From: an uncultured bacterium
Lineage (GTDB): Bacteria > Planctomycetota > JAJSAM01 > JAJVHW01
NCBI GenBank assembly: GCA_937996235.1
Contig: CALKVK010000012.1
Coordinates: forward strand, 145,139 to 209,138
Length of the DNA stretch: 64,000 nucleotides
Reading direction: 5' to 3'
Part shown: one piece after another, positions 1-64,000 of the stretch
Layout of the letters: each line of letters begins with the position of its first letter
Numbering within the stretch: position 1 is the first letter of the stretch
Notes under the pieces: generated by a model
Databases searched by the model: none
Told to the model about the DNA's origin: nothing
Seen by the model: only the letters and a program-made list of their open reading frames with translations
Made by a program: the position numbers and the translations under genes

Positions 1-2144
1 GCGAGCGGCAGCACGGCGCGCACCGCGGCGGCGTGGAGGCCCCCGCGCAGGCGTGCCGCGCCGCCGGGCGCGCGCAGAGCGAAGCCGAGGTTCTCGGGCG
101 CCGCCCACGCGAGCGTGCCGTCCTCCGCGAACGCCGCGCTGCGCGGGATGTCCACGACCTCGCTCCGCTCGACGGTCTCGCCGAGGAGCGGGTCCCACAC
201 GGCGACGACGTGGTCTTCGCCCGCGCTCGCGAGGCGCGCGCCGTCGCGCGTCGCGGCGACGCAGACGACGGCGCCCTGGTGCGCGCGGATCTCGCCCGTG
301 ACGCGCAGCGCGGCACCGTCGCGGCGGACCGACAGCACGCGCCCGTCGGCCGTGCCGACGACGAACGCGTCGCCCGCCGCGGCCGCGACGCGCGGCTCGT
401 GGTCGAGATCGCACGCGGCGCTCTCGCGCAGGTCCGGCAGCGCGAGAAGCCGCACGCGTCCGCCCCGGCTCGCGACGCAGAGCGCAGCGTCGTGCGCGGC
501 GAGCGCAAGCGGCTCGTCGTCGAGACGGGCGGACGCGCGCACGGCGCCGTCGTCGAGCGCACGCAGCCACACCTCGCCGTCGGCGCCGATGCCGGCGACG
601 AGGTCGGTGCCGGGCACCGCCGCGAGGGCGCGGGCACCGCTGCCGTGCGGCGCGAGCACACGTTCGCAGGTGAACCAAGGCCGCAGCGTGCCCTCGCAGC
701 GCGCTGCGAGGGTGCGCAGCCGCGGCAGGTCGTCGGGCGGCACGCCGAGCGCGACGGCCTCGCGCAGCGCATCGCGTGTGCGCCCGTACCAGTCGGTGTC
801 GTGCGCCGCGAGCCGCGCGCCCGCCTCCTCGACGAGCGCACGCCGCAGATTCGCGCGGGCGATGTCGCGCTCCGCGACGACGCGCGCGAAGGCCAACGAC
901 GCGACGAGTGCGATCACCCCCGCGCTCGCGCCGAGCGTCGCCGCCAGCGCCGGCTCGCGTCGCACCCACAGCGCGGTGCGGCGCAGCGCGCCGGGCGGCC
1001 GCGCGCGCACCGGCTCGCGCGCGAGGAAGCGGCGCAGGTCGTCGGCGAACGCGCGCGCCGTCGCGTAGCGCTCGCCCGGCTCGTGCGCGAGCGCCTTCGC
1101 GCAGACGGTCGCGAGGTCCGCGGGGACCTCGGGTGCGAGGCGCGCGATCGGCGTCGGCCGCGCGTGCAGCACGGCGTGGACGACGCTCGCCGCCGAGCCG
1201 CCGACGTACGGCGGGCGCCCCGTCAGCAGCTCGTAGAGGACGGCGCCGAGACCGTAGACATCGGTGCGCGCGTCCACGGCGGCCGCGTCGCCGCGCGCCT
1301 GCTCGGGCGCCATGTACGCCGGTGTGCCGAGCACGTCGCCCGCGCGCGTGAGCGCCGGCTCGCCGCGCGCGAGGTGCGCGAGGCCGAAGTCCGCGAGCAC
1401 CGGGCGACCGCCCGCCGCGAGCAGCACGTTCGCGGGCTTCACGTCGCGGTGCACGATGCCGTATGCGTGCGCGTACTCGAGCGCGTCGGCGAGCCGGGCC
1501 ACGAGCTCCGCGGACGCGTCGGGGGGGAGGCGGCGCGCCGTGATCGCGCGCGCGAGGCTCTCGCCCTCGATGAAGTCCGAGACGATGAACGGCCGCCCGC
1601 CGCACGTGCCGACCTCGTGCACGCTGACGATGCCGGGATGGCGGAGCTGCGCCGTGCTGCGCGCCTCGCGCACGAGCCGCGCGGCGAGCAGCGGGTCGTC
1701 GAGCAGATCCTCGCGCGGCAGCTTCACCGCGACGTCGCGCGCGAGCTGAGGGTCGAACGCACGCCAGACCTCGGCGGACGCGCCGCGTCCGACGCGCTCG
1801 CGCAGCTCGTAGCGCCCGACGTGCGACCCTGCGGCGAGCGGCGGGCGGGCGACGAACCGCGCGGCGAGCGCGGCGTGCTCCTTGAGCACGCGCGCCCGCG
1901 CGGCCGTGTCGAGCTCCGGGTGCGGGTCGCAGAGCGCGGCGGCGTCGGGCTCCGGTGCGGCGGCGTCCCACGCCTTCCAGCGCAGCTCGAGCTCGATGAG
2001 CAGCAGTTCCTCCAGGGTCGCCGCGCGGAGCGGCGAGTCCCGCGGGGGCAGGAACGCGTCGAGCGGACGCGCGCCACCGGCCAGGCGGTGCGCCTCGAAG
2101 CGGCGGCGCGCGTCCTCGTCGATGGGCACGCGCGCGTCCGCCAT
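1..2144 (-). CDS. Hanks-type Ser/Thr protein kinase with C-terminal WD40/beta-propeller-like repeats. Partial: the 3' end lies beyond the window start.
   Basis: Reverse-strand translation from ATG at 2144 (RBS-like GGCGAGGA upstream) reads MADARVPIDEDARRRFEAH. The kinase domain follows, with VGRYEL..VAVK, HRDVKPANVLL, DFGLA and APE subdomain motifs, then W/D-rich repeats. It is absent from the ORF track because there is no in-window stop. Confidence 0.85.
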   Translation of the reverse strand, partial: MADARVPIDEDARRRFEAHRLAGGARPLDAFLPPRDSPLRAATLEELLLIELELRWKAWDAAAPEPDAAALCDPHPELDTAARARVLKEHAALAARFVARPPLAAGSHVGRYELRERVGRGASAEVWRAFDPQLARDVAVKLPREDLLDDPLLAARLVREARSTAQLRHPGIVSVHEVGTCGGRPFIVSDFIEGESLARAITARRLPPDASAELVARLADALEYAHAYGIVHRDVKPANVLLAAGGRPVLADFGLAHLARGEPALTRAGDVLGTPAYMAPEQARGDAAAVDARTDVYGLGAVLYELLTGRPPYVGGSAASVVHAVLHARPTPIARLAPEVPADLATVCAKALAHEPGERYATARAFADDLRRFLAREPVRARPPGALRRTALWVRREPALAATLGASAGVIALVASLAFARVVAERDIARANLRRALVEEAGARLAAHDTDWYGRTRDALREAVALGVPPDDLPRLRTLAARCEGTLRPWFTCERVLAPHGSGARALAAVPGTDLVAGIGADGEVWLRALDDGAVRASARLDDEPLALAAHDAALCVASRGGRVRLLALPDLRESAACDLDHEPRVAAAAGDAFVVGTADGRVLSVRRDGAALRVTGEIRAHQGAVVCVAATRDGARLASAGEDHVVAVWDPLLGETVERSEVVDIPRSAAFAEDGTLAWAAPENLGFALRAPGGAARLRGGLHAAAVRAVLPL

Positions 2145-2238
2145 CGACGCATCCTCGCCGCCCCCCGACAGCGACGCGACCCCCAACCGGGACGCCGACG
2201 GCGACGCGCCCAACACCGACGCGCCCAACGCGCCCAAC

Positions 2239-2474
2239 GGGGACGCTGGCAGCTAAGTCGGGTTCCAGCCTCGACAACGTCCGCGCCGTCCGCGCCGTCC
2301 GCGGCGTCGGCGGCGCCCGCGGCGCCCGCGCCGCGCGCGCCGCGCGCGACCGCGTCCGACGTGGCGCCCGCCGACCTCGGTGGCAGAGCCGAGGCTGCAA
2401 CCCGACTTAGCTGCCAGCGTCCCCAAGAGGGCGTCCCGAGGAGGCTGGAACTCGACTTGGCTGCCGGCGTCCCC
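2239..2474. repeat. Composite inverted-repeat element. One direct copy (2239-2273) plus two tandem inverted copies (2388-2424, 2441-2474) of a ~36-bp unit, GGGGACGCTGGCAGCTAAGTCGGGTTCCAGCCTCG.
   Basis: Copy A and the reverse complement of copy B differ at 1 of 36 positions. Copy C is degenerate. The same family recurs at 6140-6336. Confidence 0.8.
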
Positions 2475-2486
2475 AAGACTGGGCGG

Positions 2487-3059
2487 GTGGACGACTGGGA
2501 GGCGCTGATCGCCGGGGTCCGGGCGGGCGAGGCCGACGCGCTCGACGCGTTCTTCCGCCGCTTCGGACCGGCGCTCGAGAGGCTCGCGGCGCGCGCGATC
2601 GAGCCGGGCATGCGCCGCCGCTTCGGACCCGAGTCCATCGCGCAGTCGGTCTGCCGCACCTTCCTGCAGCGCGCACGCGACCGGGCGTACGACCTGCCCG
2701 ACGGGGACGCCCTCTGGCGCCTGCTCTGCGCCATCGCGCTGACCAAGGTGCGCGAGCGCGCCCGCCACCACCTGCGCCAGCGCCGCGCCATGCAGCGCGA
2801 GATCCACGGCGACGCCGCCGACGACGCGCTCGCCCGCGTCTCCTCGAGCGCTCCGGGTCCGGAGGACGACGCCGCCTTCCGCGAGCAGTTCCAGACGGCG
2901 CTCGACACGCTCGACGACGAGGAGCGCAGCATCCTCGAGCTGCGTCTCGCCGCGCGCACGCAGGCCGAGATCGCCGAGGCGCTGCACATCAGCGAGCGCA
3001 CGGTGCGGCGCATCCTCGGGCGCGTCGAGGAGCGGCTGACGCAGCTCCTCGCGACCTGA
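2487..3059 (+). CDS. ECF (sigma-70 family) RNA polymerase sigma factor.
   Basis: Only the C-terminal ~190 aa of track ORF 33..3059 is protein-like. It shows region 2 (DAFFRRFGPALERLAARA, LQRAR) and region 4 (DDEERSILELRLAARTQAEIAEALHISERTVRRIL) signatures. GTG at 2487 is the proposed start; TTG at 2457 is the alternative. The upstream part of that ORF is antisense to the kinase gene. Confidence 0.8.
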   Translation: MDDWEALIAGVRAGEADALDAFFRRFGPALERLAARAIEPGMRRRFGPESIAQSVCRTFLQRARDRAYDLPDGDALWRLLCAIALTKVRERARHHLRQRRAMQREIHGDAADDALARVSSSAPGPEDDAAFREQFQTALDTLDDEERSILELRLAARTQAEIAEALHISERTVRRILGRVEERLTQLLAT

Positions 3060-3178
3060 TCTCGGGTCGCATTCCGGTCGCGTTCCGGCCGACGCGCGGC
3101 GACGACGTGTCCGGTCCGTGCGCCCGACGGCAATCCCCCGTCGGAGGGTCGCCCCAGGGGCGCCCCCCGGGAGACCCC

Positions 3179-6118
3179 ATGCGCACGCCCCAGCTCGGAG
3201 ACATCAGCCACATCGCACGGCCGACACGCCACGCCTGGCGGGCGCCGGCCCTCGCCCTCGCCGCCACGCTGCTGGTGTTCGCGCCCGCTCCCGACGCCGC
3301 GGGCGGCGGACGCCTGCGGATCTCGTCGGGCCCCACGGTGCTCACCGAGGACCCGACCGCGGGCAAGCCCGTGGACTTCCGCGCGAGCGCGGTCTTCCCC
3401 GGCGAGGAGTGGATCGGCTTCCAGTGGGACTTCGGCGACGGCGTGACCGGCGGCGGCATCACGTACCAGTCGTCCGTCACGTCGGAGGTCTCGCACGTCT
3501 TCACGACGCCGGGCACGCACCGCGTCCTCTGCACCGCCTACCACGGCTTCAAGAGCGGCGTCTTCGGCGAGGGACCGTTCAAGTACCGCATGTCGCGGAC
3601 GGTGAGCGTGAAGGTCGCGCCGTCGCTGCCTCTCACGATCGGCGTGCTGACGGTGGACGGCGAGAACATCGCCGCGCGCGACGGCAGCGGGAAGCGCTAC
3701 CGCGTCTCGGGCAACGTGCGCATCAACGGCGGGCTGACGCTCTCGAACGACATCGACGTCGACTTCGAGAAGGTGACGGTCACGATCGCCGGCGCTCTGG
3801 GCGTCCCCGGCGCGGGCAGCTACGCCGACGGGCTCGCGTTCGCGCAGAACATCACGCTCGACGCCGCGACCGGTGGCTTCGCGAGCGTGGACCTGCCGCG
3901 CGTGAGCGCGTCGTTCGACGTGCACGGTCTCGCCGCGAAGCTCGAGAACGTGCGGATCGTGGGCGCGGGGATCGAGTTCGACTTCGAGGTGCGCATCCCG
4001 CGCATCTCGCAGGACCCCGCCGCACCCACGGAGCCGCCGGCGCCTGGCGCGCCGCTCGACCTCTCGCACGTCTACCCGAAGGCGCCGTCGCCGAAGCAGC
4101 TCGCCGCGCTGTCGTTCAAGCAGTTCCGCGTCGACGCGGTCGCGCCCTACCTGCACCCGCTCGGCGAGACGAAGGCGACGATCTCGAACGTGCCGCTCGG
4201 CTTCGCCGGGACGAAGTGGGGCATCGAGTCGCTCGAGGCGGGCATCGACCCGTCGCAGGAGCGCTTCTTCGGCTCGTTCCTGCTGAAGCTGCCGACCGAC
4301 CGCGGCGTCGGCGCGACGTTCGAGATCCGCGAGGGGCAGCTCGAGAAGGTCGGCGCGACGCTGCAGGGCAAGCTGCCGTTCTGGACGTTCACGGGCGCAC
4401 TCGACGCCATCTACGTCAACACGCTCTCGGGCAACGTCGTGAACCTCGCGCAGCTCGAGGGCCAGCCGCCGCGCACGCCGATGGTCGTCTGCGGCGCGTT
4501 CGATCCGGGCACGGGCAACGTGTCCGAGGACGGCATCGTGATCGAGTGGGGCCCGTCCACGAACCTCGTCGGGCAGAACGTGCTCACGCCGCTGCGGCTG
4601 CGCGGCGCGTGCACGTTCGATCCGTTCTGGAACGTCGCGGCCGCCGGACAGCTCTCCGTGTTCGAGGACGTGTTCGGCGAGCGCATGCGGCTCGTCGACG
4701 CGCAGGGCTCGTTCCACCCGGCGCCGGACGGCACCGAGGGCGGCACCTGGATGCTGCGCGGCGACCTGGTGTTCGACCCGCTCTTCGCGCTGAGCGCGGA
4801 TCTCACGACGACGTACGCGCCGGGCGAGTTCCGCGCGACGGCCTACGGCAACGGCACGACGCTCCTGCCGTCCGACCACTGGATCGCGGCCGTCGTGCCG
4901 CAGCTCGAGGCGAGCGTCGAGTGGACGTGGCGCTCGGGCCCGTTCCCGCGCAACCGCCTCTACGCGCGGGGGCACGTGGACGTGCCCGGCACGTACCCCG
5001 TGCTGGCTCAGGTGCTGAACGGCCGCGGTGTCGGCTGGTCGTACGACTTCGAGACCGGCGAGACGTCGTGGCAGGTCACCGACGTCGTCACCGACGTCTC
5101 CCCCGGCAAGGCCGTGGCGCGCACGGGCACCGTCGCGGGCGGCGCGGGCGCGCAGGGGCTCGTGGTGACGCTGCGCCACGCGAGCGGCTCGGGCGCCTTC
5201 GACCTGCGCCTGCCCGACGGCACCGTGCTCACGCCCGCGTCCGCGGACGGTCAGGACGTCGACTTCGTGGACGGTCCCGCGGTCGCGTTCTACGCGCTGC
5301 GCAGCGCTCCGGACGGCACGTACACCGCGCAGTTCGACGACGCCGCGCTCGGCTCGTACGACGTCAGCTTCTTCATCCCCGCCGCGCTGCCGGAACTCGA
5401 CGTGACGACGCCCGCCACGGCGACGACGCTCGCGCGCTACGACACCGCGGACGTCGCGTTCAGCGTCTCCGGCGTCGCCGCCGACGCGCCCGTGCGCGTG
5501 CTCCTCGACGACGACGGCGTGCCGGGCGGCGGGTTCGTCGTCGCGACGGGCGGCGCCGCGGACGGCTCGCTCGCGATCGACCTCGCGCAGGTCCCGGCGG
5601 GCACCTACGACGTCGTCGTCGAGGCGCTCGGCGAGGACGGCGCGCCGGTGCGCGGCACGGCTCCGGGGCACGTGGTCGTCGAGGAGCACGTCGCCGTCGC
5701 CGTCACGAGGGGCTCGCTCGTGGACGGTCCGAAGGCCGGGAAGGACAAGGTCTCCGTCGCGGGCACGCTGCGCTTCGCAGGCTCCGCGCCGGCGCAGCTC
5801 TTCGACCCGCAGACCGAGACGCTGCACGTCGTGCTCGGCGGCGACGCCGCGCCCCTCGCCATCGACGTGCCGGCCGGCGACCTCGGCTGGAAGGCGAACG
5901 CGAAGGGCGTGCTGAAGTGGCGGAGTCCGAAGGGCGCGACGCCCGTCGTCGCGCTGCTCCTCGACCCCGTGAAGCGCCGCTTCAGCGTGAAGGCGACGAA
6001 GGCCGAGTTCACGACGCCGGCGGTCAACCCCGTGCGCTTCGAGCTCGTCTTCGGCTCGGACCGCGCGTCGGACACGGCGGAGTGGACCGAGAAGGCGCCG
6101 GGCCGCCTCGTGCGCTGA
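3179..6118 (+). CDS. Large secreted PKD-domain protein (~979 aa).
   Basis: Internal Met at 3179 gives a signal peptide (MRTPQLGD...LALAATLLVFAPAPDAAGG). A PKD motif follows (WDFGDGVTGGG...HVFTTPGTHRV). Composition is non-biased, unlike the overlapping Arg-rich ORF 3118..6387. Confidence 0.8.
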   Translation: MRTPQLGDISHIARPTRHAWRAPALALAATLLVFAPAPDAAGGGRLRISSGPTVLTEDPTAGKPVDFRASAVFPGEEWIGFQWDFGDGVTGGGITYQSSVTSEVSHVFTTPGTHRVLCTAYHGFKSGVFGEGPFKYRMSRTVSVKVAPSLPLTIGVLTVDGENIAARDGSGKRYRVSGNVRINGGLTLSNDIDVDFEKVTVTIAGALGVPGAGSYADGLAFAQNITLDAATGGFASVDLPRVSASFDVHGLAAKLENVRIVGAGIEFDFEVRIPRISQDPAAPTEPPAPGAPLDLSHVYPKAPSPKQLAALSFKQFRVDAVAPYLHPLGETKATISNVPLGFAGTKWGIESLEAGIDPSQERFFGSFLLKLPTDRGVGATFEIREGQLEKVGATLQGKLPFWTFTGALDAIYVNTLSGNVVNLAQLEGQPPRTPMVVCGAFDPGTGNVSEDGIVIEWGPSTNLVGQNVLTPLRLRGACTFDPFWNVAAAGQLSVFEDVFGERMRLVDAQGSFHPAPDGTEGGTWMLRGDLVFDPLFALSADLTTTYAPGEFRATAYGNGTTLLPSDHWIAAVVPQLEASVEWTWRSGPFPRNRLYARGHVDVPGTYPVLAQVLNGRGVGWSYDFETGETSWQVTDVVTDVSPGKAVARTGTVAGGAGAQGLVVTLRHASGSGAFDLRLPDGTVLTPASADGQDVDFVDGPAVAFYALRSAPDGTYTAQFDDAALGSYDVSFFIPAALPELDVTTPATATTLARYDTADVAFSVSGVAADAPVRVLLDDDGVPGGGFVVATGGAADGSLAIDLAQVPAGTYDVVVEALGEDGAPVRGTAPGHVVVEEHVAVAVTRGSLVDGPKAGKDKVSVAGTLRFAGSAPAQLFDPQTETLHVVLGGDAAPLAIDVPAGDLGWKANAKGVLKWRSPKGATPVVALLLDPVKRRFSVKATKAEFTTPAVNPVRFELVFGSDRASDTAEWTEKAPGRLVR

Positions 6119-6139
6119 CCAAGACGGAGACGCCGAGAC

Positions 6140-6336
6140 GGGGACGCTGGCAGCTAATTCGGGTTCCAGCCTCGAGATCGACACGACAGCCAGGTCGGCG
6201 CTCTGCGCGGAGGGCAACCACCCTGGTCGAGCCGAGGCTGGAACGCCACGTGGCCGCCGGCGTCCCCTGCGGACTGCGTCGCGCGACGGCCGTGCTGAAG
6301 CCGAGGCTGGAACCCGACTTAGCTGCCAGCGTCCCC
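6140..6336. repeat. Second locus of the same ~36-bp inverted-repeat element family. Direct copy 6140-6174; degenerate inverted copy 6231-6267; near-perfect inverted copy 6300-6336.
   Basis: Copy D (GGGGACGCTGGCAGCTAATTCGGGTTCCAGCCTCG) differs from copy A at 1 position. The reverse complement of copy F is identical to A apart from its ends. The locus starts 22 bp after the PKD gene stop. Confidence 0.8.
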
Positions 6337-6420
6337 CGGGTCCGCGTCCCCCGGGTCCCCGGGGTCTCCCGGGTTCGGATTCGCTGACGGCCGGCGCCGT
6401 ACGTACGGATCCTGCACACC

Positions 6421-7137
6421 ATGCTGTTCGACCCCGTCTACTGGATCGTGATCGGCATCGGGATGGCGCTCAGCCTTGCGGCGAGCGCCCTCGTGAAGGG
6501 CCGCTTCGCGAAGTACTCGCAGATCGGCACGCGCTCGCGCATGACCGGCGCGGACATCGCGCGCGCGATCCTGCGCGACAACGGCATCCACGACGTCACC
6601 GTGGAGCGCGTGCCGGGGAACCTGACCGACCACTACGACCCGCGCGGGAAGATGCTGCGGCTCTCGGAGCCGGTCTACGCCAGCAACAGCATGGCCGCGT
6701 TCGGCATCGCGGCGCACGAGGTCGGCCACGCGATCCAGCACGCGCAGGGCTACGCGCTCCTCGGCTTCCGCTCGGCGTGGGTACCCGTCGCGAACGTGGG
6801 CGGCGGCATCTCGATGTTCGTGCTCTTCGCCGCCGCGTTCATGGGCGGCGCACAGACGGTCATGGGCGAGCGCCTCGCGTGGGTCGGCATCGCGCTCTTC
6901 GCGACGACCACGCTGTTCACGCTCGTCACGCTGCCGGTGGAGTTCGACGCGAGCCGCCGCGCCCTAGCAGCGCTGCGCGGCCGCTACGTCACCGACGACG
7001 AGTACGTCGGCGCGCGCAAGGTGCTGACGGCGGCGGCGCTGACCTACGTCGCCGCGTTCATCACGTCGCTCCTGACGCTGCTCTACTGGGCGTACCGCCT
7101 CGGCCTGCTCGGCGGCGGCCGCCGCCGCGACGACTGA
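6421..7137 (+). CDS. Membrane zinc metallopeptidase (Zn_peptidase_2 / YpuF-like neutral zinc metallopeptidase family).
   Basis: HEVGH zinc-binding motif, several TM helices and non-biased composition. Confidence 0.85.
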   Translation: MLFDPVYWIVIGIGMALSLAASALVKGRFAKYSQIGTRSRMTGADIARAILRDNGIHDVTVERVPGNLTDHYDPRGKMLRLSEPVYASNSMAAFGIAAHEVGHAIQHAQGYALLGFRSAWVPVANVGGGISMFVLFAAAFMGGAQTVMGERLAWVGIALFATTTLFTLVTLPVEFDASRRALAALRGRYVTDDEYVGARKVLTAAALTYVAAFITSLLTLLYWAYRLGLLGGGRRRDD

Positions 7138-7184
7138 CGCGCGACACCGCCGGGGCGCTGCGCTGACGCCGCGCGCGCCGACGC

Positions 7185-7643
7185 TCAGCGCGACTCGCCC
7201 TCCTGCCCGCTCTCCGGCTCCGGGAGCTCCACCGGGGGCTGCTCCTCCTCCGCGAGCAGGTCGATCTCGGTCGGGTCGCCGTCGAGCGTCAGCTTCGCCT
7301 CGTCGAACCGGATGGTGTTCCCGTCCTGCTGCTGCGACATCACGGCGACGACGCGACCCGAGCCCTTGCTCCCCTCGACGCGGAAGACGAGCCCGTTCTG
7401 GCGGCCGAGCTCCACGCTCTCCATCCACCGCACGTCCATCGTGGAGACGGTTCCCACGTGCTCGAGGAGCACCGGGTTCGCGCGCAGCTCGGAGCTCATC
7501 ACCTGCTCCACCGCGCCGGCTCCCACCTTCCACGCGACGATCCCGGTGCCGCAGCACAGCACCCCGATGCCGAGCAGCACCAGGAGCACGATGAGGATCC
7601 AGTTCCGCTTCTTCTTCTCGCCGCCGACGTTCCCGTCGCTCAT
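7185..7643 (-). CDS. Hypothetical membrane-anchored protein (152 aa).
   Basis: Non-biased composition (K, N, I, W present), an N-terminal TM helix (WILIVLLVLLGIGVLCC) and an acidic C-terminal tail. Confidence 0.55.
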   Translation of the reverse strand: MSDGNVGGEKKKRNWILIVLLVLLGIGVLCCGTGIVAWKVGAGAVEQVMSSELRANPVLLEHVGTVSTMDVRWMESVELGRQNGLVFRVEGSKGSGRVVAVMSQQQDGNTIRFDEAKLTLDGDPTEIDLLAEEEQPPVELPEPESGQEGESR

Positions 7644-7785
7644 GCCGTCCTCCGTGCGTCCCTGCGGACGAAGCCGTTCCCGTCGGCCGCATTCTGCGCC
7701 CGGCCGCGCCCCCGGTCAGGCATTCCCCGTGACAGCGCGGCGCGGACTCGCGGGAGGGTATGCTCGGCGCCCCGGGGAGGGATCG

Positions 7786-9207
7786 ATGTCCGTACGCCGC
7801 ATCGCCTGCATCGCCGCACTGCTCGCCGTGTGCGTCGCGCCCGCGTTCCTCGCGACGCCCGCGCGCGCGAAGGGCACGGCCGAGGACGAGCTGCGTGGGA
7901 AGCGCCGCAAGGCGCTGCTCGAGGCCGGACAGCGTCATCTCGAGATCGGCGTGTGGGCCCGCGACCAGGGCCTCGTGCCGCAGGCGACGGCCGAGTTCAT
8001 CCGTGCCGTCGAGGTCTCGGACGGACAGCACCCCGGCGCGAACAAGGTGCTGTCGATCATGCAGCGCTACGACGAGGCGTTCTGGAAGAAGCGGCGCAAG
8101 AAGCCGCACCAGGGCCTGCTCGACTCGTACGAGAAGCGCGCCGCGAAGGCGGCGGCCGCCGAGCTGGACGACCGCCTCGACATCGCGCGCTGGGCGTCGA
8201 AGAAGTCGGACCTCGCGGACGCCGCCTACGCGGAGTACGTCGACATCCTGCGCGATCTCGACCGTCCGCTCGAGCTGGACGACAAGGGCACCGTCGTCAT
8301 CGGCGGCGGGCCGATCCCCGACGCGCTGTCGGCGCGCGTCGTCGAGCACTCCGTGACGATCAACGGCAAGCGGTACGTGCGCGACGCGTTCCTCGAGAAG
8401 CTGCCCGAGGTCGGCGAGATCCACGAGGCGGTGCACGAGCGCGTGCGCGTGCGGACGATGAAGGACGACGCGCAGGCGGCGGACGTCCTCGCGCTGGCGC
8501 TCGCGCTCCTGCCGCAGCTCGAGGAGGAGACGGGCGGACGACCGACGCGGCGCATGAACGTGTTCGTCTTCACCGACAAGAAGACGTACGACGCGTACTT
8601 CGACGCCGCGGGCCTCTCCGAGCACAAGGTCGCGGCGGGGCTCGCCGTCTCCGGCATGAACATCGCGCTCGTGAACGGCGGCGGGCGGAGCGACGAGGAC
8701 GTGCGCGGCATCGCGCTGCACGAGCTGTCGCACCTGTTCGACATGGGCGTCACGCGCGGCGTGATGCCGAGCTGGTACCGCGAGGGCTTCGCGGAGACGT
8801 TCGGCGGCACCGGCACCTTCGCCTGGGACGGGACGACGCTGACGCTCGGCGGCAAGATGGCGTCGTTCCGGCTCGGCGCCGTGAAGGACGGCGCGCAGCG
8901 CATCCCGCTGCGTGAGCTGTTCACGTCGTCCGCGCACGCGCTGCTCACCACCGACCGCAACCGGGCCGCGGTCTTCTACGCCGAGTCGTGGGCGCTCATG
9001 CGCTACTTCCGCGAGGGCGCGACCGACGACGTGCGCGAGGCCTTCGACACGTGGCAGGCGTTCTGCCGCGGCGCCGCGATCGGCGCGAAGATCGGCGACC
9101 GCGACGCGAGCGACGGCACGGCGACGATCGCGGAGTTCGAGCGCCTGGTCGGCCCCCACCTCGACCGCATCGAGACCGAGTTCGCGACGTTCGTCGAGTC
9201 GCTCTGA
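7786..9207 (+). CDS. Secreted protein with HExxH motif; putative zinc-dependent peptidase (DUF1570/peptidase-MA-like).
   Basis: Signal peptide MSVRRIACIAALLAVCVAPAFLATPARA starts at 7786. HELSHLFD motif is present. The upstream part of track ORF 7312..9207 is antisense to the 7185-7643 gene. Confidence 0.75.
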   Translation: MSVRRIACIAALLAVCVAPAFLATPARAKGTAEDELRGKRRKALLEAGQRHLEIGVWARDQGLVPQATAEFIRAVEVSDGQHPGANKVLSIMQRYDEAFWKKRRKKPHQGLLDSYEKRAAKAAAAELDDRLDIARWASKKSDLADAAYAEYVDILRDLDRPLELDDKGTVVIGGGPIPDALSARVVEHSVTINGKRYVRDAFLEKLPEVGEIHEAVHERVRVRTMKDDAQAADVLALALALLPQLEEETGGRPTRRMNVFVFTDKKTYDAYFDAAGLSEHKVAAGLAVSGMNIALVNGGGRSDEDVRGIALHELSHLFDMGVTRGVMPSWYREGFAETFGGTGTFAWDGTTLTLGGKMASFRLGAVKDGAQRIPLRELFTSSAHALLTTDRNRAAVFYAESWALMRYFREGATDDVREAFDTWQAFCRGAAIGAKIGDRDASDGTATIAEFERLVGPHLDRIETEFATFVESL

Positions 9208-9272
9208 CGCGGCGCGCGCAGCGCCGTCGGGGATCGCGGGACGGCGCGCGAGAGCCGCGTCAGACTGCTGCC

Positions 9273-9803
9273 ATGCCGCCCCTCCTCGCGCGCCCGGTCG
9301 CAGGCGACTTCGACTCGTACCACGCCGGCTACGTGGAGCAGGTGCCGCCCGGCGATCTGCTGCAGCTCCTGCAGGGCCAGACGGCGGCGCACCGTGCCGC
9401 GTGCGTGCGCTTCGCAGCCTCGCCCGGACACCGCTACGCCGCAGGGAAGTGGACGGCGCGCGAGGTCCTCCTGCACGTGAACGACACGGAGCGGGTGTTC
9501 GGGTACCGGCTGCTGCGCTTCGTGCGCCGCGACCCGACGCCGCTCCCGGGCTTCGACCAGGACCTCTTCATGGCCGGCGCCGCGCGCGACGCGCGCACGC
9601 TCGACGCGCTCGCCGACGAGTTCGGACACCTGCGCGCCGCGAACGTCTCGCTGCTCGCCGCGTGCGACGCCGAGACGCTCGCGTGGCACGGCCGCATGTG
9701 GGAGCGCGAGATCTCGGTGCTGGCCCTCGCGTGCCTCTGCTTCGGCCACGCGGCGCACCATCTGCGCGTGCTCGACGAGCGCTACGCGACCGGCACCGCC
9801 TGA
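9273..9803 (+). CDS. DinB-family (DinB_2-like) four-helix-bundle protein.
   Basis: The internal Met at 9273 begins a protein-like region (YHAGYVEQVPPGDLLQLL...WTAREVLLHVNDTERVF...FGHAAHHLRVL). The histidine-rich motifs are typical of DinB/YfiT-like proteins. Confidence 0.7.
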   Translation: MPPLLARPVAGDFDSYHAGYVEQVPPGDLLQLLQGQTAAHRAACVRFAASPGHRYAAGKWTAREVLLHVNDTERVFGYRLLRFVRRDPTPLPGFDQDLFMAGAARDARTLDALADEFGHLRAANVSLLAACDAETLAWHGRMWEREISVLALACLCFGHAAHHLRVLDERYATGTA

Positions 9804-10056
9804 CGACGCAGCGAGCGCGGTCGGAGCGCCGTGGACGCGACGACCTGGGCGTCGCACGGACGCATCCCCGACGGCACGGCGGCGACGGCGTTGCACTCGA
9901 TCTCGGATCGCTTCGAGGGCTCCGTCGCGACATGGCGGCGCGCCGGCGCGGAACGGTCGCCGCGCAGCGGCGTCGCGGACTGCGCGCGCCGCGGACTCCG
10001 ACCGGCCCGGCCGACAGCGTACACTCCCCCACGGCGCCGGCGCGCCGCACGTCGCC

Positions 10057-10380
10057 ATGCCGCATCCCGGCCTTCCCGTCTGCTCCGCCTGCGGAGCCGT
10101 GCTCCGCCTCACGGCGACACGGCACGCGCTCGGGTTCCCGCGCCTCGCGTGCGGTGGCTGCGGGACGAGCGTGCTCGGCCCGCTGCCCACGGCGTTCCGC
10201 GTGACGTACATCGTGCTCGCGGTGCTCGTGGCTGTCGATGCCGTGCGCCTGCTGGTCACCGACGCGTTCGGTCCGTTCGACATCGCGCGTCTCGTGCTCT
10301 TCGACGGCGTCTTCGTCGGCGTGCTCGTCGCCGATGCGCGCCTGCGACGCGCGTCGCCGCCCGGCGACGCGCACGACTGA
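10057..10380 (+). CDS. Small hypothetical protein with an N-terminal CxxC...CxxC zinc-ribbon and a C-terminal hydrophobic segment.
   Basis: The ORF has two CxxC pairs and a TM-like stretch (VTYIVLAVLVAVDAVRLLV). Supported only by ORF plausibility. Confidence 0.35.
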   Translation: MPHPGLPVCSACGAVLRLTATRHALGFPRLACGGCGTSVLGPLPTAFRVTYIVLAVLVAVDAVRLLVTDAFGPFDIARLVLFDGVFVGVLVADARLRRASPPGDAHD

Positions 10381-10392
10381 GCGCCGCCCGGC

Positions 10393-11235
10393 TCAGGCGT
10401 CCGACGGCGCGGCGGCGGGCAGATCGACGCGGAAGACGGTGCCGAGCGGCGAGGTCCGCACGGCGATCGTGCCGCCGAGATCGAGCACGGCCTGCCGCAC
10501 GATGAAGAGTCCGAGACCGTTGCCGCCGCCGCGCGTGTGCACGCCGGAGAACGGCCGGAAGAGCCGCGCGCGCATCGTCTCGGGAATGCCCGGTCCGTTG
10601 TCCGCGACGGTGAGGCGGCAGATGCCGGCGCGCGGGCACGAGGCGCTGAGCGTCACCTCCGCGCCGGGCCGCTCGCCGCACGCCTTCACGGCGTTGGTCG
10701 CGAGGTTCACGACGGCCTGCACCGCGAGGCGGCACTCGCCGCGCACGCCGCCGTCCTCGGCCACGTCCGCGCGGAACGCGACGCTGTGCGCGTGCGCGAG
10801 CGGCCGGACGATCCGCGCGCCGTGGGCGAGCACCTCGGAGAGCAGGAAGCGCTGGTCGTCGAGCGCCGACTGCCGTCGCGCGAACGCGAGGAAGGCGTCG
10901 GTCGTCTCGGCGACGTCGCGGCACAGGTCGCGGATGCCGTCGAGCGCGCTGCGCATCTCCTCGGCGTCGCCGGAGTGCAGCGCGAGCTCCGCCGTCGAGA
11001 GGATGAGCTGCGCCTGGTTGCGGACGTCGTGCGCGAGACTCGACGTGATCAGCCCCGCCTGCGCGACGCGCTGCTGGTGCCCGAGCATCTGCAGCAGCGT
11101 CTCCCGTTCCGCCTCCCACTTCGCACGCTCGGCGTCGAGCGTCGGCGCACGGTCGACGGGCGGCGCCGACGCGGCGGGAGCCCGCCGGGAGGGGTTCCCG
11201 GCGGGACTGCGCGCGCGCGGAGCGTTGCTGTGCAT
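10393..11235 (-). CDS. Cytoplasmic sensor histidine kinase (HisKA + HATPase_c) with no adjacent response regulator.
   Basis: H-box SLAHDVRNQ, N-box NLATNAVKA, G1 DNGPGIP, G2 GLGL. The start lies 15 bp after the stop of the upstream small gene. Confidence 0.85.
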   Translation of the reverse strand: MHSNAPRARSPAGNPSRRAPAASAPPVDRAPTLDAERAKWEAERETLLQMLGHQQRVAQAGLITSSLAHDVRNQAQLILSTAELALHSGDAEEMRSALDGIRDLCRDVAETTDAFLAFARRQSALDDQRFLLSEVLAHGARIVRPLAHAHSVAFRADVAEDGGVRGECRLAVQAVVNLATNAVKACGERPGAEVTLSASCPRAGICRLTVADNGPGIPETMRARLFRPFSGVHTRGGGNGLGLFIVRQAVLDLGGTIAVRTSPLGTVFRVDLPAAAPSDA

Positions 11236-11250
11236 CGTGCGCCGAGACCC

Positions 11251-11628
11251 TCAGGTGACGTCGGAAGCGCTGTCGCAGCCAGGCAGATCGAGGTCGAGCG
11301 AAAGCCCGCCGGCCGTCGCCACGCGGAGCACGCGCGCCGCGCGCGGCTCGGCCGTGGACAGCGTGAACTGCCCGCAGTCGTCGGTCGTGACGGCCGGTCC
11401 CGCATCGAGCGCGACCGTCGCGCCGACCACGGGCCTCTCGTCGGCCGTTCGGATCACCTGACCGTAGTGGTAGCCCCAGGAATCGCCCCCGGTGTGGACC
11501 ACCAGGTCGACCGTCAGGCCGCCGCCGCAGAACACGAGCGACCTCCCGTCGGGGAGCGCCGCGCGCGCGCCGACGACCGCCCACGAGCGGGCCGAGTCGT
11601 AGACGAGACGCGCGGCGACGGCGCTCAT
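11251..11628 (-). CDS. Small hypothetical protein (125 aa); C-terminal domain paralogous to the adjacent gene.
   Basis: Only the C-terminal 125 aa of track ORF 11251..12132 are protein-like. ATG at 11628 overlaps the upstream stop (ATGA). Shares a DDCGQFTL / FGEFTF beta-rich C-terminal motif with the 11625..12164 product. Confidence 0.6.
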   Translation of the reverse strand: MSAVAARLVYDSARSWAVVGARAALPDGRSLVFCGGGLTVDLVVHTGGDSWGYHYGQVIRTADERPVVGATVALDAGPAVTTDDCGQFTLSTAEPRAARVLRVATAGGLSLDLDLPGCDSASDVT

Positions 11629-12164
11629 GCGTCCCAGCCTTCCCAGACCATCACGCACGGAGCGTCGAAGGCGGCGCCGAGGCGGAGTGCGTACACGCCG
11701 TCGCGGGCCGAGGCGAACGTGAACTCGCCGAACTCGTCGGTCGTCGTGTCGTCGGACGCCGGGACGGGAAGCCCCACCAGCCGGAGCGGCAGACTCGCGA
11801 CGGGCTCGTGGATGCGCCCGGCGTGCGTGACCTGACCGACGTAGCGCAGCTCGCGCTGCACCTCGCAGTCGCGCACGAGCACGTCGAGCGTGAACGGGCC
11901 GGCCGCGCACACGAGCTGGTAGTCGGCGGCCGCTCCGACGCGGGTTCCCGCACGGGCGCCCACGCGGGTCGGCCGCAGCCAGCGGCTCATGAGCGGACTG
12001 CGGCGCACGCGCGCCGTGTCGCCCGAGAGCAGGTCGAACGTGGTCGCGCTGCACGCGCTGCAGCGCTCCACCTCGAGGTGCTGCCGCACGCGGCGCACGA
12101 GCTCGCGCTCCGGCGCCGAGCCGAGCGCGCACTCCGACAGCTCCTCGCGGGTCGGGTGGGCCAT
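11625..12164 (-). CDS. Hypothetical protein (179 aa) with an N-terminal putative zinc-finger (H-x5-C-x2-C, anti-sigma zf-HC2-like) and a C-terminal beta-rich domain paralogous to the downstream gene.
   Basis: Protein-like region MAHPTREELSECALGS...HLEVERCSACS...TTDEFGEFTF. ATG at 12164. Its stop overlaps the downstream start (ATGA). Confidence 0.6.
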   Translation of the reverse strand: MAHPTREELSECALGSAPERELVRRVRQHLEVERCSACSATTFDLLSGDTARVRRSPLMSRWLRPTRVGARAGTRVGAAADYQLVCAAGPFTLDVLVRDCEVQRELRYVGQVTHAGRIHEPVASLPLRLVGLPVPASDDTTTDEFGEFTFASARDGVYALRLGAAFDAPCVMVWEGWDA

Positions 12165-12172
12165 CGCGATGT

Positions 12173-13264
12173 TCACCTGCCCACCGCCTGGCCCACGTCG
12201 AGCCGTCCCGAGTAGCGCAGACGACGGCCCTTCGCGTCGTAGACGGGGTACGCGGTGTCGGCGAGCCGCGCGACGACCTCGTTCACGCAGAGCTCCGGCT
12301 CGACCTGACGCAGGAGCGCGGCAGCTCCGGCGACGAACGGGGCGGCGAACGAGGTGCCGCTCCAGTACGCGTTGGCGTCGTCGGTGGGCGTGCCGACCGG
12401 CCCGTAGAGGTTGACGCCGGGCGCGAAGATCATGCGCGCCTGGCCCTCGAGCGGCCGCATGTCCTGGTACGAGGAGAACGGCGCGATCGCGTCGTTCTCG
12501 TCCACCGCGCCGACGACCAGAGCGGGCACGCCGAGCGCGAGATCGGTCACCGGGCCCCTGCCGTCGTTGCCGGCCGAGAGCACGACGACGATGCCGCTCG
12601 ACGTCGCCTCGCGCATGAGGTCCATGAGCTGCGTGTCCTTCGCCTTCGACGCCTCGAGCGACATGTTGATCACGTCCACGCGGCGGTCGATCGCGTAGCG
12701 CAGCCCGGCCGCGAGCGACGCGTTGAACCCGCGGCCCTCGTCGTCGCGCACGCGGATCGGCAGGATCTGCGCCTCGGGCGCGACCTTCAGGATCATGCCC
12801 GCGACGAACGTGCCGTGGCCGAGGCCCTCGTCCACGACTCCGTCGCCGTCGTCGTCGAGACCGTTGCCGTGGTCGTTGACGTCGCTGTCGCGGTCCACCG
12901 CGTCGAGACCCCCGGGTGCGATGTGTGCGCACACCGCGGGGTGATCGACGTTGAAGCCGCCGTCGAGCACGGCGACGAGCGCCCCGCTCCCGACCGACAG
13001 CGACCACGCGGCCGGCGCGCGCACCTGCTGCTCGGGCGCGTACGCCATCGCCATCGCAAGATCCGACGAGACGAGCTTGACGTTCGTCGGGTTGCACTCG
13101 CCGGAGAGCAGCTCGTAGCGTCGCGACTCCGACCTCGTCCGGCCGTCGCAGTCGCGCGACTGCTCCGACCTGTCCGCCGCCGCGGGGACCGCGGCGAGCG
13201 TGACGGCCAGCGCCGCGATCGCGGCGGCGCGCCCCATGCGGCGCGGCTGGTGGGTGTCCTTCAT
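12173..13264 (-). CDS. Secreted subtilisin-like serine protease (peptidase S8).
   Basis: Signal peptide MKDTHQPRRMGRAAAIAALAVTLAAVPAAA. Catalytic D (VAVLDGG), H (GHGTFVAGM) and S (GTSFAAPFVAGAAALL). Start at 13264 overlaps the CHAT gene stop (ATGA). Confidence 0.85.
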   Translation of the reverse strand: MKDTHQPRRMGRAAAIAALAVTLAAVPAAADRSEQSRDCDGRTRSESRRYELLSGECNPTNVKLVSSDLAMAMAYAPEQQVRAPAAWSLSVGSGALVAVLDGGFNVDHPAVCAHIAPGGLDAVDRDSDVNDHGNGLDDDGDGVVDEGLGHGTFVAGMILKVAPEAQILPIRVRDDEGRGFNASLAAGLRYAIDRRVDVINMSLEASKAKDTQLMDLMREATSSGIVVVLSAGNDGRGPVTDLALGVPALVVGAVDENDAIAPFSSYQDMRPLEGQARMIFAPGVNLYGPVGTPTDDANAYWSGTSFAAPFVAGAAALLRQVEPELCVNEVVARLADTAYPVYDAKGRRLRYSGRLDVGQAVGR

Positions 13265-16209
13265 CGTGCGTGCTCCTTCCGACCGCGCCGCCCGGTCGCG
13301 GCGCCGGCCCTGTCGTGACGACAGCCCTGCCGGCGCGCGGCCCCGCGCGATCCCTGTGATTCGGTCCCGGGGCGTCCCGTCAGGAAGAAGGGCGCCCAGT
13401 AGTACGGATGGGGATGCCGCTCGCGGACCGCGACCATCGTGGCGCGATGCGCTGCGGCGGCGTCGCCGAGTCGTTCGAACTCGGCGTAGAAACGGGTCAT
13501 GAACGACGTCGTGACGGCGTCGTCGACACGCCACTGGCTGGCGAGGATCGCGGGCGCGCCGGCGTAGAGGAAGCCGCGCGTGAGTCCCAGGATCTCGTCC
13601 CCGCCGGCGACGTCGGCGATGCCGCTCTCGCACGTCGAGAGCACGATCAGCTCGCTGCGCACGTCGAGCTCGTAGAGGTCGTAGAGGTTCGCCCAGCGGT
13701 CGGCGAGCCGCACCGACGAGAGCATCGGCTGCGCGTGGCGGAACATGCCGTGCGTCGCGAGGTGCACGATGCGCGCGCGGCCGACCTCCTGCGCGAGGCG
13801 ATGGAACGTGGCCGCCGGACCGACGTGCACGCGGTCCGTGCCGAGCCGTGCGCCGAGCGCGACGGCCTCGTCGGCGATCGCGGGCGCGACCTCGTCGGGC
13901 AGCGCCAGGATGGCGGGCGCACCGGTGGCGCGGGCGCGCGGCGCGCCGCAGTGGCGGTACACCGCGGCGCTCGGCGCGTACGTGATCTCGAAGCGGTCGC
14001 AGAGCCAGCCGTCACCCCACGGCAGGGCGTGGAACGGCACATGGTGCAGCGCACCGTGCGGGACGATCACGAGCCGCTCGCTCGTGAGGTGCGGCGCGAT
14101 GTCGCCGAGGGCCAGCGCGGCCAGCTTCCCGAGCGTGGCGCGCGTCGCGCGCAGCACGAGCTCGGGCGCCGGCATCTCCGGCCGCTCGTGCTTCGCGAGG
14201 TGGAAGTGGAACTGCTCGAGCAGGTCGAGCACCTCGCGCGCCCGCACGGCGCGCCGCGTCACGTGCAGCGCGTCGCGCGTGATCGCGAACGTGAAGAGGC
14301 TCGTGCCCGTGAGGAAGAACTCGACCAGGCACGTGCGCCCGTCGAGTTCGGCACGCGTCTCGGCGAGCGTCGGCGCCGCCGCGGACTCGAGCGCGTACGT
14401 GCCGCCGCCCGACATGCGGCGCTGCCGCAGCACGTCGGCGAGCTCCACCTCGAGCGAGCGCGCCTCGCGCAGCGCGCGCTGCGTCGCACGCGAGCTGCGC
14501 GCGGCGCCGCCTTCGCCCTGGCGCATGATGCGCCCGTAGATCGCGGTCAGCCGCTCGCGCAGGTGCTGCGCGCGCGCCGCGAGTGTGCCCTCTCCCTGCC
14601 CTGCGCCGCCGCTCTCGCGGCCCTGCAGCAGGTCCGTGAGCGCACGCGACTTCGCGCGCTCCACGAACTCGAACGCGTCGTGCTCGCGCCCTGCGTCCGC
14701 GAGCAGCTCGACGATCTCCTCGTACAGCGCGCGGCGCCCCGCGAGGAACGCCATCATGTACTCGTCGACGGGCACGCCGCCGCGGTAGCGCTCGAGCTCG
14801 TCGATCGCCCGGCGGTACGCGTCGATGGCCGACGAGACGTCGCCCAGCTCGCGCAGCGCCCGACCGAGCAGCCGCTCCGCCTCGATTCGCACGCACGGCG
14901 CGTGGACGCGCCGGCAGTGGGCGAGCACCTCCTCCGCACGCCCGCGCGCCGCGGACGCGCGCCCCTCGTCGAGCTCCAACCAACCCCGGAGCAGAGCGAC
15001 CGACGCGAGCGAGAGCGGGTTCTGCCGGCCCCGCGGGTGCGCGCGCTCCGCGCGGGCCGCCATGCGCCGCGCGCCGGCGCGGTCGCCGGCGGCGCGGAGC
15101 AGCTCCGCACGCCCTGCGAGACACTGATAGGCACGCTCGCCGTGGCCGGCCTTCGCGAAGCGGCGCGCGGCACGTTCCCAGAGCGCGTGCGCCTTCTTCG
15201 CGTCGCCGTCCTGCGCCGCGGCGCGCGCCGCGATCTGGCACGCCTGCGTCGCCTCCTTCGCGAGGCCGAGGGCGCGGAAGCGTCGCTCGGCACGCGACGC
15301 CGCGAGCGCGGCCTCGGCGGGCATGTTGAGCTGGACGTGGATCTCGGCGCGGTCGAGGTCCACGTGCGCGAGATGGCGCTCGTCGCCAAGTGCCTCGAGC
15401 GCGTGCTCGACGTCCGCGTAGCGCCGCAACGCCGAGGCGAAGCGTCCGCGGAGGCCCTCGGCGTACGCGGCGTTGTAGTCGATCTGCGCGACCGTGTGCG
15501 TGCAGCCCTCGCGTGCGAAGAGGTCCCGCGCGATCACGAACTGCCGCTCGGCGCCGCGGAAGCGGTTGCACGCCTCGAGCGCGTTCGCGCGGTTGGCGGC
15601 GATGGCGCCGCGCACGCGCGGCAGCGGCGAGCCGTTCAGCAGGCGGTCGGCGTCGGCGAGGTGGCGCAGCGCGGCGCGCGGGTCGTCCTCGCGGTACGCG
15701 ATGTCGCCGAGCACGAGCGACGTCCAGAGCAGGCCCTTGCGGTCGCCGCGCTCCGCGTGGCTGCGGCGCGCGCGCTCGACGGCGTCCCGCGCCGGGCCGT
15801 AGCGCTCGAGATGCAGGAGCGCCTGCGCCCGCAGCGTCTCGAGTTCGGCCGCGTGCGCGTGCTCGTCGGCATGCAGGTGCACGGCGCCGCGGCGAACGGC
15901 GCGGAGCGCGGCGCGGTGGTCGCCGCCGCTCGACTCGGCCTGCGCCCACGCGCTGCAGGCGCGCAGCATGGCCTCTCGGTCGCCTGCGGACTCGGCGACG
16001 CGGAGCGCGAGGCGTGCCGCTTCGGAGGCGTCGCGCGGGTCCACGCGCATCCGCGTGTGGGCGGCGGCGAGGAAGGCTTCGGCGAGCGCGGATCCGGCGG
16101 GCGTCGCCCGCCGCGCCAGACGGCGCGAGCGCGCGGCCAGACCACGCGCGGCGAGCACGTGATCGCAGAACTCCGCGGGCGCGGCGGCCCTGTCGGATTC
16201 GTTCGGCAA
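13261..16209 (-). CDS. TPR-repeat + CHAT domain protein (caspase-like protease; 982 aa).
   Basis: N-terminal tetratricopeptide-like helical repeats. C-terminal CHAT signature (RIVHLATHG ... LIVLSTCESG His/Cys dyad). Confidence 0.85.
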   Translation of the reverse strand: MPNESDRAAAPAEFCDHVLAARGLAARSRRLARRATPAGSALAEAFLAAAHTRMRVDPRDASEAARLALRVAESAGDREAMLRACSAWAQAESSGGDHRAALRAVRRGAVHLHADEHAHAAELETLRAQALLHLERYGPARDAVERARRSHAERGDRKGLLWTSLVLGDIAYREDDPRAALRHLADADRLLNGSPLPRVRGAIAANRANALEACNRFRGAERQFVIARDLFAREGCTHTVAQIDYNAAYAEGLRGRFASALRRYADVEHALEALGDERHLAHVDLDRAEIHVQLNMPAEAALAASRAERRFRALGLAKEATQACQIAARAAAQDGDAKKAHALWERAARRFAKAGHGERAYQCLAGRAELLRAAGDRAGARRMAARAERAHPRGRQNPLSLASVALLRGWLELDEGRASAARGRAEEVLAHCRRVHAPCVRIEAERLLGRALRELGDVSSAIDAYRRAIDELERYRGGVPVDEYMMAFLAGRRALYEEIVELLADAGREHDAFEFVERAKSRALTDLLQGRESGGAGQGEGTLAARAQHLRERLTAIYGRIMRQGEGGAARSSRATQRALREARSLEVELADVLRQRRMSGGGTYALESAAAPTLAETRAELDGRTCLVEFFLTGTSLFTFAITRDALHVTRRAVRAREVLDLLEQFHFHLAKHERPEMPAPELVLRATRATLGKLAALALGDIAPHLTSERLVIVPHGALHHVPFHALPWGDGWLCDRFEITYAPSAAVYRHCGAPRARATGAPAILALPDEVAPAIADEAVALGARLGTDRVHVGPAATFHRLAQEVGRARIVHLATHGMFRHAQPMLSSVRLADRWANLYDLYELDVRSELIVLSTCESGIADVAGGDEILGLTRGFLYAGAPAILASQWRVDDAVTTSFMTRFYAEFERLGDAAAAHRATMVAVRERHPHPYYWAPFFLTGRPGTESQGSRGAARRQGCRHDRAGAATGRRGRKEHAR

Positions 16210-16376
16210 CGGACCTCCCCCGTCCCGGCTCCGCGGTCGGCCTCCTCTGCCGTCCCCGCGTCACCGACCCACGTGGGATCGAGATGCAGCGTCGTTGCAT
16301 CGGGAAGCGGCGGATGCGGACTTGAGGGAAATCCGGGTTTTAGCGCCGCGGCGGCGACGCGAGCAGCGGCGCACCG

Positions 16377-17876
16377 GTGAACGCCGCGCGCTACCCTCCC
16401 GCGGTGACCACGCAGGGGAACGTCGTCGCGCAGGGGAAGGGCTGGGAGATCCGGCGGCTCGGGGAGGACGTCCACGAGCTGCGGACGGGTGTGGTGCCCA
16501 GCCGGTGGCGGCGGCTGCGCACGGCGGTGTCGTGGCTCCCAGCGCTCGTGGCCATCCCGGTGATCCTCGGGAGTCTGGCTCCGCGAACGCTCGCGCAGTT
16601 CGGGGGATCCGGGCGCCTCGGCCTGCTCCTCGCCTTGATGTACGTCGGTCCGCGCCTCGCGCGCCGCTTCCGTGAGCAGGACGTGCTCACGATCCAGGCG
16701 CGCACCCTGAGATGGCAGTCGACGGAGGGCAGTTCGGTCCCGATGGCGCGCCCGCCGGAGGGCGTCTACGAGTCGATTCCGACGGCGCCCGAGTTCCGGC
16801 GCCTGCGCCGGTCGTGCTCCGTCCGCTTCGTCGGCGGCGGGCGCGACCTGGAGCTGGGGCACGGACTCCCGCCGGAACAGGCCGACGCGATGGTCGCGGC
16901 GCTGCGCGCCCACGCGCCGCTCGCGCGCGAGCGCGAGGTCGTCCCCGGGTGTCCCGGCGTGCCGCTGCTCGCCGGCAAGACCTTCAGCGCGTCCCTCATC
17001 GAACAGCACAACCGGGGCGTGCCGGCGCGCGGACGCCCGCGCGTCGGCGCGTCCGGTCCGTCGGTCGCCGCGTGCACCGCCGCCGCGCTCGGGCTGCTCC
17101 CGTGCATGATCGGTCTCGGCCTCGCACCCGCGCGGTGGCCGACCTTCCTCTCGATCGCACTCACCTGCGTTGCGGTGCTCGTGTGGCTCGTGCCGGGCGG
17201 ACTGCGGATGCGCTACGCGCGGGCGGCGCGCGCGCGCCGCCGCGCCGTCCACCCGCACGAGCCGTGGCGCTGGACCGGCGACTTCGAGTCGCCGCGCGAA
17301 GTGCGCCACGCGCTCGCGCGCGTGTTCCGCAGCTCCCACGTGTACGTGCTCGTCGGCTGCGCGCTCTACCTGCTCGTACGCGACCGCATGGGAGGGTTCG
17401 TGCTCGATGTCGTCGCCGCGGTCGCTGCGATCGGCAACGCCCTCCCGCTGTGGAACGCACCGTTCCTCGGCGACACCGAGGTCACGTGGGACGACGTGCG
17501 CGCCGGCCCGGGGTCCTCACTGACGGGGACGTTCGCGGTCGCGCGGGGCGGTGCGGCGTTCGAGACTCTGCTCTTCCGCCTGCGGCGCCTCGAGGAGCAG
17601 TCCGGCATGGTGCTGCCCGCGGTGAGCGGTCTCGCGTGCACGCACGAGGCCATCTACCGGCTGCCCGACGACGTGCCGCCTCCCATCGCGGGCGAGGCCG
17701 TTCCCTTCCGCTTCGAGCTGCCGCCGGACACGCCGCCGACCGACCTCGACGCGCGCCTCCCCGCGTGGTGGGAGCTGCTCGTCGAGGGGTCGACGTCGCG
17801 CGGCCGCTACTCGGAGAGCTTCCGTGCTCCCGTGTCGGCGCGGGTCTCCGCGGCAGACGACGCGCCCGCCGGCTGA
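16377..17876 (+). CDS. Hypothetical multipass membrane protein (499 aa).
   Basis: Several hydrophobic helices (WLPALVAIPVILGSLAP, LGLLPCMIGLGLAP, LTCVAVLVWLVPGG, VYVLVGCALYLLV). The competing antisense ORF 15636..17339 is Arg-rich junk. Start is uncertain. Confidence 0.5.
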   Translation: MNAARYPPAVTTQGNVVAQGKGWEIRRLGEDVHELRTGVVPSRWRRLRTAVSWLPALVAIPVILGSLAPRTLAQFGGSGRLGLLLALMYVGPRLARRFREQDVLTIQARTLRWQSTEGSSVPMARPPEGVYESIPTAPEFRRLRRSCSVRFVGGGRDLELGHGLPPEQADAMVAALRAHAPLAREREVVPGCPGVPLLAGKTFSASLIEQHNRGVPARGRPRVGASGPSVAACTAAALGLLPCMIGLGLAPARWPTFLSIALTCVAVLVWLVPGGLRMRYARAARARRRAVHPHEPWRWTGDFESPREVRHALARVFRSSHVYVLVGCALYLLVRDRMGGFVLDVVAAVAAIGNALPLWNAPFLGDTEVTWDDVRAGPGSSLTGTFAVARGGAAFETLLFRLRRLEEQSGMVLPAVSGLACTHEAIYRLPDDVPPPIAGEAVPFRFELPPDTPPTDLDARLPAWWELLVEGSTSRGRYSESFRAPVSARVSAADDAPAG

Positions 17877-17883
17877 GCGAGCG

Positions 17884-18087
17884 TCACTTCTCCACGGCGA
17901 AGAAGACGACGCGCGTGCCGTCGCCCTGCGGCGCGTCGTGCACGTGGCTCCTGAACAGGCGCGCGCGCTGGCACAGGTACTCGGCCCGCCACGCGCGACG
18001 CCGCCAGTCGCTCTCCTTCACGACCTCCTCGCGCACTTCCCACGCGTTGCCGAGCCACGTCTGCAACTGCTGCCTGTCGAGCGCCAT
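17884..18087 (-). CDS. Small hypothetical protein (67 aa).
   Basis: Non-biased composition (W, K, E, F, Y). Directly downstream of the lipoprotein triplet on the same strand. Confidence 0.35.
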   Translation of the reverse strand: MALDRQQLQTWLGNAWEVREEVVKESDWRRRAWRAEYLCQRARLFRSHVHDAPQGDGTRVVFFAVEK

Positions 18088-18114
18088 CGGCGTCTCCTCC
18101 CCGCGCTCCGCGCG

Positions 18115-18723
18115 TCAACGCACCGCGATGCCCGCCTGGATGAGTTCGCTGCGCAGACGCGCGAGCGCGGCGCTGTCGCCCCGCTGCGCGGCGGCCTGGA
18201 TCGCCGCCTGCGCGTCGGCGAACGAGCGCACGGGCGCGCCCTGCCACGCCGCGACGACCTCGAGCGCGCGGGCCCTCTGCGCGTCGTCTCCCGGCGTCCC
18301 GCGCACGGCGCGCAGCAGCGACTCCGCCTGCGTCAGCGGCTCCGCCGCGACCAGCGTGCCGGCGAGCGCGTCGACCGAGGCCTTCATCGTCTCCTCGGCG
18401 CCGGGCACCTGCGCCGCGGCGCCCGTTGCGAAGACCTGCGTCACGCGCACGTTGCCGAGACTCGCGAGCAGGAATCCGGACGACTGGATCGACGACCCCG
18501 CGAGCACGGAGTACGCCTCGGCGTACTCGCCGCTCACAGGATCTCGGCGCATCGGCATGAGCACGCCCTCGGTGCGGTCGTAACCGACCCTCACCGTCTG
18601 CATGCCGCCCTCGACGGCGTTCAGCTCGACGCCCGTCAGGTTGGACGTGGTGAAGATCACGGCGTGCCGGCAGCCGGGTGCGACGCACAGGGCGGCCGCC
18701 AGGAGCCACGTCGCGGTGCGCAT
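18115..18723 (-). CDS. Lipoprotein, paralog 1 of a tandem triplet (202 aa).
   Basis: MRTATWLLAAALCVAPGC lipobox. Conserved IFTTSNLTGVEL / QVFATG motifs shared with the next gene. Confidence 0.65.
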   Translation of the reverse strand: MRTATWLLAAALCVAPGCRHAVIFTTSNLTGVELNAVEGGMQTVRVGYDRTEGVLMPMRRDPVSGEYAEAYSVLAGSSIQSSGFLLASLGNVRVTQVFATGAAAQVPGAEETMKASVDALAGTLVAAEPLTQAESLLRAVRGTPGDDAQRARALEVVAAWQGAPVRSFADAQAAIQAAAQRGDSAALARLRSELIQAGIAVR

Positions 18724-19124
18724 CACTCCCCCGCCTTCTCGGCGGCCGCGCGCCGGTGCATCGAGTCGAGGAGCTGGACGAGTCCCGAGCTCGCGCCGCT
18801 CCGCGAGACGTTGTTCGCCGCCTCGCCCGTCGCGAAGACCTGGAACAGGTCGAGGCCGCCGAGCCAGCGGTTGTCCATGTCGATCGCCGCGAAGACGGAC
18901 GCCGCCTCGTCGGCCTGCGCGCCGCTCTGCGGGTCCTCGACGGGCACGATCGCACCCTCGAAGCGCTTGTAGCCGAGCACCGCGGACGTCGGGACGCCGT
19001 CGGTGGCGGACAGCTCCACGCCCACCTTCGTGGTGGTGGTGAAGATCAGGTGGTCGCTGCGGCAGCCCGCGAGCGCGAGCGCCGCCAGCGCCGTGGCGGT
19101 CCATGCCGCGGTCGGTCTCCTCAT
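18723..19124 (-). CDS. Lipoprotein, paralog 2 (133 aa).
   Basis: MRRPTAAWTATALAALALAGC lipobox. LIFTTTTKVGVEL / FQVFATGEAA motifs. One-nucleotide stop/start overlap with the downstream paralog. Confidence 0.6.
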   Translation of the reverse strand: MRRPTAAWTATALAALALAGCRSDHLIFTTTTKVGVELSATDGVPTSAVLGYKRFEGAIVPVEDPQSGAQADEAASVFAAIDMDNRWLGGLDLFQVFATGEAANNVSRSGASSGLVQLLDSMHRRAAAEKAGE

Positions 19125-19690
19125 GGCCGGTCTCCTCCCCTGCTGCGGACGAAGCGCGTGGCGCGCCAGTCCTGCGCGTCGAGCGTGATGGCGTAGAGCG
19201 CGTCGTCGTCCCGCGGGACGGCGACGTGCGTGACGGACGAGTAGCCGAGGTGCGCGCCCTGCGAGGTCGCGGCGAGCACGCAGCCGGCACCGAACGCGCG
19301 GTGCCGCACGAACGCGGGGCGATCGGGCGGCGCGGGCCACGCCACGATGCCGACCGCGTGCGTCGCGCCCGCGTCGTCGGTCCACGTGAAGCAGAGCGGC
19401 GGCGGGAGCTGCGGTCCGAGCGAAGCGGGCGCCTGGTCGGTCGCGACGTCGCGCTGCGGCGCGACGAGCAGATCGGACGCGCCGAGCTCGACGCCGCCCC
19501 ACGGACCCGTGGCGCGCACGTCCACGCCGACCACGACCCGCCGGAGCGCGCCCGTCTCGGGTGCCGACGCCGCGTAGCCGAGGAGCACGTCGCCGCCCGT
19601 GAAGGGGTTCGGCAGCGCGCAGCCGGCGGCAGAAGCTGCGACGGCGAGCGCCGCGCCTCCCCGCACCAGCGCGCGCAGGTACCCACTCAC
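19121..19690 (-). CDS. Lipoprotein, third member of the tandem cluster (190 aa).
   Basis: GTG start at 19690 gives VSGYLRALVRGGAALAVAASAAGC (signal peptide + lipobox). The longer track ORF starting at 19816 carries a junk N-terminus. Confidence 0.5.
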   Translation of the reverse strand: MSGYLRALVRGGAALAVAASAAGCALPNPFTGGDVLLGYAASAPETGALRRVVVGVDVRATGPWGGVELGASDLLVAPQRDVATDQAPASLGPQLPPPLCFTWTDDAGATHAVGIVAWPAPPDRPAFVRHRAFGAGCVLAATSQGAHLGYSSVTHVAVPRDDDALYAITLDAQDWRATRFVRSRGGDRP

Positions 19691-19817
19691 GGAGCCCTCC
19701 CGGCGCGCGGCACGCGCGCCTCCCACATCCGCAGGGAGTCTACGGAGCCGGGACGCGGCGAATCCACCGTCGATTCGCTCCGTGAATGACGCAGCCTCGT
19801 GCGCGGAGGTCGGCACG

Positions 19818-20198
19818 ATGCCCCAGCGCTATCGCAGGAAGTCCGGAGCCGACGTGATCGCGGTCCGGCTCGCACTCGACACCGAGGGCTTCTCGTATCG
19901 CAAGTGGGGCGGCGTGCAGCGCTGCGCGGCCGGCGACTGGATCGTGGACAACGGCAGCGACGTCTACACCGTGAAGGCCGACGTGTTCGCGGCGACGTAC
20001 GGGCACGTGCGCGACGGCCGCTACCGCAAGACGGCGCCCGTCTGGGCCGAGCGGATGGCCGAGGCGGGCAGCGTCGCGACGAACGAGGGCGTCTCGCACT
20101 ACGTCGCGGGCGACTACGTCGTCTCGCACCACGCGGACCTGCGCGAGCCGTGGGCCGTCGCGGCCGCTGCGTTCGACGAGCTGTACGAGCCGGACTGA
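19818..20198 (+). CDS. Hypothetical protein (126 aa).
   Basis: Internal ATG at 19818 (MPQRYRRKSGADVIAVRLALDTEGFSYRKWGG...). Non-biased composition. Divergent from the lipoprotein cluster. Confidence 0.5.
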   Translation: MPQRYRRKSGADVIAVRLALDTEGFSYRKWGGVQRCAAGDWIVDNGSDVYTVKADVFAATYGHVRDGRYRKTAPVWAERMAEAGSVATNEGVSHYVAGDYVVSHHADLREPWAVAAAAFDELYEPD

Positions 20199-20207
20199 CG
20201 GCCGTCG

Positions 20208-21386
20208 TCACCTCTTCTCGGTCTCGCGGTCCGGCGGCGCATTCGCCTCCACGGGCCGGAACGACATCGGGAAGGTCATCGCGAGGCGCAGGCCGAGGGT
20301 CGCGTCCTCGCCGATCGCCACGGGCCGCGGCACCGAGACGTCGATCGTCGTCGCGGGGTCCGCGACCCGCCCCCCGCCGAGTGCGTCGCCGCCCCGCAGA
20401 TCCACGCGCAGCTCGACGCCGACGCGCGGGGCTCCCTCCGCACCGTCGGCCCGCGCGACGCCGTTCGTGGGCCACGATCCGAACGCGCCGGGCCACGCGT
20501 CGCCGGCCCACCACGTGCCGCCGCGCGCGAGGCCCTCGAGCTGCGAGCGCTGCCACGCGCCGCCGGGGACCGGCCGCGCCGTGACGTACTGCCACTCCGC
20601 GATCGAGGGCACGCGCAGCTCGTGTCGTCCGAGCACCGCGGAGAGCTCCTCCCACGTGAGGGCGAACGACCCGTCGTCCGCGACGACGCGCGCAGGAGGA
20701 GCGGCGCCGTCGAGGAGCGGCTCGAGGAGGTGGTTCCACTGCGCGAGCGTCGTGGGGCTCCTGGCGACGAGGAACGACTGCAGCCGGACGTGACGCTCGA
20801 CGACGCGCGCGCCGTTGTTCTGGGCGGTGCGCGTCGCAGGCAGCTCGAAGCTCTGGTCGGCCTCGCCGCCGGGCACGAGCACCATCACGAGCGCGGGATC
20901 GTCGCCGTCCGGCACGCGCCCCGTCGCCGGGTCGCGCAGCCGGATCGTGCCGGAGCCGACGACCGCGAACTCGAGGAGCCCCGTCTCGGGATCCGGGCCG
21001 AGCGGCACGATCGACGGCGACGCCTCGATGTGGAACCAGTCCGGCGGGCCGGACTCGGCTGCGTCCCCGTCCGTCCCCCGCCAGAGCACGACGCTGAACA
21101 GGTCGGCGTAGCGCGCGTCGCGCGGCAGCTCGTTGCGCAGCGCGTCCCAGAGCGCCTCCTGCTCGCGGCGCGACAGCGTCTGCCGCAGGACGACGGGCGT
21201 GGTGTCGGGCGGCGGCTCCAGACCGGCGAAGCCCTGCGTGTCGGGACCGGCGACGGCGTCGGGCAGCTCCTCCCCGACGAGCGCGCGACCGAACGCGGCA
21301 GCCGAGCCCGCGGCGCGTCCGCGCGACTCCGCCCCGCACGCGGCGACGACGAGTGCCAGCGCGAGCGGAAGAGCGCGCCGCGTCAC
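20208..21386 (-). CDS. Lipoprotein with formylglycine-generating-enzyme (FGE-sulfatase/SUMF1-like) domain. Last gene of the central operon.
   Basis: GTG at 21386 gives VTRRALPLALALVVAACG (lipobox). FGE-like motifs SFLVARSPTTLAQWNHLL and RVPSIAEWQYVTA (compare LPTEAEWEYAAR). The start overlaps the upstream stop (GTGA). Confidence 0.75.
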   Translation of the reverse strand: MTRRALPLALALVVAACGAESRGRAAGSAAAFGRALVGEELPDAVAGPDTQGFAGLEPPPDTTPVVLRQTLSRREQEALWDALRNELPRDARYADLFSVVLWRGTDGDAAESGPPDWFHIEASPSIVPLGPDPETGLLEFAVVGSGTIRLRDPATGRVPDGDDPALVMVLVPGGEADQSFELPATRTAQNNGARVVERHVRLQSFLVARSPTTLAQWNHLLEPLLDGAAPPARVVADDGSFALTWEELSAVLGRHELRVPSIAEWQYVTARPVPGGAWQRSQLEGLARGGTWWAGDAWPGAFGSWPTNGVARADGAEGAPRVGVELRVDLRGGDALGGGRVADPATTIDVSVPRPVAIGEDATLGLRLAMTFPMSFRPVEANAPPDRETEKR

Positions 21387-21973
21387 GCGCTCTCCCGCGG
21401 CGCGCGCAGGCGCGAGGACACCGCGCGCACCCAGGTGTCGGCGGCGAGTGCGTCGCCGAGGCCCTCCGCGACGGCGACGAACTCGTAGAGGCGATGGCGC
21501 CGGCGGCGGAACGACGCCGCGACCGTCAGAGCGCAGCACGCCAGGAGACCGTGACCGACTCCGAGCAGCACGACGTCGACGGCGAAGGATGGCGAGACCA
21601 CCGTGGACGCCCCCGAGCCGAGGAGTGCGAACGCCGTCCGCAGCACCGCCCAGAAGAGCAGCAACTCCACGAGGATGCGCGCACGCGACGCCGCCTCGTG
21701 CCGCCGCGACTCCGCCAGCGTCACGAGCGTCGGGTGGACGCACGCGACCGCGCCGACGACGAGCCACGCGAACGTGCGCGGTCCCGGAGTCGCCGCGTCG
21801 AGCGACGCGCCGCACGCGGCCGCGGCGAGTGCGACGCACGCGGTCGTCGCGAGGGGGACGGCCCAACCGCGCGACGTCCCCGGACCGGGCGACGGCTCGC
21901 GCGGGGCGAGCAGTTCCTCCCAGAGCGCGAGGGGCGCGCTGACCGGCGTCGACGGGCGCGAGGTATCGCTCAC
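21383..21973 (-). CDS. Small multipass membrane protein (~196 aa).
   Basis: Only the C-terminal ~196 aa of track ORF 21383..26242 are protein-like, with TM helices (WAVPLATTACVALAAAACG, AWLVVGAVACV, LVELLLFWAVLRTAFALLG, VVLLGVGHGLLACCALTVAA). GTG at 21973 overlaps the upstream stop (GTGA). Confidence 0.6.
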   Translation of the reverse strand: MSDTSRPSTPVSAPLALWEELLAPREPSPGPGTSRGWAVPLATTACVALAAAACGASLDAATPGPRTFAWLVVGAVACVHPTLVTLAESRRHEAASRARILVELLLFWAVLRTAFALLGSGASTVVSPSFAVDVVLLGVGHGLLACCALTVAASFRRRRHRLYEFVAVAEGLGDALAADTWVRAVSSRLRAPRESA

Positions 21974-24900
21974 GCCGGGAGCGCCTCGCCGTGCTCCATG
22001 TCGTCCTCCAGATCGTCCTCCATGTCGTGCTCCGCCTGCTGCGCCTCGGCGGGCGAGCCGGCCTCGACCGCGGGCTCCGCCGTCTCGGCCCAGTCCAGCT
22101 CGACGTCCACGTCGAGCGCGTCCGAGCCCGTCGTCTCCGCTTCGGTCGCCCCGGCCGCCGCCGCGGCCTCCTGCGCGCGACGGCGCCGCGACATGACGAA
22201 CCCGATGGCGCCGCCGAGCACCGCGAGACCGATCCAGACGAGGAACGCCCAGCGCGCCACGTCCGCCATCCACGCCGTCGCGGCGGCGAGGGCGCGCAGT
22301 CCGAGCCACGTGCCCGCGCACGCCACGGCGACCACGACCAGCCGGCGCGGCGCGACGTCCACGGGCCGCAGCGCGCCGCGGCGTTCGTTGCGCACGTGGA
22401 CGAGGAGCGCCGCCCCCGCCGCCGCGAGGAACGCGCCGCCGACGGCCGTGCGCAGCACGCCGGGACTCGCCGCGGGCGCGAGCACGTCGAGGCGCCACGC
22501 GAGCAGCGCGAGCCAGCCGAGCGGCACGAGGTGCGCGGCCGCCCACACCGGCGGCGCGTACCGCGGTGCGTCGCGCGCCGCGGCGGCGCGCTCGGATGCG
22601 GGACGTTCGTCCGCGAGCAGCGCCGAGACGACACGGTCCACCGGCAGCGCCGACAGCGCGCGCTCGAGTCGCCCGGGTGCGACGGCGTCGGCGTGACGTC
22701 GCGCGCACGCCGCGGTCCGCGCGAGCACGACGACGAGCACGAGCACCTCGACGACGAGGAGCGCACGCCAGTCGTCCCACGTCGCCGCGCGCGCCGCGTC
22801 GAGGACGGCGCCCGACCCGCCGTGGTGGCCGAGCAGCGCGCCGACGTGCAGGAGCAGCAGCTCGGACGCGAAGAGCCACCAGCGTCCGCGCAGGTCGGAC
22901 CGCGCCGCGGAAGCGCCGCACCCGAGCGCGTACACCGCGACGACCGGCATGACGACGTCTCCGACGCCGAGCTGGGCGAGGCCCCACCCGAGCGCCCACG
23001 CGACACCGAACGTGCACGGCGGCGCAAGCCACCACGTGCGCTCGGGACGCCGCTGCGCATCCGCCGACGCGGCACGCGGAGCGCGCCGCAGCAGCGCGGC
23101 GACGGAGCGTCGCACGCGCACGCCGAGGCCGTCGTCGGCGAACCCCAGGAACACCGTGTCGCGCAGCGCGTCCGCGTCCGGGTCGTCGGCCGTGGCCGAG
23201 CGGCGCCGCGCCTCGGCGAGGCGGCGCAGCCACGGACGCTCCTCGACCGCCACCTCGAGAGCGTCCGGGTCGGACGCGGACGCCGGGACGAGCCACGCGA
23301 GGAAGCTCGCACGGATCTCGCGCGCGAGCGGCTCGGGGAGCGCTTCGGTCAGGTGGCGCCGCAGCCAGTCCGGGAAGACGCCCGCGCGCATCCACGGCAG
23401 CCGCACCAGCCGCGTGAGGTCGGCGGACGTCCACGCGTCGGAGCCGTCGGTGTGCGCGAAGACCAGGTCGCCGAGCCGCTGGGTGAGGCCGTGGTGCACC
23501 TGCGGGTACACGGCGCACGCGCAGAGCCATGCGTACGTCTGCGGTCCGAGATACGCGCGCAGTTCCGCCAGCACGCGCGCGACCTCGTGCTCGGGCGGCG
23601 ACCCCGACGCGAGCCAGCGCTCCGCGCCGGCGCGCAGCGTGGGCGGGAACGCGGCGCGCCCGCCCGCGCCGCGGTGCGCGTCGAACGCGGCGAGGTCGCC
23701 GGGCGCCGCCGCGCGCGCCGGGGTCTCGAGGGCCGCGACCGCGAGACCGTCGGCGAGGACGGCGCGCTCCTCGTGCGACCACTCGTCGCGCGCGGCCGGG
23801 ACCACGGCAGAGCGTTGCGCCCACGCGTCGAGCCCCGCGAGCCACGGTGCCGCGCCGCCGCGCGGATCCCGGAACGTGGACGCCTCCGCGAACACCAGCA
23901 GCCGCCGGTCGCGCAGGCGTCCGACGAGGTCGTCGAGCCGCTCGGCGCGCTCCCCGCCGCGGCGCCGCACGACGCGCGGATCGCGCGAGAACTCGAAGCG
24001 CTCGACGTGCACGCCCTCCGACTCCAGACGGTCGAGCACGGCTGCGACGTGGTCGGCCTGCGCGTCGGCGGCGCTGCGCCGATCGACGAGCGCGACGTAC
24101 TCCGGCGTCTGCGGACGCGAGCGCAGGACGGGCGTCGGCAGGCCGCCCGCGGCGACGGTGCGCTCCACGCTGCGTTCGACGTCGAGGTCGCCGGTCACGA
24201 CGTCGGCGTGTGTGCGCAGGCGCGCGATGTCGGCGCGCAGCGTCGGGGCCACCGCGGAGCCGCGCGTGTGCTGCGGCACGGTCAGGAAGGCCGGCCGCGC
24301 GTCGTCCGCGACGACGCCGCGCCGCACGTAGGCGCGCGCGATTCCGCGGCGCACGACGACGCCGACCAGGAACACGCCCGCCAGCGCGGCCACGAACGGC
24401 AGCGGCGACGGCGCGGGCGCGCCCACGCGCCACACGCGCAGCGTGCCGTCGAGCGACGACGTCGCGATGAACGCACCGTCGGGGCTGAAACGCGCGTCGG
24501 TCACGGCTCCCGTGTGACCGAGCAGCACGCGCTCGAGGGCGCCGGTCCGGGCGTCCCAGACGCGGGCCGTCATGTCGGCGCTCGCGGTGACGATGCGCGT
24601 GCCGTCGGGACTCCAGTCGCCTCCCGTCACCCAGCCGTCGTGTCCGCGCAGCGCCACCACGGCGCCGTTCGTCACGTCGTAGATCCGCGCGACGTCGTCG
24701 GTGCGCGTGACCAACAGGGAGACGGAGTCCGGCGAGAACGCGATGGTCGCCAGGTCGCCGCGCGGTCCGGACCACGCCCGCGCCTGCGACCCGGTACCTG
24801 CGTCGAAGGTCCGAAGCGTGCCGTCCTCCGCGACTGCGGCGATCCAGTCGCCCGACGGACTCCACGCCACGGCGTGAGCAGGCGATCCACCAGTCGGCAG

Positions 24901-26964
24901 ATCTGCAGCGGTGCTGCCCGTCACAGCATCGACCACGCGCACGAGCGCGTCGTCGCACGCAGCCGCGATTCGTCCGCCGTCCGGGCTCCACGCGATGTCC
25001 TTGGCGCCCTCCATCGACGAGAGCCAGCGGACCTCGGCGCCTGTCCGACCGTCGCAAACGTGGACGGTCGCAGTGTCGGAGAGCGCGATCTGCCCGCCGT
25101 CCGGGCGGAAGCGTACTCGCCAAACGATCCTCCAGCGACCGGTCAGGGGACTGCTGGAGGCGCCCGTGCGCGTATCGAACAGCGCGTACGTCGCCAGACG
25201 GGATCCGTCCGGGCTCCACGCCGCATCCACCACAGGGAGTTCGTGCGGGCCGACATGCACGACCGCATCCGCGCCCGCCGCTGCGAAGATGGACGCGGCG
25301 CCGCGGACGGAGAGCGCCGCGATCCTCGTTCCGTCCGGACTCCAGCGAAGTCCGCGCAGCCGGTCCGATCCGGGCGTCGAGCGCCACGTGACTGCGTCCT
25401 CGAGGTGGGTCACGTCGAAGAGCGTGGCCGACGGGGACTCGCCGACGACCACGCGTCTGCCGTCCGCGGCCCAGGCGACGGCGACTGCGCCAGCCGTCTC
25501 CGCCGCGGTGCTGCGCGAGTCCAGCTCTCCCAGTTGCTCTCCCGTCACCGTGTCCCAAACCCGGGCCCCGGCATCCGACGCCGTCGCGATCCGTGTTCCG
25601 TCCGGGCTGAACGAACACGCGCTGACGACGCCGTCGGGGCTGGAGAGCTCGACGCTCGGTGCATCGCCGCTCACGGGCCAGACGCGTGCACCCTGATCCG
25701 CATACGCGACGAACCGGCTGCCATCTGCGCTCCACGACGCTCCGTGCAGCATGCCGCGCTGGATCTCGACCTCCGCCACGGTCACCGGCGCCGGGCCCTC
25801 CACGTCCCACACGCGCACCGTGCCGCCCTCGGACGCGACGAGCAGCCGGCGCGTGCCGGCGTGCCACGCGATCGCGCGGATCGGGAGCGGATGCGCCTGC
25901 AGCGCAGCGAACTCCGGCTGTTCCTGCGACGCGCTCCAGAGCCGCACGCTGCCGTCCTCGCAGCCCGTCGCCACGCGGCCGCCCGACAGCCACGACACGG
26001 CGGTGACCGGGGACGCGCACTCGAGGACGCTCGCGGTCGTCCCGTCCGCAGCGCTCCAGACACGGGCCGTGCCGTCGTCGGAGCCGCTGACGACGTGTGT
26101 CCCCGCCGCGTTCCACTCCGCCGCACGCACACGTCCCGTGTGCTCTGCGTACCCGACCACGTTCCGACCCGACTCGACGTCCCACACGCGCGCCGTCCCG
26201 TCCTCGGACGCCGTCAGCACGCGCGTGCCGTCGGGACTCCACGCGGCCTGCGTCAGCCGCTTCGAGTGGCCGGCGAGGACCGCATCGCAGCCGCCGTCGA
26301 GGTCCCAGAGACGAGCCGTGCCGTCGTCCGAACCGGTCAACAGGTGCTGCCCCTGCGGCGAGAACGAGACGAACGTGACCGCGGACTCGTGGCCGAGGAG
26401 CACGGGCGGCGACCAGCGCGAGCGGGTCCGCTCCACGTCCACGACCTGGAAGTCCGCCGACGACGTCGCCGGCGGCGGCTCGACTCCGACCGATCGAACG
26501 ACCTGCTGCGGCGGTCCCGGCTCCGGCTCGACGACGGGGTCGGACTGCGGCGGCGTGGGCCGGAACACGTCGAGCGCCCAGAGCGCTGCGACGCCAAGGG
26601 CGAGCACGACGAGCACCGCGAGCGCGACGCGCACCGTGCGCGATCCCGGGGCGGGCGTCCGCGGCGGCGCGCGTCGCGCGGGCCCCCTGCCACGGTCCGC
26701 GGTCGGTGCGACCGCGGGTGCGCCGCCGCGCCGCAGGCGCTCGCGCAGGTCGCGCTGCTCGTGCGGCGAGCGCGCGATCAGCGGCGCGAGCCAGTCGGCG
26801 ACGTCGTCCGGCGTCTCCCCCGCGGCGCCGCGTGCGACGAGCGCGAGGAACGCCTCCTGCACGACCAGGTGCTCCTCGACGCCGACGCCCCAGCCCTCGC
26901 GCCGCAGCTCGCGCAGGAGCGCGTGCAGCGCGGCGAGGCGCTCGGAGTCGGCGGGACCGCTCAC
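21970..26964 (-). CDS. Giant WD40-repeat / multipass membrane protein (~1664 aa). N-terminal helical region, one TM, at least 12 WD40 blades, a long middle region, and a C-terminal polytopic membrane domain with an acidic tail.
   Basis: GTG at 26964 overlaps the MoxR stop (GTGA). Canonical WD40 units (GHSKRLTQAAWSPDGTRVLTASEDGTARVWDVESG and similar, repeated). C-terminal hydrophobic helices. Ends ...DDLEDDMEHGEALPA at 21970. Confidence 0.8.
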   Translation of the reverse strand: MSGPADSERLAALHALLRELRREGWGVGVEEHLVVQEAFLALVARGAAGETPDDVADWLAPLIARSPHEQRDLRERLRRGGAPAVAPTADRGRGPARRAPPRTPAPGSRTVRVALAVLVVLALGVAALWALDVFRPTPPQSDPVVEPEPGPPQQVVRSVGVEPPPATSSADFQVVDVERTRSRWSPPVLLGHESAVTFVSFSPQGQHLLTGSDDGTARLWDLDGGCDAVLAGHSKRLTQAAWSPDGTRVLTASEDGTARVWDVESGRNVVGYAEHTGRVRAAEWNAAGTHVVSGSDDGTARVWSAADGTTASVLECASPVTAVSWLSGGRVATGCEDGSVRLWSASQEQPEFAALQAHPLPIRAIAWHAGTRRLLVASEGGTVRVWDVEGPAPVTVAEVEIQRGMLHGASWSADGSRFVAYADQGARVWPVSGDAPSVELSSPDGVVSACSFSPDGTRIATASDAGARVWDTVTGEQLGELDSRSTAAETAGAVAVAWAADGRRVVVGESPSATLFDVTHLEDAVTWRSTPGSDRLRGLRWSPDGTRIAALSVRGAASIFAAAGADAVVHVGPHELPVVDAAWSPDGSRLATYALFDTRTGASSSPLTGRWRIVWRVRFRPDGGQIALSDTATVHVCDGRTGAEVRWLSSMEGAKDIAWSPDGGRIAAACDDALVRVVDAVTGSTAADLPTGGSPAHAVAWSPSGDWIAAVAEDGTLRTFDAGTGSQARAWSGPRGDLATIAFSPDSVSLLVTRTDDVARIYDVTNGAVVALRGHDGWVTGGDWSPDGTRIVTASADMTARVWDARTGALERVLLGHTGAVTDARFSPDGAFIATSSLDGTLRVWRVGAPAPSPLPFVAALAGVFLVGVVVRRGIARAYVRRGVVADDARPAFLTVPQHTRGSAVAPTLRADIARLRTHADVVTGDLDVERSVERTVAAGGLPTPVLRSRPQTPEYVALVDRRSAADAQADHVAAVLDRLESEGVHVERFEFSRDPRVVRRRGGERAERLDDLVGRLRDRRLLVFAEASTFRDPRGGAAPWLAGLDAWAQRSAVVPAARDEWSHEERAVLADGLAVAALETPARAAAPGDLAAFDAHRGAGGRAAFPPTLRAGAERWLASGSPPEHEVARVLAELRAYLGPQTYAWLCACAVYPQVHHGLTQRLGDLVFAHTDGSDAWTSADLTRLVRLPWMRAGVFPDWLRRHLTEALPEPLAREIRASFLAWLVPASASDPDALEVAVEERPWLRRLAEARRRSATADDPDADALRDTVFLGFADDGLGVRVRRSVAALLRRAPRAASADAQRRPERTWWLAPPCTFGVAWALGWGLAQLGVGDVVMPVVAVYALGCGASAARSDLRGRWWLFASELLLLHVGALLGHHGGSGAVLDAARAATWDDWRALLVVEVLVLVVVLARTAACARRHADAVAPGRLERALSALPVDRVVSALLADERPASERAAAARDAPRYAPPVWAAAHLVPLGWLALLAWRLDVLAPAASPGVLRTAVGGAFLAAAGAALLVHVRNERRGALRPVDVAPRRLVVVAVACAGTWLGLRALAAATAWMADVARWAFLVWIGLAVLGGAIGFVMSRRRRAQEAAAAAGATEAETTGSDALDVDVELDWAETAEPAVEAGSPAEAQQAEHDMEDDLEDDMEHGEALPA

Positions 26965-27956
26965 GCGCCCCCGCGCCCCGCCTTCCACGTCGCGAAGATG
27001 CGACGCGCCGCCGCGAGATCCTCCTGGCCCTTCACGAGCGTTCCGAGGTCGCCGTCGGCCGACGCGGCGAGCGGGTTCGCGACGCCTTCCCCGGCGGAGC
27101 GCCGCAGCGCGGCGAGCCAGTCGATGAGCTCGGACGTCGCCGGCGGCTTGCGCAGGGGCGGCCGCGCGTCGCGCAGCGCACGGAAGAGCGCGAGCGCGTC
27201 CTTCACGAAGGCGCTGCCGGGCGCCGCCCAGGAGCCGAGGCGGCTCACGAGGATCTCGCCGAGGCGCTCCTCGTCGGGGAACTCGATGTGGTGGTAGACG
27301 CAGCGGCGCAGGAACGCGTCCGGCAGGTTGCGCTCGGAGTTGCTCGTCACGATGACGATCGGGCGCAGCGCGGGGTCCGCGGCGATCGCCGCGATGCCGA
27401 GCTCCGCCACGCGGAACTCCATCCGCTCGATCTCGGCGAGCAGGTCGTTCGGGAAGTCGCGCGGCGCCTTGTCGACCTCGTCGATCAGCACGACGCTGCG
27501 CCGCGGACCGTCGTGTGCGAACTCCGACGGCAGCCACGTCGCGACCTCGCCCGACTCGCGCGACAGCAGCACCGCGCGGCCGAGCGCCTCGTAGCGCAGG
27601 AAGCGCAGCCCGTCGGCGAGCGAGCTCCCGCCCGCGTCGCGCGCGTGGAAGCGGCCGAGCGCGTCGTACGTGTAGAAGAGGTGCCGCGCCTCGCTCGTCG
27701 ACTTCGTGTCGAAGCGCAGCGGCGCGCCGAGCCGCAGCTCCCACGCCACGCTGTAGGCGAGCTGCGTCTTGCCGGTGCCCGGTTCGCCGGTGAGCAGCAG
27801 CGGGCGGCCGAGCAGGATCGCGAGGTCCACGGCGCGGCGCAGCCGCGCGTCCACGCGGTAGCCGGCGGGGTCCTCCGCACGCGCGCGATCGACGGACGGC
27901 AGGTCGACGGCCGGCGCCTCGCGACGCTCGCCGCTCCCGCGGTAGATCATGTCCAT
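26961..27956 (-). CDS. MoxR-like AAA+ ATPase (AAA_5 family, 331 aa).
   Basis: Walker A LLLTGEPGTGKT; Walker B VVLIDEVDKA; sensor and arginine-finger region IVIVTSNSERNLPDAFLRRC. Length is typical of MoxR. Confidence 0.9.
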   Translation of the reverse strand: MDMIYRGSGERREAPAVDLPSVDRARAEDPAGYRVDARLRRAVDLAILLGRPLLLTGEPGTGKTQLAYSVAWELRLGAPLRFDTKSTSEARHLFYTYDALGRFHARDAGGSSLADGLRFLRYEALGRAVLLSRESGEVATWLPSEFAHDGPRRSVVLIDEVDKAPRDFPNDLLAEIERMEFRVAELGIAAIAADPALRPIVIVTSNSERNLPDAFLRRCVYHHIEFPDEERLGEILVSRLGSWAAPGSAFVKDALALFRALRDARPPLRKPPATSELIDWLAALRRSAGEGVANPLAASADGDLGTLVKGQEDLAAARRIFATWKAGRGGA

Positions 27957-27969
27957 GGGCAGTCCTCCG

Positions 27970-29220
27970 TCATCCAGGGGTGCGGAGCCTCTCGCGCAGG
28001 ATGCGGCTCAGCGCCTGCGCGACCGGATCGAGCGGCGAGCGCTGCGTCGCCGGCAGGGCTCGCGCGAGGTCCTGCTCGGGCAGGCGCCGCTGCTGCAGCA
28101 GCCCGAGCACGCGCGGATGCCGCGCCCACGCGGTCACGTCGGCGAAGTCCACGTCGTCGAGCTCGGGCAGCAGCGCGACACGGCCGCCCGCCGCGTGACG
28201 CCGCGCGAGGTCCGTGAGAGACGCGCGGACGCCGTCCGCGAGCTTTCTGTCCCGTTCGTCGAAGCGCACCCACGGCACGACGACGGCCGGCGCCGTGCGG
28301 TGCACGGGCGCCCACGCGGCGAGGCGCGAGACCACGGCATCGAGGCAGCGCGGCGTCGCGTCCGCGTCCCAGCGGCAGAACGGCACCTCGCTGGTCACGA
28401 GCAGCGCGCTCGGCCACGCGCCGGCGGCGTCCGCGGCGGCGGCGTGGCCGCGCGCGCCGAGCGCCTCCGCGAGGCGCTGCTCGAAGCGGCGCACGCACGC
28501 CGCGGGGTCCGTCTCGCGCGGCCACTCCACGTCCACCGCGTGCACGACGTCGCCCGCAGGTGCCGACGCGAAGTCCGCGAGCAGCTCGTCGCGCACGCGG
28601 TCCAGGAACTGCTCGTGCGCCTGGGCGAAGCGGCCGTGCAGCAGCCAGACGAACGGCCGCGACACGTCGAGGGCGGGAACCGCGGCGAGGTCGCGCAGCG
28701 CGTCGCGTTGCGGCGTCCGGTCGCACAGGTAGGGCAGCGCCGGCGGCACGGGGTCGTGGCTCCCGATCGCGGTGTTCAGGTCCGCGAGGACGTCGCTGTG
28801 GAGCGCTTCGACCGTGGCGAACGGCTTCGACGTGTGCCGCTGGCAGATGAGAGCGCGAAACGCCCGCGCCCGCTCGGCCTCGGCACGGCCGAACCCCAGG
28901 AAGCCGGCGCGCGGCTCGGCCTCCGTGTGGAAGAACAGCATCTGCTCGACGTCCGCGGCGCACGCGGTCTCGTACTCGAGATGGGTGATGCTGCGCCCTT
29001 CGTGGCCGTCGGGCACCCAGCCGTAGCGGCGTCCCAGCAGCAGGACGAACGCGTCACAGTTCCGCACGTCGGTGGTGCACTTCGCGACGACCGTGCGCCT
29101 GTCGGATCCGTAGTCCTCCATGCCGATCGGCTGGTGGCCGAGGCGCAGGATGGCCGCGCGCACCGCCGCCCGCGCCTCGCGCAGGTCCTGGAACGTCGAG
29201 GAGACGTACACGCGAGCCAC
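27970..29220 (-). CDS. DUF4062 domain protein (416 aa) with a C-terminal extension of unknown function.
   Basis: N-terminus MARVYVSSTFQDLREARAAVRAAILRLGHQPIGMEDYG...CDAFVLLLGRRYGWVP...ITHLEYETA matches the DUF4062 signature as I recall it. Non-biased composition. Confidence 0.8.
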   Translation of the reverse strand: MARVYVSSTFQDLREARAAVRAAILRLGHQPIGMEDYGSDRRTVVAKCTTDVRNCDAFVLLLGRRYGWVPDGHEGRSITHLEYETACAADVEQMLFFHTEAEPRAGFLGFGRAEAERARAFRALICQRHTSKPFATVEALHSDVLADLNTAIGSHDPVPPALPYLCDRTPQRDALRDLAAVPALDVSRPFVWLLHGRFAQAHEQFLDRVRDELLADFASAPAGDVVHAVDVEWPRETDPAACVRRFEQRLAEALGARGHAAAADAAGAWPSALLVTSEVPFCRWDADATPRCLDAVVSRLAAWAPVHRTAPAVVVPWVRFDERDRKLADGVRASLTDLARRHAAGGRVALLPELDDVDFADVTAWARHPRVLGLLQQRRLPEQDLARALPATQRSPLDPVAQALSRILRERLRTPG

Positions 29221-29263
29221 GGGGGGCGAACCTCCTGCGCGCGCCGAGGGCGGCGCGCTCCCT

Positions 29264-30166
29264 TCAGAGTCCGAGTCTGTCGCGCAGCCGGGCGACGACC
29301 GCCGGCTGTGCGAGGTACTGCGCGATGCCGTGGCGCCAGGCGCCGGAGTTCGAGACGCGCACGTCCGCGACCGTCTCCTCGCCGTCGGCGAGGTAGTCGT
29401 TCGCGAGCACGGTGTCGAAGCCGCACACGGGATCGAGCCGGTCGTAGACGTTCGTCCACGCGCCGAGTGCGAGCTTCGCGCTCGGGTACGCGGTGTCGTA
29501 CTCCCACGCGTCGCCGAAGCCGTCCTGCACCTCGGACAGGCCGAGCGGGCTGCCGATCGTGAACAGCGCCGCGACGCCGGGCGTGTCGGCCACGTGCCGC
29601 AGGCAGTCGTACGCGATCACGGTGCCCATGCTGTGCGAGACGACGACGTGCGGCCCGGCCGCCGGGGGGACCGCGCGCAGAGCGGCGACGAAGCGCTGCC
29701 GGATCTCGCGCCGGACGCGGTACGTGACGCCGGGGCGCGGCCGCGACTCGGCGTCGTAGAGGTAGTGGTGGCAGTCGCGCAGGAGCCGCCGCATGAGGAT
29801 TTTCTCGAGGAAGTGCGGCAGCGGGACCGCGCGCTCGGACGCCGCGGCGAACGTCGCCCCGCCCTCGCGGATCGCCTCCTCCGCGAGCTCCTCGGTGCGG
29901 CGGCGGAGCGCGGCGACGAACGCGCGCTCGACGACGTCCGCACCGACTGCGAGCAGCTCGTCCTCCTCCGGCGCCGCGCCGCGCTGCGCCGGGTCCTCGG
30001 CCTCGGGCCGCGCGTAGAGCACGTCGGCCCAGTACACCATCGAGCTCGTCACGCCGCGCGCCGACAGGTCGAGCCCGCCCTGGCGCAGCGCCGCGAGCCA
30101 CTCCGCGAGGAGCACGTCCTGCGGCGGCTTGTTCAGGAGTCCGTGGACGAACGTCACGTGGGGCAT
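29264..30166 (-). CDS. Alpha/beta-hydrolase fold protein (lipase/esterase-like, 300 aa).
   Basis: Nucleophile elbow VVVSHSMGTVIAYD (GxSxG-type). Conserved downstream Asp/His candidates. Confidence 0.8.
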   Translation of the reverse strand: MPHVTFVHGLLNKPPQDVLLAEWLAALRQGGLDLSARGVTSSMVYWADVLYARPEAEDPAQRGAAPEEDELLAVGADVVERAFVAALRRRTEELAEEAIREGGATFAAASERAVPLPHFLEKILMRRLLRDCHHYLYDAESRPRPGVTYRVRREIRQRFVAALRAVPPAAGPHVVVSHSMGTVIAYDCLRHVADTPGVAALFTIGSPLGLSEVQDGFGDAWEYDTAYPSAKLALGAWTNVYDRLDPVCGFDTVLANDYLADGEETVADVRVSNSGAWRHGIAQYLAQPAVVARLRDRLGL

Positions 30167-30197
30167 GGGGTCCTCCGGGATGGCGTGGCGGCGCGCG

Positions 30198-33100
30198 TCA
30201 CGCGCGTCCCTCCACCGTGGACAGTGCGGCCGCCAGCGCGGCGAGGTCGGCGGCGTCGCGGCGTCCCGCGGCGGTCTCGGGAGCGAGTTCGCCGAGGGTC
30301 GCGAGCTGCGTCAGGACGGAGTCGCGCTCGCGTGGCGAGGCGCCGCGCGCCGCCGCGCCGAAGCACTCGCGTATCCGCGCGACGCGCGCTCCGAGTGCGT
30401 GCCCGGCGAGCGCGTGCAGGATCTCCATGTCGACGACGGCGAGCTGCCACCACACGTCACGGCGCGCCTCCGGCACCTGCGCGTGGTCCTGACGCGCCGC
30501 GTCGAGGACCGCGCGGACGACGCGCGCCGAGCGCCGGAGGGCCCACAGCAGTGCGGCCTGGTTGCACGCGGGGTAGTAGCCGGCGCCGGGCCGCCCGCGG
30601 GCGGCGAGCTCGACACCGCGCGCGTACTCGCGCTCGGCCTGGGCGAGCAGACGACGACGCTCGCGTCCGACGGCGTGCGTCGCCCGGCGCTTGAACGCGC
30701 CGCCCACGAGCGATGCGCGCTCGCACGTCGGCGGCGCGATCGCGTCGAGCGCGCGGCAGCGCTCGATCGCCGTCTCCCAGAGCTGGCGCGCGCGCGCGAG
30801 CCGTGCGGCGTCCGCGCCGCCGCCCGCGATGCGATGCGCGAGCCGGTCCTCGAAGTTCGCGAGCTGCTCGATGTCCTCGACGCGCAGCGCGGAGCCGTCG
30901 CTCGCGAGCGCCGCGCGCAGATCCGCGACGGCCTCCTCGAAGTCGCCGAGCTCGCCGCGCAGGCGCCCGCGCGCCACGAGCACGCGCGCGCTGAGCCACT
31001 CCGGACGCAGCGCGGCGTCCACCTGCGCGAGACGGCTGCGCACACGCTCCGCCGAATCCGCGCTCGGCCGGCGCAGGTTGTGGAGACCGATGCGCAGCAC
31101 CGCGAGCTCCTCCGCCACCTCGCGCTCCGACACGTAGCGCGGCACCTCGCCGCCGCGCCACGGCGCGGACGTCAGCCGGAAGTGCGGGTCGCCGTAGCAC
31201 TGGAACGCGCCCCACGTCGTGCTCCCGAGCTCGTGCGCGGAGCGGCGCGCCGCGCTCACGGCGTCGCCGAACGTCTCGCCGTCGAGCAGGCGTTCGTAGA
31301 ACGCGGTCGCGAACGCGCGCGCGGCGGCGTCGTCCACGGCCCACCCCGCGACGACCAGGCAGCGCACGCCGATGCGCATCAGCTCGACGGCGACGCTCGC
31401 GGCGAAGCGGCCGTGCTGCGGCTCGTCGGTCCGGCCCAGGTGGCAGCAGCTCAGGAACACGAGCGAGGGGCACGCGGGGAGCTGACGGATGACGTCGGCC
31501 GTCAGCCGCACGTCGTCGCCGATCACCACGCCGGTGCGCGCGGGGTCCGCGGCGTCGAAGGTGCCGTGCGCGGCGACGTGCACCACCACGTAGTCGTTCG
31601 CGTAGAGGCGCTGCAGCACCGCGGACGCGTCCTCGTCGATCGACGTCTCGACGACGTACCGGGCGCGGGTGAGCTGCTGCGAGACGCGCACGGCCTCGGC
31701 GCGCGCCCCCGGCAGGTCCGCGAACGCCGGCGCCTGCGGCGTGCCGACGACGAGCACCGCGCCGCCGCGCGCCGGCTCGACGACCTCGGCGGCGCTGCGA
31801 TCGCGGAACTGCCGCACGACGCCGAGCAGCGCCGGCGACGCGCCGTCGTCGCTGCGCCGGCGCATCAGCAGCTCCCACGGGTAGCGCGCGGTCAGCGGGT
31901 CCACGACGAGCACGAGCTCGCCGGCGTCCGCGATCTCCTCCTTGAAGGGACCGGGCACCAGCAGGTCGAACAGCGTGTGCGAGATGGAGTCGGGCGCGAT
32001 GCCGCTCGTCGTGCGCTCCGTCGCGCGCAGGAACGCATCCACGAGAGTGTGGATCGTGGGCTGCGTGATGACGGGCGCCCGCGCGCGATCGGTCACGTAG
32101 AGGTACTCGAGTCCCGTGGTGCGCGCGGCGTCGCCCGCGTCCTCCTCGCGCCGCGCGCTGACGTGCAGGCGATTCCACCAGCGGTCCGCCGCGGCCCCCG
32201 TGCGGCCGCCGGGACGGCCGTCGCGCCCGATCACGAGCGCGTCGTCCGCGTGCACGTCCGGGAGCCCGCCGCTCTGCCGCGCGCGCTCGCGCGCCGCGTC
32301 GACCAGCGCCCGTGCCGCCGCCACGGCCACGTCCTCGCTCAGCTCGACGAACTCGAGCCGCGCGATGCGCGCGCCGGCGTTCGGACCGTCCGGCTCCGCG
32401 AGCCGCGCGTTGACGCGCACGACCGCGTCGAGGATCGCCGCGATGGACTCGCGCACGTCGAGCGCCCGGCCGCCGCGCGTGCCGATCAGGAGCGACGACA
32501 GCGTGAGCTCGTGCGGCGTGCCGTCGCCGCGCGCGTCCGCGGCGCGGAGCGCCCACTCGAGGACGCCGGCGTGCACCGTGCGCCGCAGCCGCCGCGGCGT
32601 GAGGTCGCCGACGTCGCCGAGCCCCACCACGATCGCGCCCGGCGGACGGCCGGCAGCGCCGTCTTCCGCGGGCGGCGCGTCCACGACGAGCACGTCGCCG
32701 ATGCGCCCCGGGTACTGCCGCACGGCGAAGCGCCGCGCGAGCCGCCCGTCGAGACGCGAGTCGAGGTAGCGCTCGGCGCCGAACAGGCCGTCGCCCTCGT
32801 AGTGGCCCACGAGCACGGGACCGTGCGCGGCGTGCAGACTGCCGTGCACGACCTCCGCACGCAGCTGCGGCCCGACGACGGCCTCCTCGTCGCCGAGCAC
32901 GCGCGCTGCGAGCAGTCCCACGACGCCGTCCTCGGGCGGGAACGTGGACGCGGCCGCGACGATCGTCTCCGGCCGCACGGGAGGACGCGGCGGCACGCGC
33001 GCGGAGACTCCCGCCTCGAGCAGGTCGCGGATGCCCGCGACGAGATCCGCGGCGGACGGCAGCCGCTCGTGGCGCGCGGCCAGCCAGCGCGCCGTGGGGC

Positions 33101-35447
33101 GTTCCGCGAGCGTGGGATCCGCGAGGCACCAGCCGTCGCCCGCGTCGGGCTTGATCTCGGCGCGCAGCCGTGCGTCGGCGGCGCCGCGCTCGAACGACAC
33201 GACCGTGCGGTCGGCGGCGCCGAGCACGGTCAGCGCATCGAGCGCGAGCAGCGCCTCCGCGGCCTTGCGGCGACGCGCCCGTCCGGCGCGCAGGAACTCG
33301 CGCGACGGCGCCGCGTCGACCGCGCGCGCGCGCCACCACTCCGGCTGCCCGCAGGGCTCGGGCAACTGGTCGTGCACCGCGGGGCACTCCGCGAACACGC
33401 GCCGCAGAGCAGCGCGGCGTCCGCGTCCGTCGAGCAGGCAGAGCGACTCGAACAGCGCGCCCTCGCCGAGGGCGAGCGACAGCACGGCGCCCGAGCCGAC
33501 GGTCGGCGGTCCGAGCAGCACGACGCGGCGCAGGCGCGCGGGCCGCGGCACGCCGGCCAGCGCGAGCGCGACGGCGAGGGCGCCGTAGCCGTGCGCGATC
33601 ACGTGCACGTCGCACGCCGCGCACGCCGTCTCGATCCGCTCGCGCAGCACGGCGGCGACGACGTCGAGCGACTGCCGCCAGTCGTACGGCACCGGCTCGA
33701 CGAGCGCAAACCCCTCGAGCGCCCGCTCGAGCGCGATCCACTGTTCGGGGGCCGCGAGTCCCACCGCTCGGACCACGCCGACCGGCGCGGCGAGTCGCTC
33801 GAGACGGCCCGCGACGAGCGCGTCGCGGTCGGGCCAGAGCGGCCCGTCGTCGTCGGCCAGCGACGACCCGAGGAAGTCGGGCACGAGCAGGACCGCGCGC
33901 GAGGGCGCCGCCACGTCGGCGGCCTCGTCGCGCCGCCGCACGGGCACGAGCCGCTCGGGCGGCCCGCCGCGGAACGGCCGGAAGCCGCGCGGACGCAGGT
34001 CCGCGCCGTGCTGCGCGTCGAGTGCGGCATCGACGCTCTGGCGCGTGTCGCGTCCGCCGAAGTACGTGAAGTGGCTGACGGCCGGGCTCTGGTGGAACGC
34101 GGCCACGGCGCCGCCGCGCCCGCCGGTCGCGCCGTACATCGACGCCGTCTGCACGACGAGATCGTTCGCCTCGCCGAAGAACGCGTACGCGGCGAGCGCG
34201 CGCAGGCGGCGCCAGACGCCGTCGCCCTGCAGGTTGCCCGCCACGACGCGCAGCTCGTCGCCCGACGACGCGGGCGCGAGGTTCAGGTAGCGCGTGAGCG
34301 GCGAGCCGGGGAGCTGCGCCTCGATGCCCGGCACCTCCGCCGGCTCCGCGCGCCGGCGGACGATCTCGAGCAGCGTGCCGGTGATCGCGTCCACGACCTC
34401 CGGCACGGCCACGAGCGCGCCGACCAGGTCCACGAGCACGGAGAGGAATGCGTCGAGTCGCTCCGACGCGAGCGTCGTCCCGCTCGCGGGGCACGCGACG
34501 CGCACGAAGCGGCGGATCGCGATGCGCTTCTCGCGCAGCGCGCCCGCGAGCTGCACGAGCTGCTCGCGCTGCCGCGCGCGCACGTCCGCGTCTTCGCCCT
34601 GCGCGCGGAACCCCGCGAGCGCCGCGGCGCTCGGCTCGCCGCTCCGGCACAGCAGCTCGCCGACGAGTCCGCCGCGCGAGTGCGTCAGGAGGTCGAGCTG
34701 CACGCCCGGCGGCAGCCGCTCGACGGCGTGCAGCGCGTTGGCGGCGGGCGTGCGCGAGAGCGTGTGGTGCTCGAGCGCGAGCACGCGCCCGCGGTAGCGC
34801 TGCCACACGTGGCGCCAGCGCGCCGTCGCGACGGCCTGGCCCGACGACGCCTCGCGGCGGAAGAAGTCGCCGAAGCTCCCCTCGGTGCTCGACGCGGTGC
34901 CGTGGATCAGCAGCAGCACGGGCTCGTCGCCCGCGAGCGCCGCGGCGTCGTACGGCTCGAGCGAGCCGTCGCTCGCGACGGAGTAGAGGTCCTCCGCGTG
35001 CGGGAGCCGCGACTCGAGCGCAGCGACGGCCGCGGCGGTCCCGAGCTTCGCGATCTCCTCGTCGACGTCGATGCCGAGCAGCGACAGCGCGCGGATGCCG
35101 AGACCGAGGGCGTCGCGCGTCGCGCCCGGCAGCGGCAGCGCGGACGGCACGACGAAGGCCTCGGGCTCGCCCCGCTGCGACGTCGCGTCGCGCGCGCCCG
35201 CGGGCAGCCCGCCGAACAGCTCGGGCAGACGTGCGACCGACGTCCACAACACGCCGCCGCCGTCGAGTTCGAGTCGGACGAGTCCGTGCGCCTCGCCGGG
35301 CGACACCTGCACGGACTCCGCCCGCGCCCCCGCGCGGTCCGCGGCGAACTCGAAGCGACGCGCCGACGCGATCCGGTGTCGCGCACTCGGGGACGCCACG
35401 CCGTCGGCCCGCGTCTCCCGCGCAGGGATCGTCAGCGTCCGCGCCAT
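30198..35447 (-). CDS. Giant multidomain protein (1749 aa): N-terminal lipase-like alpha/beta-hydrolase domain(s), central CHAT (caspase-like) protease domain, C-terminal TPR-like repeats.
   Basis: Hydrolase region PVLLLIHGTASS...DLLTHSRGGLVGELL and a second degenerate one (VHVIAHGYGALAVALALAG). CHAT signature YVVVHVAAHGTF ... SLVFLSCCHLG. Helical repeats at the end. The overlapping plus-strand 1923-aa ORF is Arg-rich antisense. Confidence 0.85.
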   Translation of the reverse strand: MARTLTIPARETRADGVASPSARHRIASARRFEFAADRAGARAESVQVSPGEAHGLVRLELDGGGVLWTSVARLPELFGGLPAGARDATSQRGEPEAFVVPSALPLPGATRDALGLGIRALSLLGIDVDEEIAKLGTAAAVAALESRLPHAEDLYSVASDGSLEPYDAAALAGDEPVLLLIHGTASSTEGSFGDFFRREASSGQAVATARWRHVWQRYRGRVLALEHHTLSRTPAANALHAVERLPPGVQLDLLTHSRGGLVGELLCRSGEPSAAALAGFRAQGEDADVRARQREQLVQLAGALREKRIAIRRFVRVACPASGTTLASERLDAFLSVLVDLVGALVAVPEVVDAITGTLLEIVRRRAEPAEVPGIEAQLPGSPLTRYLNLAPASSGDELRVVAGNLQGDGVWRRLRALAAYAFFGEANDLVVQTASMYGATGGRGGAVAAFHQSPAVSHFTYFGGRDTRQSVDAALDAQHGADLRPRGFRPFRGGPPERLVPVRRRDEAADVAAPSRAVLLVPDFLGSSLADDDGPLWPDRDALVAGRLERLAAPVGVVRAVGLAAPEQWIALERALEGFALVEPVPYDWRQSLDVVAAVLRERIETACAACDVHVIAHGYGALAVALALAGVPRPARLRRVVLLGPPTVGSGAVLSLALGEGALFESLCLLDGRGRRAALRRVFAECPAVHDQLPEPCGQPEWWRARAVDAAPSREFLRAGRARRRKAAEALLALDALTVLGAADRTVVSFERGAADARLRAEIKPDAGDGWCLADPTLAERPTARWLAARHERLPSAADLVAGIRDLLEAGVSARVPPRPPVRPETIVAAASTFPPEDGVVGLLAARVLGDEEAVVGPQLRAEVVHGSLHAAHGPVLVGHYEGDGLFGAERYLDSRLDGRLARRFAVRQYPGRIGDVLVVDAPPAEDGAAGRPPGAIVVGLGDVGDLTPRRLRRTVHAGVLEWALRAADARGDGTPHELTLSSLLIGTRGGRALDVRESIAAILDAVVRVNARLAEPDGPNAGARIARLEFVELSEDVAVAAARALVDAARERARQSGGLPDVHADDALVIGRDGRPGGRTGAAADRWWNRLHVSARREEDAGDAARTTGLEYLYVTDRARAPVITQPTIHTLVDAFLRATERTTSGIAPDSISHTLFDLLVPGPFKEEIADAGELVLVVDPLTARYPWELLMRRRSDDGASPALLGVVRQFRDRSAAEVVEPARGGAVLVVGTPQAPAFADLPGARAEAVRVSQQLTRARYVVETSIDEDASAVLQRLYANDYVVVHVAAHGTFDAADPARTGVVIGDDVRLTADVIRQLPACPSLVFLSCCHLGRTDEPQHGRFAASVAVELMRIGVRCLVVAGWAVDDAAARAFATAFYERLLDGETFGDAVSAARRSAHELGSTTWGAFQCYGDPHFRLTSAPWRGGEVPRYVSEREVAEELAVLRIGLHNLRRPSADSAERVRSRLAQVDAALRPEWLSARVLVARGRLRGELGDFEEAVADLRAALASDGSALRVEDIEQLANFEDRLAHRIAGGGADAARLARARQLWETAIERCRALDAIAPPTCERASLVGGAFKRRATHAVGRERRRLLAQAEREYARGVELAARGRPGAGYYPACNQAALLWALRRSARVVRAVLDAARQDHAQVPEARRDVWWQLAVVDMEILHALAGHALGARVARIRECFGAAARGASPRERDSVLTQLATLGELAPETAAGRRDAADLAALAAALSTVEGRA

Positions 35448-35568
35448 CCTCCACCTCCCGGGGCCGCGCGGTCACGCGCCTCCCCGTGCGCAACGTCGTC
35501 CCCCACTCCCGGGGACGCCGCGAAGATACACGAAGCGAGGGAGCGAGCGCCGCCGTCGAATTCACGCC

Positions 35569-36471
35569 TCAGCGCGCGCGGAAGGTGTCGTTGGCCCCCG
35601 GGACGCGCGCGAGATCGAGTTCGAGTCGCACCGCCGCAGCGCCCTCGCCGACGACGGCGCCCAGCGCATATGCGCCGTAGACGAGGACCTCGCAGCGCGC
35701 CGTCGTGCGAGTCGTTGCGCTCGGTGGACCGTCGGCCCTGGACAGCGTCTCCGGGTCGTGGCAGAAGCGGATGGCACTGGGGAGCGGTCGATCGGGGTCG
35801 ACCGTCCGCACGCACGCGTGGACTCGGAACCAGTGCTGGGAGCCGACCTCGCGGCCGCGCGCGGGGTCGGGAGGCGGCAGCGGCTCCACACGCGCGCTGA
35901 GCAGGTACGGATGGACGAACGCGCGCCGGCCGAACTGCCCGCGATTGCGGTCCTCCACGCAGGTGCGTCCCGTGACCGTCAGCGCATCGAGCAGGATGAA
36001 GCACTCGAGGTGCGTGCGCAGTTCCGCCGCCGACGCGTAGCGCAGCACGCGGAAGCCCTGCACGTCGAAGTGGACGTCGTCGCCCGCGCGCACGACGTGG
36101 ACGACCGGGCGGCCGATCGCGTGCGCGAAGCCGAGCTCGTAGTAGCAGTTCGGCCGCGCGTGCGTCAGGTCGGCGATGACGAAGTCGGCGCCGCGGATCG
36201 CGTCGCGGATCTCGTCGATCATCTGTCCGCCGGACGGCAGCTCGTCCATGCGGTACGAGCGGAACCCGAACCGCCTCGCCGCGGGCGCGATCGCCTCGTG
36301 ACGCACCGCGCGCAGCTCCGGCGTGTCGGCGAACGACGAGATCACGAAGCAGTAGGGCTCGTCGGGGTCGAACGGCACGGGTGCCCCGGCGCAGGGCTCC
36401 GGCGCCGCGGCATCGGCGACGCCGCTCGCCTCCGGCTGCGACGCAGCCGGCTTCCGTCTCGCCGTCCCCAT
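35569..36471 (-). CDS. TIR-like / nucleoside 2-deoxyribosyltransferase-like Rossmannoid domain protein (~300 aa).
   Basis: ATG at 36471 (MGTARRK...). Motifs CFVISSFADT ... ADFVIADLTHARPNCYYELGFAHAIGRPVV match the D..NPNV.YELGYA..LGKPV signature of NDT/TIR-like domains. A 121-bp gap separates it from the giant CHAT gene downstream. Confidence 0.7.
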   Translation of the reverse strand: MGTARRKPAASQPEASGVADAAAPEPCAGAPVPFDPDEPYCFVISSFADTPELRAVRHEAIAPAARRFGFRSYRMDELPSGGQMIDEIRDAIRGADFVIADLTHARPNCYYELGFAHAIGRPVVHVVRAGDDVHFDVQGFRVLRYASAAELRTHLECFILLDALTVTGRTCVEDRNRGQFGRRAFVHPYLLSARVEPLPPPDPARGREVGSQHWFRVHACVRTVDPDRPLPSAIRFCHDPETLSRADGPPSATTRTTARCEVLVYGAYALGAVVGEGAAAVRLELDLARVPGANDTFRAR

Positions 36472-36641
36472 GCGCACCTCCCGACACACGGCGTGCCCTG
36501 CGCGGTCCGGGCGACTCCACTCGCCGGGCCCGCTCGTCGCAGCGAGGATGCCCGGACGCACCGCTCCGCGTCCACACTCGAACCGCGCCGCCGTGCGGCG
36601 AGGCTCCGCAGATCGCCGCCGCCCGGGCTACCCTCCCGCGC

Positions 36642-39600
36642 GTGACCGGGACGCGCCTCGGACCGTACCTCCTCGACCGCGAGCTCGGCGCGGGCGGGAT
36701 GGGGCGCGTCTACGCCGCCACCGTCGCCGCGCCTACCGACTGCGGCGTCCACGTCGGCGGGCGCGTCGCCGTGAAGCTCGTGCACGCGCACCTGCTCGAG
36801 TCGCCGGACGCGCTCGCGCGCTTCGAGCGCGAGGTCGCGATCGGCACGCGCGTGCGGCACGAGAACGTGGTGCGTACGTACGCGGGCGGCGCGCTCGACG
36901 GCGCGTGGGCGCTGGTGATGGAGTACGTCGAGGGCCAGACCCTCGCGGACCTCCTGAACGAGCTCGGTCCGCTCCCGGAGGAGCTCTGCCGCCACGTCGC
37001 GCGCGAGATGTGCAAGGGCCTCGCGGCGATCCACGCGACCGGCGCGATCCACCGCGACGTGAAGCCGGAGAACGTGCTCATCACGCCCGAGCACGTCGTC
37101 AAGCTGATGGACCTCGGCGTCGCGCGCTCGACCGACGACGCGCTGCGCCTCTCGCAGACGGGCGCGTTCGTCGGCTCGCTGCACTACGCCGCGCCGGAGC
37201 AGTTCGAGGACGGCGGACGCGGTCTCGACGCGCGCGTGGACCTGCACGCGCTCGGTCTCGTGCTCTACGAGCTCGCGACCGGCAGCGCGCCGTACCTCGC
37301 GGACGACATCCCGCAGACCGTGCGGCGCGTGCTGTCCGAGGACCCGCGGCGGCTCGGCGAGATCAACCCGCAGTGCAGCGCGTTCTTCGAGGAGGTCGTC
37401 CACACGCTCCTGCGCAAGCGCCGCGACGAGCGCTTCGCGTCGGCCGACGAGCTGCTCGCGGTGCTCGAGTCGGGCGAGGAGTCGCCGTGGTGGACGGAGC
37501 GTGCGCGCGCGCTCCAGCTCGCGACGCGGCGGCCGCTCCGGCGCATCCGCGTGCCGCGCGAGACGGCCGTCTACGGCCGCGACAGGGAGCTCGCGAAGCT
37601 GCGGGCGCTCTACGAGCTGGCGCGCGCAGGCGACGGGCAGGTGGTGCTCGTCGAGGGCGAGGCGGGCATCGGCAAGTCGCGCGTCGTGGACGAGTTCGTG
37701 GCGCGCCTGCAGCAGGAGGGCGAGGACGTCGACTTCCTGTTCGGGTCGTACCAGCCGGGCGGCGCGTCGGCTGCGGCGGGCGCGTTCTCGTCGGCGTTCC
37801 GCGAGCACTTCGGGCCCGACGGCTCCGCCGCGTACCTGCGCCAGACGCCGCTGCTCGTGCCTGCGTTCGACGCCGTGCTGCGCGGCGACGCGCCGCCGCC
37901 CGACGCGCAGCCGCTCTCCGCGGACTCGCTCGCGACGTGCTTCGTGCAGGCCACACGCGCCGTCGCCGCGGAGCGCCCCGCGATCGTCCTCGTGGACGAC
38001 CTCCACTTCGCGTCCGACGAGTCGCACACGCTCTTCGCGGCGCTCGCGATGGCGCTGCCGGGCCACCGCGTGCTGCTGATCGGCACGGTGCGGCCCGGCG
38101 CCGAGGGCGCGTGGCGCGGCACGCTCGCGCGGCTCGAGCACATGTCGCACATCGCGCTCGAGCGCCTCTTCCCGAAGGACCTCGTGCGCCTGCTCGAGGA
38201 CTCGTTCCACTCCTCGCAGCTCGCGCACGAGCTCGGCGTGCGCATCGCCCTCAAGTCCGACGGCAACCCCTACTTCGTGTTCGAGATCGTGCGCGGCCTG
38301 CGCGAGGGGCAGTTCATCACGCGCCGCGACGACGGCACGTGGGCGACGACGCGCGTCATCGACGACATCGAGATCCCGTCGTCGATCCTCGACCTCGTGC
38401 GCGCACGCGTCTCCACACTTGCACCGGCCGAGCGCGACCTGCTCGACGTCGCCGCGTGCTGCGGCTTCGAGTTCGACCCGCTGCTCGTCGCCGAGGTGCT
38501 CGGCATCGGGCGCATCCCGGTTCTCAAGCAGCTCGCGCAGATCGAGCGCGCGCACAGGCTCGTGCGCGCGAGCGGCCGGCGCTTCGTGTTCGACCACCAC
38601 CAGGTGCAGGAGGCGCTCTACGCGTCGCTGCCCGAGCTGCTCCGCGAGGAGTACCACGGCGCGCTCGGCGACGCGCTCGCGGCGCGCTCGGGCGCGGCCG
38701 AAGCCGACCCGCAGACGCTCGACGGTGCGCTCGCCGTGGACCTCGCCGAGCACTACCTGAAGGGCCTGCGCGGCACCGACGCGCTGCGCTACCTCGACCG
38801 CGCGCAGCAGGCGCTGCGCACCGCCTACTCGCTCGCGCGGTCGGTCGCGCTCGACGAGGCGGCGCTCGCGATCGACGGACTCCTGCGCGACGAGGCGCGC
38901 GTGAACGTGCTCGTGCGGCTCGCCTCGTGCCTCGACGATCTCGGGCGCAGCGAGCGCTGGCTCGCCGTGCTCGGCGAAGCCGTCGAGATCGCCGACCGGC
39001 TGGGCGAGGCGGGCGTGCGCGCCCGCGCGCATCGCGCACTCGGCCACGGCCACGAGCGCCTGCGCCGCAACGACGACGCGCTGCGCGAGCTGGAGCTCGG
39101 GCTCGTGCTCGCACGCGAGGCCGGCGACCGCGCCACGGAGTCGCAGGCGCAGAACTGTCGCGCGGTCGTCTACGCGACGAGCGGCCGGCTGCCCGAGGCC
39201 GAAGAGGCGTTCCGTGCGCTCGTCGCGCTGCGCGAGGAGAGCGGGGACCAGCGCGCGCTCTCCGCCGCCCTCGGCAACCTCGGCATCGCGCTCATGCACC
39301 TCGGCCGCGTCCCGGAATCGATCGCGTTCCAGGAGCGCTCGCTCGACGCCGCGCGACGCGCCGGCAACGCGCGCGCCGAGGCCGCGGCGCTCGGCAACCT
39401 CGCCCACGCGCTCCGCGCCGCGGGGCGGCGCTCCGAGGCGATCCCGGCGACCGAGCGCAGTCTCGAGCTGTGCCGCGAGATCGGCTACCGCCGCGGCGAG
39501 GCGCTCGCGCACTCGAGCCTCGCGATCGCGTTCCGCAGCACCGACCGCCTCGTGGAGGCGCGGCAGGCGCGCGAGGAGGCGGCGCGGCTCGCCCGCGAGT

Positions 39601-40259
39601 TCGGCGACCTGCGCATGCAGCAGGACGCGGACGCGGACCACGCCCTCGACCTGCACATGTGCGGACGCGTCGCCGAGGCGTGCGAGCGGCTCGAGACCGC
39701 CGTCGCGGCGGCGCGCGAGAGCGGCACGGGGCCACGCGAGGTCACGTCGCTGATCTTCCTCGCGCAGGCGCTCCGCGACCTGGGCGACGACGCCCGTGCG
39801 CGCGCGTGCTTCGAGACGGCGGTCACACGCGCGCGCGAGACGAGCATGCGCGACTGGGAGGCGTCCGCCCACGTCGGTCTCGCCGACCTGCTCGCCGACG
39901 CCGGCGACGCGGCCGGCGCGGCGGCGGCACTCGCCGCGTGCGAGGCGATCGCGCACGACAGCGACCTACCTGCGCTGCGGCTGCAGATCGCCTGCCTGCG
40001 CGCCGCGCTCCCGGGCGGCGACGCGACCGAGGCGCTCGCGCTCTTCGGACGCGACGCCGCATTCCTCGCCGAGTACGAGCGCCGCGCCGCGCTCGTCTGC
40101 CTCTGGCGCGCGACGGGCGACACCACACACCTCGCCGCCGCGCGCGCGTCGCTCCACGCCGCAGCCGCACGCCTGCCCGAGGAGGAGCGCCCCGCGTTCC
40201 TCGCCAACCTGCTCACCAACCGCACGATCGTCGCCGCCTGCAGCGCCCTCGGGCTCTGA
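36642..40259 (+). CDS. Ser/Thr protein kinase fused to an AAA/STAND-like ATPase and TPR repeats (~1205 aa); PknK-like regulator.
   Basis: GTG at 36642 gives VTGTRLGPYLLDRELGAGGMGRVY. Kinase motifs VAVK, HRDVKPENVLI, DLGVA, APEQ. P-loop VLVEGEAGIGKSRV and Walker B IVLVDDLH. C-terminal TPR-like repeats (ALGNLG...). Confidence 0.85.
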   Translation: MTGTRLGPYLLDRELGAGGMGRVYAATVAAPTDCGVHVGGRVAVKLVHAHLLESPDALARFEREVAIGTRVRHENVVRTYAGGALDGAWALVMEYVEGQTLADLLNELGPLPEELCRHVAREMCKGLAAIHATGAIHRDVKPENVLITPEHVVKLMDLGVARSTDDALRLSQTGAFVGSLHYAAPEQFEDGGRGLDARVDLHALGLVLYELATGSAPYLADDIPQTVRRVLSEDPRRLGEINPQCSAFFEEVVHTLLRKRRDERFASADELLAVLESGEESPWWTERARALQLATRRPLRRIRVPRETAVYGRDRELAKLRALYELARAGDGQVVLVEGEAGIGKSRVVDEFVARLQQEGEDVDFLFGSYQPGGASAAAGAFSSAFREHFGPDGSAAYLRQTPLLVPAFDAVLRGDAPPPDAQPLSADSLATCFVQATRAVAAERPAIVLVDDLHFASDESHTLFAALAMALPGHRVLLIGTVRPGAEGAWRGTLARLEHMSHIALERLFPKDLVRLLEDSFHSSQLAHELGVRIALKSDGNPYFVFEIVRGLREGQFITRRDDGTWATTRVIDDIEIPSSILDLVRARVSTLAPAERDLLDVAACCGFEFDPLLVAEVLGIGRIPVLKQLAQIERAHRLVRASGRRFVFDHHQVQEALYASLPELLREEYHGALGDALAARSGAAEADPQTLDGALAVDLAEHYLKGLRGTDALRYLDRAQQALRTAYSLARSVALDEAALAIDGLLRDEARVNVLVRLASCLDDLGRSERWLAVLGEAVEIADRLGEAGVRARAHRALGHGHERLRRNDDALRELELGLVLAREAGDRATESQAQNCRAVVYATSGRLPEAEEAFRALVALREESGDQRALSAALGNLGIALMHLGRVPESIAFQERSLDAARRAGNARAEAAALGNLAHALRAAGRRSEAIPATERSLELCREIGYRRGEALAHSSLAIAFRSTDRLVEARQAREEAARLAREFGDLRMQQDADADHALDLHMCGRVAEACERLETAVAAARESGTGPREVTSLIFLAQALRDLGDDARARACFETAVTRARETSMRDWEASAHVGLADLLADAGDAAGAAAALAACEAIAHDSDLPALRLQIACLRAALPGGDATEALALFGRDAAFLAEYERRAALVCLWRATGDTTHLAAARASLHAAAARLPEEERPAFLANLLTNRTIVAACSALGL

Positions 40260-40646
40260 CGCGCAGCAGCGGGCGGCGACGTGAGTCGGCGTCCGCCACG
40301 ACCTGTAGGGGCGACACCGTTCGGACGCCCCCCTCGCCCGAGCCCGGCCAGGCTCGCCCCTGCGGCGGCGGACGCTGCGATGGTCCTGCGCGTCCCGACG
40401 CCTCTGGCGGAGGATCCTGGGGACCTGCGCGCCGGGCGCGCCGCACACCGTGCGGCGGCGGACGCGCGACGGACGGTGGACGGCGGGTGCGCTGCACCCC
40501 GCGAGGACGCGCGACGAGGGAACGAGCCGACGCGAGGGGCGCGCGACGTCGCCCCCACGGACACTCCGCGGCCGCTTCGCAACCCCCGCACGCTGCATCT
40601 CGAGACTGATCCGGGTCCCCAGGCCAGTTCACGACGGAGCCAGGCA

Positions 40647-43600
40647 ATGACGATGGAAGCGCCGGTGGGCAACGACGAGATCACCGAGGCGGTGGTGCAG
40701 CGCATCCGCGAGCGCGTCGGCGGCCCCGGCGCGGAGTCGCGCGAGCGCCTCGCGCGCGCGCTGTTCGCGGACGCGGGCCCCGACGACCTGCGCGACGACG
40801 CGCCCGACGACGTCTACGGCGCCGCGCTCGCGCTCTGGTCGCTCGGCGCGCAGCGTCAGCGCGGGCGCGCCTCCGTGCGCGTCTACACGCCGGCCCTCGA
40901 CGAGGACGGGTGGTCGTCGCGGCACACGATCGTCGAGGTCGTCACCGACGACATGCCGTTCCTCGTCGACTCGGTGTCGAACTTCCTGACGCGCAACCAC
41001 GCCGAGGTGCTGCTCGTCCTGCACCCGCTGTTCCTCGCGGAGCGCGACGCGTCGGGCGCGCTGACAGAACTGCACCCCGAGGCCGGCCCCGGGGCGCGCG
41101 GCGCGCGCGAGTCGTGGATGCACGTGCGCGTGAGCGCGCAGCCGGCGTCGCGCCACGCCGAGTTGCGCGACGGCATCCTGGCGGTGCTCGCGGACGTGCG
41201 CGGCGCCGTCGAGGACTGGGAGGAGATGCGCGGCCTCTGCGAGCGCGCGGCGCACGACCTCGAGCCGCTCGGCGAGCGCTCCGAGGAAGCCGTGGCGTTC
41301 CTGCGCTGGCTGCTCGCGGACCACTACACGTTCCTCGGCTACCGCATCTACGACTTCGAGGGCGACCGCGCCTTCGTGCGCCAGGGCAGCGGCCGCGGCG
41401 TGCTGCGCGACGCGCTCGCGAGCGTCTTCGACGGCATGCTGACGGGCGGCCGGCGCCCGGCGGAGCTCGACCGCCCGGACCTCGTGCGGCTGACGAAGTC
41501 GAACCGCCGCTCGAGCGTGCACCGCGGCGTGCACATGGACGCGATCGGCGTGAAGCGCTTCGACGCGTCCGGCGAGGTCGTGGGCGAGCACCTGTTCGTG
41601 GGCCTGTTCACGTCGCTCGCGTACAGCGAGGGCGCGCGGCAGATCCCGATCGTGCGGCGCAAGGTGGCCGAGGTGCTGCGGCGCACGAGCTACCACCCCG
41701 CGAGCCACAACCACAAGACGCTCGTGCACATCCTCGAGACGTACCCGCGCGACGAGCTCTTCCAGATCGACGTGGACGATCTCGAGCGCATCGCGCGCGG
41801 CGTGCTCACGCTGCAGGAGCGCCAGCGCGTCGCGCTGTTCGTGCGCCTCGACCCGTTCGGACGCTTCGCGTCGTGCCTCGTCTACGTGCCGCGCGACCGC
41901 TACGACACGCCGCTCCGCCACCGCTTCCAGGAGATCCTGGAGAGCGCGTTCGACGGCCACGTGAGCGCGTTCTACACACTGCTCACCGACTCGCCGCTCG
42001 CGCGCCTGCACTTCATCGTCGCCACGACGCCCGGCCGCGTGCCGGAGTTCGACCGCCGCCGCATCGAGGCGTCGATGGTCGAAGCGGCGCGCTCCTGGGA
42101 CGACGCCCTCCGCGACGCGCTCGTCGAAGAGCGCGGCGAGCAGCGCGGGCTGCTCACGTACGAGCGCTTCCGCGGCACGTTCCCGCGGGCCTACGCGGAC
42201 GCGTTCCCCGTGGCGGTGGCCGTCCACGACGCGGAGCGCATCGAGGAGGCGCTCGAGAGCGGCGACGCGGCTCTCAACCTGTACCGCCCCATCGAGGCGC
42301 CGCCCCACGAGGTGCGCTTCAAGCTGTACGTGCACGGCGACGCGACGCGCCTCTCGGACGTGCTGCCCATGCTCGAGAACATGGGACTGCGCGCGCTGCA
42401 CGAGGTGCCCTACCGGGTGCAGCCGCAGGGCGCGCCCGGCCCGGTGTGGATCCGCGACGTCGCGCTCGAATCGCAGGACGGTCGCGCGATCGACCTCGGC
42501 CGCGTGCGCGACCGCTTCCACGAGGCGTTCCGCGCGGTCTGGCGCGGCGAGATGGAGAGCGACGGCTTCAACCGCCTCGTGCTCCGCGCCGGGCTCTCGG
42601 GCCGCGAGGTCACGGTGCTGCGCGCGTGCTGCAAGTTCCTGCGTCAGGCGCGCACGCCGTTCTCGCAGGAGTACATGGAGCAGACGCTCGCCGACCACCC
42701 GGAGCTCGCGCGCCTGCTCGTCGAGGTCTTCGTAGCGCGCTTCGACCCCGAGCACCGCGAGGGCGCCGAGGAGCGCGCCGACGCGGCCGTCGCGGGCGTG
42801 CGCCGCGCGCTCGACCAGATCTCGAACCTCGACGAGGACCGCATCCTGCGCGCGTTCCTGACGGTCATCGACGCGACCGTGCGCACGAACTACTTCCAGC
42901 GCGGCGACGACGGTCGGCCGAAGCGCTACCTCGCGCTCAAGCTCGACTCGCAGCGCATCCCCGACCTGCCCCGCCCGCGTCCGCTGCGCGAGGTGTTCGT
43001 CTACTCGCCGCGCGTCGAGGCGGTGCACCTGCGCGGCGGCATGGTCGCGCGTGGCGGCATCCGCTGGTCGGACCGCCGCGAGGACTTCCGCACCGAGGTG
43101 CTCGGCCTGATGAAGGCGCAGATGGTGAAGAACACCGTCATCGTGCCGGTCGGCTCGAAGGGCGGGTTCGTGGTGAAGCAGCCGCCGGCCGACCGCGCCG
43201 CGCTGCGCGACGAGGTCGTCGCCTGCTACCGCACGCTCATGTCGGGACTCCTCGACGTGACCGACAACCTGGACGGCGGCCGTGTCGTCCCGCCGCCCGC
43301 GGTCGTGCGCCGCGACGGCGACGACGCGTACCTCGTCGTCGCCGCCGACAAGGGCACGGCGACGTTCTCGGACATCGCGAACGGCGTCTCGGGCGAGTAC
43401 GGCTTCTGGCTCGACGACGCGTTCGCGTCGGGCGGCTCGGCCGGCTACGACCACAAGAAGATGGGCATCACCGCGCGCGGCGCGTGGGAGTCGGTGCGCC
43501 GTCACTTCCGCGAGATCGGCGTGGACGTGCAGACGACCGACTTCACCGTCGCGGGCGTCGGCGACATGGCCGGCGACGTGTTCGGCAACGGCATGCTGCT

Positions 43601-45482
43601 CTCGCCGCACATCCGCCTGGTCGCCGCGTTCAACCACATGCACGTGTTCCTCGACCCGGACCCGGATCCGGCGCGCAGCTTCGCCGAGCGCAAGCGTCTG
43701 TTCGAGCTGCCGACATCCACGTGGGCCGACTACGACACGTCGGCGCTCTCGGCGGGCGGCGGCGTGCACCCGCGCAGCGCGAAGTCGATCCCGCTCTCGG
43801 AGCCGGTGCGGCGCCTGCTCGGCGTCGACGCCGAGGCGCTGCCGCCGAACGACGTCATCCGCGCGATCCTGCGCCTCGACGTGGACCTGCTCTGGCTCGG
43901 CGGCATCGGCACCTACGTGCGCTCGAGCCGCGAGACCGACGCCGACGCCGGCGACCGCTCGAACGACGCGCTGCGCGTGGACGCGACCGAGCTGCGCGCG
44001 AAGGTGATCGGCGAGGGCGCGAACCTGGGCCTCACGCAGCGCGCGCGCATCGAGTACGCGCTCCGCGGCGGCCGCCTGAACACCGACTTCATCGACAACT
44101 CCGCGGGCGTGGACTGCTCGGACCACGAGGTCAACCTGAAGATCCTGCTCGGCGAGGTCGAGCGCGCGGGCGACATCACGCGCAAGCAGCGCAACGAGCT
44201 GCTCGTGGACATGACCGAGGACGTGGCCGCGCTCGTGCTGCGCGACAACTACCTCCAGACGCAGTGCCTCACGGTCACGCAGCAGATGGGCGCGCGCCTC
44301 CTGCAGCGCATCGGCCGCGCGATGCGCGAGATGGAGCGGCAGAACCGGCTCGACCGCAAGCTCGAGTTCCTGCCCGACGACGACGAGCTGCGCGATCGCG
44401 CGCAGCGCGGACTCGGACTCACGCGGCCCGAGCTCGCGATCCTGCTCTCGTACACCAAGATGGTGCTCTACGACGAGTTGCTCGCGTCGAGCGTCCCGGC
44501 CGACCCCTGCCTCGACGCCGACCTCGACTCGTACTTCCCGGCGCCCGTGCGCGCGCGCTTCCCGGAGGCGATCCGCCGCCACCGCCTGCGGCGCGAGATC
44601 GCGGCGACGGTCGTCACGAACGAGATCGTCAACCGCGTCGGCATCACCTTCGTGCACGAGGTGCGCGAGAAGTGCGGCCTGCCCGCGGCCGACATCGCGC
44701 GCGCCTACGTCGCCGCGCGCGACGTGCTGCGCATCCGCGCCGCATGGCGTGCGATCGAGGCGCAGGACGGCGCGATGCCGGCGCAGCTCCAGGCGACGCT
44801 GCTCGCCGAGTGCGGGCGTCTGCACGAGCGCGTGACCGTGTGGTTCCTGCGCGCGGCCGGACAGGGTCTCGACGTCGCCGAGCAGGTCCGCAGGTACGAG
44901 CCCGGCGTGCGCGAGTTCCGCCACGCGCTGCGCGAGGTGCTCGCGCCCGACCAGCTCCACGAGCTCGTGGCGCGCGCCGAGTCGTGGATCGCGGCGGGCG
45001 CGTCGCGCGACCTCGCGGAGGCGATCGCGAGCTTCGCGTACCTGGCGCCGGCGCTGGACGTCGTGCGTCTCGCGCAGCGCACCGGACTCTCCGTGCCGGC
45101 GATGGCGCGCACCTACTTCGCCGTGGGCGCGCGCTTCGGCTTCACGTGGTTGCGGCACGCGGCGCTGCAGCTCCCGAGCGAGTCCTCGTGGGACAAGCGC
45201 GCCGTCACGGCGCTCGTCGAGGAGCTCGACGCGCAGCAGGCCGACATCGCGGCGGCGGTGGTCGAGCGCGCCCACCCGGCCGGCGCCGCGCCTGCGGCGT
45301 CCGGCGCGGCGCCGGTCGCGCCGGCCGACGAGCCGCTCGGCGTCATCGAGGCGTGGGCGGCGACGCGCGGGCCGCTCGTCGCGCGCGTGGACGAACTCCT
45401 CGGCGAGCTCCAGGCCCAGCCCGCCCCGGACCTGGCGATGCTGGCCGTCGCGAGCCGTCAGCTCAAGACGCTGAGCGCCTGA
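40647..45482 (+). CDS. NAD-specific glutamate dehydrogenase, large (Bac_GDH, ~1611 aa) form.
   Basis: Internal ATG at 40647 (MTMEAPVGN). Diagnostic central GDH catalytic region (PVGSKGGFVVKQPP, DKGTATFSDIANG, GSAGYDHKKMGITARGAWESV, NSAGVDCSDHEVN). Length matches. Confidence 0.9.
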   Translation: MTMEAPVGNDEITEAVVQRIRERVGGPGAESRERLARALFADAGPDDLRDDAPDDVYGAALALWSLGAQRQRGRASVRVYTPALDEDGWSSRHTIVEVVTDDMPFLVDSVSNFLTRNHAEVLLVLHPLFLAERDASGALTELHPEAGPGARGARESWMHVRVSAQPASRHAELRDGILAVLADVRGAVEDWEEMRGLCERAAHDLEPLGERSEEAVAFLRWLLADHYTFLGYRIYDFEGDRAFVRQGSGRGVLRDALASVFDGMLTGGRRPAELDRPDLVRLTKSNRRSSVHRGVHMDAIGVKRFDASGEVVGEHLFVGLFTSLAYSEGARQIPIVRRKVAEVLRRTSYHPASHNHKTLVHILETYPRDELFQIDVDDLERIARGVLTLQERQRVALFVRLDPFGRFASCLVYVPRDRYDTPLRHRFQEILESAFDGHVSAFYTLLTDSPLARLHFIVATTPGRVPEFDRRRIEASMVEAARSWDDALRDALVEERGEQRGLLTYERFRGTFPRAYADAFPVAVAVHDAERIEEALESGDAALNLYRPIEAPPHEVRFKLYVHGDATRLSDVLPMLENMGLRALHEVPYRVQPQGAPGPVWIRDVALESQDGRAIDLGRVRDRFHEAFRAVWRGEMESDGFNRLVLRAGLSGREVTVLRACCKFLRQARTPFSQEYMEQTLADHPELARLLVEVFVARFDPEHREGAEERADAAVAGVRRALDQISNLDEDRILRAFLTVIDATVRTNYFQRGDDGRPKRYLALKLDSQRIPDLPRPRPLREVFVYSPRVEAVHLRGGMVARGGIRWSDRREDFRTEVLGLMKAQMVKNTVIVPVGSKGGFVVKQPPADRAALRDEVVACYRTLMSGLLDVTDNLDGGRVVPPPAVVRRDGDDAYLVVAADKGTATFSDIANGVSGEYGFWLDDAFASGGSAGYDHKKMGITARGAWESVRRHFREIGVDVQTTDFTVAGVGDMAGDVFGNGMLLSPHIRLVAAFNHMHVFLDPDPDPARSFAERKRLFELPTSTWADYDTSALSAGGGVHPRSAKSIPLSEPVRRLLGVDAEALPPNDVIRAILRLDVDLLWLGGIGTYVRSSRETDADAGDRSNDALRVDATELRAKVIGEGANLGLTQRARIEYALRGGRLNTDFIDNSAGVDCSDHEVNLKILLGEVERAGDITRKQRNELLVDMTEDVAALVLRDNYLQTQCLTVTQQMGARLLQRIGRAMREMERQNRLDRKLEFLPDDDELRDRAQRGLGLTRPELAILLSYTKMVLYDELLASSVPADPCLDADLDSYFPAPVRARFPEAIRRHRLRREIAATVVTNEIVNRVGITFVHEVREKCGLPAADIARAYVAARDVLRIRAAWRAIEAQDGAMPAQLQATLLAECGRLHERVTVWFLRAAGQGLDVAEQVRRYEPGVREFRHALREVLAPDQLHELVARAESWIAAGASRDLAEAIASFAYLAPALDVVRLAQRTGLSVPAMARTYFAVGARFGFTWLRHAALQLPSESSWDKRAVTALVEELDAQQADIAAAVVERAHPAGAAPAASGAAPVAPADEPLGVIEAWAATRGPLVARVDELLGELQAQPAPDLAMLAVASRQLKTLSA

Positions 45483-45576
45483 CCGCTACGAACGGTGTCC
45501 GACACCGTTCGTCGGCTTGACCGCTACGAACCGTGTCAGACACGGTTCGTAGCGGACACCGTTCGTAGCGGTCAGG
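45483..45576. repeat. REP-like palindromic element cluster (family GCTACGAACGGTGTC-N-GACACCGTTCGTAGC). 2-3 copies, between convergent genes.
   Basis: The perfect palindrome GAACGGTGTC C GACACCGTTC and its variant GAACCGTGTC A GACACGGTTC were read directly. Family members recur at five other loci. Confidence 0.8.
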
Positions 45577-45583
45577 CGCTCAC

Positions 45584-46753
45584 TCAGCGCCGGACGACCT
45601 GCAGCCCCGAGACGCCCGTGGTGGCGTCCGCGACGAAGTCGACGGGCGTCAGCGCGCCCGTCTTCTTGTCCAGCGCGAAGGTGTAGAAGCCGACGCCCTG
45701 GTCGCCGTCCCCGGCGACAACGACGTACTTGCCGTCCGGCGAGCGGCCGTGCGCCTGGATTCTCGTGAGCGATGTCTCCACCGTGTCGGGCAGCGGCTCG
45801 ATCGCCCCGTTCCGCGCGACGGTCGCCGACTGGATCCCCTCGCTACGGACACCGAACAGGACGGCCGGCCCCTTCTTGGCGAAGTTCGCCCCCGATCCCG
45901 CCGAGCCCAACGTCGCGGTGTACGGCGAGCCCTTCAGCGGCCGGAGTTCGCCAGTCTTCCGGTCGATCGAGAACCCATGCACCAGCGGGCCGTCGCCGTC
46001 GCCCGCGTAGACACGCCTGCCGCGCGCGTCCACGTGCAGGTTCCACGCACCGTCGGTGTCCATGTCGCCGAGAGCTCCCGGCGCGGGCGTCAGAGCGCCA
46101 TCCTTCCCGACGGCGAACGACGCGATCAGGCCCCCCACCTCGTGGATGCACAGGAGCTGGCGCGACGTGGCCGCGAGGCCGTCCGGCCCGTCGCCGCCGC
46201 TCGCGACCGGCGACCCGGGGAGAACGCTCAGCGAGCCGTCGGCGGCCATCTCGTAGCCGCGGATCGTGTCCCTGGTGTAGTCGCTCGTGTAGACGAACGT
46301 CCGGCTGCCGCGATCGACGGCGCGCGTCCCGAACAGGCGGTTGCCGACACCCTCGACGGCGAACGGCGAGCCGGGGGCGAGGGTCAGGACGCCGTCCGCG
46401 CCGACGAGGTAGACGTTGAGCGCGTCGCTGCCCGGCATCACCAGCGCGTTCCGCCGCTTCGAGTAGCCGAGCAGCCCGCAGAACCCGCCGCAGCCCACGG
46501 GATCGACGTCGGGTGAGAACGGGCTGCCGGCGATCGGCGTCAGCGTGCCGTCGCTCTCCCAGGCGTACGCCAGCACGGCGGGCGAGGGGCTCGAGCGGTA
46601 GGCGTAGACGAACGTGCGCTTCGCCGCCCGCTTCGCCACTGTCTTCGCCGCTGCGTTCGCCGTCGGGCTCGCAGACCCCGCCGGCGCCGACGCGACCGGC
46701 AACGCGAACGCGACGGCCGCACAGGCCACGAGCAACGCCACACGGATGCGCAT
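45584..46753 (-). CDS. Secreted beta-propeller protein (lactonase / 6-phosphogluconolactonase-like, 7-bladed).
   Basis: Signal peptide MRIRVALLVACAAVAFALPVASA. Repeated G-x-x-P/F-D-G blade motifs (SPDGKYVVVAG, AADGSLSVLPGSP and similar). Confidence 0.75.
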   Translation of the reverse strand: MRIRVALLVACAAVAFALPVASAPAGSASPTANAAAKTVAKRAAKRTFVYAYRSSPSPAVLAYAWESDGTLTPIAGSPFSPDVDPVGCGGFCGLLGYSKRRNALVMPGSDALNVYLVGADGVLTLAPGSPFAVEGVGNRLFGTRAVDRGSRTFVYTSDYTRDTIRGYEMAADGSLSVLPGSPVASGGDGPDGLAATSRQLLCIHEVGGLIASFAVGKDGALTPAPGALGDMDTDGAWNLHVDARGRRVYAGDGDGPLVHGFSIDRKTGELRPLKGSPYTATLGSAGSGANFAKKGPAVLFGVRSEGIQSATVARNGAIEPLPDTVETSLTRIQAHGRSPDGKYVVVAGDGDQGVGFYTFALDKKTGALTPVDFVADATTGVSGLQVVRR

Positions 46754-46827
46754 CGACGAGCCCTCCGAGGAGTGCGCGGGGGCGGGGCGGGTGCCCGCCC
46801 CGGCGGCGGCGGAGGACTCTACACGCT

Positions 46828-46932
46828 CGACGAACGGCGCCCGCTACGAACGGTGTCGCTACGAGCGGTGTCAGACACCGTTCGTCGGCTTGACCGCTAC
46901 GAACCGTGTCTGACACCGTTCGTAGCGGTTGA
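46828..46932. repeat. REP-like palindromic element cluster, near-identical to the 45483-45576 copy.
   Basis: Shares the exact segment GACACCGTTCGTCGGCTTGACCGCTACGAACCGTGTC with the 45.5 kb locus. The two copies flank the lactonase-like gene. Confidence 0.8.
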
Positions 46933-46938
46933 CGACGC

Positions 46939-49599
46939 TCAGCGCGACCACGTCGCCGCCGCGCCGGACTTCCGGTGCAGCCGGACGACCGTCTCGTACG
47001 CCGACGCGCCCGACGCGAGCGGCACGATTACGCGCACGTCCACGTCGGCCTCGAGGGCGCCCGTCGCCGGCAGGCCGAGGTCCGCCAGCTCCGTGGTGAC
47101 GATGCTCAGGACGCGCGTCTTCGGGTCGTACTTCAGCGACTTCAGCCCGGCCACCGCGGCCGCGCGGCGGTCGTAGGAGAAGCCCGTCGCCCCGCCGCGC
47201 TCGACGCGCACGAGCGCCGCGAGCGGCACGACGAGCGGGTCGGCGTCGCCGAGCACGAGCGACACGTCGCCCGCGGGGAACGCGTCCGCGCCGTCCGCGA
47301 GGACGAGCGGACCCTTCACGCTCACCACGTGCGCGCCGTTCGCGCGCCGCTTCGCCTTCGTCTTGAGGGCCGCGAACACGGCGTCGAGCGAGCGCTGCTT
47401 CGCGAACGCGAACGCCGCGCGCGTCGTGTCGCCCGCACGCGAGGCGTACGCGAACTCCAGGTCCTGGGCGGCCTCGGGGGTCGCGAGGTCGATGCCGTCG
47501 ATGCGCACGCCGAGCGCGAGCGGCAGCGCGCCGGAGGCGGTCTCGTCGGCGAGACCCGTCGCCGCGCGCAGGTCGAGTCCCTTCGCGCGCAGCACGAGCG
47601 CGCCCGTGGACGCGCTGTACGACGCCTTGAACGCCACGCCCTCGGAGGTCGTGCCGCTGCCGATCCCGCGCGCGTTCAGGCCGGAGGTCTCGAGCAACTC
47701 GACGCCGCCCAGCGTGAGCGTGACGTGCGCCCCGAACGCGTCGTCGGCGCCGCGCGGGTTCAGCACGGCGCGCAGCTCGAACGTGTCGGACGACGCGCCG
47801 CGCGCGTGCGCCTTCCAGTCGATCGCGAACGCCGCGCTCGCGACGTAGAGCGCGCCGTCGTCCGACGCGACCGGCACGGGCTCCGGCTCCTCGGGCTCCT
47901 CCGGCTCGGCGAGCACGGCGCCCTCGAGCGTCACCTGCGCGATGCGCGACAGCGCGACGCCGCCCGTTGCCGCGGGATCCGCGACGCGCCACTGGAACCA
48001 GTGCACCTCGCCGAAGCGCGCGGCGTCCGCGGGCACCGGCCAGAGCGCTGTCGCGTGACCGTCGCCCGCGCCCGACCCGCCGAGCGTGAGCGTCGCGACG
48101 ACCTCGTCCTGTGCGACGACACCGCCGCTCGGCGCCGACGACGAGCGCACGAGCTCGGCCGTCGCGCCGGGCAACGCGTTGTCGACGGCGAGCTGGAACA
48201 GCGCGTTCCCGAGCCGCGGCGGCGTCACCGCCACCATGCGCGGCGTCCGTCCGCCGGTCCCGGTGCTGCCCGCGCCCGTGAGGAGCGGGTTCGGCGTCCG
48301 CTCCGAGTGGAGCGTCGGCCGGTCGAACGGGAACGTCTCGGCCGCGACGCGCGGGTCGGTCAGTCCCGTGGTCAGGAACGCGACGATGTCGGCCTGCGCC
48401 TGAGGCGGCACGCGGATCGGCGGGATCAGCGGGTCCTGGTTGTCGGTGAACTGCTGCGTGCCGGGCGCCTGCGCGTAGAAGCGCAGCACGTCCGCGAGCG
48501 ACGTGAACTCGCCCTGGTGCATGAACGTGCGCTTCAGCCCGACGTTGCGCAGCCCCGGCACCTTGAACTTCCCGCGGTCCGCGCTGCTGCCGGTGATCGC
48601 CTGACGACCCGTGTCCTCGGCGACCGGCCGCACGCCGATGTTGCGGAACGTGTCGTCGGTGAAGAGCGGCGGCTCGTGGCAGACGTTGCAGCGGTGCGCG
48701 GGGGCCTGGAACGCGTTCCAGCCGCGGAGCGCGGCGTCCGTGAGCGCGTTCACGTCGCCCGCGCGGAAGCGGTCCCACGGGGTCTGGTCGGCGATGAGCG
48801 TGCGCTCGTACGTCGCGATGGCGAACGCGATGCGCCGCGGCGTGATCGCCGCGTCGCCGAACGCGGCCGCGAACAGCGCCGGATACGAGCCGCGCGCCGC
48901 GATCGCGTCCGCGGCGTCCTGCGGCACGTTCGTGGCGAGCACGAGCGGCACCGCCGTCTCGAGCTTCGTCGTGATCTGCCCCCAGTCGCGCGCCGCGTGC
49001 GCCATCTCGACGGAACTGACGGGCGGCCCGACCACCTGGCTCTCGAGCGCCCCGCCGCTCGCGATGTGCAGCGCGTCCGTGACCGGGTCGCGGAAGGCGC
49101 CCGTCGCGCGCCCGTCCCAGAACAGCAGGTCCGCGTACTGCGCCATGATCGCCGGCGGCGCCGCGCGGCCGGTGACCTGCGGCGTCAGCGCGAACGTCGC
49201 GTCCTTCTCGTACGCGCCCGCCGCGTCCGCGCGCAGCACGCCCGGCGACCCGACGACGTCGTCGGCCGTCCCGAAGGTGCCGTCCGCGCCCGGGTGCGCC
49301 CCGAGCCGCGGGTCCGTGCCGCCGCGCGCCGGCACGTGGCAGGTCCCGCACGCGACCGTGTCGTCCGCCGAGAGCTGCTCGTCCCAGAAGAGGATCTTCC
49401 CGAGCACGCGCTTCGACTCGGTGACCGGGTTCTCGACGGGTGCCGTCACCGCCGGCACCTCGGCGAACGCCGCCCCCAGCACGACCAGCGTTCCGCCGAC
49501 CGCCCCGCCGATCCACGCCGCCGCCCGCACCGTCCTCGGCGCTCGCAGCGCCCGCCTCGTCCCGGATTCCGTCGCGCGTCGCATCGTCCGTCCTCGCAT
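46939..49599 (-). CDS. Di-haem cytochrome c peroxidase family protein (CCP/MauG-like) with a long C-terminal extension (~886 aa).
   Basis: Two CxxCH haem motifs (CGTCH, CNVCH). Signal-like N-terminus MRGRTMRRATESGTRRALRAPRTVRAAAWIGGAVGG. The start could equally be 49584. Confidence 0.75.
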   Translation of the reverse strand: MRGRTMRRATESGTRRALRAPRTVRAAAWIGGAVGGTLVVLGAAFAEVPAVTAPVENPVTESKRVLGKILFWDEQLSADDTVACGTCHVPARGGTDPRLGAHPGADGTFGTADDVVGSPGVLRADAAGAYEKDATFALTPQVTGRAAPPAIMAQYADLLFWDGRATGAFRDPVTDALHIASGGALESQVVGPPVSSVEMAHAARDWGQITTKLETAVPLVLATNVPQDAADAIAARGSYPALFAAAFGDAAITPRRIAFAIATYERTLIADQTPWDRFRAGDVNALTDAALRGWNAFQAPAHRCNVCHEPPLFTDDTFRNIGVRPVAEDTGRQAITGSSADRGKFKVPGLRNVGLKRTFMHQGEFTSLADVLRFYAQAPGTQQFTDNQDPLIPPIRVPPQAQADIVAFLTTGLTDPRVAAETFPFDRPTLHSERTPNPLLTGAGSTGTGGRTPRMVAVTPPRLGNALFQLAVDNALPGATAELVRSSSAPSGGVVAQDEVVATLTLGGSGAGDGHATALWPVPADAARFGEVHWFQWRVADPAATGGVALSRIAQVTLEGAVLAEPEEPEEPEPVPVASDDGALYVASAAFAIDWKAHARGASSDTFELRAVLNPRGADDAFGAHVTLTLGGVELLETSGLNARGIGSGTTSEGVAFKASYSASTGALVLRAKGLDLRAATGLADETASGALPLALGVRIDGIDLATPEAAQDLEFAYASRAGDTTRAAFAFAKQRSLDAVFAALKTKAKRRANGAHVVSVKGPLVLADGADAFPAGDVSLVLGDADPLVVPLAALVRVERGGATGFSYDRRAAAVAGLKSLKYDPKTRVLSIVTTELADLGLPATGALEADVDVRVIVPLASGASAYETVVRLHRKSGAAATWSR

Positions 49600-49696
49600 C
49601 GGCCACAACGGCCGCCGAGCCGAACGTAGGACGCGCTCCTTGCGGACTCCTGAAGGCGCCCCCCTCGGACGGCGACGGACGGTGTCTGACACCGTT

Positions 49697-49770
49697 CGTC
49701 GGACACCGGACACCGTTCGTCGGACACCGTTCGTCGGCGTTCGTCGGACACCGTTCGTCGCGGAATCGGC
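49697..49770. repeat. REP-family half-site array. About four tandem direct copies of GACACCGTTCGTCG plus one palindromic copy, in the divergent CCP/Crp intergenic region.
   Basis: CGGTGTCTGACACCGTTCGTCGGACACCGGACACCGTTCGTCGGACACCGTTCGTCGGCGTTCGTCGGACACCGTTCGTCG was read directly. Confidence 0.75.
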
Positions 49771-49840
49771 CCCCGTCGCGCGCGGCGGCCCCTTGTCGCG
49801 CACCGAGACGGCAGTCACAATCCACGCTGAAGGAGCCTCG

Positions 49841-50716
49841 ATGGGACTGCTGCTCGACACACTCCGCAGCGTGGAGTTCCTGGCGGGACTCGGCGACGAG
49901 ACCCTGACGCGGTTCATGGTCCTCGGGCGCTCGCTCGAGCACCCGCGCGGCCACCTGTTCTGGCGCGCCGGCGACGCCGCGAGCGGCGTCGTCGTACCCG
50001 TCACGGGCACGGTCAAGTGCTCGAAGCACGGCGCCGACGGACGCGAGTTCATCGAGTCGTTCCGTGGGCCGGGCGAGTGCGTCGGGCTCGACGCCGCGGT
50101 GGACGGCCTCCCGCAGGTGGCGGACGCCGTGGTCGTGCGCGCCGGCGAGTTCTACCGGATCGGCGCCGAGGCCTTCCGCGGCTTCGTGCGCGAGAACCCC
50201 CAGGTCTATGCGGTCGCGGTGCGGCAGATCGGCCGCCAGTTGCGCCGCGCGACGCAGGAGCGCGAGGACATCACGCTGCGCCCGGTCGTGGAGCGCATGG
50301 CCCAGTTCCTGCTCGAGCACGCCTGCCTGCGCCAGCGCGACGGCGCGAAGGTGCTGGTGGAGGCGACCCAGGCCGACATGGCCGCACGCCTCGGGACCGT
50401 GCGCGAGGTGGTGGCGCGGACGCTCGCCGACCTCACGGAGCGCGGGCTCGTGGCGCGCACGGAGCACGGCATCTTCATCGAGGACTGGGACGGGCTCCAC
50501 GCCGTCGCCGGGGTCACGCCGGAGGAGGTGCGCCACCGCGCGACGATGCTCGGCTCCGCGCCGGGCCCGCGCTCGGCGCGCTACTTCCTTCCCATCGCGG
50601 ACGAGCGCGGCGCCGCCGCCGGTTCGGACGGCTGCGCGGAACACCTCGGCGACCTGAGCGCATGCCGCAGCGCGGGCTGCCCCGGCGCCGGTCCGCGCGA
50701 TCCCCGCCGCCGCTGA
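49841..50716 (+). CDS. Crp/Fnr-family transcriptional regulator (cNMP-binding domain + C-terminal HTH).
   Basis: AAGGAG RBS 6 bp upstream of ATG at 49841. The cNMP-like domain is followed by TQADMAARLGTVREVVARTLADL (HTH). Confidence 0.85.
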   Translation: MGLLLDTLRSVEFLAGLGDETLTRFMVLGRSLEHPRGHLFWRAGDAASGVVVPVTGTVKCSKHGADGREFIESFRGPGECVGLDAAVDGLPQVADAVVVRAGEFYRIGAEAFRGFVRENPQVYAVAVRQIGRQLRRATQEREDITLRPVVERMAQFLLEHACLRQRDGAKVLVEATQADMAARLGTVREVVARTLADLTERGLVARTEHGIFIEDWDGLHAVAGVTPEEVRHRATMLGSAPGPRSARYFLPIADERGAAAGSDGCAEHLGDLSACRSAGCPGAGPRDPRRR

Positions 50717-50747
50717 CGCCCCGCGCCTGCCGGGGACGGCGACCCGC

Positions 50748-51440
50748 GTGGCTCCACGCTACGATGCGACCGTGACGCCGCCCGACGCGCCCGACGCCCC
50801 GGCCGCCCCGGCCGCCCCGGCCGCGCCGCGCGCCGTGCTGCTCGCGCACGCGCTGCGGCTCGAGTACGCGACCGTCGGGTGGAACGTCGTCGAGGCCGTC
50901 GTGGCGCTCTCCGCCGCGGAGGCGGCGGGCAGCGTCGCGCTGCTCGGCTTCGGCGCCGACAGCGTCATCGAGAGCCTCTCGGGGGCCGTCCTCGTCTGGC
51001 GCCTGCGCGCGGAGCGGGTCGGGGACGACGCGGAGCGGATCGAGCGGCTCGACCGGCGCGCGCACCGCCTGGTCGGCGTGTCGCTCTTCGCGCTGGCGGC
51101 GTACGTCGGAGTCGCGGCGGCGCACGCGCTCTGGACGCAGCGCGCCCCCGAGGCCTCGCCGCTCGGGATCGCCGTCACCGCGGTCTCCGCCGCCGCGATG
51201 CTCGTCCTCGCGCGCGCCAAGCGCCGCGCGGCGGCGGCGCTCGCGAGCCGTGCACTCGAGGCGGACTCGTTCCAGACCACGGCGTGCTGGTGGCTCTCCG
51301 TCATCACCCTGACGGGGATTGCCGCCAACGCGGCGCTCGGCTGGTGGTGGGCGGACCCCGCGGCCGCGCTCGCGATGACCGCGCTGCTCGCGCGCGAGGG
51401 CGCGGACGCGTGGCGACGTCGGCCCTGCTGCGGCTGCTGA
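50748..51440 (+). CDS. Cation-diffusion-facilitator-like membrane protein (truncated or short CDF-related).
   Basis: TM helices with the CDF-like motif ALLGFGADSVIESLSGAVLVWRL. The N-terminus is low-complexity (PAAPAAPAAP), so the start is uncertain. Confidence 0.6.
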   Translation: MAPRYDATVTPPDAPDAPAAPAAPAAPRAVLLAHALRLEYATVGWNVVEAVVALSAAEAAGSVALLGFGADSVIESLSGAVLVWRLRAERVGDDAERIERLDRRAHRLVGVSLFALAAYVGVAAAHALWTQRAPEASPLGIAVTAVSAAAMLVLARAKRRAAAALASRALEADSFQTTACWWLSVITLTGIAANAALGWWWADPAAALAMTALLAREGADAWRRRPCCGC

Positions 51441-51552
51441 CCGCGCCCGCAGGCGCCGCGACGTGCCGCCGCGCGGGACCCGCGGATCCGGACGCGAGGG
51501 GCGCGCCGCGGAGTTCGCGGCGCGCCCCTCGGAGAGACGGCTCCGCCGGTCG

Positions 51553-53880
51553 TCAGGCGCGGACGCGCCCGCGGCCGGCCGGCAGCTCGGCGCCCGGCGG
51601 GACGAGCCGGTCGAGGTCGAGCGCGTCCGGCTGCGGTCGCCGGTCGAAGCTGTGGCCGGTGAAGAGGCCGGTCACGAACCACGCGAACGAGCCGACGCCC
51701 GCGAGGAAGAGCGTGTCGCCGACGAGCCGCGCCCAGCGCAGCTTCTCGACGAAGCCCTGCTGGAGCAGCTCCGAGCTGCGCGCGTACCAGAGGCCGGTCT
51801 CGATGCTCGCGTAGGCCTGCACGAGGCCGATCGGCAGCAGCGAGAAGGCGATCATGGCGGCGAGCCCGGCGTTCATCAGCCAGAAGCCGCGCGCGAGCCA
51901 GCGCTCGTCCCACGCGTGTTCGGGGCGCAGGCGCCGCAGCACGAGCAGGATCAGCGCCAGCGACAGCAGGCCGTACACGCCGAAGAGCGCCGAGTGGGCG
52001 TGCACCGGCGTCGTGTTCAGGCCCTGCATGTAGTAGAGCGCGATCGGCGGGTTGATGAGGAAGCCGAAGAGGCCCGCGCCGACGAGGTTCCAGAACGCGA
52101 CGCCCCCGAGGAAGCGCAGCGGCCAGCGATAGCGCCGCATCCACGGCGCGCGCTGCTCCATGCGCAGCGTCTCGAGCGCCTCCTTGCCGATCAGGACGAG
52201 CGGCACGACCTCGAGCGCGCTGAAGCTCGCGCCGACGGCCATGATCGAGACCGGCGTGCCGCTGAAGTACAGGTGGTGGAAGGTGCCGGGGATGCCGCCC
52301 AGCAGGAAGATCGCGGTCGCGAAGAGCGAGGCGCGCGCCGCGCTGCGCGGCGTCACGAGCCCGAACTGCGCGAACAGGAAGGCGACCGCCGCCGTGGCGA
52401 AGACCTCGAAGAAGCCCTCGACCCACAGGTGCACGACCCACCAGCGCCAGTACTCCATCACCGAGAGATGGGAGCGCGCGCCGAAGAGCAGCCCCGCGCC
52501 GTAGAACAGGCCGATCGCGACGGTCGAGCCGGTGAAGAGCGTGACGACCGGGCGCATCGAGCTCTTCGCGGTGAGCGCCGGCCAGAGCGCGCGCAGCATC
52601 AGCGTGAGCCAGAGCGCGAGTCCGCCGAACAGCGCGATCTGGAACGCGCGCCCGAGGTCCACGTACTCGTAGCCCTGGTGGCCGAACCAGAACGTCGCGC
52701 CGGCGCCGAGCTTCTGCTGCACCGCCAGCCACTCGCCCGCGAGCGAGCCGACGACGACGAGCACGAGCGCGCCGAACAGCACGTTGACGCCGAGGCGCTG
52801 GAAGCGCGGCTCGCGTCCGCCGATCGCCGGTGCGAGGAAGAGCCCCGCGGATAGGAACGCCGTCGCGATCCAGAAGACGGCGAGCTGCAGGTGCCACGTC
52901 CGCGAGACCGCGTACGGCAGGTACTCCGCGAGCGGGAAGCCGAAGAACGAGTCGCCCTCGACCGTGTAGTGCGCGGTGACTCCGCCGAGCAGGACCTGCA
53001 GCACGAACAGCGCGACGGCCGTCAGACAGAACTTCCCGGCGGCGCGCATCGACGGCGTCGGCGTGAGCGCGTCGAGCGGGTCGTGGCGCGGCGGCGCCGG
53101 GTCGTCCTCCTCGGCGCGCTTCGCGGCGTGGTACCAGACCAACGCGCCGACGCCCGCGAGCAGCACGACGATGCTGATGATCGACCACATCACGTTCGCC
53201 GCGCTCGGCACGTTGCCGACGAGCGGCTCGTGCGGCCAGTTGTTCGTGTACGTCGTCGGCGCGTCGGGGCGCTCGGTCGTGCACGCCCACGCGGTCCAGA
53301 AGAAGAACGCGGCCAGGTCCGCGCGGCGCTCGGGCTCGGGCACGGCGCGGGCGTGGAGCGCGTAGTCCTCGCGCAGCTCCGCGGTGGCGGGGTCGTCGCC
53401 GAAGAGCGACATGGTGTGCGCCGCCACCTCCGCGACGGCCGCGGCGCGCTCGTCGGAGATCGTCAGCGTGCCGGTCGCGGCGTCGTACGTGTTGCGGCGC
53501 AGCTCGCTCCGCAGGCGGTCGCGCAGCACGACCTGGCGCTCGGGCGGCAGCGCGTCGAACGTCGCCGCCCCCTCGGCCCGCGCCCAGACGCCGAGGAGCG
53601 CCGTCGCCTCGCGGTGCAGCCAGTCCGCGGACCAGTCGGGCGCCTGGTAGGCGCCGTGGCCCCAGACGGACCCGACCTGCTGGCCGCCGACGCTCTGCCA
53701 GACCTGCTGGCCGTCGAGGATGCGCTCGCCGGTCGCGATCTCGACGCCCGACGTCGTGACGACGCGCGCCGGGATCGGCGGCGCCTGCCGGTAGACCTCG
53801 CGCCCGAACCAGCCGAGCACGAGGAACGTGCCGAGGAGCACAGCCCCCAGCGCGATCCAGAGTCTGCGTGTGCCGTACAT
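51553..53880 (-). CDS. norB: Quinol-dependent nitric oxide reductase, single large subunit (qNOR; haem-copper oxidase superfamily, 775 aa).
   Basis: ATG at 53880 (MYGTRRLWIALGAVLLGTFLVLGWFG). About 14 TM helices. Conserved histidines (HLWVEGFFEVF, GTFHHLYFSG). Length is typical of qNOR. Confidence 0.9.
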   Translation of the reverse strand: MYGTRRLWIALGAVLLGTFLVLGWFGREVYRQAPPIPARVVTTSGVEIATGERILDGQQVWQSVGGQQVGSVWGHGAYQAPDWSADWLHREATALLGVWARAEGAATFDALPPERQVVLRDRLRSELRRNTYDAATGTLTISDERAAAVAEVAAHTMSLFGDDPATAELREDYALHARAVPEPERRADLAAFFFWTAWACTTERPDAPTTYTNNWPHEPLVGNVPSAANVMWSIISIVVLLAGVGALVWYHAAKRAEEDDPAPPRHDPLDALTPTPSMRAAGKFCLTAVALFVLQVLLGGVTAHYTVEGDSFFGFPLAEYLPYAVSRTWHLQLAVFWIATAFLSAGLFLAPAIGGREPRFQRLGVNVLFGALVLVVVGSLAGEWLAVQQKLGAGATFWFGHQGYEYVDLGRAFQIALFGGLALWLTLMLRALWPALTAKSSMRPVVTLFTGSTVAIGLFYGAGLLFGARSHLSVMEYWRWWVVHLWVEGFFEVFATAAVAFLFAQFGLVTPRSAARASLFATAIFLLGGIPGTFHHLYFSGTPVSIMAVGASFSALEVVPLVLIGKEALETLRMEQRAPWMRRYRWPLRFLGGVAFWNLVGAGLFGFLINPPIALYYMQGLNTTPVHAHSALFGVYGLLSLALILLVLRRLRPEHAWDERWLARGFWLMNAGLAAMIAFSLLPIGLVQAYASIETGLWYARSSELLQQGFVEKLRWARLVGDTLFLAGVGSFAWFVTGLFTGHSFDRRPQPDALDLDRLVPPGAELPAGRGRVRA

Positions 53881-53950
53881 CGTGAGGCTCCCTCTCGCCG
53901 TGGTCAGCGCGCGGCTGCGCGCGGGACGAGGACGTCGTCCCCACCGCACG

Positions 53951-53967
53951 TTGGCAAGCCACGTGCC
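53951..53967 (-). promoter_or_regulatory. Sigma54 (-24/-12) promoter driving the qNOR gene.
   Basis: Minus-strand reading GGCACGTGGCTTGCC gives GG-N10-GC with TGGCACG-N4-TTGC character. It lies ~70 bp upstream of the norB start and is divergent from norR. Confidence 0.6.
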
Positions 53968-54069
53968 GGGATCGCGCGGCGCGGAAGCGTGCCTGCGGGA
54001 GCCTGCGCGATATGGATTCGACAACGCTGCGCGTTATGATTGCGACATCTTCGTTGTCCGGAGAACAGC

Positions 54070-55659
54070 GTGACGCAGCTCGACGCCTTCCTCTCGGCCG
54101 CCCTCGATCTCACGTCCTCGCTCGCCGCCGAGGACCGCTACCGCCGCCTGCTCGCGGCCGTCCGGACCGCGATCCCCGCCGACGCGGCGTGCCTGCTGCG
54201 GGCCGAGGGCGACGTGCTCGTCCCCCTTGCCGCGCACGGCCTCGCGCCGGACGCGCTCGGGCGCCGCTACCCGCTCGACGCGCACCCGCGGCTCGCCGTC
54301 ATCTGCGGCGCGCGGGAGCCCGTCGTCTTCCCCGCCGACAGCACCCTGCCCGACCCCTTCGACGGCCTCGTGGCGGAGGACCCCGACGCGCTCGAGCACA
54401 TCCACGCGTGCATGGGCTGCCCGCTGCGGGTGGACGGGCGGCTCGTCGGCGTGCTGACCGCCGACTCCCTGAACCCCCACGCGTTCGACGGCCTCGACCT
54501 GCGCGTGCTCTCGGCGCTCGGCGCGCTCGCGGGCGCCGCGATGCGCACGAGCGCCCTGATCGAGGCGCTCGAGGAGTCGTCACGAAGGCTCGGGCTCGTC
54601 GCGCGCGACCTCGTCCGCGACGCGCACGAGCGCGGCGGCGGCCTGATCGGCACGAGCGCGCCGATGCAGCGGGTGCGGCGCGAGATCGAGCTCGTCGCGC
54701 GGACCGACATGCCGGTGCTCGTGACCGGCGAGACGGGGACGGGCAAGGAGCTCGTGGCGCGTGCGGTGCACGCGGCGTCCGAGCGGGCGGAGCGCCCGCT
54801 GATCTACGTCAACTGTGCGGCGCTCCCCGAGTCGGTCGCGGAGAGCGAGCTCTTCGGCCACGTGCGCGGCGCGTTCACGGGCGCGGAGCGCGACCGGCCC
54901 GGCAAGTTCGAGGTCGCCGACGGCGGCACGCTGCTGCTCGACGAGGTCGGCGAGCTGCCGCCCGGCGTCCAGGCGAAGCTGCTGCGTGCGCTGCAGGAGG
55001 GCGAGATCCAGCGCGTGGGCGCCGACCATCCGCTGCACGTGGACGTGCGGATCGTCGCGGCCACCAACCGTGACCTCGACCGCGAGATCGCGGCGGGCCG
55101 GATGCGCGCGGACCTCTACCACCGCCTGGCCGTGTACCCCATCCACGTGCCGCCGCTGCGCGAGCGCGGCGCGGACGTCGCGCTCCTGGCCGGCCACTTC
55201 TGCGACCGCACGCGCGCCCGGCTCGGCCTCGGCCCCGTGCGCCTCGACGCCGCCGCGCGCGCGCGGCTGGGCGGCTACCCCTGGCCCGGGAACGTGCGCG
55301 AGCTCGAGAACGTCGTCTCGCGCGCCGTCCTCCGCGCCGCGGCGGGCCTGGAGCGCGGGACGGCGGTGGTCGTCGCGCCCCACCACCTCGGCCGCGACTT
55401 CGGAGGCGACCCGGACGGTGCCGCGGACGCCGACCGCCCGGGCGCCGCCGCCGACGCGCCCGCGGCCGTCGCCGCCGTCCCCGACGCGTCGCCGCGCGCC
55501 GCACCCGCACCGCTCGCGCAGCGCGTGGACGAGTTCAAGCGCCGCGCCATCCGCGACGCCCTCGCAGCGCACGGCGGCAACTGGGCGGCCGCGGCGCGCT
55601 CCCTCGGCCTGCACCGCAGCAACCTGCACCACCTGGCGCAGCGGCTCGGCCTGCGCTGA
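54070..55659 (+). CDS. norR: NorR-type sigma54-dependent NO-responsive transcriptional activator (GAF + AAA+ sigma54-interaction + Fis-type HTH).
   Basis: GGAGA RBS before GTG at 54070 (TTG at 54040 is the alternative). GAFTGA motif ([10 protein letters not shown]), Walker [10 protein letters not shown]-terminal HTH ([22 protein letters not shown]). Divergent from qNOR. Confidence 0.85.
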
Positions 55660-55685
55660 GGGCCCCCGGCGCCGCGGACCCGCCC

Positions 55686-55733
55686 GACGAACGGTGTCCG
55701 ACGAACGGTGTCTGACACCGTTCGTAGCGGTTG
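55686..55733. repeat. REP-family palindromic element (one full copy + one half-site).
   Basis: CGACGAACGGTGTCCGACGAACGGTGTCTGACACCGTTCGTAGCGG. Confidence 0.75.
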
Positions 55734-55783
55734 TTGCGCCGACGGAGCTCGCGCATCCTTCTCGGACCGCGAGGTGTACCCGC

Positions 55784-55927
55784 ATGGCCCCTCCCTACTA
55801 CTGGATGCTCGTCGCCTCGACGAAGGCCGCCGGCAAGCGCCTGAACCCGCGCCGCCGCCGCATCGCGCGCGCACACCACGTCTCGTTCTTCGCCTGGCTC
55901 CGCCGCTGGTGGACCTCCCGGCGCTGA
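55784..55927 (+). CDS. Possible small ORF (47 aa) upstream of the antiporter gene.
   Basis: ATG at 55784 gives MAPPYYWMLVASTKAAGKRLNPRRRRIARAHHVSFFAWLRRWWTSRR. No recognisable domain. It lies in a frame that is otherwise antisense junk. Confidence 0.2.
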   Translation: MAPPYYWMLVASTKAAGKRLNPRRRRIARAHHVSFFAWLRRWWTSRR

Positions 55928-55987
55928 CGCGCCGCGGACGCAGGCGGGACCCGGCGCAACGGGCCACGGCAGGGAGGGACCGGACGC

Positions 55988-57685
55988 ATGCACGCGTGGG
56001 GGTTGCTGGCGCAGATCGTGATCCTGCTCGCCGCGGCGCTGGTCGCCGGCGGCGTGATGGCGCGGCTGAAACAGAGCCCGCTCGTCGGCTACCTGCTCGC
56101 CGGCATGGTGATCGGCGGACCGGGCAGCCTCGGCCTGGTCGAGGGCCAGCACGGCATCGACGTCATCGCCGAGCTGGGCGTGTCGCTCCTGCTCTTCAGC
56201 CTCGGCCTCGAGTTCTCGTGGACGCGCCTGCGCTCGTTCGGCACCCGCACGCTGCTCGGCGGCGCGCTCCAGGTGGCGGGGACGATCGTCGCCGCGTTCG
56301 CGGTCGGGATGCTGTTCGGCCTCGGCCCCGCCGCCGCGCTGGCGGTCGGCGCGATGGTCTGCCTGAGCAGCACCGCGGCCGTCCTGCGCGTGCTGATGGA
56401 CCGCGGCGAGTCCGACAGCCTGCACGGGCGCAACGCGGTGGCCGTCCTGCTCGTCCAGGACGTGGCGGTCGTCCCGCTCGCCGTCCTCGTCACCCTGCTC
56501 GCGGGCGGGGGCAGCCTGTCCGACGTCGCGCTCGACGTGGGCCGCGTGCTGCTCTTCGCGATCTGCCTCGTCCTGCTGCTCTACCTCGTCCTCAACAAGC
56601 TCGCCCTCTTCGCGCTCGGCCGCCTGACGCTCGAGCGCAACCGCGAGCTGACGATCCTGCTCGCCGTCGTCGTCGGTCTGGCCGCGACCTTCGCCGCGCA
56701 CGCAGCCGGCCTCTCCCCCGCGATGGGCGCGTTCCTCGCCGGGATGTTCCTCGGCGGCTCGCCCTTCGCGACCCAGGTGCGCGCCGACGTGGCCTCGCTG
56801 CGCGTCGTGCTGCTGACGCTCTTCTTCGCGGCGGCGGGGATGGTCGCGGACCCCGTGTGGATCGCGCAGCACGCGCTCCTCGTCCTCGGCGTGTCGCTGC
56901 TCGTGCTCGTCGTCAAGGCGGGCGTCGCGGCCGGCGCGCTGCGCGCGCTCGGGCAGCCGCGCGGCACGGCGCTCGCGACCGGCCTCTGCGTCGCGCAGAT
57001 CGGCGAGTTCGCGTTCGTGCTCGGCGGCTCCGCGGTCGAGCGCGGGGTCGTCAGCTCCGAGGTCTACACGCTCGTCGTCTCCTGCACCATCGTGTGCCTC
57101 GTCGTGACGCCGTACATCGTCGCGGCGAGCCCCCACGTCGCGGCCTGGACCGAGCGGCGCTTCGGCGCCGTCGCGGCGCTCGCGGCGCGCGCCGGCGGGC
57201 ACGGCTCCGACCCCGCCCCCCACCCGGCCGCCGCGCCGGACGTCCTCGTCATCGGCTTCGGCCCCGCCGGCCAGGCCGTGGGCCGCGTGCTCGCGCGCCG
57301 CCGCCACCAGGCCGCCGTGATCGACATCAACCCCGCGAGCCGCCCCGTCGCCGAGCGCATGGGCCACCTCGCCCACCTCGGCGACGCGCACCTGCCCGAG
57401 ATCCTCGAGCACGCGCACGTCGAGCACGCGGCCGTCGTCGTCGTCACCATCCCGTCGCGCGCCGCCACCCTGGCCGTGCTCGCGCAGGTGCGCTTCATGA
57501 ACCCCCGCGCGCACGTCATCGTCCGCACCCGCTACCAGTCGCACAAACAGGAGTTCATCGACGCCGGCGCGCACGTCGTCGTGGACGACGAGGAGGAGGC
57601 CGGCCGCCGCCTCGCCGCCGCGACGGCGGCCTTCCTCGGCCGCACGGCGCTACGAACGGTGTCCGACACCGTTCGTAGCGGTTGA
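55988..57685 (+). CDS. Monovalent cation:proton antiporter-2 (CPA2) family K+ efflux protein (KefB/KefC-like) with C-terminal TrkA-N/RCK domain.
   Basis: Na_H_Exchanger-type TM domain followed by a Rossmann segment DVLVIGFGPAGQAV (GxGxxG). The last ~10 codons run into the REP element. Confidence 0.85.
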   Translation: MHAWGLLAQIVILLAAALVAGGVMARLKQSPLVGYLLAGMVIGGPGSLGLVEGQHGIDVIAELGVSLLLFSLGLEFSWTRLRSFGTRTLLGGALQVAGTIVAAFAVGMLFGLGPAAALAVGAMVCLSSTAAVLRVLMDRGESDSLHGRNAVAVLLVQDVAVVPLAVLVTLLAGGGSLSDVALDVGRVLLFAICLVLLLYLVLNKLALFALGRLTLERNRELTILLAVVVGLAATFAAHAAGLSPAMGAFLAGMFLGGSPFATQVRADVASLRVVLLTLFFAAAGMVADPVWIAQHALLVLGVSLLVLVVKAGVAAGALRALGQPRGTALATGLCVAQIGEFAFVLGGSAVERGVVSSEVYTLVVSCTIVCLVVTPYIVAASPHVAAWTERRFGAVAALAARAGGHGSDPAPHPAAAPDVLVIGFGPAGQAVGRVLARRRHQAAVIDINPASRPVAERMGHLAHLGDAHLPEILEHAHVEHAAVVVVTIPSRAATLAVLAQVRFMNPRAHVIVRTRYQSHKQEFIDAGAHVVVDDEEEAGRRLAAATAAFLGRTALRTVSDTVRSG

Positions 57686-57726
57686 GCGCGACGAACGGTG
57701 TCGGACACCGTTCGTCGGCGTTCGGC
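57649..57726. repeat. REP-family palindromic elements (two copies) between the convergent kef and FG-GAP genes; likely bidirectional terminator hairpins.
   Basis: GCTACGAACGGTGTCCGACACCGTTCGTAGCGG and GACGAACGGTGTCGGACACCGTTCGTCGGCG. Confidence 0.8.
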
Positions 57727-57728
57727 GC

Positions 57729-59816
57729 TCAGTACGTCAGGCGGCTGCCGCGCTTGCGCGCCTGGACCTCGACGGCGTCCGGGCAGCCCCGCGGGAGCAG
57801 CGACAGGCCGAAGACGAACGGCGTGGAGTCGTCGCCGGGGAAGCGCCCCAAGAGGGCCCCGCGGAGCGCCACCCGCACGCGCCGCCGCGCGAAGTCGAGC
57901 GAGACGGTCGCGCGCGCGCCGTCGGGCGCGTCGGCGCGCGGTGTGAAGACGAAGCCGCCCGGGACGGAGCGGACGTCGTGCGTCGCCTGCGAGAGCGTCA
58001 TGCGCAGCGGCCGTCCCGGGGAGCCGAGCACGAGCCGGAGCTCCGGCGACTCGGCGACCACGCCCTCGCCCACCTCGCGCGCGAGCTGCGCGGTCAGCGA
58101 CACGCTCCCCGCGCGCCCGTGCGGTGCCGTGACGCGCAGCCGGCTCACCGTCAGCGGCGGGCCGGAGAACTCGCCGCGGCCGGACCGGTATACGCCGCTG
58201 GTCAGGTGCACGGTGGCCGCGACGCCGACATCCGCTGTCGCGAACCCGAGCCCCAGCAGCTCGTCACCGTCGCCCGTCACAGGCAGCGTCTCGTCCCAGC
58301 CGTTCAGGGTCAGGTCGAGCCGCGCCTTCGAGGACCCGCCCGCGCGGTCGGTGCGGACGGTCGCCTTCAGCGCCTTGTCCGTGCTCGCGTACGTCCACCG
58401 CGTCGCGCTGCCGTTCGGTGCGAACGCCGGGATCTCCAGCTGCAGCTCCCCGCACCGGATGGTCGCGCCCCCCGCGAGATCCACGCCGTCCGGTCCGAGA
58501 TCGATGTCGGCCCGCACGGTCAGGCGCTTCCCGGCCTTCGCGCGCACGGCGACGGGCGCGAGGAAGCTCCGCGCCCGCTTCACCGGCTGCGGCAGGAGCG
58601 GCAGGATCGCGACCTCCTCGCCGCCGTCCGGGTTGACGGGGTCGGGATCGCTCCCCACGAAGCCGCCGGCGCCGTCGCCTGTCCACAGGTGCGTGCGTCC
58701 GCCGAACGTGCCGGTGAAGACGGCGTCGAGGTCGCCGTCGCGGTCGAGGTCCGCGAGTGCGACGCCGTGGCTGATGAAGCTGCGGGACGGCTCGGGGTCG
58801 GAGCCCGTGAAGCCGCCCGCGCCGTCGCCGAGCCAGATCCGGTCCACGGTCCCGTTCGTGAAGACGACGTCGAGGTGCCCGTCGCCGTTCAGGTCCCCCA
58901 GCGCGACCGTCTTGCCGAGCCGCTGGACGTCGGGCTCCGGGTCGAACGCCGTGAAGACGGCGTGCCCGTCGTTCAGGAACACGCGGTCCGGCTGGTCGCG
59001 GTTCGCGATCACGATGTCCTGGTCGCCGTCGCCATCGAGGTCGCCGATCGCCACGCCGCTGGCGTCGCGCACGAGGTCCGGCTCGAGGTCGCTACCGGTG
59101 AAGCCGCCCCGCCCGTCGCCCAGCCACAGGCGGTCCGGGGCGCCGACGACCGCGAAGACCGCGTCGAGGTGCCCGTCGCCGTTCAGGTCCCCGAGCGCGA
59201 CGCGGCGCGACGCAAGCGCCACGTCCGGCTCCGGATCGCTGCCCGTGAAGTTGCCCGCGCCGTCGTTCAGGAGCACGCGGTCGGGCGCGAAGATCTGACA
59301 CACCACCGCGTCGAGGTCGCCGTCCGAGTCGAGGTCGCCGAGCGCCACGCAGTACGACGGCCGCGTGACGGTCGGCTCGGGGTCCACCCCGACGAACCCC
59401 CCGGCGCCGTCGCCGAACCAGATCCGGTCCGCCTGGTAGCCGACGAAGTACGCGTCCATCCGGCAGTCGCCGTTCAGGTCGCCCACGGCGACGCCGCGCG
59501 ACGTGCGCGCCACGGCCGGTTCCGGATCGACGAACCTGAAGCCGCCCACCCCGTCGCTCAGCCACACGCGGTTCGGGAGGTTGTTGATGGCGACGACGAC
59601 GTCGGGCGCGCCGTCCCCGTTGAAGTCGTCGTCCGCCGCCGCCGTCCCCGCGACGCCGAGGGCCGCCACGGCCACGAGCAGGCCCGCGCGCCGCGCGGCC
59701 CTGCGCCGGGCGATGCCGACCCAGGAGACGCAGCCCCCGGATGCGCCGACCCGGGCGTCACCCCCGCGCCGCGCGCCGCGTCGCACCTCCGCCAACGTCG
59801 CGTGGATCCCGGACAT
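57729..59816 (-). CDS. Secreted FG-GAP/VCBS-repeat (integrin-alpha-like beta-propeller) protein with a C-terminal extension (695 aa).
   Basis: Signal peptide (...RRRAARRAGLLVAVAALGVAGTAAA). At least 7 repeats of GDLNGDGHLD / FxNDGxGxF. Confidence 0.8.
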   Translation of the reverse strand: MSGIHATLAEVRRGARRGGDARVGASGGCVSWVGIARRRAARRAGLLVAVAALGVAGTAAADDDFNGDGAPDVVVAINNLPNRVWLSDGVGGFRFVDPEPAVARTSRGVAVGDLNGDCRMDAYFVGYQADRIWFGDGAGGFVGVDPEPTVTRPSYCVALGDLDSDGDLDAVVCQIFAPDRVLLNDGAGNFTGSDPEPDVALASRRVALGDLNGDGHLDAVFAVVGAPDRLWLGDGRGGFTGSDLEPDLVRDASGVAIGDLDGDGDQDIVIANRDQPDRVFLNDGHAVFTAFDPEPDVQRLGKTVALGDLNGDGHLDVVFTNGTVDRIWLGDGAGGFTGSDPEPSRSFISHGVALADLDRDGDLDAVFTGTFGGRTHLWTGDGAGGFVGSDPDPVNPDGGEEVAILPLLPQPVKRARSFLAPVAVRAKAGKRLTVRADIDLGPDGVDLAGGATIRCGELQLEIPAFAPNGSATRWTYASTDKALKATVRTDRAGGSSKARLDLTLNGWDETLPVTGDGDELLGLGFATADVGVAATVHLTSGVYRSGRGEFSGPPLTVSRLRVTAPHGRAGSVSLTAQLAREVGEGVVAESPELRLVLGSPGRPLRMTLSQATHDVRSVPGGFVFTPRADAPDGARATVSLDFARRRVRVALRGALLGRFPGDDSTPFVFGLSLLPRGCPDAVEVQARKRGSRLTY

Positions 59817-59869
59817 TGCGCGTCCTCCCTCCGCCGCGGGCGGCGGACTCCGTTACGTCAGGCTCAGGC

Positions 59870-59975
59870 TCTTCAGCCCCACTCAGCCCCGCTCAGCCCC
59901 GTGGAGCCCCGTGGAGCCCCGTGGAGCCCCGTGGAGCCTCGTGGAGCCTCGTTGGGCCTGGTCGGGCCTCGTGGG
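59870..59975. repeat. 10-bp tandem repeat (GTGGAGCCCC-like, ~10 units, progressively degenerate) in the promoter region of the FG-GAP gene.
   Basis: CAGCCCCACTCAGCCCCGCTCAGCCCCGTGGAGCCCCGTGGAGCCCCGTGGAGCCCCGTGGAGCCTCGTGGAGCCTCGTTGGGCCTGGTCGGGCCTCGTGGGCCCTCG was read directly. Confidence 0.75.
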
Positions 59976-60226
59976 CCCTCGTTCGGCATCCGGCGCGCGC
60001 CGCACCGACGCGCCCCAGCCTGGATTGGCCCGAGGCCGCGGTTTCGCAGGGAGAATCCGGTCTTCGCCGCCCAGCCGCGTTCGTCAGCAGGCCACGGGCG
60101 CCTCCCGGCCGGCGCGGTCCCCTCCGCCGCCCCTTCCGCCGCCCCGCCGACGCGAACCGTCGGTGCAGGCGCACTGCGGCCCAGCACGCGCCGGTGCCGG
60201 ACGCGAGCCGGATCTCGACCCGGCCA

Positions 60227-60296
60227 CTACGATCGGTGTCAGACACCGTTCGTAGCGGTCGAGCACTCCGGCCGGTGTCTGACACCGTTCGTCGCG
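60227..60296. repeat. REP-family palindromic elements (two copies) upstream of ppa.
   Basis: CTACGATCGGTGTCAGACACCGTTCGTAGCGG ... CCGGTGTCTGACACCGTTCGTCGCGG. Confidence 0.75.
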
Positions 60297-60316
60297 GCTG
60301 AGATCGGAGGAGCCCC

Positions 60317-60850
60317 ATGCACCCCTGGCACGACGTCACCGTGGACGAGTCGCGCATCGCCGAGAGCTTCCCGGCCGTCATCGAGGTCCCGAAGGGCAGC
60401 ACCAACAAGTACGAGCTCGACAAGGAGACGGGGCTCCTGCGCCTCGACCGCGTCCTCTACAGCGCCGTCCACTACCCCGCCGACTACGGCTTCGTCCCGC
60501 GCACTTGGTGCGACGACGGCGACCCGCTCGACGTCCTCGTCCTCGGCCAGGCGCCCGTCCACCCCCTGACCATCGTGGAGGCCCGCGCCGTCGCCGTCAT
60601 GCCCATGCGCGACGAGAAGGGCCTCGACCACAAGCTCATCGCCGTCAGCGCCGCTGACCCCGCCTACGACGGCATCCGGGAGCTCGATCAGCTCGCCCCC
60701 CACGTCCTGCGCCAGATCCGCCGCTTCTTCGAGGACTACAAGATCCTCGAGAACAAGCGCGTCGAAGTCGCCACCCCCCTCGGCCGCGCCGCCGCCCTCG
60801 ACGTCCTCCGCGAGGGGTTGCGGATGTACGCGGCGGGACGTCGCGGGTGA
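60317..60850 (+). CDS. ppa: Inorganic pyrophosphatase (family I).
   Basis: GGAGGAG RBS. Signature motifs EVPKGSTNKYELDKETG, DGDPLDVLVL, DHKLIAV. Confidence 0.9.
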   Translation: MHPWHDVTVDESRIAESFPAVIEVPKGSTNKYELDKETGLLRLDRVLYSAVHYPADYGFVPRTWCDDGDPLDVLVLGQAPVHPLTIVEARAVAVMPMRDEKGLDHKLIAVSAADPAYDGIRELDQLAPHVLRQIRRFFEDYKILENKRVEVATPLGRAAALDVLREGLRMYAAGRRG

Positions 60851-61027
60851 AGGGGGGCGCCGGACGGCTGGGTGCCACACCACCGTTCCGTGGTTCGCAC
60901 CCCCCTGGCGTCCCGGAGCAGCAAGCACGGGGAACGAGTGGTCGTCTACGGAGGGGCCGACTCGCGTGCAGCGTTCGAGCGACGCTATGCTGCGCCCGCA
61001 TCGGCCGGGTTGATCGGGAGGCGACGC

Positions 61028-62260
61028 ATGAAGATCGCGGGGACCATCCTGGTGACAGTGCTGCTGACCGCACTCGCAGCGGGTGCCGTCGCGGCGGAAG
61101 CGACGGTCGCTGACGGTGATCGCGTGCGTGGGACGCTCGCGGAGGGCGGCGGCGACCGCTTGACCGTGTTCGTCCCCGCACCCGCAAGTCTGGACGTGCG
61201 GCTCCGCCTGGATCGCAACCTGCGCGTCGCGCTGCGCGTCTTCGGTCCGGACGGGGCCGAGGTCGACGCGGATGCGTATCTACGCGGAGCTCTGAGCCGG
61301 AAGCCGTCGCTCCGTCACGTCCCTCTCCTGCAAGCCGGTTCATACCGAATCGTCATCGAACAGGATGCCGGCGCGGGGTCCTACGAGGCGCAGCTTCGCC
61401 TGGGCGCCCACTCAGCGCGGGTGATCGACCTCGCGACCCCATCGCCCGCTGATAGCGCGGTGAGACTCGACGCAGCCGAGGTTGCCTACCGAGGGAACGG
61501 CACTGCAATCGACGCGGCCGACGTCCAAGGCGCGCTCGACGAACTCGACGCGGCCGTCGGAGCGGTTCGCGAGGAACTCGCCGAGACATCGGGCGACGTA
61601 TCTGCGTACGCAACCGCAGTCGATGGCCTCGCAGCCGATGTCGCCGCAGGTGCCGACGCTCGCGCCGAACTGGCCGCAGACCTCGCAGCACTCGCCGCGC
61701 GCACGACGGCGCTCGAGACACCGGACCCGAACGAAGCGGCCAGCTCCCCCCTAGCGGTCCTGTGGGAACTGCCTTCGACGCAGACCGTCGAAGCGGAGGC
61801 GTACGTCTTGTTGCCCGGCGTGCAGAACGACGACGCCTTCCGCATCTACCGGCACTCGGTCAGATCGCACACGTTCGCCGCCGGGGAGATCCGGCACGTC
61901 GTGATCGCGCGCGTCCACTTCACGTACCGCCCGACCTTCAAGCCTGGCGTCGAGCCGAATCGCGGTATCCGTCCTCTGGACCAAATCGTTTGGGCCGAGG
62001 TCGGCGGCCGCGAAATTGCCTTCGTCAGCGCGGGCGCCGAACAGGATCTGTACGACTACCGCGACGGAGTCCTGGGACTTGCTGGCACGGATCAGCAGTA
62101 CACGCCCGAACGCACCTACCGCGAGCTCGTCTACTTCCCGACGGCGTCCGAGCGCAGTGACGGCTTCAGCATGGAAATCCGCTACTCCGCTCTCGCCTTC
62201 GCCGACCGGATCGAAGGCTTCTCGGTGGACATCGACAACGCGATCATTGTCGGCGGGTAG
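61028..62260 (+). CDS. Secreted hypothetical protein with an N-terminal PPC-like (pre-peptidase C-terminal) beta-sandwich and a C-terminal domain of unknown function (410 aa).
   Basis: GGGAGG RBS before ATG 61028. Signal peptide MKIAGTILVTVLLTALAAGAVAA. GDRVRGTL...DVRLRL...GPDGAEVDA...GSYRIVIE resembles the PPC domain. Confidence 0.6.
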   Translation: MKIAGTILVTVLLTALAAGAVAAEATVADGDRVRGTLAEGGGDRLTVFVPAPASLDVRLRLDRNLRVALRVFGPDGAEVDADAYLRGALSRKPSLRHVPLLQAGSYRIVIEQDAGAGSYEAQLRLGAHSARVIDLATPSPADSAVRLDAAEVAYRGNGTAIDAADVQGALDELDAAVGAVREELAETSGDVSAYATAVDGLAADVAAGADARAELAADLAALAARTTALETPDPNEAASSPLAVLWELPSTQTVEAEAYVLLPGVQNDDAFRIYRHSVRSHTFAAGEIRHVVIARVHFTYRPTFKPGVEPNRGIRPLDQIVWAEVGGREIAFVSAGAEQDLYDYRDGVLGLAGTDQQYTPERTYRELVYFPTASERSDGFSMEIRYSALAFADRIEGFSVDIDNAIIVGG

Positions 62261-62418
62261 CGCAAGACGCGGCAAGCCATCGGACCATGGCGCAACCTCC
62301 GAGGGGCGAGCCCGAACTCGTGTGGGGGCACCGAGCGCCAACCTTCCTCGCCGCTGAAGTTCTGCACGACTCCACTCGAAGCCAGGCGCAGTGTAGACAA
62401 CGCGCTCGGACTTCTGAG

Positions 62419-64000
62419 CTAGCTGCCACTGATCGCGCCGGCACGGATGAGCGCGTCCATCGTGCCGTCCATCGCAGCCCGCGGGCGATCCGGGACCCAG
62501 ATGACCAACCCCTCGCGTCCGCGCGTCAGCAGCACCCGGTACGCGTTCCGGCGCAATCGGTACGGGTCGCGAACGAGCCGACTCGGCCGAACAGGACTCA
62601 TGTGCCACCTGCCCGCGTCCCAGGAGAAGTCGTCGCCCCAGCAGAGGATCGGCAAGTCCAACTCCAGTCCCTGGCACTGGAACTCGGTGGCGACATCGAC
62701 GAGCTGGCAGCACGAACGCGCGCTGCCCGGACTGTCGTTGAACCATCGCGCAACGTTGATGCGGCGCGTCGCCTGAAACGTCGGATCGACACCGTAGCTC
62801 TCGAGGTTCTTGGCCTTCGACGATGCAACAAGTCCGTAGCGCCTGAGCGGCTCTCCCCGGAACCGGTCGCGTGCGTAGCGCTTCGCACTCTCGAGATCAC
62901 GCGTCGCGTAGATGGGGAATCCATCTCGTCGCAGTTCGTCCGCTGCGAGTCGTGCGTCGGCCAACGCAGCGTCGCCGCCATCGAGGAGCGCAGACACCCA
63001 GACGTGGAGGTTCTCTGCAGCGTGAGAGCGCAGGGTGACGTTCAGATCAAGAAGTTCGTCCTCTTCGTACGCGACTTGGCGATCCGCGAACATCGCTCGA
63101 AGCCCCGGCGGCCCAGACACTGACCAGTTCCACCGCTCTCTCGCCGCAGCAAGCGCCTCGGCCCACTGCACCACTCCAGCCTCTTCTCCCGTGTGGATCT
63201 CCTGCCCCGTGCCGACGAGCGCAAGCACCATCGACCAACCAGGAATGCGCTCCGCTGCATCAACGAGCATCTCCGGCTCGGACCGGAACGCCGACGGATC
63301 GATGCCCGGCAGCCGTTTGGCGTAGAAGTCGGCGACCTTCGCCGCGTCCCATGCACGCTGCGCTTCGTCGAAGACGATGAGATGCTCGGGCGGCATCTGG
63401 TCGCGCCGTTCGAGCCCGAACCGCCGCACGTAGCGGTGCATGTCCTGCACGAACGTCCTACTCTTCAGTGCGTCCTGCAGGACCTGCACGAGTGGACCGT
63501 TTCCGGACAGGAACGTGGCGGGCGTCGCGCGCTTCCGTGCCTCGTGCGCCACGACGGCACCCTCCAGCGCAGCGCTGTGCGCGACCTGGAGTCCGACCAA
63601 CGTCTTCCCCGCGCCGGGCACTCCGGTCAGGAGGAGGAGTCGCCGGCCGCCCATCTGGGCAGTCCGCCTCGCCGTCGTCAGCACGTGCTCGACCGTCCGT
63701 GGCACTCCTGCACTATGTGCGCGACGGATGAACGGCAAGTCCTGCCGTTCGAACAGCATACGGGCCGCCGTCACCAGGGTCGGCAGTGGCGCGTAGTCGC
63801 CCTCGAGCCAGGCATCGATCGCAACAGGCGGACCCTTCGCGGCCTGGGCGAACTCGACGAGGCGCGCTCCCAGGACCGTCGCCGGGACGACGAGGACTCC
63901 ATCGACATCACGCTCCTGAGCGTCCTTCCCGCAGAGAACGAGTAGGGGGACGACGGACAGATCGCGGCACGCGCTGTGGTATCCGCGCAGGTCTCGCGCG
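62419..64000 (-). CDS. DUF2075-family P-loop NTPase (Schlafen-group/helicase-like), 5' partial: the ORF is open to the window end.
   Basis: Walker A LLLLTGVPGAGKT, Walker B HLIVFDEAQRAWD. The upstream in-frame region 63775-64000 has no stop or start codon and translates to protein-like sequence (..VVPATVLGARLVEFAQAAKGPPVAIDAWLEGDYAPLPTL..). The track ORF start at 63774 (GTG) is therefore an artefact. Confidence 0.75.
   Translation of the reverse strand, partial: ARDLRGYHSACRDLSVVPLLVLCGKDAQERDVDGVLVVPATVLGARLVEFAQAAKGPPVAIDAWLEGDYAPLPTLVTAARMLFERQDLPFIRRAHSAGVPRTVEHVLTTARRTAQMGGRRLLLLTGVPGAGKTLVGLQVAHSAALEGAVVAHEARKRATPATFLSGNGPLVQVLQDALKSRTFVQDMHRYVRRFGLERRDQMPPEHLIVFDEAQRAWDAAKVADFYAKRLPGIDPSAFRSEPEMLVDAAERIPGWSMVLALVGTGQEIHTGEEAGVVQWAEALAAARERWNWSVSGPPGLRAMFADRQVAYEEDELLDLNVTLRSHAAENLHVWVSALLDGGDAALADARLAADELRRDGFPIYATRDLESAKRYARDRFRGEPLRRYGLVASSKAKNLESYGVDPTFQATRRINVARWFNDSPGSARSCCQLVDVATEFQCQGLELDLPILCWGDDFSWDAGRWHMSPVRPSRLVRDPYRLRRNAYRVLLTRGREGLVIWVPDRPRAAMDGTMDALIRAGAISGS

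Follow-up and report, generated by a model that had tools for sequence, protein, structure and literature searches.

The window, a 64-kb stretch of DNA, opens with a Ser/Thr kinase gene that is divergent from the gene for an ECF sigma factor, followed by genes for a large secreted protein with a PKD domain and a Zn-metallopeptidase. No anti-sigma gene was seen with the sigma factor gene, and no recombinase, invertase, transposase or RAYT gene was identified in the 64 kb. The genes, and a conserved motif between two of them, are as follows.

3..2144, minus strand: Ser/Thr protein kinase with WD40 repeats; ATG at 2144, the gene running off the start of the window
2487..3059, plus strand: ECF sigma factor (PF07638, Sigma70_ECF) of the kinase-linked type; GTG start at 2487
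3108..3134, plus strand: two-block motif TGTCCGGTC-N12-GGCAAT, upstream of the PKD-protein gene
3179..6118, plus strand: large secreted protein with a PKD domain
6421..7137, plus strand: Zn-metallopeptidase (PF04298, YugP-like); ATG at 6421

A scan of the window for a 35-bp repeat unit recovered six copies in two arrays (2239-2474 and 6140-6336), four of them near-exact with 0-1 mismatches and two degenerate, and no seventh copy anywhere in the 64 kb. A single degenerate pattern matches all six copies and nothing else in the window, and it had no match in 100 shuffles. The copies are listed with the strand on which the unit matches, the strand of their promoter reading and the corresponding −35 and −10 boxes.

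U1, 2239-2273: unit match plus, promoter reading minus; 0 mismatches; −35 GGAAC at 2266-2262, −10 CGTC at 2245-2242; faces the Ser/Thr kinase gene
U1-U2 spacer, 2274..2389: G+C-rich 9-nt tandem repeats (repeat families D4, D5 and D8)
U2, 2390-2424: unit match minus, promoter reading plus; 1 mismatch; inverted partner of U1; −35 variant GCAAC at 2397-2401, −10 CGTC at 2418-2421; faces the ECF sigma gene, 116 nt from U1
U3, 2440-2474: unit match minus, promoter reading plus; degenerate, 4 mismatches (3 in the spacer); −35 GGAAC at 2447-2451, −10 CGTC at 2468-2471
U4, 6140-6174: unit match plus, promoter reading minus; 1 mismatch; inverted partner of U6; −35 at 6167-6163, −10 at 6146-6143; points in antisense direction into the PKD-protein gene at its 3' end
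U5, 6233-6267: unit match minus, promoter reading plus; degenerate, 6 mismatches, all in the 16-nt spacer; −35 at 6240-6244, −10 at 6261-6264; faces the Zn-peptidase gene
U6, 6302-6336: unit match minus, promoter reading plus; 0 mismatches; −35 at 6309-6313, −10 at 6330-6333; faces the Zn-peptidase gene

The repeat arrays that the initial annotation had reported around the sigma/PKD module were confirmed, as was their common orientation, the unit matches running plus, minus, minus in both. Array 1 ends with U3, 12 nt upstream of the sigma GTG, and array 2 starts 21 nt past the stop of the PKD gene. The outer inverted pairs, U1/U2 and U4/U6, form elements of 186 and 197 bp with 35-bp stems (34/35 paired) and loops of 116 and 127 nt, in agreement with the long hairpin predicted earlier for each array. 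The description of the arrays as matching and near-identical held for the 35-bp units and their order but failed for the interiors: the between-unit sequences of the two arrays do not align, leaving only the units in common, and the inverted pair encloses the degenerate copy in array 2 (U5) but not in array 1 (U3). Because the interiors are unrelated, the copied unit is the 35-mer and not the array. AAGA follows both U2 and U3, and U3 is therefore probably a local tandem copy of U2. The earlier remark that no described element has such a sequence was also upheld, as the unit had no matches in GTDB representative genomes, JGI metagenomes, IMG/VR, plasmids or phages. A second repeat family in the window, CTACGAACGGTGTC-N-GACACCGTTCGTAG, is palindromic and REP-like, with a folding z of −6.9.

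Read on the opposite strand, the unit is GAGGCTGGAAC-N16-CGTCCCC, which matches the layout of an ECF-sigma promoter with a −35 GGAAC, a 16-nt spacer and a −10 CGTC. Region 4 of sigma-E contacts the −35 element GGAAC(TT), and ECF promoters are described as commonly having CGTC at −13 to −10 (PMC3397946). The −35 word is GGAAC in five of the six copies and GCAAC in the other, and CGTC follows exactly 16 nt after it in all six. A search of both strands (128 kb) gave only five further GGAAC-N16-CGTC sites in the 64 kb, and the pattern is expected in ∼8.6e-4 (about 9 in 10,000) of random 35-mers from the window. The conserved block is sharply bounded by a GAGGCTG edge and a CGTCCCC edge, and the 16-nt spacer holds 7 of the 9 variable columns (p = 0.03) and 10 of the 12 substitutions (p = 0.009), although this test draws on two diverged copies (U3 and U5) that have some changes in common, and the statistics are optimistic since such substitutions are non-independent events. 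Five of the six copies point at a gene start 15-160 nt off, U4 being the exception; however, an inverted pair points outward at its neighbor genes under any function, which weakens the argument from orientation. Among the possibilities raised in the initial annotation, protein-binding sites are the one favored by the evidence, given the complete ECF-type −35/−10 layout and the bipartite conservation.

The kinase, sigma and PKD genes are orthologous and syntenic in relatives, where the order kinase|sigma>PKD is conserved, with the operon in the same orientation relative to the kinase gene in all of them. The window kinase shares 58% identity with its orthologue in L004, and the PKD protein likewise 58% with the product of the gene downstream of sigma in that locus. 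The three genes form an old unit. The 35-bp unit is absent from all fetched relatives, including L001, L003, L004 and L028, and because these carry the module without the repeat, the module is not a mobile cassette and the repeats appear to have been added around it. A mobile cassette, proposed earlier as MITE-like, is not supported on these grounds, nor by the lack of a consistent target-site duplication and the unrelated array interiors.

The kinase-sigma intergenic regions of the relatives span 28-114 nt and contain two divergent TAnnnT boxes; six of these relatives have a single TAnnnT on each strand, at 7-12 nt from the start codon. The corresponding region of the window spans 342 nt, and neither a TAnnnT box (both strands) nor a sigma-70-like site occurs in it, so that the units are the only promoter-like sequence available to the sigma gene; none was present within the U1-U2 spacer (2274..2389). 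Degenerate nAnnnT remnants, GAGGAT and AAGACT, lie 6 nt from the kinase and sigma start codons and could still be usable as −10 boxes. A ribosome-binding site, AGGA, precedes the kinase start, consistent with a leadered mRNA. An ECF-type motif near the sigma gene was found in 0 of 20 loci of this sigma family, even with a relaxed search. In relatives, the Zn-peptidase gene has other upstream neighbors and short intergenic regions, and the proximal upstream sequence of the window gene is common to L029 and L030, the native sequence having been kept.

The motif TGTCCGGTC-N12-GGCAAT precedes the PKD gene at a constant register in all five close loci, window included, and may be a target promoter of the adjacent sigma or, alternatively, an operator. 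Its conservation at a co-inherited PKD gene, together with the highly conserved DNA-binding regions of the sigma factor, suggests that the adjacent sigma probably reads a motif other than the repeat unit. The ECF literature examined gave no target-promoter motif for the kinase-activated ECF groups.

On the basis of these features, we see an even chance that the 35-bp unit is an ECF-sigma-type promoter that was copied locally, in this lineage, into both intergenic regions flanking the sigma/PKD operon. The unit would consist of an extended −35 GAGGCTGGAAC, the 16-nt spacer and an extended −10 GCGTCCCC, multiplied as inverted and tandem copies on both flanks, and RNA polymerase with an ECF sigma would bind each copy. 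U1 would drive the kinase gene leftwards (predicted +1 at ∼2232, leader of ∼88 nt), and U2 and U3 would drive the sigma gene rightwards (predicted +1 at ∼2431 and 2481). U5 and U6 would provide extra input upstream of the native promoter region of the Zn-peptidase (predicted +1 at ∼6274 and 6343), and antisense transcription from U4 would enter the end of the PKD gene (predicted +1 at ∼6133). In a read-through sigma/PKD mRNA, U4 and U6 would form a 35-bp duplex that may stall transcription or stabilize the 3' end. Overall, a kinase/sigma pair that has housekeeping-type promoters in relatives would come under ECF-sigma control.

Autoregulation is common among ECF sigma factors (PMC7826278), and the adjacent sigma is the obvious candidate for reading the units, in a positive feedback. 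A cascade in which another ECF sigma reads them would be at least as likely, because the comparative evidence gives the adjacent sigma a different target motif. The promoter reading has to accommodate four copies that are near-identical including the spacer, which suggests recent copying rather than independent promoters, as well as the direction of U4 into a gene 3' end and the native proximal upstream sequence retained by the Zn-peptidase. A bolder version, which we consider doubtful, regards the unit as a self-copying "portable ECF promoter" that replaced the housekeeping promoters of the kinase and sigma genes and created a feedback loop or sigma cascade. Such a unit would spread singly and as inverted pairs, without target duplications, and at each landing site the neighbor genes would join the regulon of one ECF sigma.

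Four near-identical copies with sharp unit boundaries would also fit a selfish or neutral repeat of MITE, REPIN or BIME type that spreads as inverted pairs, its ECF look being coincidental or, as in Correia elements, an incidental outward promoter. We regard this as possible, if on the unlikely side. The 186- and 197-bp inverted pairs, with GGGG...CCCC outward, have the size and geometry of MITEs, which are known to include promoters and to act as RNase III substrates (PMC10969869), and TIME pairs can bracket DNA segments (PMC4133298); however, no consistent target-site duplication was found at any boundary within 4 nt either way, and the interiors of the two pairs are unrelated. The unit is lineage-specific, the corresponding sites in relatives being short and without it, yet it has no further copy in the 64 kb or in public genome, metagenome and viral collections, and it shows no similarity to plasmids or phages, Tn3-type IRs included. 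Although the genome has a second, clearly REP-like family at six sites, a single 35-bp unit is not a hairpin (z = −1.3 and −0.95, compared with −6.9 for the REP-like family), and neither a transposase nor a RAYT gene is present in the 64 kb. Decay of the unit is concentrated in the spacer instead of being even, and the exact ECF layout has a chance probability of ∼1e-3.

It is also conceivable, but in our view improbable, that the long hairpins are the functional part. Downstream of the PKD gene, array 2 would then stop transcription or stabilize the 3' end, and array 1 would form a cruciform or insulator separating the divergent genes. The predicted folds are highly stable, at −175 kcal/mol (z −5.8) for positions 6119-6420 as RNA and −96 kcal/mol (z −8.9) for array 1 as DNA, and REP and MITE hairpins are known in such roles (PMC10969869). 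The 21-nt gap between a stop codon and array 2 holds no other terminator, but the hairpin of array 2 is not followed by a U-tract, and neither 6000-6500 nor 2100-3200 contained an intrinsic terminator (G+C-rich hairpin plus T run). For array 1, placed between the starts of divergent genes, there would be no transcript to stop, and the degenerate U3 and U5 are unpaired. Folding alone, which is compatible with promoter activity, would not account for the sparing of the two boxes from substitution, since any stem with compensating changes would do. The structured RNA considered in the initial annotation was not borne out either, with no match to Rfam covariance models at E up to 1 in 2100-6500 and no significant fold of a single unit; the long hairpin is real but a trivial consequence of the copies being inverted. 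Very unlikely, finally, is a phase-variation switch in which a site-specific recombinase inverts the array segments or the 3.7-kb U3-U4 sigma/PKD segment. The operon is flanked by oppositely oriented copies, and 35-bp inverted repeats surround segments of 116 and 127 nt; however, the operon has an identical orientation relative to the kinase gene in all relatives, and there is nothing to switch inside array 1, whose inner segment is a simple G+C-rich repeat. The unit divides into 12-7-12, its arms being complementary at 9 of 12 positions, but this dyad is equaled by 13% of random window 35-mers and decays in the degenerate copies. With an internal dyad no better than chance and no recombinase or invertase gene in 64 kb, the earlier suggestion of recombination sites lost its footing.

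The repeats thus probably represent a modest, lineage-specific regulatory rewiring via added promoters and not the mark of a mobile cassette. Should the units be active as promoters, multiplication of a 35-bp promoter unit alone would have shifted a kinase-activated ECF sigma system from constitutive, leaderless-type expression to ECF-sigma control, and the locus would offer a concrete, testable case of rewiring in a very G+C-rich lineage that has been little studied. If they are merely a selfish repeat, the finding is ordinary. By-products of the analysis are the candidate target motif TGTCCGGTC-N12-GGCAAT for the kinase-linked sigma family and the compact divergent promoter architecture of that family.

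Compared with known systems, the arrays resemble MITEs in having terminal inverted repeats around a short non-coding core, and differ in the lack of a target duplication and of a related interior. Like REP, BIME and REPIN sequences, the units form extragenic clusters of alternating orientation with inverted doublets that fold into hairpins, but the REP unit is itself palindromic, often with a GTAG end, whereas the 35-bp unit is not palindromic. TIMEs and TIME-COMP elements, derived from Tn3, are similarly short, with inverted repeats of ∼35-38 bp, and two can bracket a gene module; they have 38-bp Tn3-family IRs, 5-bp duplications and a conserved length of 262 bp (PMC4133298). In contrast, no 5-bp target duplication was found at the array boundaries, the unit showed no similarity beyond chance, plasmid-borne IRs included, among 72,556 plasmid records, and the bracketed genes are at their ancestral place. 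The Correia repeat-enclosed elements of Neisseria also resemble the arrays in being intergenic, shorter than 200 bp and located near gene starts, with inverted-repeat ends and a long hairpin if co-transcribed, and they have outward promoters and the ability to rewire expression (PMC10969869), as proposed here for the arrays. However, the promoters of Correia elements are of the sigma-70 type, their interiors are conserved, and the elements show TA target duplications and exceed 100 copies per genome, whereas the arrays have an ECF-type layout, no duplication, unrelated interiors and two known sites. Unlike ECF-sigma promoters, the unit is not conserved in orthologous loci, occurs in four copies with near-identical spacers and in inverted pairs, includes the antisense U4 and lies next to a sigma of the kinase-activated type. 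Nevertheless, it has words and spacing identical to promoters of the RpoE, SigW and CarQ type (−35 GGAAC, ∼16-nt spacer, −10 CGTC), with the same bipartite conservation and variable spacer, and its copies are likewise intergenic and beside an ECF sigma gene.

The 35-bp unit GGGGACGCTGGCAGCTAAGTCGGGTTCCAGCCTCG is present in six copies, U1 to U6, which are divided between array 1 (2239-2474) and array 2 (6140-6336). The copies and the genes around them are as follows, in window positions and with the strand of a copy being that of GGGGACGCTGGCAGCTAAGTCGGGTTCCAGCCTCG; the promoter reading lies on the opposite strand.

Start at 2144, minus strand: Ser/Thr kinase with WD40 repeats
2239-2273, plus strand: U1, exact
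2390-2424, minus strand: U2, one mismatch
2440-2474: U3, degenerate, four mismatches
2487-3059, plus strand: ECF sigma factor, PF07638
3179-6118, plus strand: secreted protein with a PKD domain, 979 aa
6140-6174, plus strand: U4, one mismatch
6233-6267: U5, degenerate, six mismatches
6302-6336, minus strand: U6, exact
6421-7137, plus strand: Zn-metallopeptidase, YugP-like

The six-copy, two-array arrangement described in the initial annotation was borne out, with four copies at zero or one mismatch and two degenerate ones. A single degenerate pattern matched all six units, with nothing further in the 64 kb and zero matches in shuffled sequences, and a search allowing up to 13 mismatches identified no additional copy in the window. 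The long hairpin proposed for each array was likewise upheld: the outer inverted pairs form 35-bp stems enclosing 116 nt and 127 nt, and folding of both array regions far exceeds that of shuffles. The description of near-identical structured elements around the sigma/PKD module holds for the units and not for the array interiors, as the inter-unit DNA of array 1 and array 2 gave no alignment. An origin of the arrays by segmental duplication was rejected because the units are the only sequence common to both intergenic regions. G+C-rich short tandem repeats adjoin the units at 2204-2238, 2266-2363 and 6329-6358; CGCGCCCAAC precedes U1 three times, 9-nt repeats lie between U1 and U2, and GCGTCCCCCGGGTCC follows U6 twice. 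Additionally, a second GCGTC is located 6-8 nt past the unit in five of the six units.

The opposite strand of the unit has the sequence CGAGGCT-GGAAC-CCGACTTAGCTGCCAG-CGTC-CCC, giving the pattern GAGGCTGNAAC-N16-CGTCCCC. GGAAC followed by exactly 16 nt and CGTC is found in every copy (as GCAAC in one). Region 4 of sigma-E contacts the -35 element GGAAC(TT), and the presence of CGTC at -13 to -10 has been described as common among ECF promoters (PMC3397946). Outside the arrays, GGAAC-N16-CGTC occurs at five sites on the two strands of the window, from which about 8.6e-4 of its 35-mers are expected to contain it. When the six copies were aligned with their flanks, a sharply bounded invariant block appeared that runs from GAGGCTG to GCGTCCCC. 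The 16-nt spacer holds seven of nine variable columns (p = 0.03) and 10 of 12 substitutions (p = 0.009), p-values that are optimistic because the two diverged copies have some changes in common. This bipartite conservation is, at the level of sequence, what a putative -35/-10 promoter predicts. A sigma-54 reading (TGGCAG-N5-TCGG) was rejected by eye for want of the -12 GC, and scans for sigma-70 promoters and terminators around the arrays found nothing. A lone intergenic GGAAC-N16-CGTC at 9950-9974 (plus strand), 83 nt upstream of a 107-aa ORF (10057-10380) with no Pfam match, has flanks unlike the repeat unit and could be a further ECF-type promoter or a chance match.

The locus was compared with those of the nearest relatives of the window's sigma factor, which, beyond a 99% identical entry, are 67-73% identical. 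In all four relatives' loci (L001, L003, L004 and L028), a kinase-WD40 gene is divergent from the sigma gene, which is followed by a large gene, and in L004 the kinase and the large protein each share 58% identity with their window counterparts. The kinase, sigma and large genes therefore constitute a vertically inherited unit of long standing, in which the sigma/PKD pair keeps its ancestral position. All four loci lack the 35-bp unit, and their retained gene order contradicts the proposal of a mobile sigma/PKD cassette.

In the relatives (these four with L005 and L007), the kinase and sigma genes are separated by 28-114 nt, and each intergenic region carries exactly one TAnnnT per strand, located 7-8 nt upstream of the kinase start codon and 7-12 nt upstream of that of the sigma gene. 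This placement indicates compact divergent promoters of predicted housekeeping type with leaderless or near-leaderless kinase and sigma mRNAs. The corresponding region of the window is 342 nt long; TAnnnT is missing from both of its strands, and it has no sigma-70-like site. Degenerate TAnnnT remnants (GAGGAT and AAGACT) sit 6 nt from its two start codons, so the two ancestral -10 positions flank array 1, and an AGGA ribosome-binding site has been acquired at the kinase start. Descent of the unit from the relatives' promoter core, raised by a resemblance between CGGGTTACCCTCG and CGGGTTCCAGCCTCG, was rejected; an nhmmer profile built on the intergenic DNA of the relatives matched none of the units, its best match (E = 2.5) falling at an unrelated site. 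At array 2, the closest relatives of the Zn-peptidase have different upstream neighbors and intergenic regions of 55-93 nt. The proximal upstream sequence of this gene is common to the window, L029 and L030, which places the addition of array 2 farther upstream. The named homologs of the peptidase are from Myxococcales or Deltaproteobacteria MAGs.

ECF sigma factors of the kinase-linked type have no anti-sigma factor and depend on phosphorylation for their activation (PMC13147305, PMC8999054, PMC7826278). Between the sigma gene and the large PKD-type gene, TGTCCGGTC-N12-GGCAAT is conserved in the same register in five of five close loci, within diverged surrounding DNA:

Window, 3108-3134
L001, 10749-10775
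L003, 10588-10614
L004, 5012-5038
L028, about 736-765

No ECF-type motif, even a relaxed one, was found near the sigma gene in any of 20 loci of this sigma family, and the DNA-binding parts of the sigma factor are highly conserved. Taken together, these features make TGTCCGGTC-N12-GGCAAT more likely than the repeat unit to be the target of the adjacent sigma factor, and a candidate target promoter of the kinase-linked ECF sigma family; an operator is the alternative, given the inverted GTCCG...CGGAC inside the motif. No second sigma factor is encoded in the 64 kb.

The 35-bp unit is best read as an ECF-type promoter that underwent local multiplication, and we regard promoter activity of the unit as an even call. 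U1 faces the kinase gene, U2 and U3 the sigma gene, and U5 and U6 the peptidase gene, with U4 antisense; in read-through RNA, the inverted U4/U6 pair downstream of the PKD gene would also fold into a highly stable hairpin. The main rival, which we consider rather unlikely, is a selfish repeat whose promoter appearance is coincidental. No consistent target-site duplication was found at arrays or single units, and the 64 kb contain no transposase, RAYT, integrase or invertase gene. The initial annotation knew of no described element with this sequence, and this stands: exact matches to the motif were absent from 185,579 representative genomes, 241 million metagenome records and IMG/VR, and neither the 72,556 plasmid records nor the 50,697 phage records contained anything similar to the arrays.

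Two further proposals were recombination sites and a structured RNA. The best internal dyad of the unit (12-7-12, 9 of 12 paired) is equalled by 13% of random 35-mers, so a lox/FRT/dif-like core was rejected as no better than chance, which together with the lack of integrase and invertase genes in the 64 kb speaks against recombination sites. Integron attC core sites were also rejected, as no GTTRRRY was seen by eye. For the RNA, neither unit nor array region matched Rfam, and a single unit folds without significance (z about -1).

Several other features were observed in the window. Defense-like or STAND-type genes cluster at 10393-16209 and 21970-35447, encoding a CHAT-TPR protein (982 aa), a subtilase, a HATPase_c protein, a 1672-aa WD40 protein, an AAA ATPase, a DUF4062 protein with an inactive STAND and a 1749-aa CHAT/DUF7379/TPR-S protein. 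A second Ser/Thr kinase (36642-40259, plus strand) is fused to an AAA_16 STAND ATPase and TPR repeats and has no adjoining sigma gene. Six in-frame 144-147-nt repeats at 58715-59572 (minus strand), inside the gene at 57729-59816, are FG-GAP repeats of a 695-aa protein and therefore ordinary coding repetition. The stretch 60851-64000 has a G+C content of 64-69% versus the 74.5% window average, is possibly foreign DNA, and carries a 462-aa hypothetical gene and a gene for a 451-aa Schlafen/DUF2075-like P-loop helicase on the minus strand.

Finally, at least 10 copies of another repeat family, CTACGAACGGTGTC-N-GACACCGTTCGTAG, frequently arranged in doublets 38-39 nt apart, are distributed over six intergenic sites:

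45485-45553
46858-46926
49681-49705
55698-55728
57649-57718
60226-60300

Absent from about 200 kb of the relatives' loci, it looks like a classic REP/BIME family, in which each unit forms a nearly perfect hairpin of 14 bp that has CTAC/GTAG at its ends (z = -6.9). The 35-bp unit differs from REP as seen in this genome, where every copy is a hairpin, in not folding significantly. Among known systems, the 35-bp unit comes closest to ordinary ECF promoters and to MITEs that bear promoters, such as Correia elements (PMC10969869).

Follow-up and report, generated by a model that had tools for sequence, protein, structure and literature searches.

Operon layout and gene products

On the minus strand of the window, the whole 64-kb stretch of DNA analysed here, a caspase-like and a subtilisin-like protease are encoded next to two small proteins and a histidine kinase, which raises the question of whether these genes form one signalling system and what its proteases act on. 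The original prediction saw in them a protease-driven cascade. The block at 10393-16209 comprises five genes in one tightly coupled operon, and all five frames are backed by GC3 phase and a codon log-likelihood gene call. The gene of the TPR-CHAT protease (13261..16209; 982 aa, TTG start; here and below, all features of the operon lie on the minus strand) is followed by those of an S8 subtilisin-like serine protease (12173..13264; 363 aa, ATG start), small protein A (11625..12176; 183 aa, GTG start, identical to the NCBI call P0001), small protein B (11251..11628; 125 aa, ATG start) and the histidine kinase (10393..11235; 280 aa). The ATGA overlaps described earlier between the CHAT stop and the S8 start (13264/13261) and between the A stop and the B start (11628/11625), as well as the 15-bp gap between B and the kinase, were exact on re-reading. 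The start of A had to be revised: the ATG at 12164 proposed earlier lies four codons inside the GTG-started frame, and given the GTG start, the S8 stop and the A start share a GTGA overlap of 4 nt (12176/12173). Related loci contain homologs of all five genes and none of the flanking genes. The block is a real single operon centred on the TPR-CHAT protease, and all domains called earlier were upheld by Pfam matches for CHAT, S8 and the kinase ATPase domain.

The element CCCACGTGGGTCGG (16264..16277, minus strand), which holds the 10-bp palindrome CCCACGTGGG, is located about 55 nt 5′ of the CHAT start and is identical upstream of the ortholog in locus L001. The window contains one exact match and one match with a single mismatch, the latter inside gene A, with 0.05 expected. 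This element may serve as an operator or be associated with the promoter.

The TPR-CHAT protein consists of ~690 aa of TPR-like repeats (Pfam TPR_12) followed by the CHAT domain at residues 696-945 (13375..14124), which matches PF12770 (clan CD, caspase-like peptidases) over profile positions 7-288 of 289 (E 1e-52, 179.8 bits vs. a gathering cut-off of 24). The catalytic dyad is present on alignment, with His820 in the motif ATHG (13750-13752) and Cys860 in LSTCESG (13630-13632); His820, Gly821, Cys860, Glu861, Ser862 and Gly863 are invariant in a four-sequence alignment. The orthologs are 65% identical in L001 and 47-51% in L004/L005. No signal peptide or membrane helix was found in this protein, whose 19-residue hydropathy reaches a maximum of 1.44, and the protease is predicted to be cytoplasmic. 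The protein scored 35 bits against the Csx29 model NF041237 of NCBIfam, below the cut-off of 300, and the search of its profile against the PDB revealed no specific similarity to DdvA. Another CHAT gene is located at 30198-35447, in agreement with the earlier remark that the window holds two CHAT loci within 64 kb.

The S8 protein matches Pfam Peptidase_S8 (E 3e-40, 138.9 bits vs. a cut-off of 21.8), its catalytic triad and oxyanion Asn are intact (Asp101, His150, Ser305 and Asn233), and among solved structures it comes closest to thermitase (E 1e-28). Assignment to the mycosins of type VII secretion (TIGR03921) was rejected at 133.5 bits against a curated cut-off of 278.75. Residues 1-30 (13175-13264), with the N-terminus MKDTHQPRRMGRAAAIAALAVTLAAVPAAAD, form a Sec-type signal peptide, and the S8 homologs also carry an N-terminal signal peptide or, in L004, a lipobox. 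CHAT, A, B and the kinase lack both signal peptides and membrane helices, and S8 is therefore predicted to act in a different compartment from the other products. Because S8 carries this signal peptide, it is improbable that CHAT and S8 form a direct cascade.

The kinase strongly matches HATPase_c (E 7e-23, 81.6 bits vs. a cut-off of 26.4) and weakly HisKA (E 0.08, 13.4 bits vs. 26.9), and its H-box LAHDVRN (His69) is clear within the dimerisation/phosphoacceptor helix pair. The ATPase domain contains the N-box (Asn181), G1 (residues 212-216), the F box and G2 (from residue 238), and the H, N, G1, F and G2 motifs are conserved among the orthologs. Partial matches to many NCBIfam sensor kinases all remained below their cut-offs. 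The N-terminus of ~50 aa is variable and of low complexity, and the protein has no sensor domain and no membrane helix. We found no response regulator or receiver domain among the genes scanned in 1-54000, which bears out the description of a sensor-less kinase lacking such a partner over that range, and reading the ORF translations of the 5 kb that follow the L069 ortholog revealed none either. Kinase orthologs are located 3′ of B in L001, L002, L008 and L069; among the loci compared, the kinase is present only in these four and the window.

Small proteins A and B

The original prediction had proposed that the two small proteins share a C-terminal beta-rich domain and that one of them resembles zf-HC2 anti-sigma factors. 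A contains an N-terminal zinc-finger-like three-helix domain (11997-12176) with His7, His33, Cys39 and Cys42; a beta-sandwich (11628-11957) makes up its C-terminal part. AlphaFold models A with low overall confidence (pLDDT 56), and the helices, at residues 10-18, 24-36 and 40-51, reach pLDDT 70-86. B is a paralog of the C-terminal part of A: it retains the LxFDS family motif and the beta-sandwich and lacks the zinc-finger domain. A and B align by BLASTP at E 0.001 and 31% identity, and a profile based on 30 distantly related A-like proteins, from which both were excluded, recovered A at E 4.5e-14 and B at E 4.8e-10; the C-terminal domain of A on its own matched the distant-relative profile at E 2.4e-12. 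These results establish the two proteins as paralogs sharing the beta-sandwich domain. Hits to CarboxypepD_reg (Pfam PF13620) were sub-threshold (E 0.019 for A and 3e-4 for B), neither protein exceeding the gathering score. Both small ORFs have homologs in syntenic loci, and the orthologs of A are 62-68% identical. The A/B family comprises at least 652 clusters, is covered by no Pfam model and is unnamed, every member seen being annotated as hypothetical.

The motif H-x5-C-x2-C of A corresponds to His33, Cys39 and Cys42 and is conserved among its relatives; together with His7, these positions are invariant family-wide. Between His and Cys, 20 members have the spacing x3, 193 have x4 and 12 have x5; A of the window has x5 and the canonical ZAS motif x3. 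When the N-terminal profile of the family was compared with the PDB, the best match was RslA (E 1.1e-4), followed by the N-terminal domain of DdvA (3.7e-3; full-length DdvA, 0.07); RsiW (0.026) and ChrR (0.3) were weaker, and the remaining rows consisted of two designed helical repeats and a SWIM zinc finger (E 0.02-1.9). The significant solved matches are thus zinc-binding anti-sigma factors only (RslA and DdvA). Pfam zf-HC2 (PF13490) did not match A and its close homologs even at E <= 10, nor the distant A-like proteins at E <= 0.1. The zf-HC2-like reading of the motif therefore stands in part: likeness to anti-sigma factors is supported by RslA, by DdvA and by distant members adjacent to sigma genes, and membership of the Pfam family is not. 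On sequence grounds, the N-terminal domain of A is a divergent relative of zf-HC2 that falls outside the Pfam family. A of the window clade lacks ~30 linker residues conserved in the sigma-linked relatives, and with its linker so shortened it may have lost sigma binding.

Conservation of the operon and the place of the sigma factor

The five-gene block is conserved in Planctomycetota metagenome genomes, and its core is far more widespread. In the relatives from soil metagenomes, ECF sigma is followed by TPR-CHAT, a ~220-aa A/B homolog, secreted S8 and HD-GYP; independent gene calls with precomputed Pfam annotation gave Sigma70_r2/r4, TPR-CHAT, an unannotated protein, Peptidase_S8 and HD_5. We compared 80 dereplicated loci around CHAT orthologs and relatives, and counted S8 and A-like genes in the 37 loci with at least 3 kb of downstream sequence. 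The pairing of CHAT with S8 is conserved, a same-strand S8 gene being present in 33 of these 37, and an A-like gene adjoins CHAT in 26/37. The sigma gene is directly upstream of CHAT in 16/25 distant loci and in none of the six close loci, and no sigma gene lies in or beside the operon of the window. HD-GYP was found in 16 of 22 distant loci. Distant A-like genes directly adjoin an ECF sigma gene, and L013, L015 and L043 have the order sigma, A-like, CHAT. L089 keeps just three genes of the module, those of the sigma, CHAT and the A-like protein. S8 is missing from L089 and L013/L015, which retain the sigma, CHAT and A-like genes.

The only ECF sigma gene of the window is located at 2487-3059 and had been named as a possible partner of the small proteins. 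This assignment was rejected: the protein shows ~25% identity to the module sigma and scores 15.7 bits against the profile of the module sigmas, and an ECF sigma of this type is missing from the flanks of the related loci.

Possible mechanisms and comparison with known systems

We consider there to be an even chance that the locus derives, by loss of the sigma and coupling to a kinase, from a widespread operon of TPR-CHAT and a soluble anti-sigma-like protein, in which CHAT gates the A-like protein. The ancestral order was likely ECF sigma, TPR-CHAT, A-like protein, secreted S8 and HD-GYP, and the ancestral A-like protein would have held the co-encoded ECF sigma by its His/His/Cys/Cys three-helix domain. 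A signal sensed via the TPR array would activate the CHAT protease, which would dislodge the A-like protein or cut it, probably within the stretch that joins its zinc domain to its beta-sandwich; the freed sigma would transcribe the operon, whose outputs would include the exported subtilase and the c-di-GMP phosphodiesterase. In the Planctomycetota clade of the window, the sigma gene would have left the operon, the A-like gene would have been duplicated into A (zinc domain, shortened linker and beta-sandwich) and B (beta-sandwich only), and the sensor-less histidine kinase would have taken the place of HD-GYP. From these changes we infer that A and B are most likely substrates or adaptors of the protease, that A would be cleaved by CHAT, and that A and B would bind and gate either a sigma encoded elsewhere or the co-encoded kinase. 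S8 would be an exported output outside any cascade, an assignment that accounts poorly for its near-constant linkage to CHAT.

That linkage, in 33/37 informative loci and with translational coupling in the window, speaks for a two-protease cascade in which CHAT and the subtilase would act on one another, or successively on the small proteins, and the kinase would serve as the read-out; CHAT-initiated proteolytic cascades are known from type III CRISPR systems (bioRxiv 10.1101/2023.06.23.546230). We consider such a cascade quite improbable, as essentially all S8 family members bear a Sec signal peptide or lipobox that the other products lack, S8 is absent from L089 and L013/L015 even though sigma, CHAT and the A-like gene are kept, and L005 has four S8 paralogs and neither A nor B. 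The same observations, the predicted export of S8 alone and its loss from some loci, count against reading the original prediction of a protease-driven cascade as two proteases that act on each other. The cytoplasmic beta-sandwich proteins A and B might instead form an immunity or chaperone set, keeping the subtilase inactive or helping it to fold until it is exported, with CHAT and the kinase as unrelated regulators; we regard this as very improbable.

A role in conflict or abortive infection, in which TPR-CHAT would sense an invader and halt growth by proteolysis or via the kinase, as in other CHAT-based defence systems such as Craspase, appears unlikely as well. Conflict-type genes are numerous in the window (DUF4062-iSTAND, AAA, a giant WD40 protein, the second CHAT with TPR-S, and STK-AAA_16-TPR), TPR-CHAT has the architecture of the Craspase protease with a weak match to Csx29, and DdvA controls a defence island (PMC11506125). 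However, PADLOC yielded no specific hit, its matches being limited to BovA (E 1e-4) and a generic subtilase, and the locus contains no toxin-like effector. The distant relatives are located in stable housekeeping contexts (peptide ABC transporters, arginase and LytB), and their partners are signalling genes (sigma and HD-GYP).

For the preferred reading of CHAT gating an A-like protein, the closest parallels come from systems that link TPR-CHAT proteases or zinc-binding anti-sigma factors to ECF-type sigmas. DdvA of Myxococcus xanthus is an anti-sigma factor fused to TPR-CHAT, and its autoproteolysis was proposed to release an ECF sigma (PMC11506125). The DdvA-DdvS system resembles the module in that a three-helix domain, a zinc-bound anti-sigma domain in DdvA and an anti-sigma-like one in the A family, is tied to a TPR-CHAT with a His-Cys dyad. 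DdvA is a single transmembrane polypeptide with periplasmic TPR-CHAT, whereas the window encodes the protease and the anti-sigma-like protein as separate soluble products, with the membrane helix replaced by a beta-sandwich. Zinc is bound by Cys/His/Cys/Cys in DdvA and, as predicted from sequence, by His/His/Cys/Cys in the family. With two separate genes and no membrane helix in either product, A and CHAT were rejected as a DdvA-type anti-sigma factor. Craspase of type III-E CRISPR (Csx29 with Csx30, Csx31 and RpoE) likewise has a cytoplasmic TPR-CHAT and a small-protein substrate controlling an ECF-type sigma (PMC10028731), but A and B are unrelated to Csx30. No Cas7-11 or Cas-like gene was found among the annotated neighbours in the window, and with NF041237 below its cut-off, TPR-CHAT was rejected as a member of Csx29/Craspase. 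In the most likely mechanism, the cytoplasmic TPR-CHAT would cleave or release soluble A, an arrangement that would correspond to DdvA or to Craspase-Csx30-RpoE in split and soluble form.

A resembles the class I ZAS proteins (RslA, RsrA, ChrR and RsiW) in its predicted N-terminal helical domain and in a putative ligand pattern, His...His/Cys-x-Cys-x2-Cys, at the helix II/III junction. It differs from them in its spacing (x3 canonical, x5 in A and x4 in most of the family), its solubility and C-terminal beta-sandwich, and the lack of an adjacent sigma in the window clade.

Conserved carboxypeptidase, subtilase and CHAT genes near ECF54 sigmas have led to the proposal that these sigmas are controlled by proteolysis (PMC8999054); this genomic context was described by Huang et al. 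2015 and Casas-Pastor et al. 2021, both reviewed in PMC8999054, and ECF54 is described in the literature as having no anti-sigma factor. The window locus has the same trio of CHAT, subtilase and carboxypeptidase(-regulatory)-like protein, and the distant relatives of its module add directly upstream an ECF sigma, which may belong to ECF54. Unlike the ECF54 context, the window has no sigma, two carboxypeptidase-regulatory-like proteins and a terminal histidine kinase, and the carboxypeptidase-like protein of the module appears to bear a zinc-binding anti-sigma-like N-terminal domain. We tentatively raise the possibility, which we think doubtful, that A/B represent the missing anti-sigma of the CHAT/subtilase-associated (ECF54-like) sigmas, placed under a separate TPR-CHAT, and that the switch has been rewired here to an orphan kinase. 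If true, the locus would be a protease-controlled two-component input, for which there is no described precedent, and the arrangement of CHAT with A/B would be securin/separase-like or a split DdvA. The neighbourhood of proteases and an ECF sigma was noticed earlier in the ECF54 context, and the locus of the window appears to be a rewired, sigma-less variant of it.

Structure of the operon and its products

The G+C content of the window is ~75%, and long ORFs occur in all six frames. Genes were selected by third-position G+C phase and by a codon log-likelihood call trained on the long genes of the window. Both methods converge on five consecutive minus-strand genes, which encode a TPR-CHAT protein (13261-16209, 982 aa, TTG start), an S8 peptidase (12173-13264, 363 aa, ATG start), the small proteins A (11625-12176, 183 aa, GTG start) and B (11251-11628, 125 aa, ATG start), and a histidine kinase (10393-11235, 280 aa, ATG start). 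The GTG start of A is the same as in the NCBI annotation of an identical protein (P0001), and with this start A overlaps the S8 stop codon as GTGA. The predicted ATGA junctions at 13264/13261 and 11628/11625 and the 15-bp gap preceding the kinase gene were read correctly in the sequence. Given these three start/stop overlaps, all genes of the block except that of the kinase are translationally coupled. On one side the block meets a convergent plus-strand ORF that ends at 10380, on the other a divergent ORF with its start at 16377; no homolog of either ORF occurs in the related loci. A scan inside the operon for consensus sigma-70 promoters and terminators returned nothing, which has little meaning at 75% GC. 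Upstream, the element CCCACGTGGGTCGG at 16264-16277, located ~55 nt before the CHAT start, holds the perfect 10-bp palindrome CCCACGTGGG and is identical upstream of the ortholog in a Planctomycetota metagenome genome (L001). A one-mismatch copy of CCCACGTGGGTCGG lies inside gene A (11959-11972).

Pfam supports the CHAT, S8 and HATPase domain calls of the original prediction. The CHAT domain (E 1e-52) is preceded by TPRs, and its His/Cys dyad, which the original prediction had left to be confirmed by alignment, consists of His820 (ATHG) and Cys860 (LSTCESG), both invariant across orthologs. No sequence relative of TPR-CHAT was found by phmmer among solved structures, and a profile gave just a marginal match to Csx29. 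The S8 protein (Peptidase_S8, E 3e-40; Asp101, His150, Asn233 and Ser305 present) is thermitase-like and does not reach the cut-offs of mycosin or of other named subfamilies. It carries a typical Sec signal peptide at the N-terminus, while neither a signal peptide nor a membrane helix was recognized by hydropathy in TPR-CHAT, A, B and the kinase. Only ~60 residues separate the signal peptide from the catalytic Asp in the S8 of the window clade (12173-13264 in the window), which is devoid of the ~100-aa propeptide-like region of the S8 proteins at sigma-linked loci (compared with positions 11808-13154 of one such locus, L025); the latter also bear a repeated QSTAAVLD insertion. The kinase has a clear HATPase_c domain (E 7e-23), a weak HisKA match (E 0.08), an H-box (His69) and the N, G1, F and G2 boxes, and a variable, low-complexity stretch of ~50 residues forms its N-terminus. 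It was described as sensor-less and lacking a response regulator; indeed, a sensor domain is absent, no receiver was present among the genes scanned in 1-54000, and no response regulator was read in the ORFs downstream of the ortholog in L069, a close locus.

Related loci and the A/B protein family

A word-indexed search of 5.8 billion proteins retrieved only four close homologs of A and three of B, on syntenic contigs. All five genes are found in L069 and also in L001 (= L003), where the kinase gene is truncated by the contig end. Two other loci, L002 and L008, contain S8 and/or A followed by B and the kinase. Gene A of L002 (537-1033) apparently has a frameshift that separates the zinc-finger region from the beta domain; either a faulty assembly or a pseudogene could account for it. 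CHAT and S8 are kept in somewhat more distant Planctomycetota, together with A plus a copy of its C-terminal domain in L004 or with a B-like protein in L009/L010. The L004 copy, which follows gene A, is a near-duplicate of A's own C-terminal domain (4722-5755). In L005, also from more distant Planctomycetota, four tandem secreted S8 paralogs follow TPR-CHAT (8216-12085), and A/B-like genes are absent. The kinase was found exclusively at loci having both A and B. Given the conservation and synteny of both A and B in five or more independent loci, we ruled out that they are spurious ORFs, a doubt that the original prediction had raised.

We scanned metagenomes with a CHAT alignment as seed and obtained 80 loci whose full-length relatives are ~950 aa and share 29-50% identity. 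All-against-all clustering of their ORFs defined the conserved same-strand partners: S8 (58/80 loci), a ~220-aa protein directly after CHAT (49/80), an HD-GYP protein (Pfam HD_5) after S8, and an ECF sigma gene directly upstream of CHAT (21/80). When only dereplicated loci with enough flanking DNA were counted, S8 was on the same strand in 33 of the 37 loci with at least 3 kb downstream, a near-constant CHAT-S8 pairing, and an A-like gene was adjacent in 26 of 37. The sigma gene lay directly upstream in 16 of 25 distant loci and in none of the six close loci, and HD-GYP was present in 16 of 22 distant loci. Independent gene calls with precomputed Pfam annotation gave the order Sigma70_r2/r4, TPR-CHAT, unannotated protein, Peptidase_S8 and HD_5 in two loci (L091/L092), and an 822-kb contig (L089) harbors a minimal version with just sigma, CHAT and the unannotated protein. 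In three loci (L013, L015 and L043), sigma is followed by the small protein and then by CHAT, the classic sigma/anti-sigma adjacency. An apparent ECF-type bipartite promoter motif, TGGGAAGC...TGATGC, upstream of the sigma genes of distant loci was rejected, as it is actually coding sequence of an upstream ABC transporter.

A and B match CarboxypepD_reg of Pfam only below threshold. A profile from 30 of the distant ~220-aa proteins matches A with E 4.5e-14, covering the C-terminal domain and a colinear N-terminal motif, and B with E 4.8e-10. By these matches to a profile built only from distant members, A and B belong to the ~220-aa family, in agreement with their predicted paralogy and shared beta-rich C-terminal domain. 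Four N-terminal residues are invariant in the family alignment (His7, His33, Cys39 and Cys42 in A numbering), and the beta domain retains the signature AG-R, D, GQ and T-x3-GEF. The canonical anti-sigma spacing between His and Cys is x3; family members show x3 (n=20), x4 (n=193) or x5 (n=12, including the window clade). AlphaFold models A with three N-terminal helices (pLDDT 70-86) and a poorly resolved beta domain, and B with a confident all-beta fold (pLDDT 74). The likeness of A to zf-HC2 was borne out in part: the family gave no match to Pfam zf-HC2 even at permissive thresholds, and a full-length A profile returned only noise against the PDB, but the profile cut to the N-terminal domain alone was informative and recovered the anti-sigma likeness. 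Compared with sigma-linked relatives, A of the window clade lacks ~30 linker residues (EPP...R..K..F and the LxFDS region), and the start of B falls exactly at the LxFDS motif; the ancestral protein has been partitioned between the two paralogs. Across 1.84 billion representative proteins, a full HMMER scan collected 652 clusters of the A/B family at E <= 1e-30; almost all of them have lengths of 200-240 aa and match from end to end. Among 62 members in an annotated database, none is named and none has a Pfam domain.

Genes surrounding the operon

The second CHAT gene predicted in the window is present at 30198-35447 and encodes a 1749-aa DUF7379-CHAT-TPR-S protein. Beside it are genes for an alpha/beta hydrolase (29264-30166), a DUF4062-iSTAND protein (27970-29211), an AAA ATPase (26961-27956) and a 1672-aa WD40 protein (21970-26988), and this region (21970-35447) looks like a STAND-type conflict or signaling cluster unrelated to the operon. 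Two large Ser/Thr kinases are encoded, one at 1-2186, which runs off the window start and is fused to WD40 repeats, the other at 36642-40259, in fusion with AAA_16 and TPR. At 17884-21973, six or seven genes of small to medium size, distributed over the two strands, lack any Pfam match, and several of them are joined by 4-nt overlaps (17884-18087, 18115-18726, 18723-19124, 19121-19690, 19782-20198, 20208-21386 and 21383-21973). Two ordinary metabolic enzymes are encoded as well: an NAD-specific glutamate dehydrogenase of giant size (1611 aa; 40647-45482) and a nitric oxide reductase of the quinol type (51553-53880), whose NorB is fused to a cytochrome c-like domain. At 62001-64000 the G+C content drops from ~75% to 66.5% and codon scores are weak, which may reflect the border of a foreign or non-coding segment.

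For the ECF sigma at 2487-3059, raised as a possible partner of the small proteins, we found no support: it scores only 15.7 bits against the sigma profile of the module, is ~25% identical to that sigma, and the regions flanking related loci contain no counterpart of it. In the stretch 2487-6118, this PF07638-type sigma gene is followed by one for a 979-aa secreted PKD and CopC protein, not an anti-sigma factor.

A regulatory model and its precedents

The best-supported reading is that the A/B family may act as a soluble, anti-sigma-like adaptor under the control of the neighboring cytoplasmic TPR-CHAT protease; we give it roughly even chances, with homology, synteny and predicted compartment as its basis and the further steps proposed. 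As the window clade has no sigma gene at the locus, a duplicated A and a sensor-less kinase in place of HD-GYP, A and B would probably gate either a sigma factor encoded elsewhere or the co-encoded kinase. The original prediction instead envisaged a protease-driven signaling cascade. We regard a direct cascade of the two proteases, CHAT and subtilase, as improbable, since S8 is exported, so that the predicted compartments differ, and some family loci do without it; for the same reasons S8 is more plausibly an output than a cascade member.

The conflict-rich surroundings in the window would fit a defense system, but PADLOC gave no defense-system assignment and the wider family resides in housekeeping contexts with signaling partners, making this reading unlikely. 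That A and B act as protease inhibitors or chaperones is improbable: a generic fold match is its sole basis, and it leaves the zinc domain unexplained. Should the adaptor model be wrong, the operon is still conserved and well defined, and it contains members of a sizeable protein family that has no name.

Components of the adaptor model have precedents. Myxococcus xanthus DdvA, in which a zinc-binding three-helix anti-sigma domain is fused to TPR-CHAT, was proposed to autoproteolyse and free its ECF sigma; according to its authors, no other anti-sigma factor containing TPR-CHAT has been characterised (PMC11506125). Craspase (Csx29) cuts Csx30, a regulator of RpoE (PMC10028731). TPR-CHAT and the A-like protein would form a concrete candidate protease-substrate pair. 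The module appears portable between outputs, either sigma and HD-GYP or a histidine kinase; if so, nature would have carried out in the window version an experiment on how a caspase-like switch is rewired. Genes for CHAT, subtilase and carboxypeptidase-like proteins have been recorded alongside certain ECF sigma factors, and for one such group, ECF54, control by proteolysis has been proposed from this context (PMC8999054), which the loci found here resemble. Sequence comparison suggests the carboxypeptidase-like protein, with its divergent zinc-binding anti-sigma-like domain, as the candidate anti-sigma factor and missing regulator of this module. The window locus represents a new version, sigma-less and kinase-coupled, of the CHAT/subtilase/carboxypeptidase-like module, which had been noticed before but is uncharacterised.

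Follow-up and report, generated by a model that had tools for sequence, protein, structure and literature searches.

An eight-gene locus that probably combines an iSTAND-MoxR-vWA ternary system with a separate lipase-Macro-CHAT module

The window, the whole stretch of 64,000 nucleotides that was analysed, carries a cluster of eight co-directional minus-strand open reading frames (g1 to g8) at positions 20208-36471 (Table 1), and their coordinates agree exactly with those of the first-pass annotation. All eight genes are real: each has a GC3 of 0.91-0.96 and a GC2 of 0.49-0.62, as is characteristic of coding DNA when the genome has 75% GC, and a public protein collection (sources NCBI/ENA) contains all eight products with the same start codons. 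These entries come from one contig (215,954 bp); when clustered at 90% identity, seven of the eight are singletons and the only cluster-mate of g6 is a 44-aa fragment. The tight spacing described earlier was also confirmed, with gaps of 13, 31, 43 (g3-g4) and 121 bp where 13-43 bp plus one of 121 bp had been claimed, although three GTGA start/stop overlaps were counted (g5/g6, g6/g7 and g7/g8) instead of four. A GGAGG-type ribosome-binding site precedes every non-overlapping start, and no terminator-like site was found on the minus strand of the cluster. The borders are formed by a convergent gene (19812-20198, plus strand) and a divergent kinase gene of the kinase-STAND-TPR type; the window is rich in such genes and in TPR-CHAT genes.

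Table 1. Genes and domains of the cluster, with positions in the window
Feature	Position	Strand	Description
g1	35569..36471	-	300 aa; N-terminal TIR/nucleoside-deoxyribosyltransferase-like domain, ~aa 38-150
g2	30198..35447	-	1749 aa giant protein; Pfam and family alignment
Macro-fold domain of g2	32208..32870	-	~aa 860-1080, directly N-terminal to CHAT
CHAT (caspase-like) protease domain of g2	31188..31982	-	aa 1156-1420; PF12770, 6e-34
g3	29264..30166	-	300 aa; probable alpha/beta-hydrolase, lipase-like
g4	27970..29220	-	416 aa; DUF4062 fused to iSTAND (inactive STAND); Pfam
g5	26961..27956	-	331 aa MoxR-type AAA+ ATPase; Pfam AAA and AAA_5
g6	21970..26964	-	1664 aa vWA component; Pfam, hhalign, TM scan, blade count
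WD40 double-propeller insertion of g6	24424..26412	-	~660 aa, in TM1-TM2 loop
CoxE-type vWA domain of g6	23665..24222	-	aa 915-1100; divergent
g7	21383..21973	-	196 aa, four hydrophobic segments; start overlaps g6 stop (GTGA)
g8	20208..21386	-	392 aa predicted lipoprotein, LVVAAC lipobox; start overlaps g7 stop (GTGA)

Of the domains that had been proposed for checking, a Pfam search recovered CHAT, DUF4062 (2e-25), AAA_5 (with AAA, MoxR-type) and WD40 (1e-81), together with a lipase-like DUF7379 (3e-27) and TPR-S (2e-7). Several domains had been missed in the first-pass annotation, namely the iSTAND of g4, the vWA and CoxE-N domains of g6, and the Macro fold and a second hydrolase-like domain in g2. 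PADLOC matched no complete known defence system, as that annotation had anticipated.

The N-terminal domain of g1 carries the conserved motif ADxVIADL...N.YYELG (Glu112). Its TIR/NDT-like label agrees with a PADLOC 'TIR effector' match (6.4e-11), whereas the Pfam matches to Nuc_deoxyrib_tr (3.7e-5) and TIR_2 (4e-3) stayed under the cut-off; the C-terminal 150 aa, half of the protein, gave no Pfam match. The giant g2 product displays the domain order alpha/beta-hydrolase (DUF7379), second hydrolase-like, Macro fold, CHAT protease and TPR-S. Ser257 of the first hydrolase is intact; the second reads HGYGA where the rest of the family has HSMGG. In the CHAT domain His1294 and Cys1334/1335 are intact, and the catalytic His/Cys columns are invariant across the family alignment. 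The Macro fold is predicted to be an ADP-ribose-type ligand-binding or hydrolase module, and could be a hydrolase instead of a sensor. As for g3, an oxyanion motif FVHG and a nucleophile elbow SHSMG with Ser179 mark it as a probable hydrolase, with the elbow as its only motif in common with the hydrolase domains of g2. Its Pfam match, to Abhydrolase_6, reached only 3.2e-3, under the gathering score.

The g2 family comprises 981 representative clusters conserved over the full length (E<=1e-30), and its neighbours were compared at 80 sampled loci. Caspases occurred at 18 of the 80 loci, and a g1-like domain formed the N-terminus of adjacent TPR-S proteins at seven; g1, unlike these relatives, has no TPR-S domain. 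A g3-like gene was found beside a g2 homologue at one locus of the 80, L129; it is 47% identical to g3, about 2 kb separate it from the g2 homologue, and g2-like, g3-like and g1-like-domain genes all fall inside 12 kb. MoxR, iSTAND or the vWA found in g6 accompanied none of the 80.

In g4, DUF4062 (a TIR-like NADase domain; PF13271, 2.1e-25) occupies aa 3-86 and iSTAND begins at aa 163 (PF19995, 7.1e-7, 30.2 bits where the cut-off is 24). DUF4062 domains of anti-phage systems are Glu-dependent NADases in which the catalytic Glu is essential (2026 preprints), and Glu82 of g4, in the motif SITHLEYE, is conserved among five aligned DUF4062-iSTAND proteins, the others being those of loci L082, L083, L029 and L028. 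The g5 ATPase possesses a Walker A motif GEPGTGKT (Lys63) and a Walker B motif LIDEVD (Asp159/Glu160), both invariant in the homologue alignment. Its homologues number more than 7,500 at E<=1e-10, the best of which (52-57% identity) are annotated as MoxR family ATPases.

The g6 protein displayed the following features: (i) a CoxE-N-like helical domain at aa 8-104, (ii) TM1 at 113-131, (iii) 15-16 WD40 blades at 185-847, (iv) TM2 at 853-871, and (v) the vWA domain, followed by a helical linker to ~1294, five TM segments at 1329-1587 and an acidic tail. Alignment of the vWA family with 14 proteins, all of which match PF05762, gave an hhalign probability of 98.25% (E 2.7e-14, 187 aligned columns). 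The MIDAS is degenerate, with LVDRRSAAD in place of DxSxS, and classical metal-dependent ligand binding is therefore unlikely. A structure model of the core was of low confidence and a fold search with it was non-specific. Because the charge distribution is Arg-rich before TM1 and after TM2, the WD40 region is predicted, from hydrophobicity and charge, to be extracytoplasmic, in a periplasmic loop. A TM scan of nine relatives put the length of the corresponding loop at ~10-230 aa, and six other close relatives have only ~125-250 aa between N-domain and vWA core. The earlier idea of a membrane-associated sensor in g6 is a reasonable one.

Neither g7 nor g8 resembled a known family: g7 had no match by Pfam or other profile searches, g8 none in Pfam, NCBIfam or PADLOC, and homologues of the two were absent from 170 related loci. 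The lipoprotein part of the earlier description of g8 stood, given its lipobox. The FGE-sulfatase part fared less well, since the Pfam model was not found even at E<=10; aa 161-269 alone matched a small custom FGS profile at 18.0 bits (2000 shuffles reached at most 5.8 bits), and short motifs are colinear with the FGS domain of locus L007, which tentatively suggests a divergent, partial FGS/FGE-sulfatase-like region. One might regard g7, g8 and possibly g1 or g3 as unrelated passengers in a shared transcription unit, the system being g4-g6 only and g2 a separate stand-alone effector. The missing homologues, the scarcity of g3-like and g1-like neighbours in the g2 family and the lack of such partners at close g4-g6 relatives would suit this, but we consider it highly improbable: the 4-nt overlaps indicate that g7 and g8 are translationally coupled to g6 and made in matching amounts, from which a joint role is inferred, g8 has its weak FGS-like region and FGS is the commonest sensor/effector domain of iSTAND systems (PMC7159879), and L129 brings relatives of g1, g2 and g3 together.

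The order X-iSTAND, MoxR, vWA protein was conserved in every close relative examined, and this gene order recurs at about 25 loci in several phyla. In all of these relatives the third gene, after MoxR, matches the N-domain and core of g6, while the C-termini of the vWA proteins (L003-L033 and L082-L090) vary between FGS, WD40, TIR, TssR and polytopic TM. Given the iSTAND of g4 and the vWA of g6, we therefore assign g4-g5-g6 to the iSTAND-MoxR-vWA ternary conflict system of Kaur et al. (2020), in which g4 is the 'third component'. The first-pass annotation had rightly placed the locus among NTP-dependent ternary conflict systems, but its statements that the genes match no named system and are not a MoxR-vWA pair proved wrong.

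Taken together, we interpret the locus, with a probability of roughly 60%, as a composite of two conflict modules, serving defence or programmed cell death and probably transcribed together: module B, the ternary system with its envelope genes (g4-g8), and module A (g1-g3), which belongs to a distinct and widespread family. A single indivisible eight-gene system, as first proposed, would have envelope sensing by g6-g8 pass through MoxR to the DUF4062-iSTAND NADase, whose ADP-ribose product, or a derivative made by g1, would bind the g2 Macro domain and trigger execution by the CHAT protease and lipase, with g3 as a second lipase. The chemistry is coherent, in that two NAD-glycohydrolase-type domains accompany a Macro fold, and CHAT/caspase-like domains do occur with some iSTAND trios (a separate gene at L089, a fusion at L016), in line with the literature (PMC7159879). 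Likewise, the single strand, the three overlaps, the gaps no wider than 121 bp and the lack of a terminator-like site fit one operon and therefore give no support for module independence. Co-occurrence speaks against such a pathway, which we hold to be rather unlikely. Besides the 0/80 result for the g2 family, whose partners are TPR-S proteins and caspases instead, homologues of g1, g2, g3, g7 and g8 were found at 0 of the ~25 trio loci and 0 of 90 loci compared, and the nearest trios (L082-L084) are free-standing three-gene units. The full set was thus never seen to co-occur elsewhere, while its sub-modules do recur.

For the two-module composite, the following order of events may be envisaged. 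The g6 protein would span the inner membrane, exposing its double WD40 propeller to the periplasm, where the membrane protein g7 and the lipoprotein g8 would probably join it, and keeping its CoxE-N and vWA domains in the cytoplasm; the positive-inside charge pattern of the two flanking TM segments and the coupling of g7 and g8 to g6 are consistent with this topology. The biological trigger would be an envelope-level cue relayed to the vWA domain, whereupon the g5 ATPase may remodel the vWA-iSTAND complex using ATP, as a threshold switch that frees or oligomerises the NADase at the N-terminus of g4. An experimentally studied precedent, in which beta-propeller sensors at the surface signal through MoxR and vWA proteins, is the Esr pathway (bioRxiv 10.64898/2026.09.08.750141). 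In module A, the short TIR-like enzyme g1 would act beside the giant executioner g2, with its active lipase-like hydrolase, Macro fold, CHAT protease and TPR-S repeat, and g3 would be an extra lipase-like hydrolase. By analogy with Thoeris, in which TIR-to-caspase signalling (type IV) and Macro-domain sensing (type II) are established (bioRxiv 10.1101/2024.10.24.620036), the Macro domain may bind an ADP-ribose-derived product of g1, or possibly, through cross-talk between the modules, of g4, and so turn on protease and lipase.

Functions other than defence against invaders have also to be weighed. The locus might serve a bacterium with a social way of life as a cell-death or signalling device in development, kin discrimination or envelope stress, or the MoxR-vWA pair might be a chaperone that matures the membrane complex of g6-g8, comparable to CoxD/CoxE and NorQ/NorD in their action on metalloenzymes. 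It is worth noting that g5 is ~35-45% identical to CoxD-type MoxR proteins adjoining ~390-aa CoxE vWA proteins, that the statistical tie of ternary systems is to a multicellular habit and not to demonstrated phage defence (PMC7159879), and that Esr answers epibionts and drives secretion, not suicide (bioRxiv 10.64898/2026.09.08.750141); the abundance of kinase-STAND-TPR and TPR-CHAT genes and the lack of a complete PADLOC system point the same way. We nevertheless find these functions improbable, as an iSTAND-NADase fusion, a CHAT/lipase/Macro effector and a TIR-like enzyme are typical of abortive-infection toolkits, the cluster has no metalloenzyme or cofactor-insertion client gene, and the degenerate MIDAS speaks against a classical cofactor-insertion vWA.

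Among known systems, Thoeris resembles module A in that a short TIR-like enzyme gene adjoins a protease of the caspase superfamily and the effector is accompanied by a Macro fold. In Thoeris, N7-cADPR activates the type IV TIR and caspase-like pair and His-ADPR is sensed by the type II Macro-domain effector (bioRxiv 10.1101/2024.10.24.620036). Here, g1 is NDT/TIR-like below Pfam thresholds and differs from a canonical ThsB, a CHAT domain inside a 1749-aa protein with lipase-like and TPR-S domains forms the protease, and PADLOC gave no ThsA or ThsB match. With the DUF4062 (NIR/TIR-like) NADase defence proteins Swarozyc, Vulcan, Vesta, Avs2-NIR and Evangelion (2026 preprints), g4 shares the Glu essential there for NAD+ hydrolysis and defence. 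Those NADases are joined to helical stalks, HEAT repeats or active STAND modules, or work alongside a phosphatase, and phage proteins activate them directly; the g4 NADase domain has an inactive STAND as its fusion partner and MoxR and vWA as its companions, and the preprints make no mention of MoxR or iSTAND partners.

Like the Esr threat-sensing pathway of Actinomycetales (bioRxiv 10.64898/2026.09.08.750141), module B couples a MoxR-vWA pair to an envelope-located beta-propeller module for sensing, here predicted to be extracytoplasmic. The propeller of Esr belongs to distinct filamentous proteins on the cell surface and a kinase, phosphatase and FHA relay controls Esx secretion, whereas here the propeller lies within the vWA protein and the predicted output is the NADase-iSTAND. 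The CoxD/CoxE-type chaperone pairs (PF05762) are related through both g5 and the vWA and N-terminal helical domains of g6; CoxE is a soluble protein of ~390 aa that keeps a DxSxS-type MIDAS (DVGGSMD), in contrast to the membrane-embedded g6, and CoxD/CoxE loci have no iSTAND partner.

The closest counterpart is the iSTAND-MoxR-vWA class, or vWA-MoxR subsystem 2 (Kaur, Burroughs, Iyer and Aravind, eLife 2020, PMC7159879; extended in PMC8195603), which is known from comparative genomics alone; our literature search found no experimental test of any iSTAND ternary system, and its mechanism is a comparative inference. Its members carry TIR, DRHyd or caspase N-termini on iSTAND, and their vWA proteins have a 4-helix CoxE-like N-domain, with N-terminal TM segments in ~28% of examples (PMC7159879). 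In the same manner, g4 bears an N-terminal NAD/nucleotide-processing domain, g5 is a short MoxR without VMAP-type extensions, g6 has the 4-helix N-domain and TM segments, the gene order is the same, and it is in such trios that g5, g4 and the g6 core each have their closest homologues. Unlike relatives with identified C-terminal domains, in which the variable module follows the vWA core, g6 carries its module N-terminal to the vWA, and its own C-terminus forms a polytopic membrane domain in which no effector was recognised. Three features were found here only: the ~660-aa WD40 array that the vWA protein carries in a loop predicted to be periplasmic, the coupled membrane protein and lipoprotein genes downstream, and the joining of both modules in one cluster, with the unrelated Macro-CHAT-lipase module directly upstream.

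Since the window has a G+C content of about 75% and contains long ORFs in all six frames, codon-position composition was checked across the cluster. All eight minus-strand ORFs (designated g1 to g8; coordinates in the table) gave GC3 values of 0.91–0.96 and GC2 values of 0.49–0.62, which is the signature of real genes in such high-GC genomes, and the public protein collection (NCBI/ENA) holds all eight products, with these start codons, on one contig of 215,954 bp. The coding signature and the protein records bear out the eight-gene minus-strand arrangement proposed in the first-pass annotation, which had also counted four overlapping junctions; our reading of the junctions gives three. A GGAGG-like ribosome-binding site stands ahead of every start that does not overlap the preceding cluster gene. 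A terminator scan revealed no terminator-like hairpin on the minus strand of the cluster, a result that is uninformative in GC-rich DNA, and a sigma-70 promoter scan of the cluster was likewise uninformative at this GC content. In clusters built at 90% identity, seven of the eight products were singletons and g6 grouped only with a 44-aa fragment.

The cluster is limited at its 3′ end by a convergent plus-strand gene and at its 5′ end by a divergent gene encoding a Ser/Thr kinase with AAA_16 (STAND-like) and TPR domains. The longest ORF of this kinase gene would run 90 nt into g1 at its 5′ end; hence, the true start of the kinase gene is probably further downstream. Kinase relays are known in MoxR-vWA pathways (Esr; bioRxiv 10.64898/2026.09.08.750141). 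Directly after the kinase gene lies an NAD-specific glutamate dehydrogenase gene (Bac_GDH_CD, 2.4e-261), a housekeeping gene that is the limit of the conflict-gene region. At the end of the window the G+C content drops from about 0.75 to 0.665, which may mark a boundary with foreign or non-coding DNA.

Table. Positions of the cluster genes and of neighboring features in the window
Feature	Position	Strand	Length	Junction with the next cluster gene
g1, TIR-like	35569-36471	-	300 aa	121 bp gap
g2, hydrolase-Macro-CHAT-TPR-S giant	30198-35447	-	1749 aa	31 bp gap
g2, second hydrolase-like domain	33093-33866	-	aa 528-785	
g3, alpha/beta-hydrolase-like	29264-30166	-	300 aa	43 bp gap
g4, DUF4062-iSTAND	27970-29220	-	416 aa	13 bp gap
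g5, MoxR	26961-27956	-	331 aa	GTGA 4-nt overlap
g6, WD40 array and CoxE-type vWA	21970-26964	-	1664 aa	GTGA 4-nt overlap
g7, membrane protein	21383-21973	-	196 aa	GTGA 4-nt overlap
g8, predicted lipoprotein	20208-21386	-	392 aa	
TPR + CHAT protein	13261-16260	-	999 aa	
Three lipoprotein-like ORFs	18115-19816	-		
Convergent gene	19812-20198	+		
Ser/Thr kinase-AAA_16-TPR	36381-40259	+		
Glutamate dehydrogenase	40260-45482	+	1740 aa	
G+C drop	62001-64000			

The domains that the first-pass annotation had named in g2 (CHAT), g4 (DUF4062), g5 (AAA/AAA_5) and g6 (WD40, 1e-81) were all recovered by Pfam. Three domains that it had overlooked change the picture, namely iSTAND in g4, vWA in g6 and a Macro fold in g2. 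The g5 product (Pfam AAA, 2.6e-9; AAA_5, 8.5e-8) has more than 7,500 homologues at E<=1e-10, and the best of these, at 52–57% identity, carry MoxR family ATPase annotations and stem from Acidobacteriota, Planctomycetota, Cyanobacteria and other phyla. The Walker A (GxxGxGKT) and Walker B (LIDExD) motifs are invariant in the g5 alignment, and g5 is classed as a MoxR-clade AAA+ ATPase with both motifs intact. Encoded 5′ of it, g4 carries an iSTAND domain (PF19995, 7.1e-7; score 30.2 bits, cut-off 24), shares YLCDR and HG motifs with the iSTAND proteins of relatives, and has no P-loop. Kaur et al. (2020; PMC7159879) described TIR, DRHyd, caspase-like (peptidase) or EAD domains at iSTAND N-termini; in g4 this slot is filled by DUF4062 (aa 3–86; PF13271, 2.1e-25, 89.2 bits), which may correspond to the DRHyd of that list. 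The same DUF4062-iSTAND fusion was present in four loci fetched from other genomes or metagenomes (L028, L029, L082 and L083).

Among the matches listed, 80 genome loci around MoxR relatives were fetched, together with the contigs of seven of the closest proteins. The gene order of the g4-g5-g6 trio was found in the 17 nearest of the 80 loci and in all seven close contexts: a gene for a protein of about 350–470 aa is followed by MoxR, in many cases overlapping by 4 nt, and MoxR by a gene for a protein of 800–1800 aa. In most examples the first gene encodes a variable N-terminal domain (TIR in L018, L085 and L086; EAD11 in L010; DUF4145 in L088) followed by iSTAND. In L086 (positions 1–9901; Blastocatellia MAG, DASUDZ010000735.1) the trio directly adjoins contractile-injection-system genes (sheath, tube, gp19-like and Pvc16_N). 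By tblastn on the fetched loci, the third gene always matched g6 in two stretches, aa 8–104 and aa 915–1294, with the core consensus LD...TI...GG.P..Y......EYL.LID.....DH followed by RLL.FGDG, which resembles a CoxE-type vWA. Pfam VWA models gave no match to g6. For comparison we used the 390-aa neighbors in more distant MoxR loci, all 14 sampled of which match PF05762 (VWA_CoxE); profile-profile alignment of the g6-core family with these 14 proteins gave a probability of 98.25% and an E value of 2.7e-14 over 187 columns of the vWA domain. CoxE has DVGGSMD as its MIDAS motif; throughout the g6-core family this motif is degenerate, and in g6 it reads LVDRRSAAD. Like the N-termini of its relatives, aa 8–104 of g6, which is encoded 3′ of MoxR, fills the slot of the CoxE-like 4-helical N-domain.

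Because of the iSTAND domain in g4, the conserved trio and the CoxE-type vWA in g6, we assign g4-g5-g6, on sequence grounds, to the iSTAND-MoxR-vWA ternary systems of Kaur et al. (2020). By their definition MoxR is free of VMAP-type extensions, a CoxE-like 4-helical N-domain belongs to the vWA protein, which carries TM segments in about 28% of examples, and FGS is the most frequent variable effector. The variable domains of the relatives (FGE-sulfatase in L007, L089 and P0123; WD40 in L010; TIR and EAD11 in L018; TssR in L023) show exactly the diversity given there for iSTAND systems. Two other architectures from the same field were considered. Subsystem 4, built on a beta-propeller, was rejected since g6 has its blades ahead of the vWA and iSTAND serves as the third component; the EACC1-caspase system was rejected on architecture. 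Word-indexed searches returned only two matches for g4 and four for the g6 core, a sensitivity limit in a 75% GC genome; tblastn on the fetched loci found many relatives, and the two are hence not orphans by that measure. It follows that the cluster does match a named system and does contain a MoxR-vWA pair, both of which the first-pass annotation had denied. Its broader placement, a ternary-type conflict toolkit with membrane-associated sensing, stands. Neither PADLOC nor NCBIfam yielded a system-level assignment.

DUF4062 acts as a TIR-like NADase, and anti-phage defence requires its conserved Glu, as described in 2026 for Swarozyc, Vulcan, Vesta, Avs2-NIR and human TEP1. Glu82 of g4 (motif SITHLEYE) is kept in all five DUF4062-iSTAND proteins of our alignment, g4 included, and by position and conservation within these proteins is taken to be the putative catalytic Glu. 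The locus is a compact example for experiment, with an output domain of a kind proven in 2026 to be a Glu-dependent NADase. Multicellular bacteria have iSTAND, VMAP and related MoxR-vWA ternary systems in abundance (Kaur et al., 2020); the papers found offered comparative genomics only and no experimental test of this class, which makes the locus a reasonable experimental entry point.

The g6 protein departs from its relatives in the position of its variable module. A TM scan of nine relatives gave a single layout for the vWA protein: an N-domain, TM1, a loop of about 10–230 aa, TM2, the vWA with a linker, and a variable C-terminus; in six further close relatives the spacing between N-domain and vWA core is only about 125–250 aa. 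Between TM1 and TM2 of g6, WD40 repeats extend over about 660 aa with 15–16 blades, enough for two propellers, forming a large variable module N-terminal to the vWA. A WD40-type insert in this loop was absent from every relative examined. The flanks ahead of TM1 and past TM2 are Arg-rich and the start of the loop is acidic and neutral; the positive-inside rule thus predicts extracytoplasmic propellers and a cytoplasmic N-domain and vWA. An apparently periplasm-facing sensor bears on which ternary component senses, and where. The C-terminal region of g6 contains five TM segments, and no domain is recognised in it; L083, a relative from Acidobacteria, has a similar C-terminus.

Joined to g6 and to each other by GTGA overlaps are g7, with four hydrophobic segments, and g8, a predicted lipoprotein; homologues of either were absent from 170 related loci. 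Pfam does not bear out the FGE-sulfatase label that g8 had received, PF03781 giving no match even at E<=10. A custom profile of 306 positions, built from the FGS domains of five related ternary-system sequences, aligned at positions 73–179 with g8 aa 161–269 at 18.0 bits, against at most 5.8 bits in 2000 shuffles, and BLASTP with an FGS domain gave only the short colinear motifs LRVPSIAEWQ and ARGGTWW. These data suggest that g8 is at best a divergent or partial FGS relative and no demonstrated FGE-sulfatase member. In L089 (7609–15429; Aetokthonos hydrillicola, JAAKGC010000002.1) a stand-alone CHAT gene precedes an iSTAND-MoxR-vWA-FGS trio, followed by a diversity-generating retroelement (DGR; bAvd and reverse transcriptase), an example of DGR-diversified ternary-system sensors. 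Since DGRs accompany FGS domains there, one acting on g8 was considered and rejected, as 17–40 kb of the window contains no template/variable repeat pair, its repeats being WD40-blade repeats and weak GC-rich matches only. Downstream of g8 lie three small ORFs in tandem that look like lipoprotein genes; the first and the second are clear paralogues, in both of which the signal peptide ends in GC and a common motif comes next (AVIFTTSNLTGVELNA / HLIFTTTTKVGVELSA). The experimentally studied Esr pathway of Actinomycetales, in which MoxR-vWA signalling proceeds from cell-surface beta-propeller sensors (bioRxiv 10.64898/2026.09.08.750141), makes an envelope-sensing role for g6-g8 plausible by analogy.

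The remaining genes, g1-g3, belong to another module. The TIR-like character of g1 is supported by a PADLOC "TIR effector" match (6.4e-11), with the NDT/TIR-like Pfam matches staying below cut-off (TIR_2, 4e-3); for the alpha/beta-hydrolase proposed in g3 a Pfam match exists but is sub-threshold. Pfam places a DUF7379 lipase-like alpha/beta-hydrolase (3e-27), CHAT (6e-34) and TPR-S (2e-7) in g2, and a Macro-fold domain is predicted directly before CHAT. An exhaustive HMMER search with g2 aa 1–1150 (E<=1e-30) returned 981 representative clusters (about 1,000 at 50% identity); the best 150 of these representatives are 974–2013 aa long, most of them 1,600–1,900 aa, and most are colinear with the query over aa 30–1148 at 31–40% identity. 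The first hydrolase nucleophile (H256-S257-R258-G259-G260), the CHAT residues His1294 and Cys1334/1335, and a GHYxGD...GLGxxG region are invariant in a 26-member alignment. Thus, g2 is an end-to-end colinear member of a group of unnamed hydrolase-Macro-CHAT-TPR-S giants, with hydrolase Ser and CHAT His/Cys intact. In its second hydrolase-like domain HGYGA replaces the HSMGG of the 25 other family members, and this domain, alone in the alignment, has therefore probably lost its nucleophile Ser. The adjoining g3 has an intact SHSMG hydrolase motif; its descent as a paralogue of the g2 hydrolase domains was rejected, only the nucleophile elbow being alike. About 4 kb downstream of the cluster is a second, unrelated TPR + CHAT protein (CHAT, 1.1e-52), so that the region has two caspase-like proteases.

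Neighborhoods were sampled in 80 metagenome loci with full-length g2 homologues, and none of the 80 had a MoxR, iSTAND or g6-like gene nearby. A caspase (Peptidase_C14) gene lies just upstream of the homologue in 18 loci, and a conserved partner of one of two kinds occurs in 19: a TPR-S fusion of 450–710 aa, or a protein of about 230 aa that gives a faint SLOG-like match; in seven loci the partner begins with a g1-like TIR-like domain (ADLVIAD...N.NV.YELG). The 230-aa partner is encoded about 110–420 bp upstream of the g2 homologues in L111, L117, L123, L124 and L157; its motif is FSGH...GxSGGDLLFAE, its sole Pfam signal a faint YAcAr/SLOG match (E 0.077), and its domain also forms the C-terminus of TIR-like-TPR-S fusion proteins of about 670 aa. 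One locus, L129 (47–12398; contig Ga0209254_10003257, 72% GC), combines within 12 kb a g2-like giant, TPR-S-trypsin and TIR-like-TPR-S proteins, a g3-like hydrolase (47% identity) and a GH108 lysozyme-like gene, suggesting that TPR-S is a shared adaptor among effectors. Judged by these neighborhoods, g1-g2 represent a recurrent, so far unnamed TPR-S-linked effector family that normally occurs without MoxR, to which g3 probably belongs as well. A search on TPR-S, DUF7379 and Pfam accessions found nothing relevant, and the literature searched held no report of such proteins of about 1,800 aa that unite lipase, Macro, CHAT and TPR-S.

The observed gene structure, domain identities, trio conservation, independence of the two modules (g1-g3 and g4-g8) elsewhere and Macro fold are the basis of a model in which topology, ligands, order of events and trigger are proposed. 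Following Doré et al., who proposed the variable domain of the vWA protein as the sensor of ternary systems, the extracytoplasmic WD40 array of g6, partnered by g7 and g8, would detect a cue at the level of the envelope. MoxR g5 would remodel the vWA-iSTAND assembly and thereby free or oligomerise the DUF4062 domain of g4, which would then deplete NAD+. Among Thoeris systems, type II uses a Macro domain to sense His-ADPR, and type IV has a caspase-like protease that TIR-made N7-cADPR switches on (bioRxiv 10.1101/2024.10.24.620036); by analogy, g1 would make an ADP-ribose-type product for which the g2 Macro domain is the probable receptor, this product would activate the CHAT protease and the lipase-like hydrolase, and a second lipase would come from g3.

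A bolder reading holds that all eight genes form a single wired pathway of an undescribed kind, in which the periplasmic WD40 sensor, membrane protein and lipoprotein gate a MoxR switch, and the product of the DUF4062-iSTAND NADase, possibly edited by g1, is read by the g2 Macro domain for CHAT/lipase execution. If so, a ternary threshold system would be coupled to a Thoeris-like second-messenger effector, and envelope surveillance would be linked to proteolytic and lipolytic cell death. Cross-talk through g4-made ADP-ribose feeding g2 would be chemically attractive but finds no support in the co-occurrence data, and we consider the single pathway unlikely.

The locus itself is most fittingly placed among the iSTAND ternary systems, as a variant with a periplasmic-loop WD40 array and g7/g8 partners, physically joined to a member of the Macro-CHAT-lipase family; it is not categorically new.

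Compared with Thoeris types I–IV, the cluster has no canonical ThsB or model-recognised cognate effector: PADLOC matched no ThsA/ThsB model in g1-g8, giving g1 as a generic "TIR effector" and g2 as a weak BovA. A Macro fold right before a caspase-like protease predicts, by analogy, an ADP-ribose-regulated protease, and TIR-to-caspase signalling would then reach beyond type IV Thoeris. The Thoeris-like point of g2 is this predicted Macro fold, as a candidate sensor domain.
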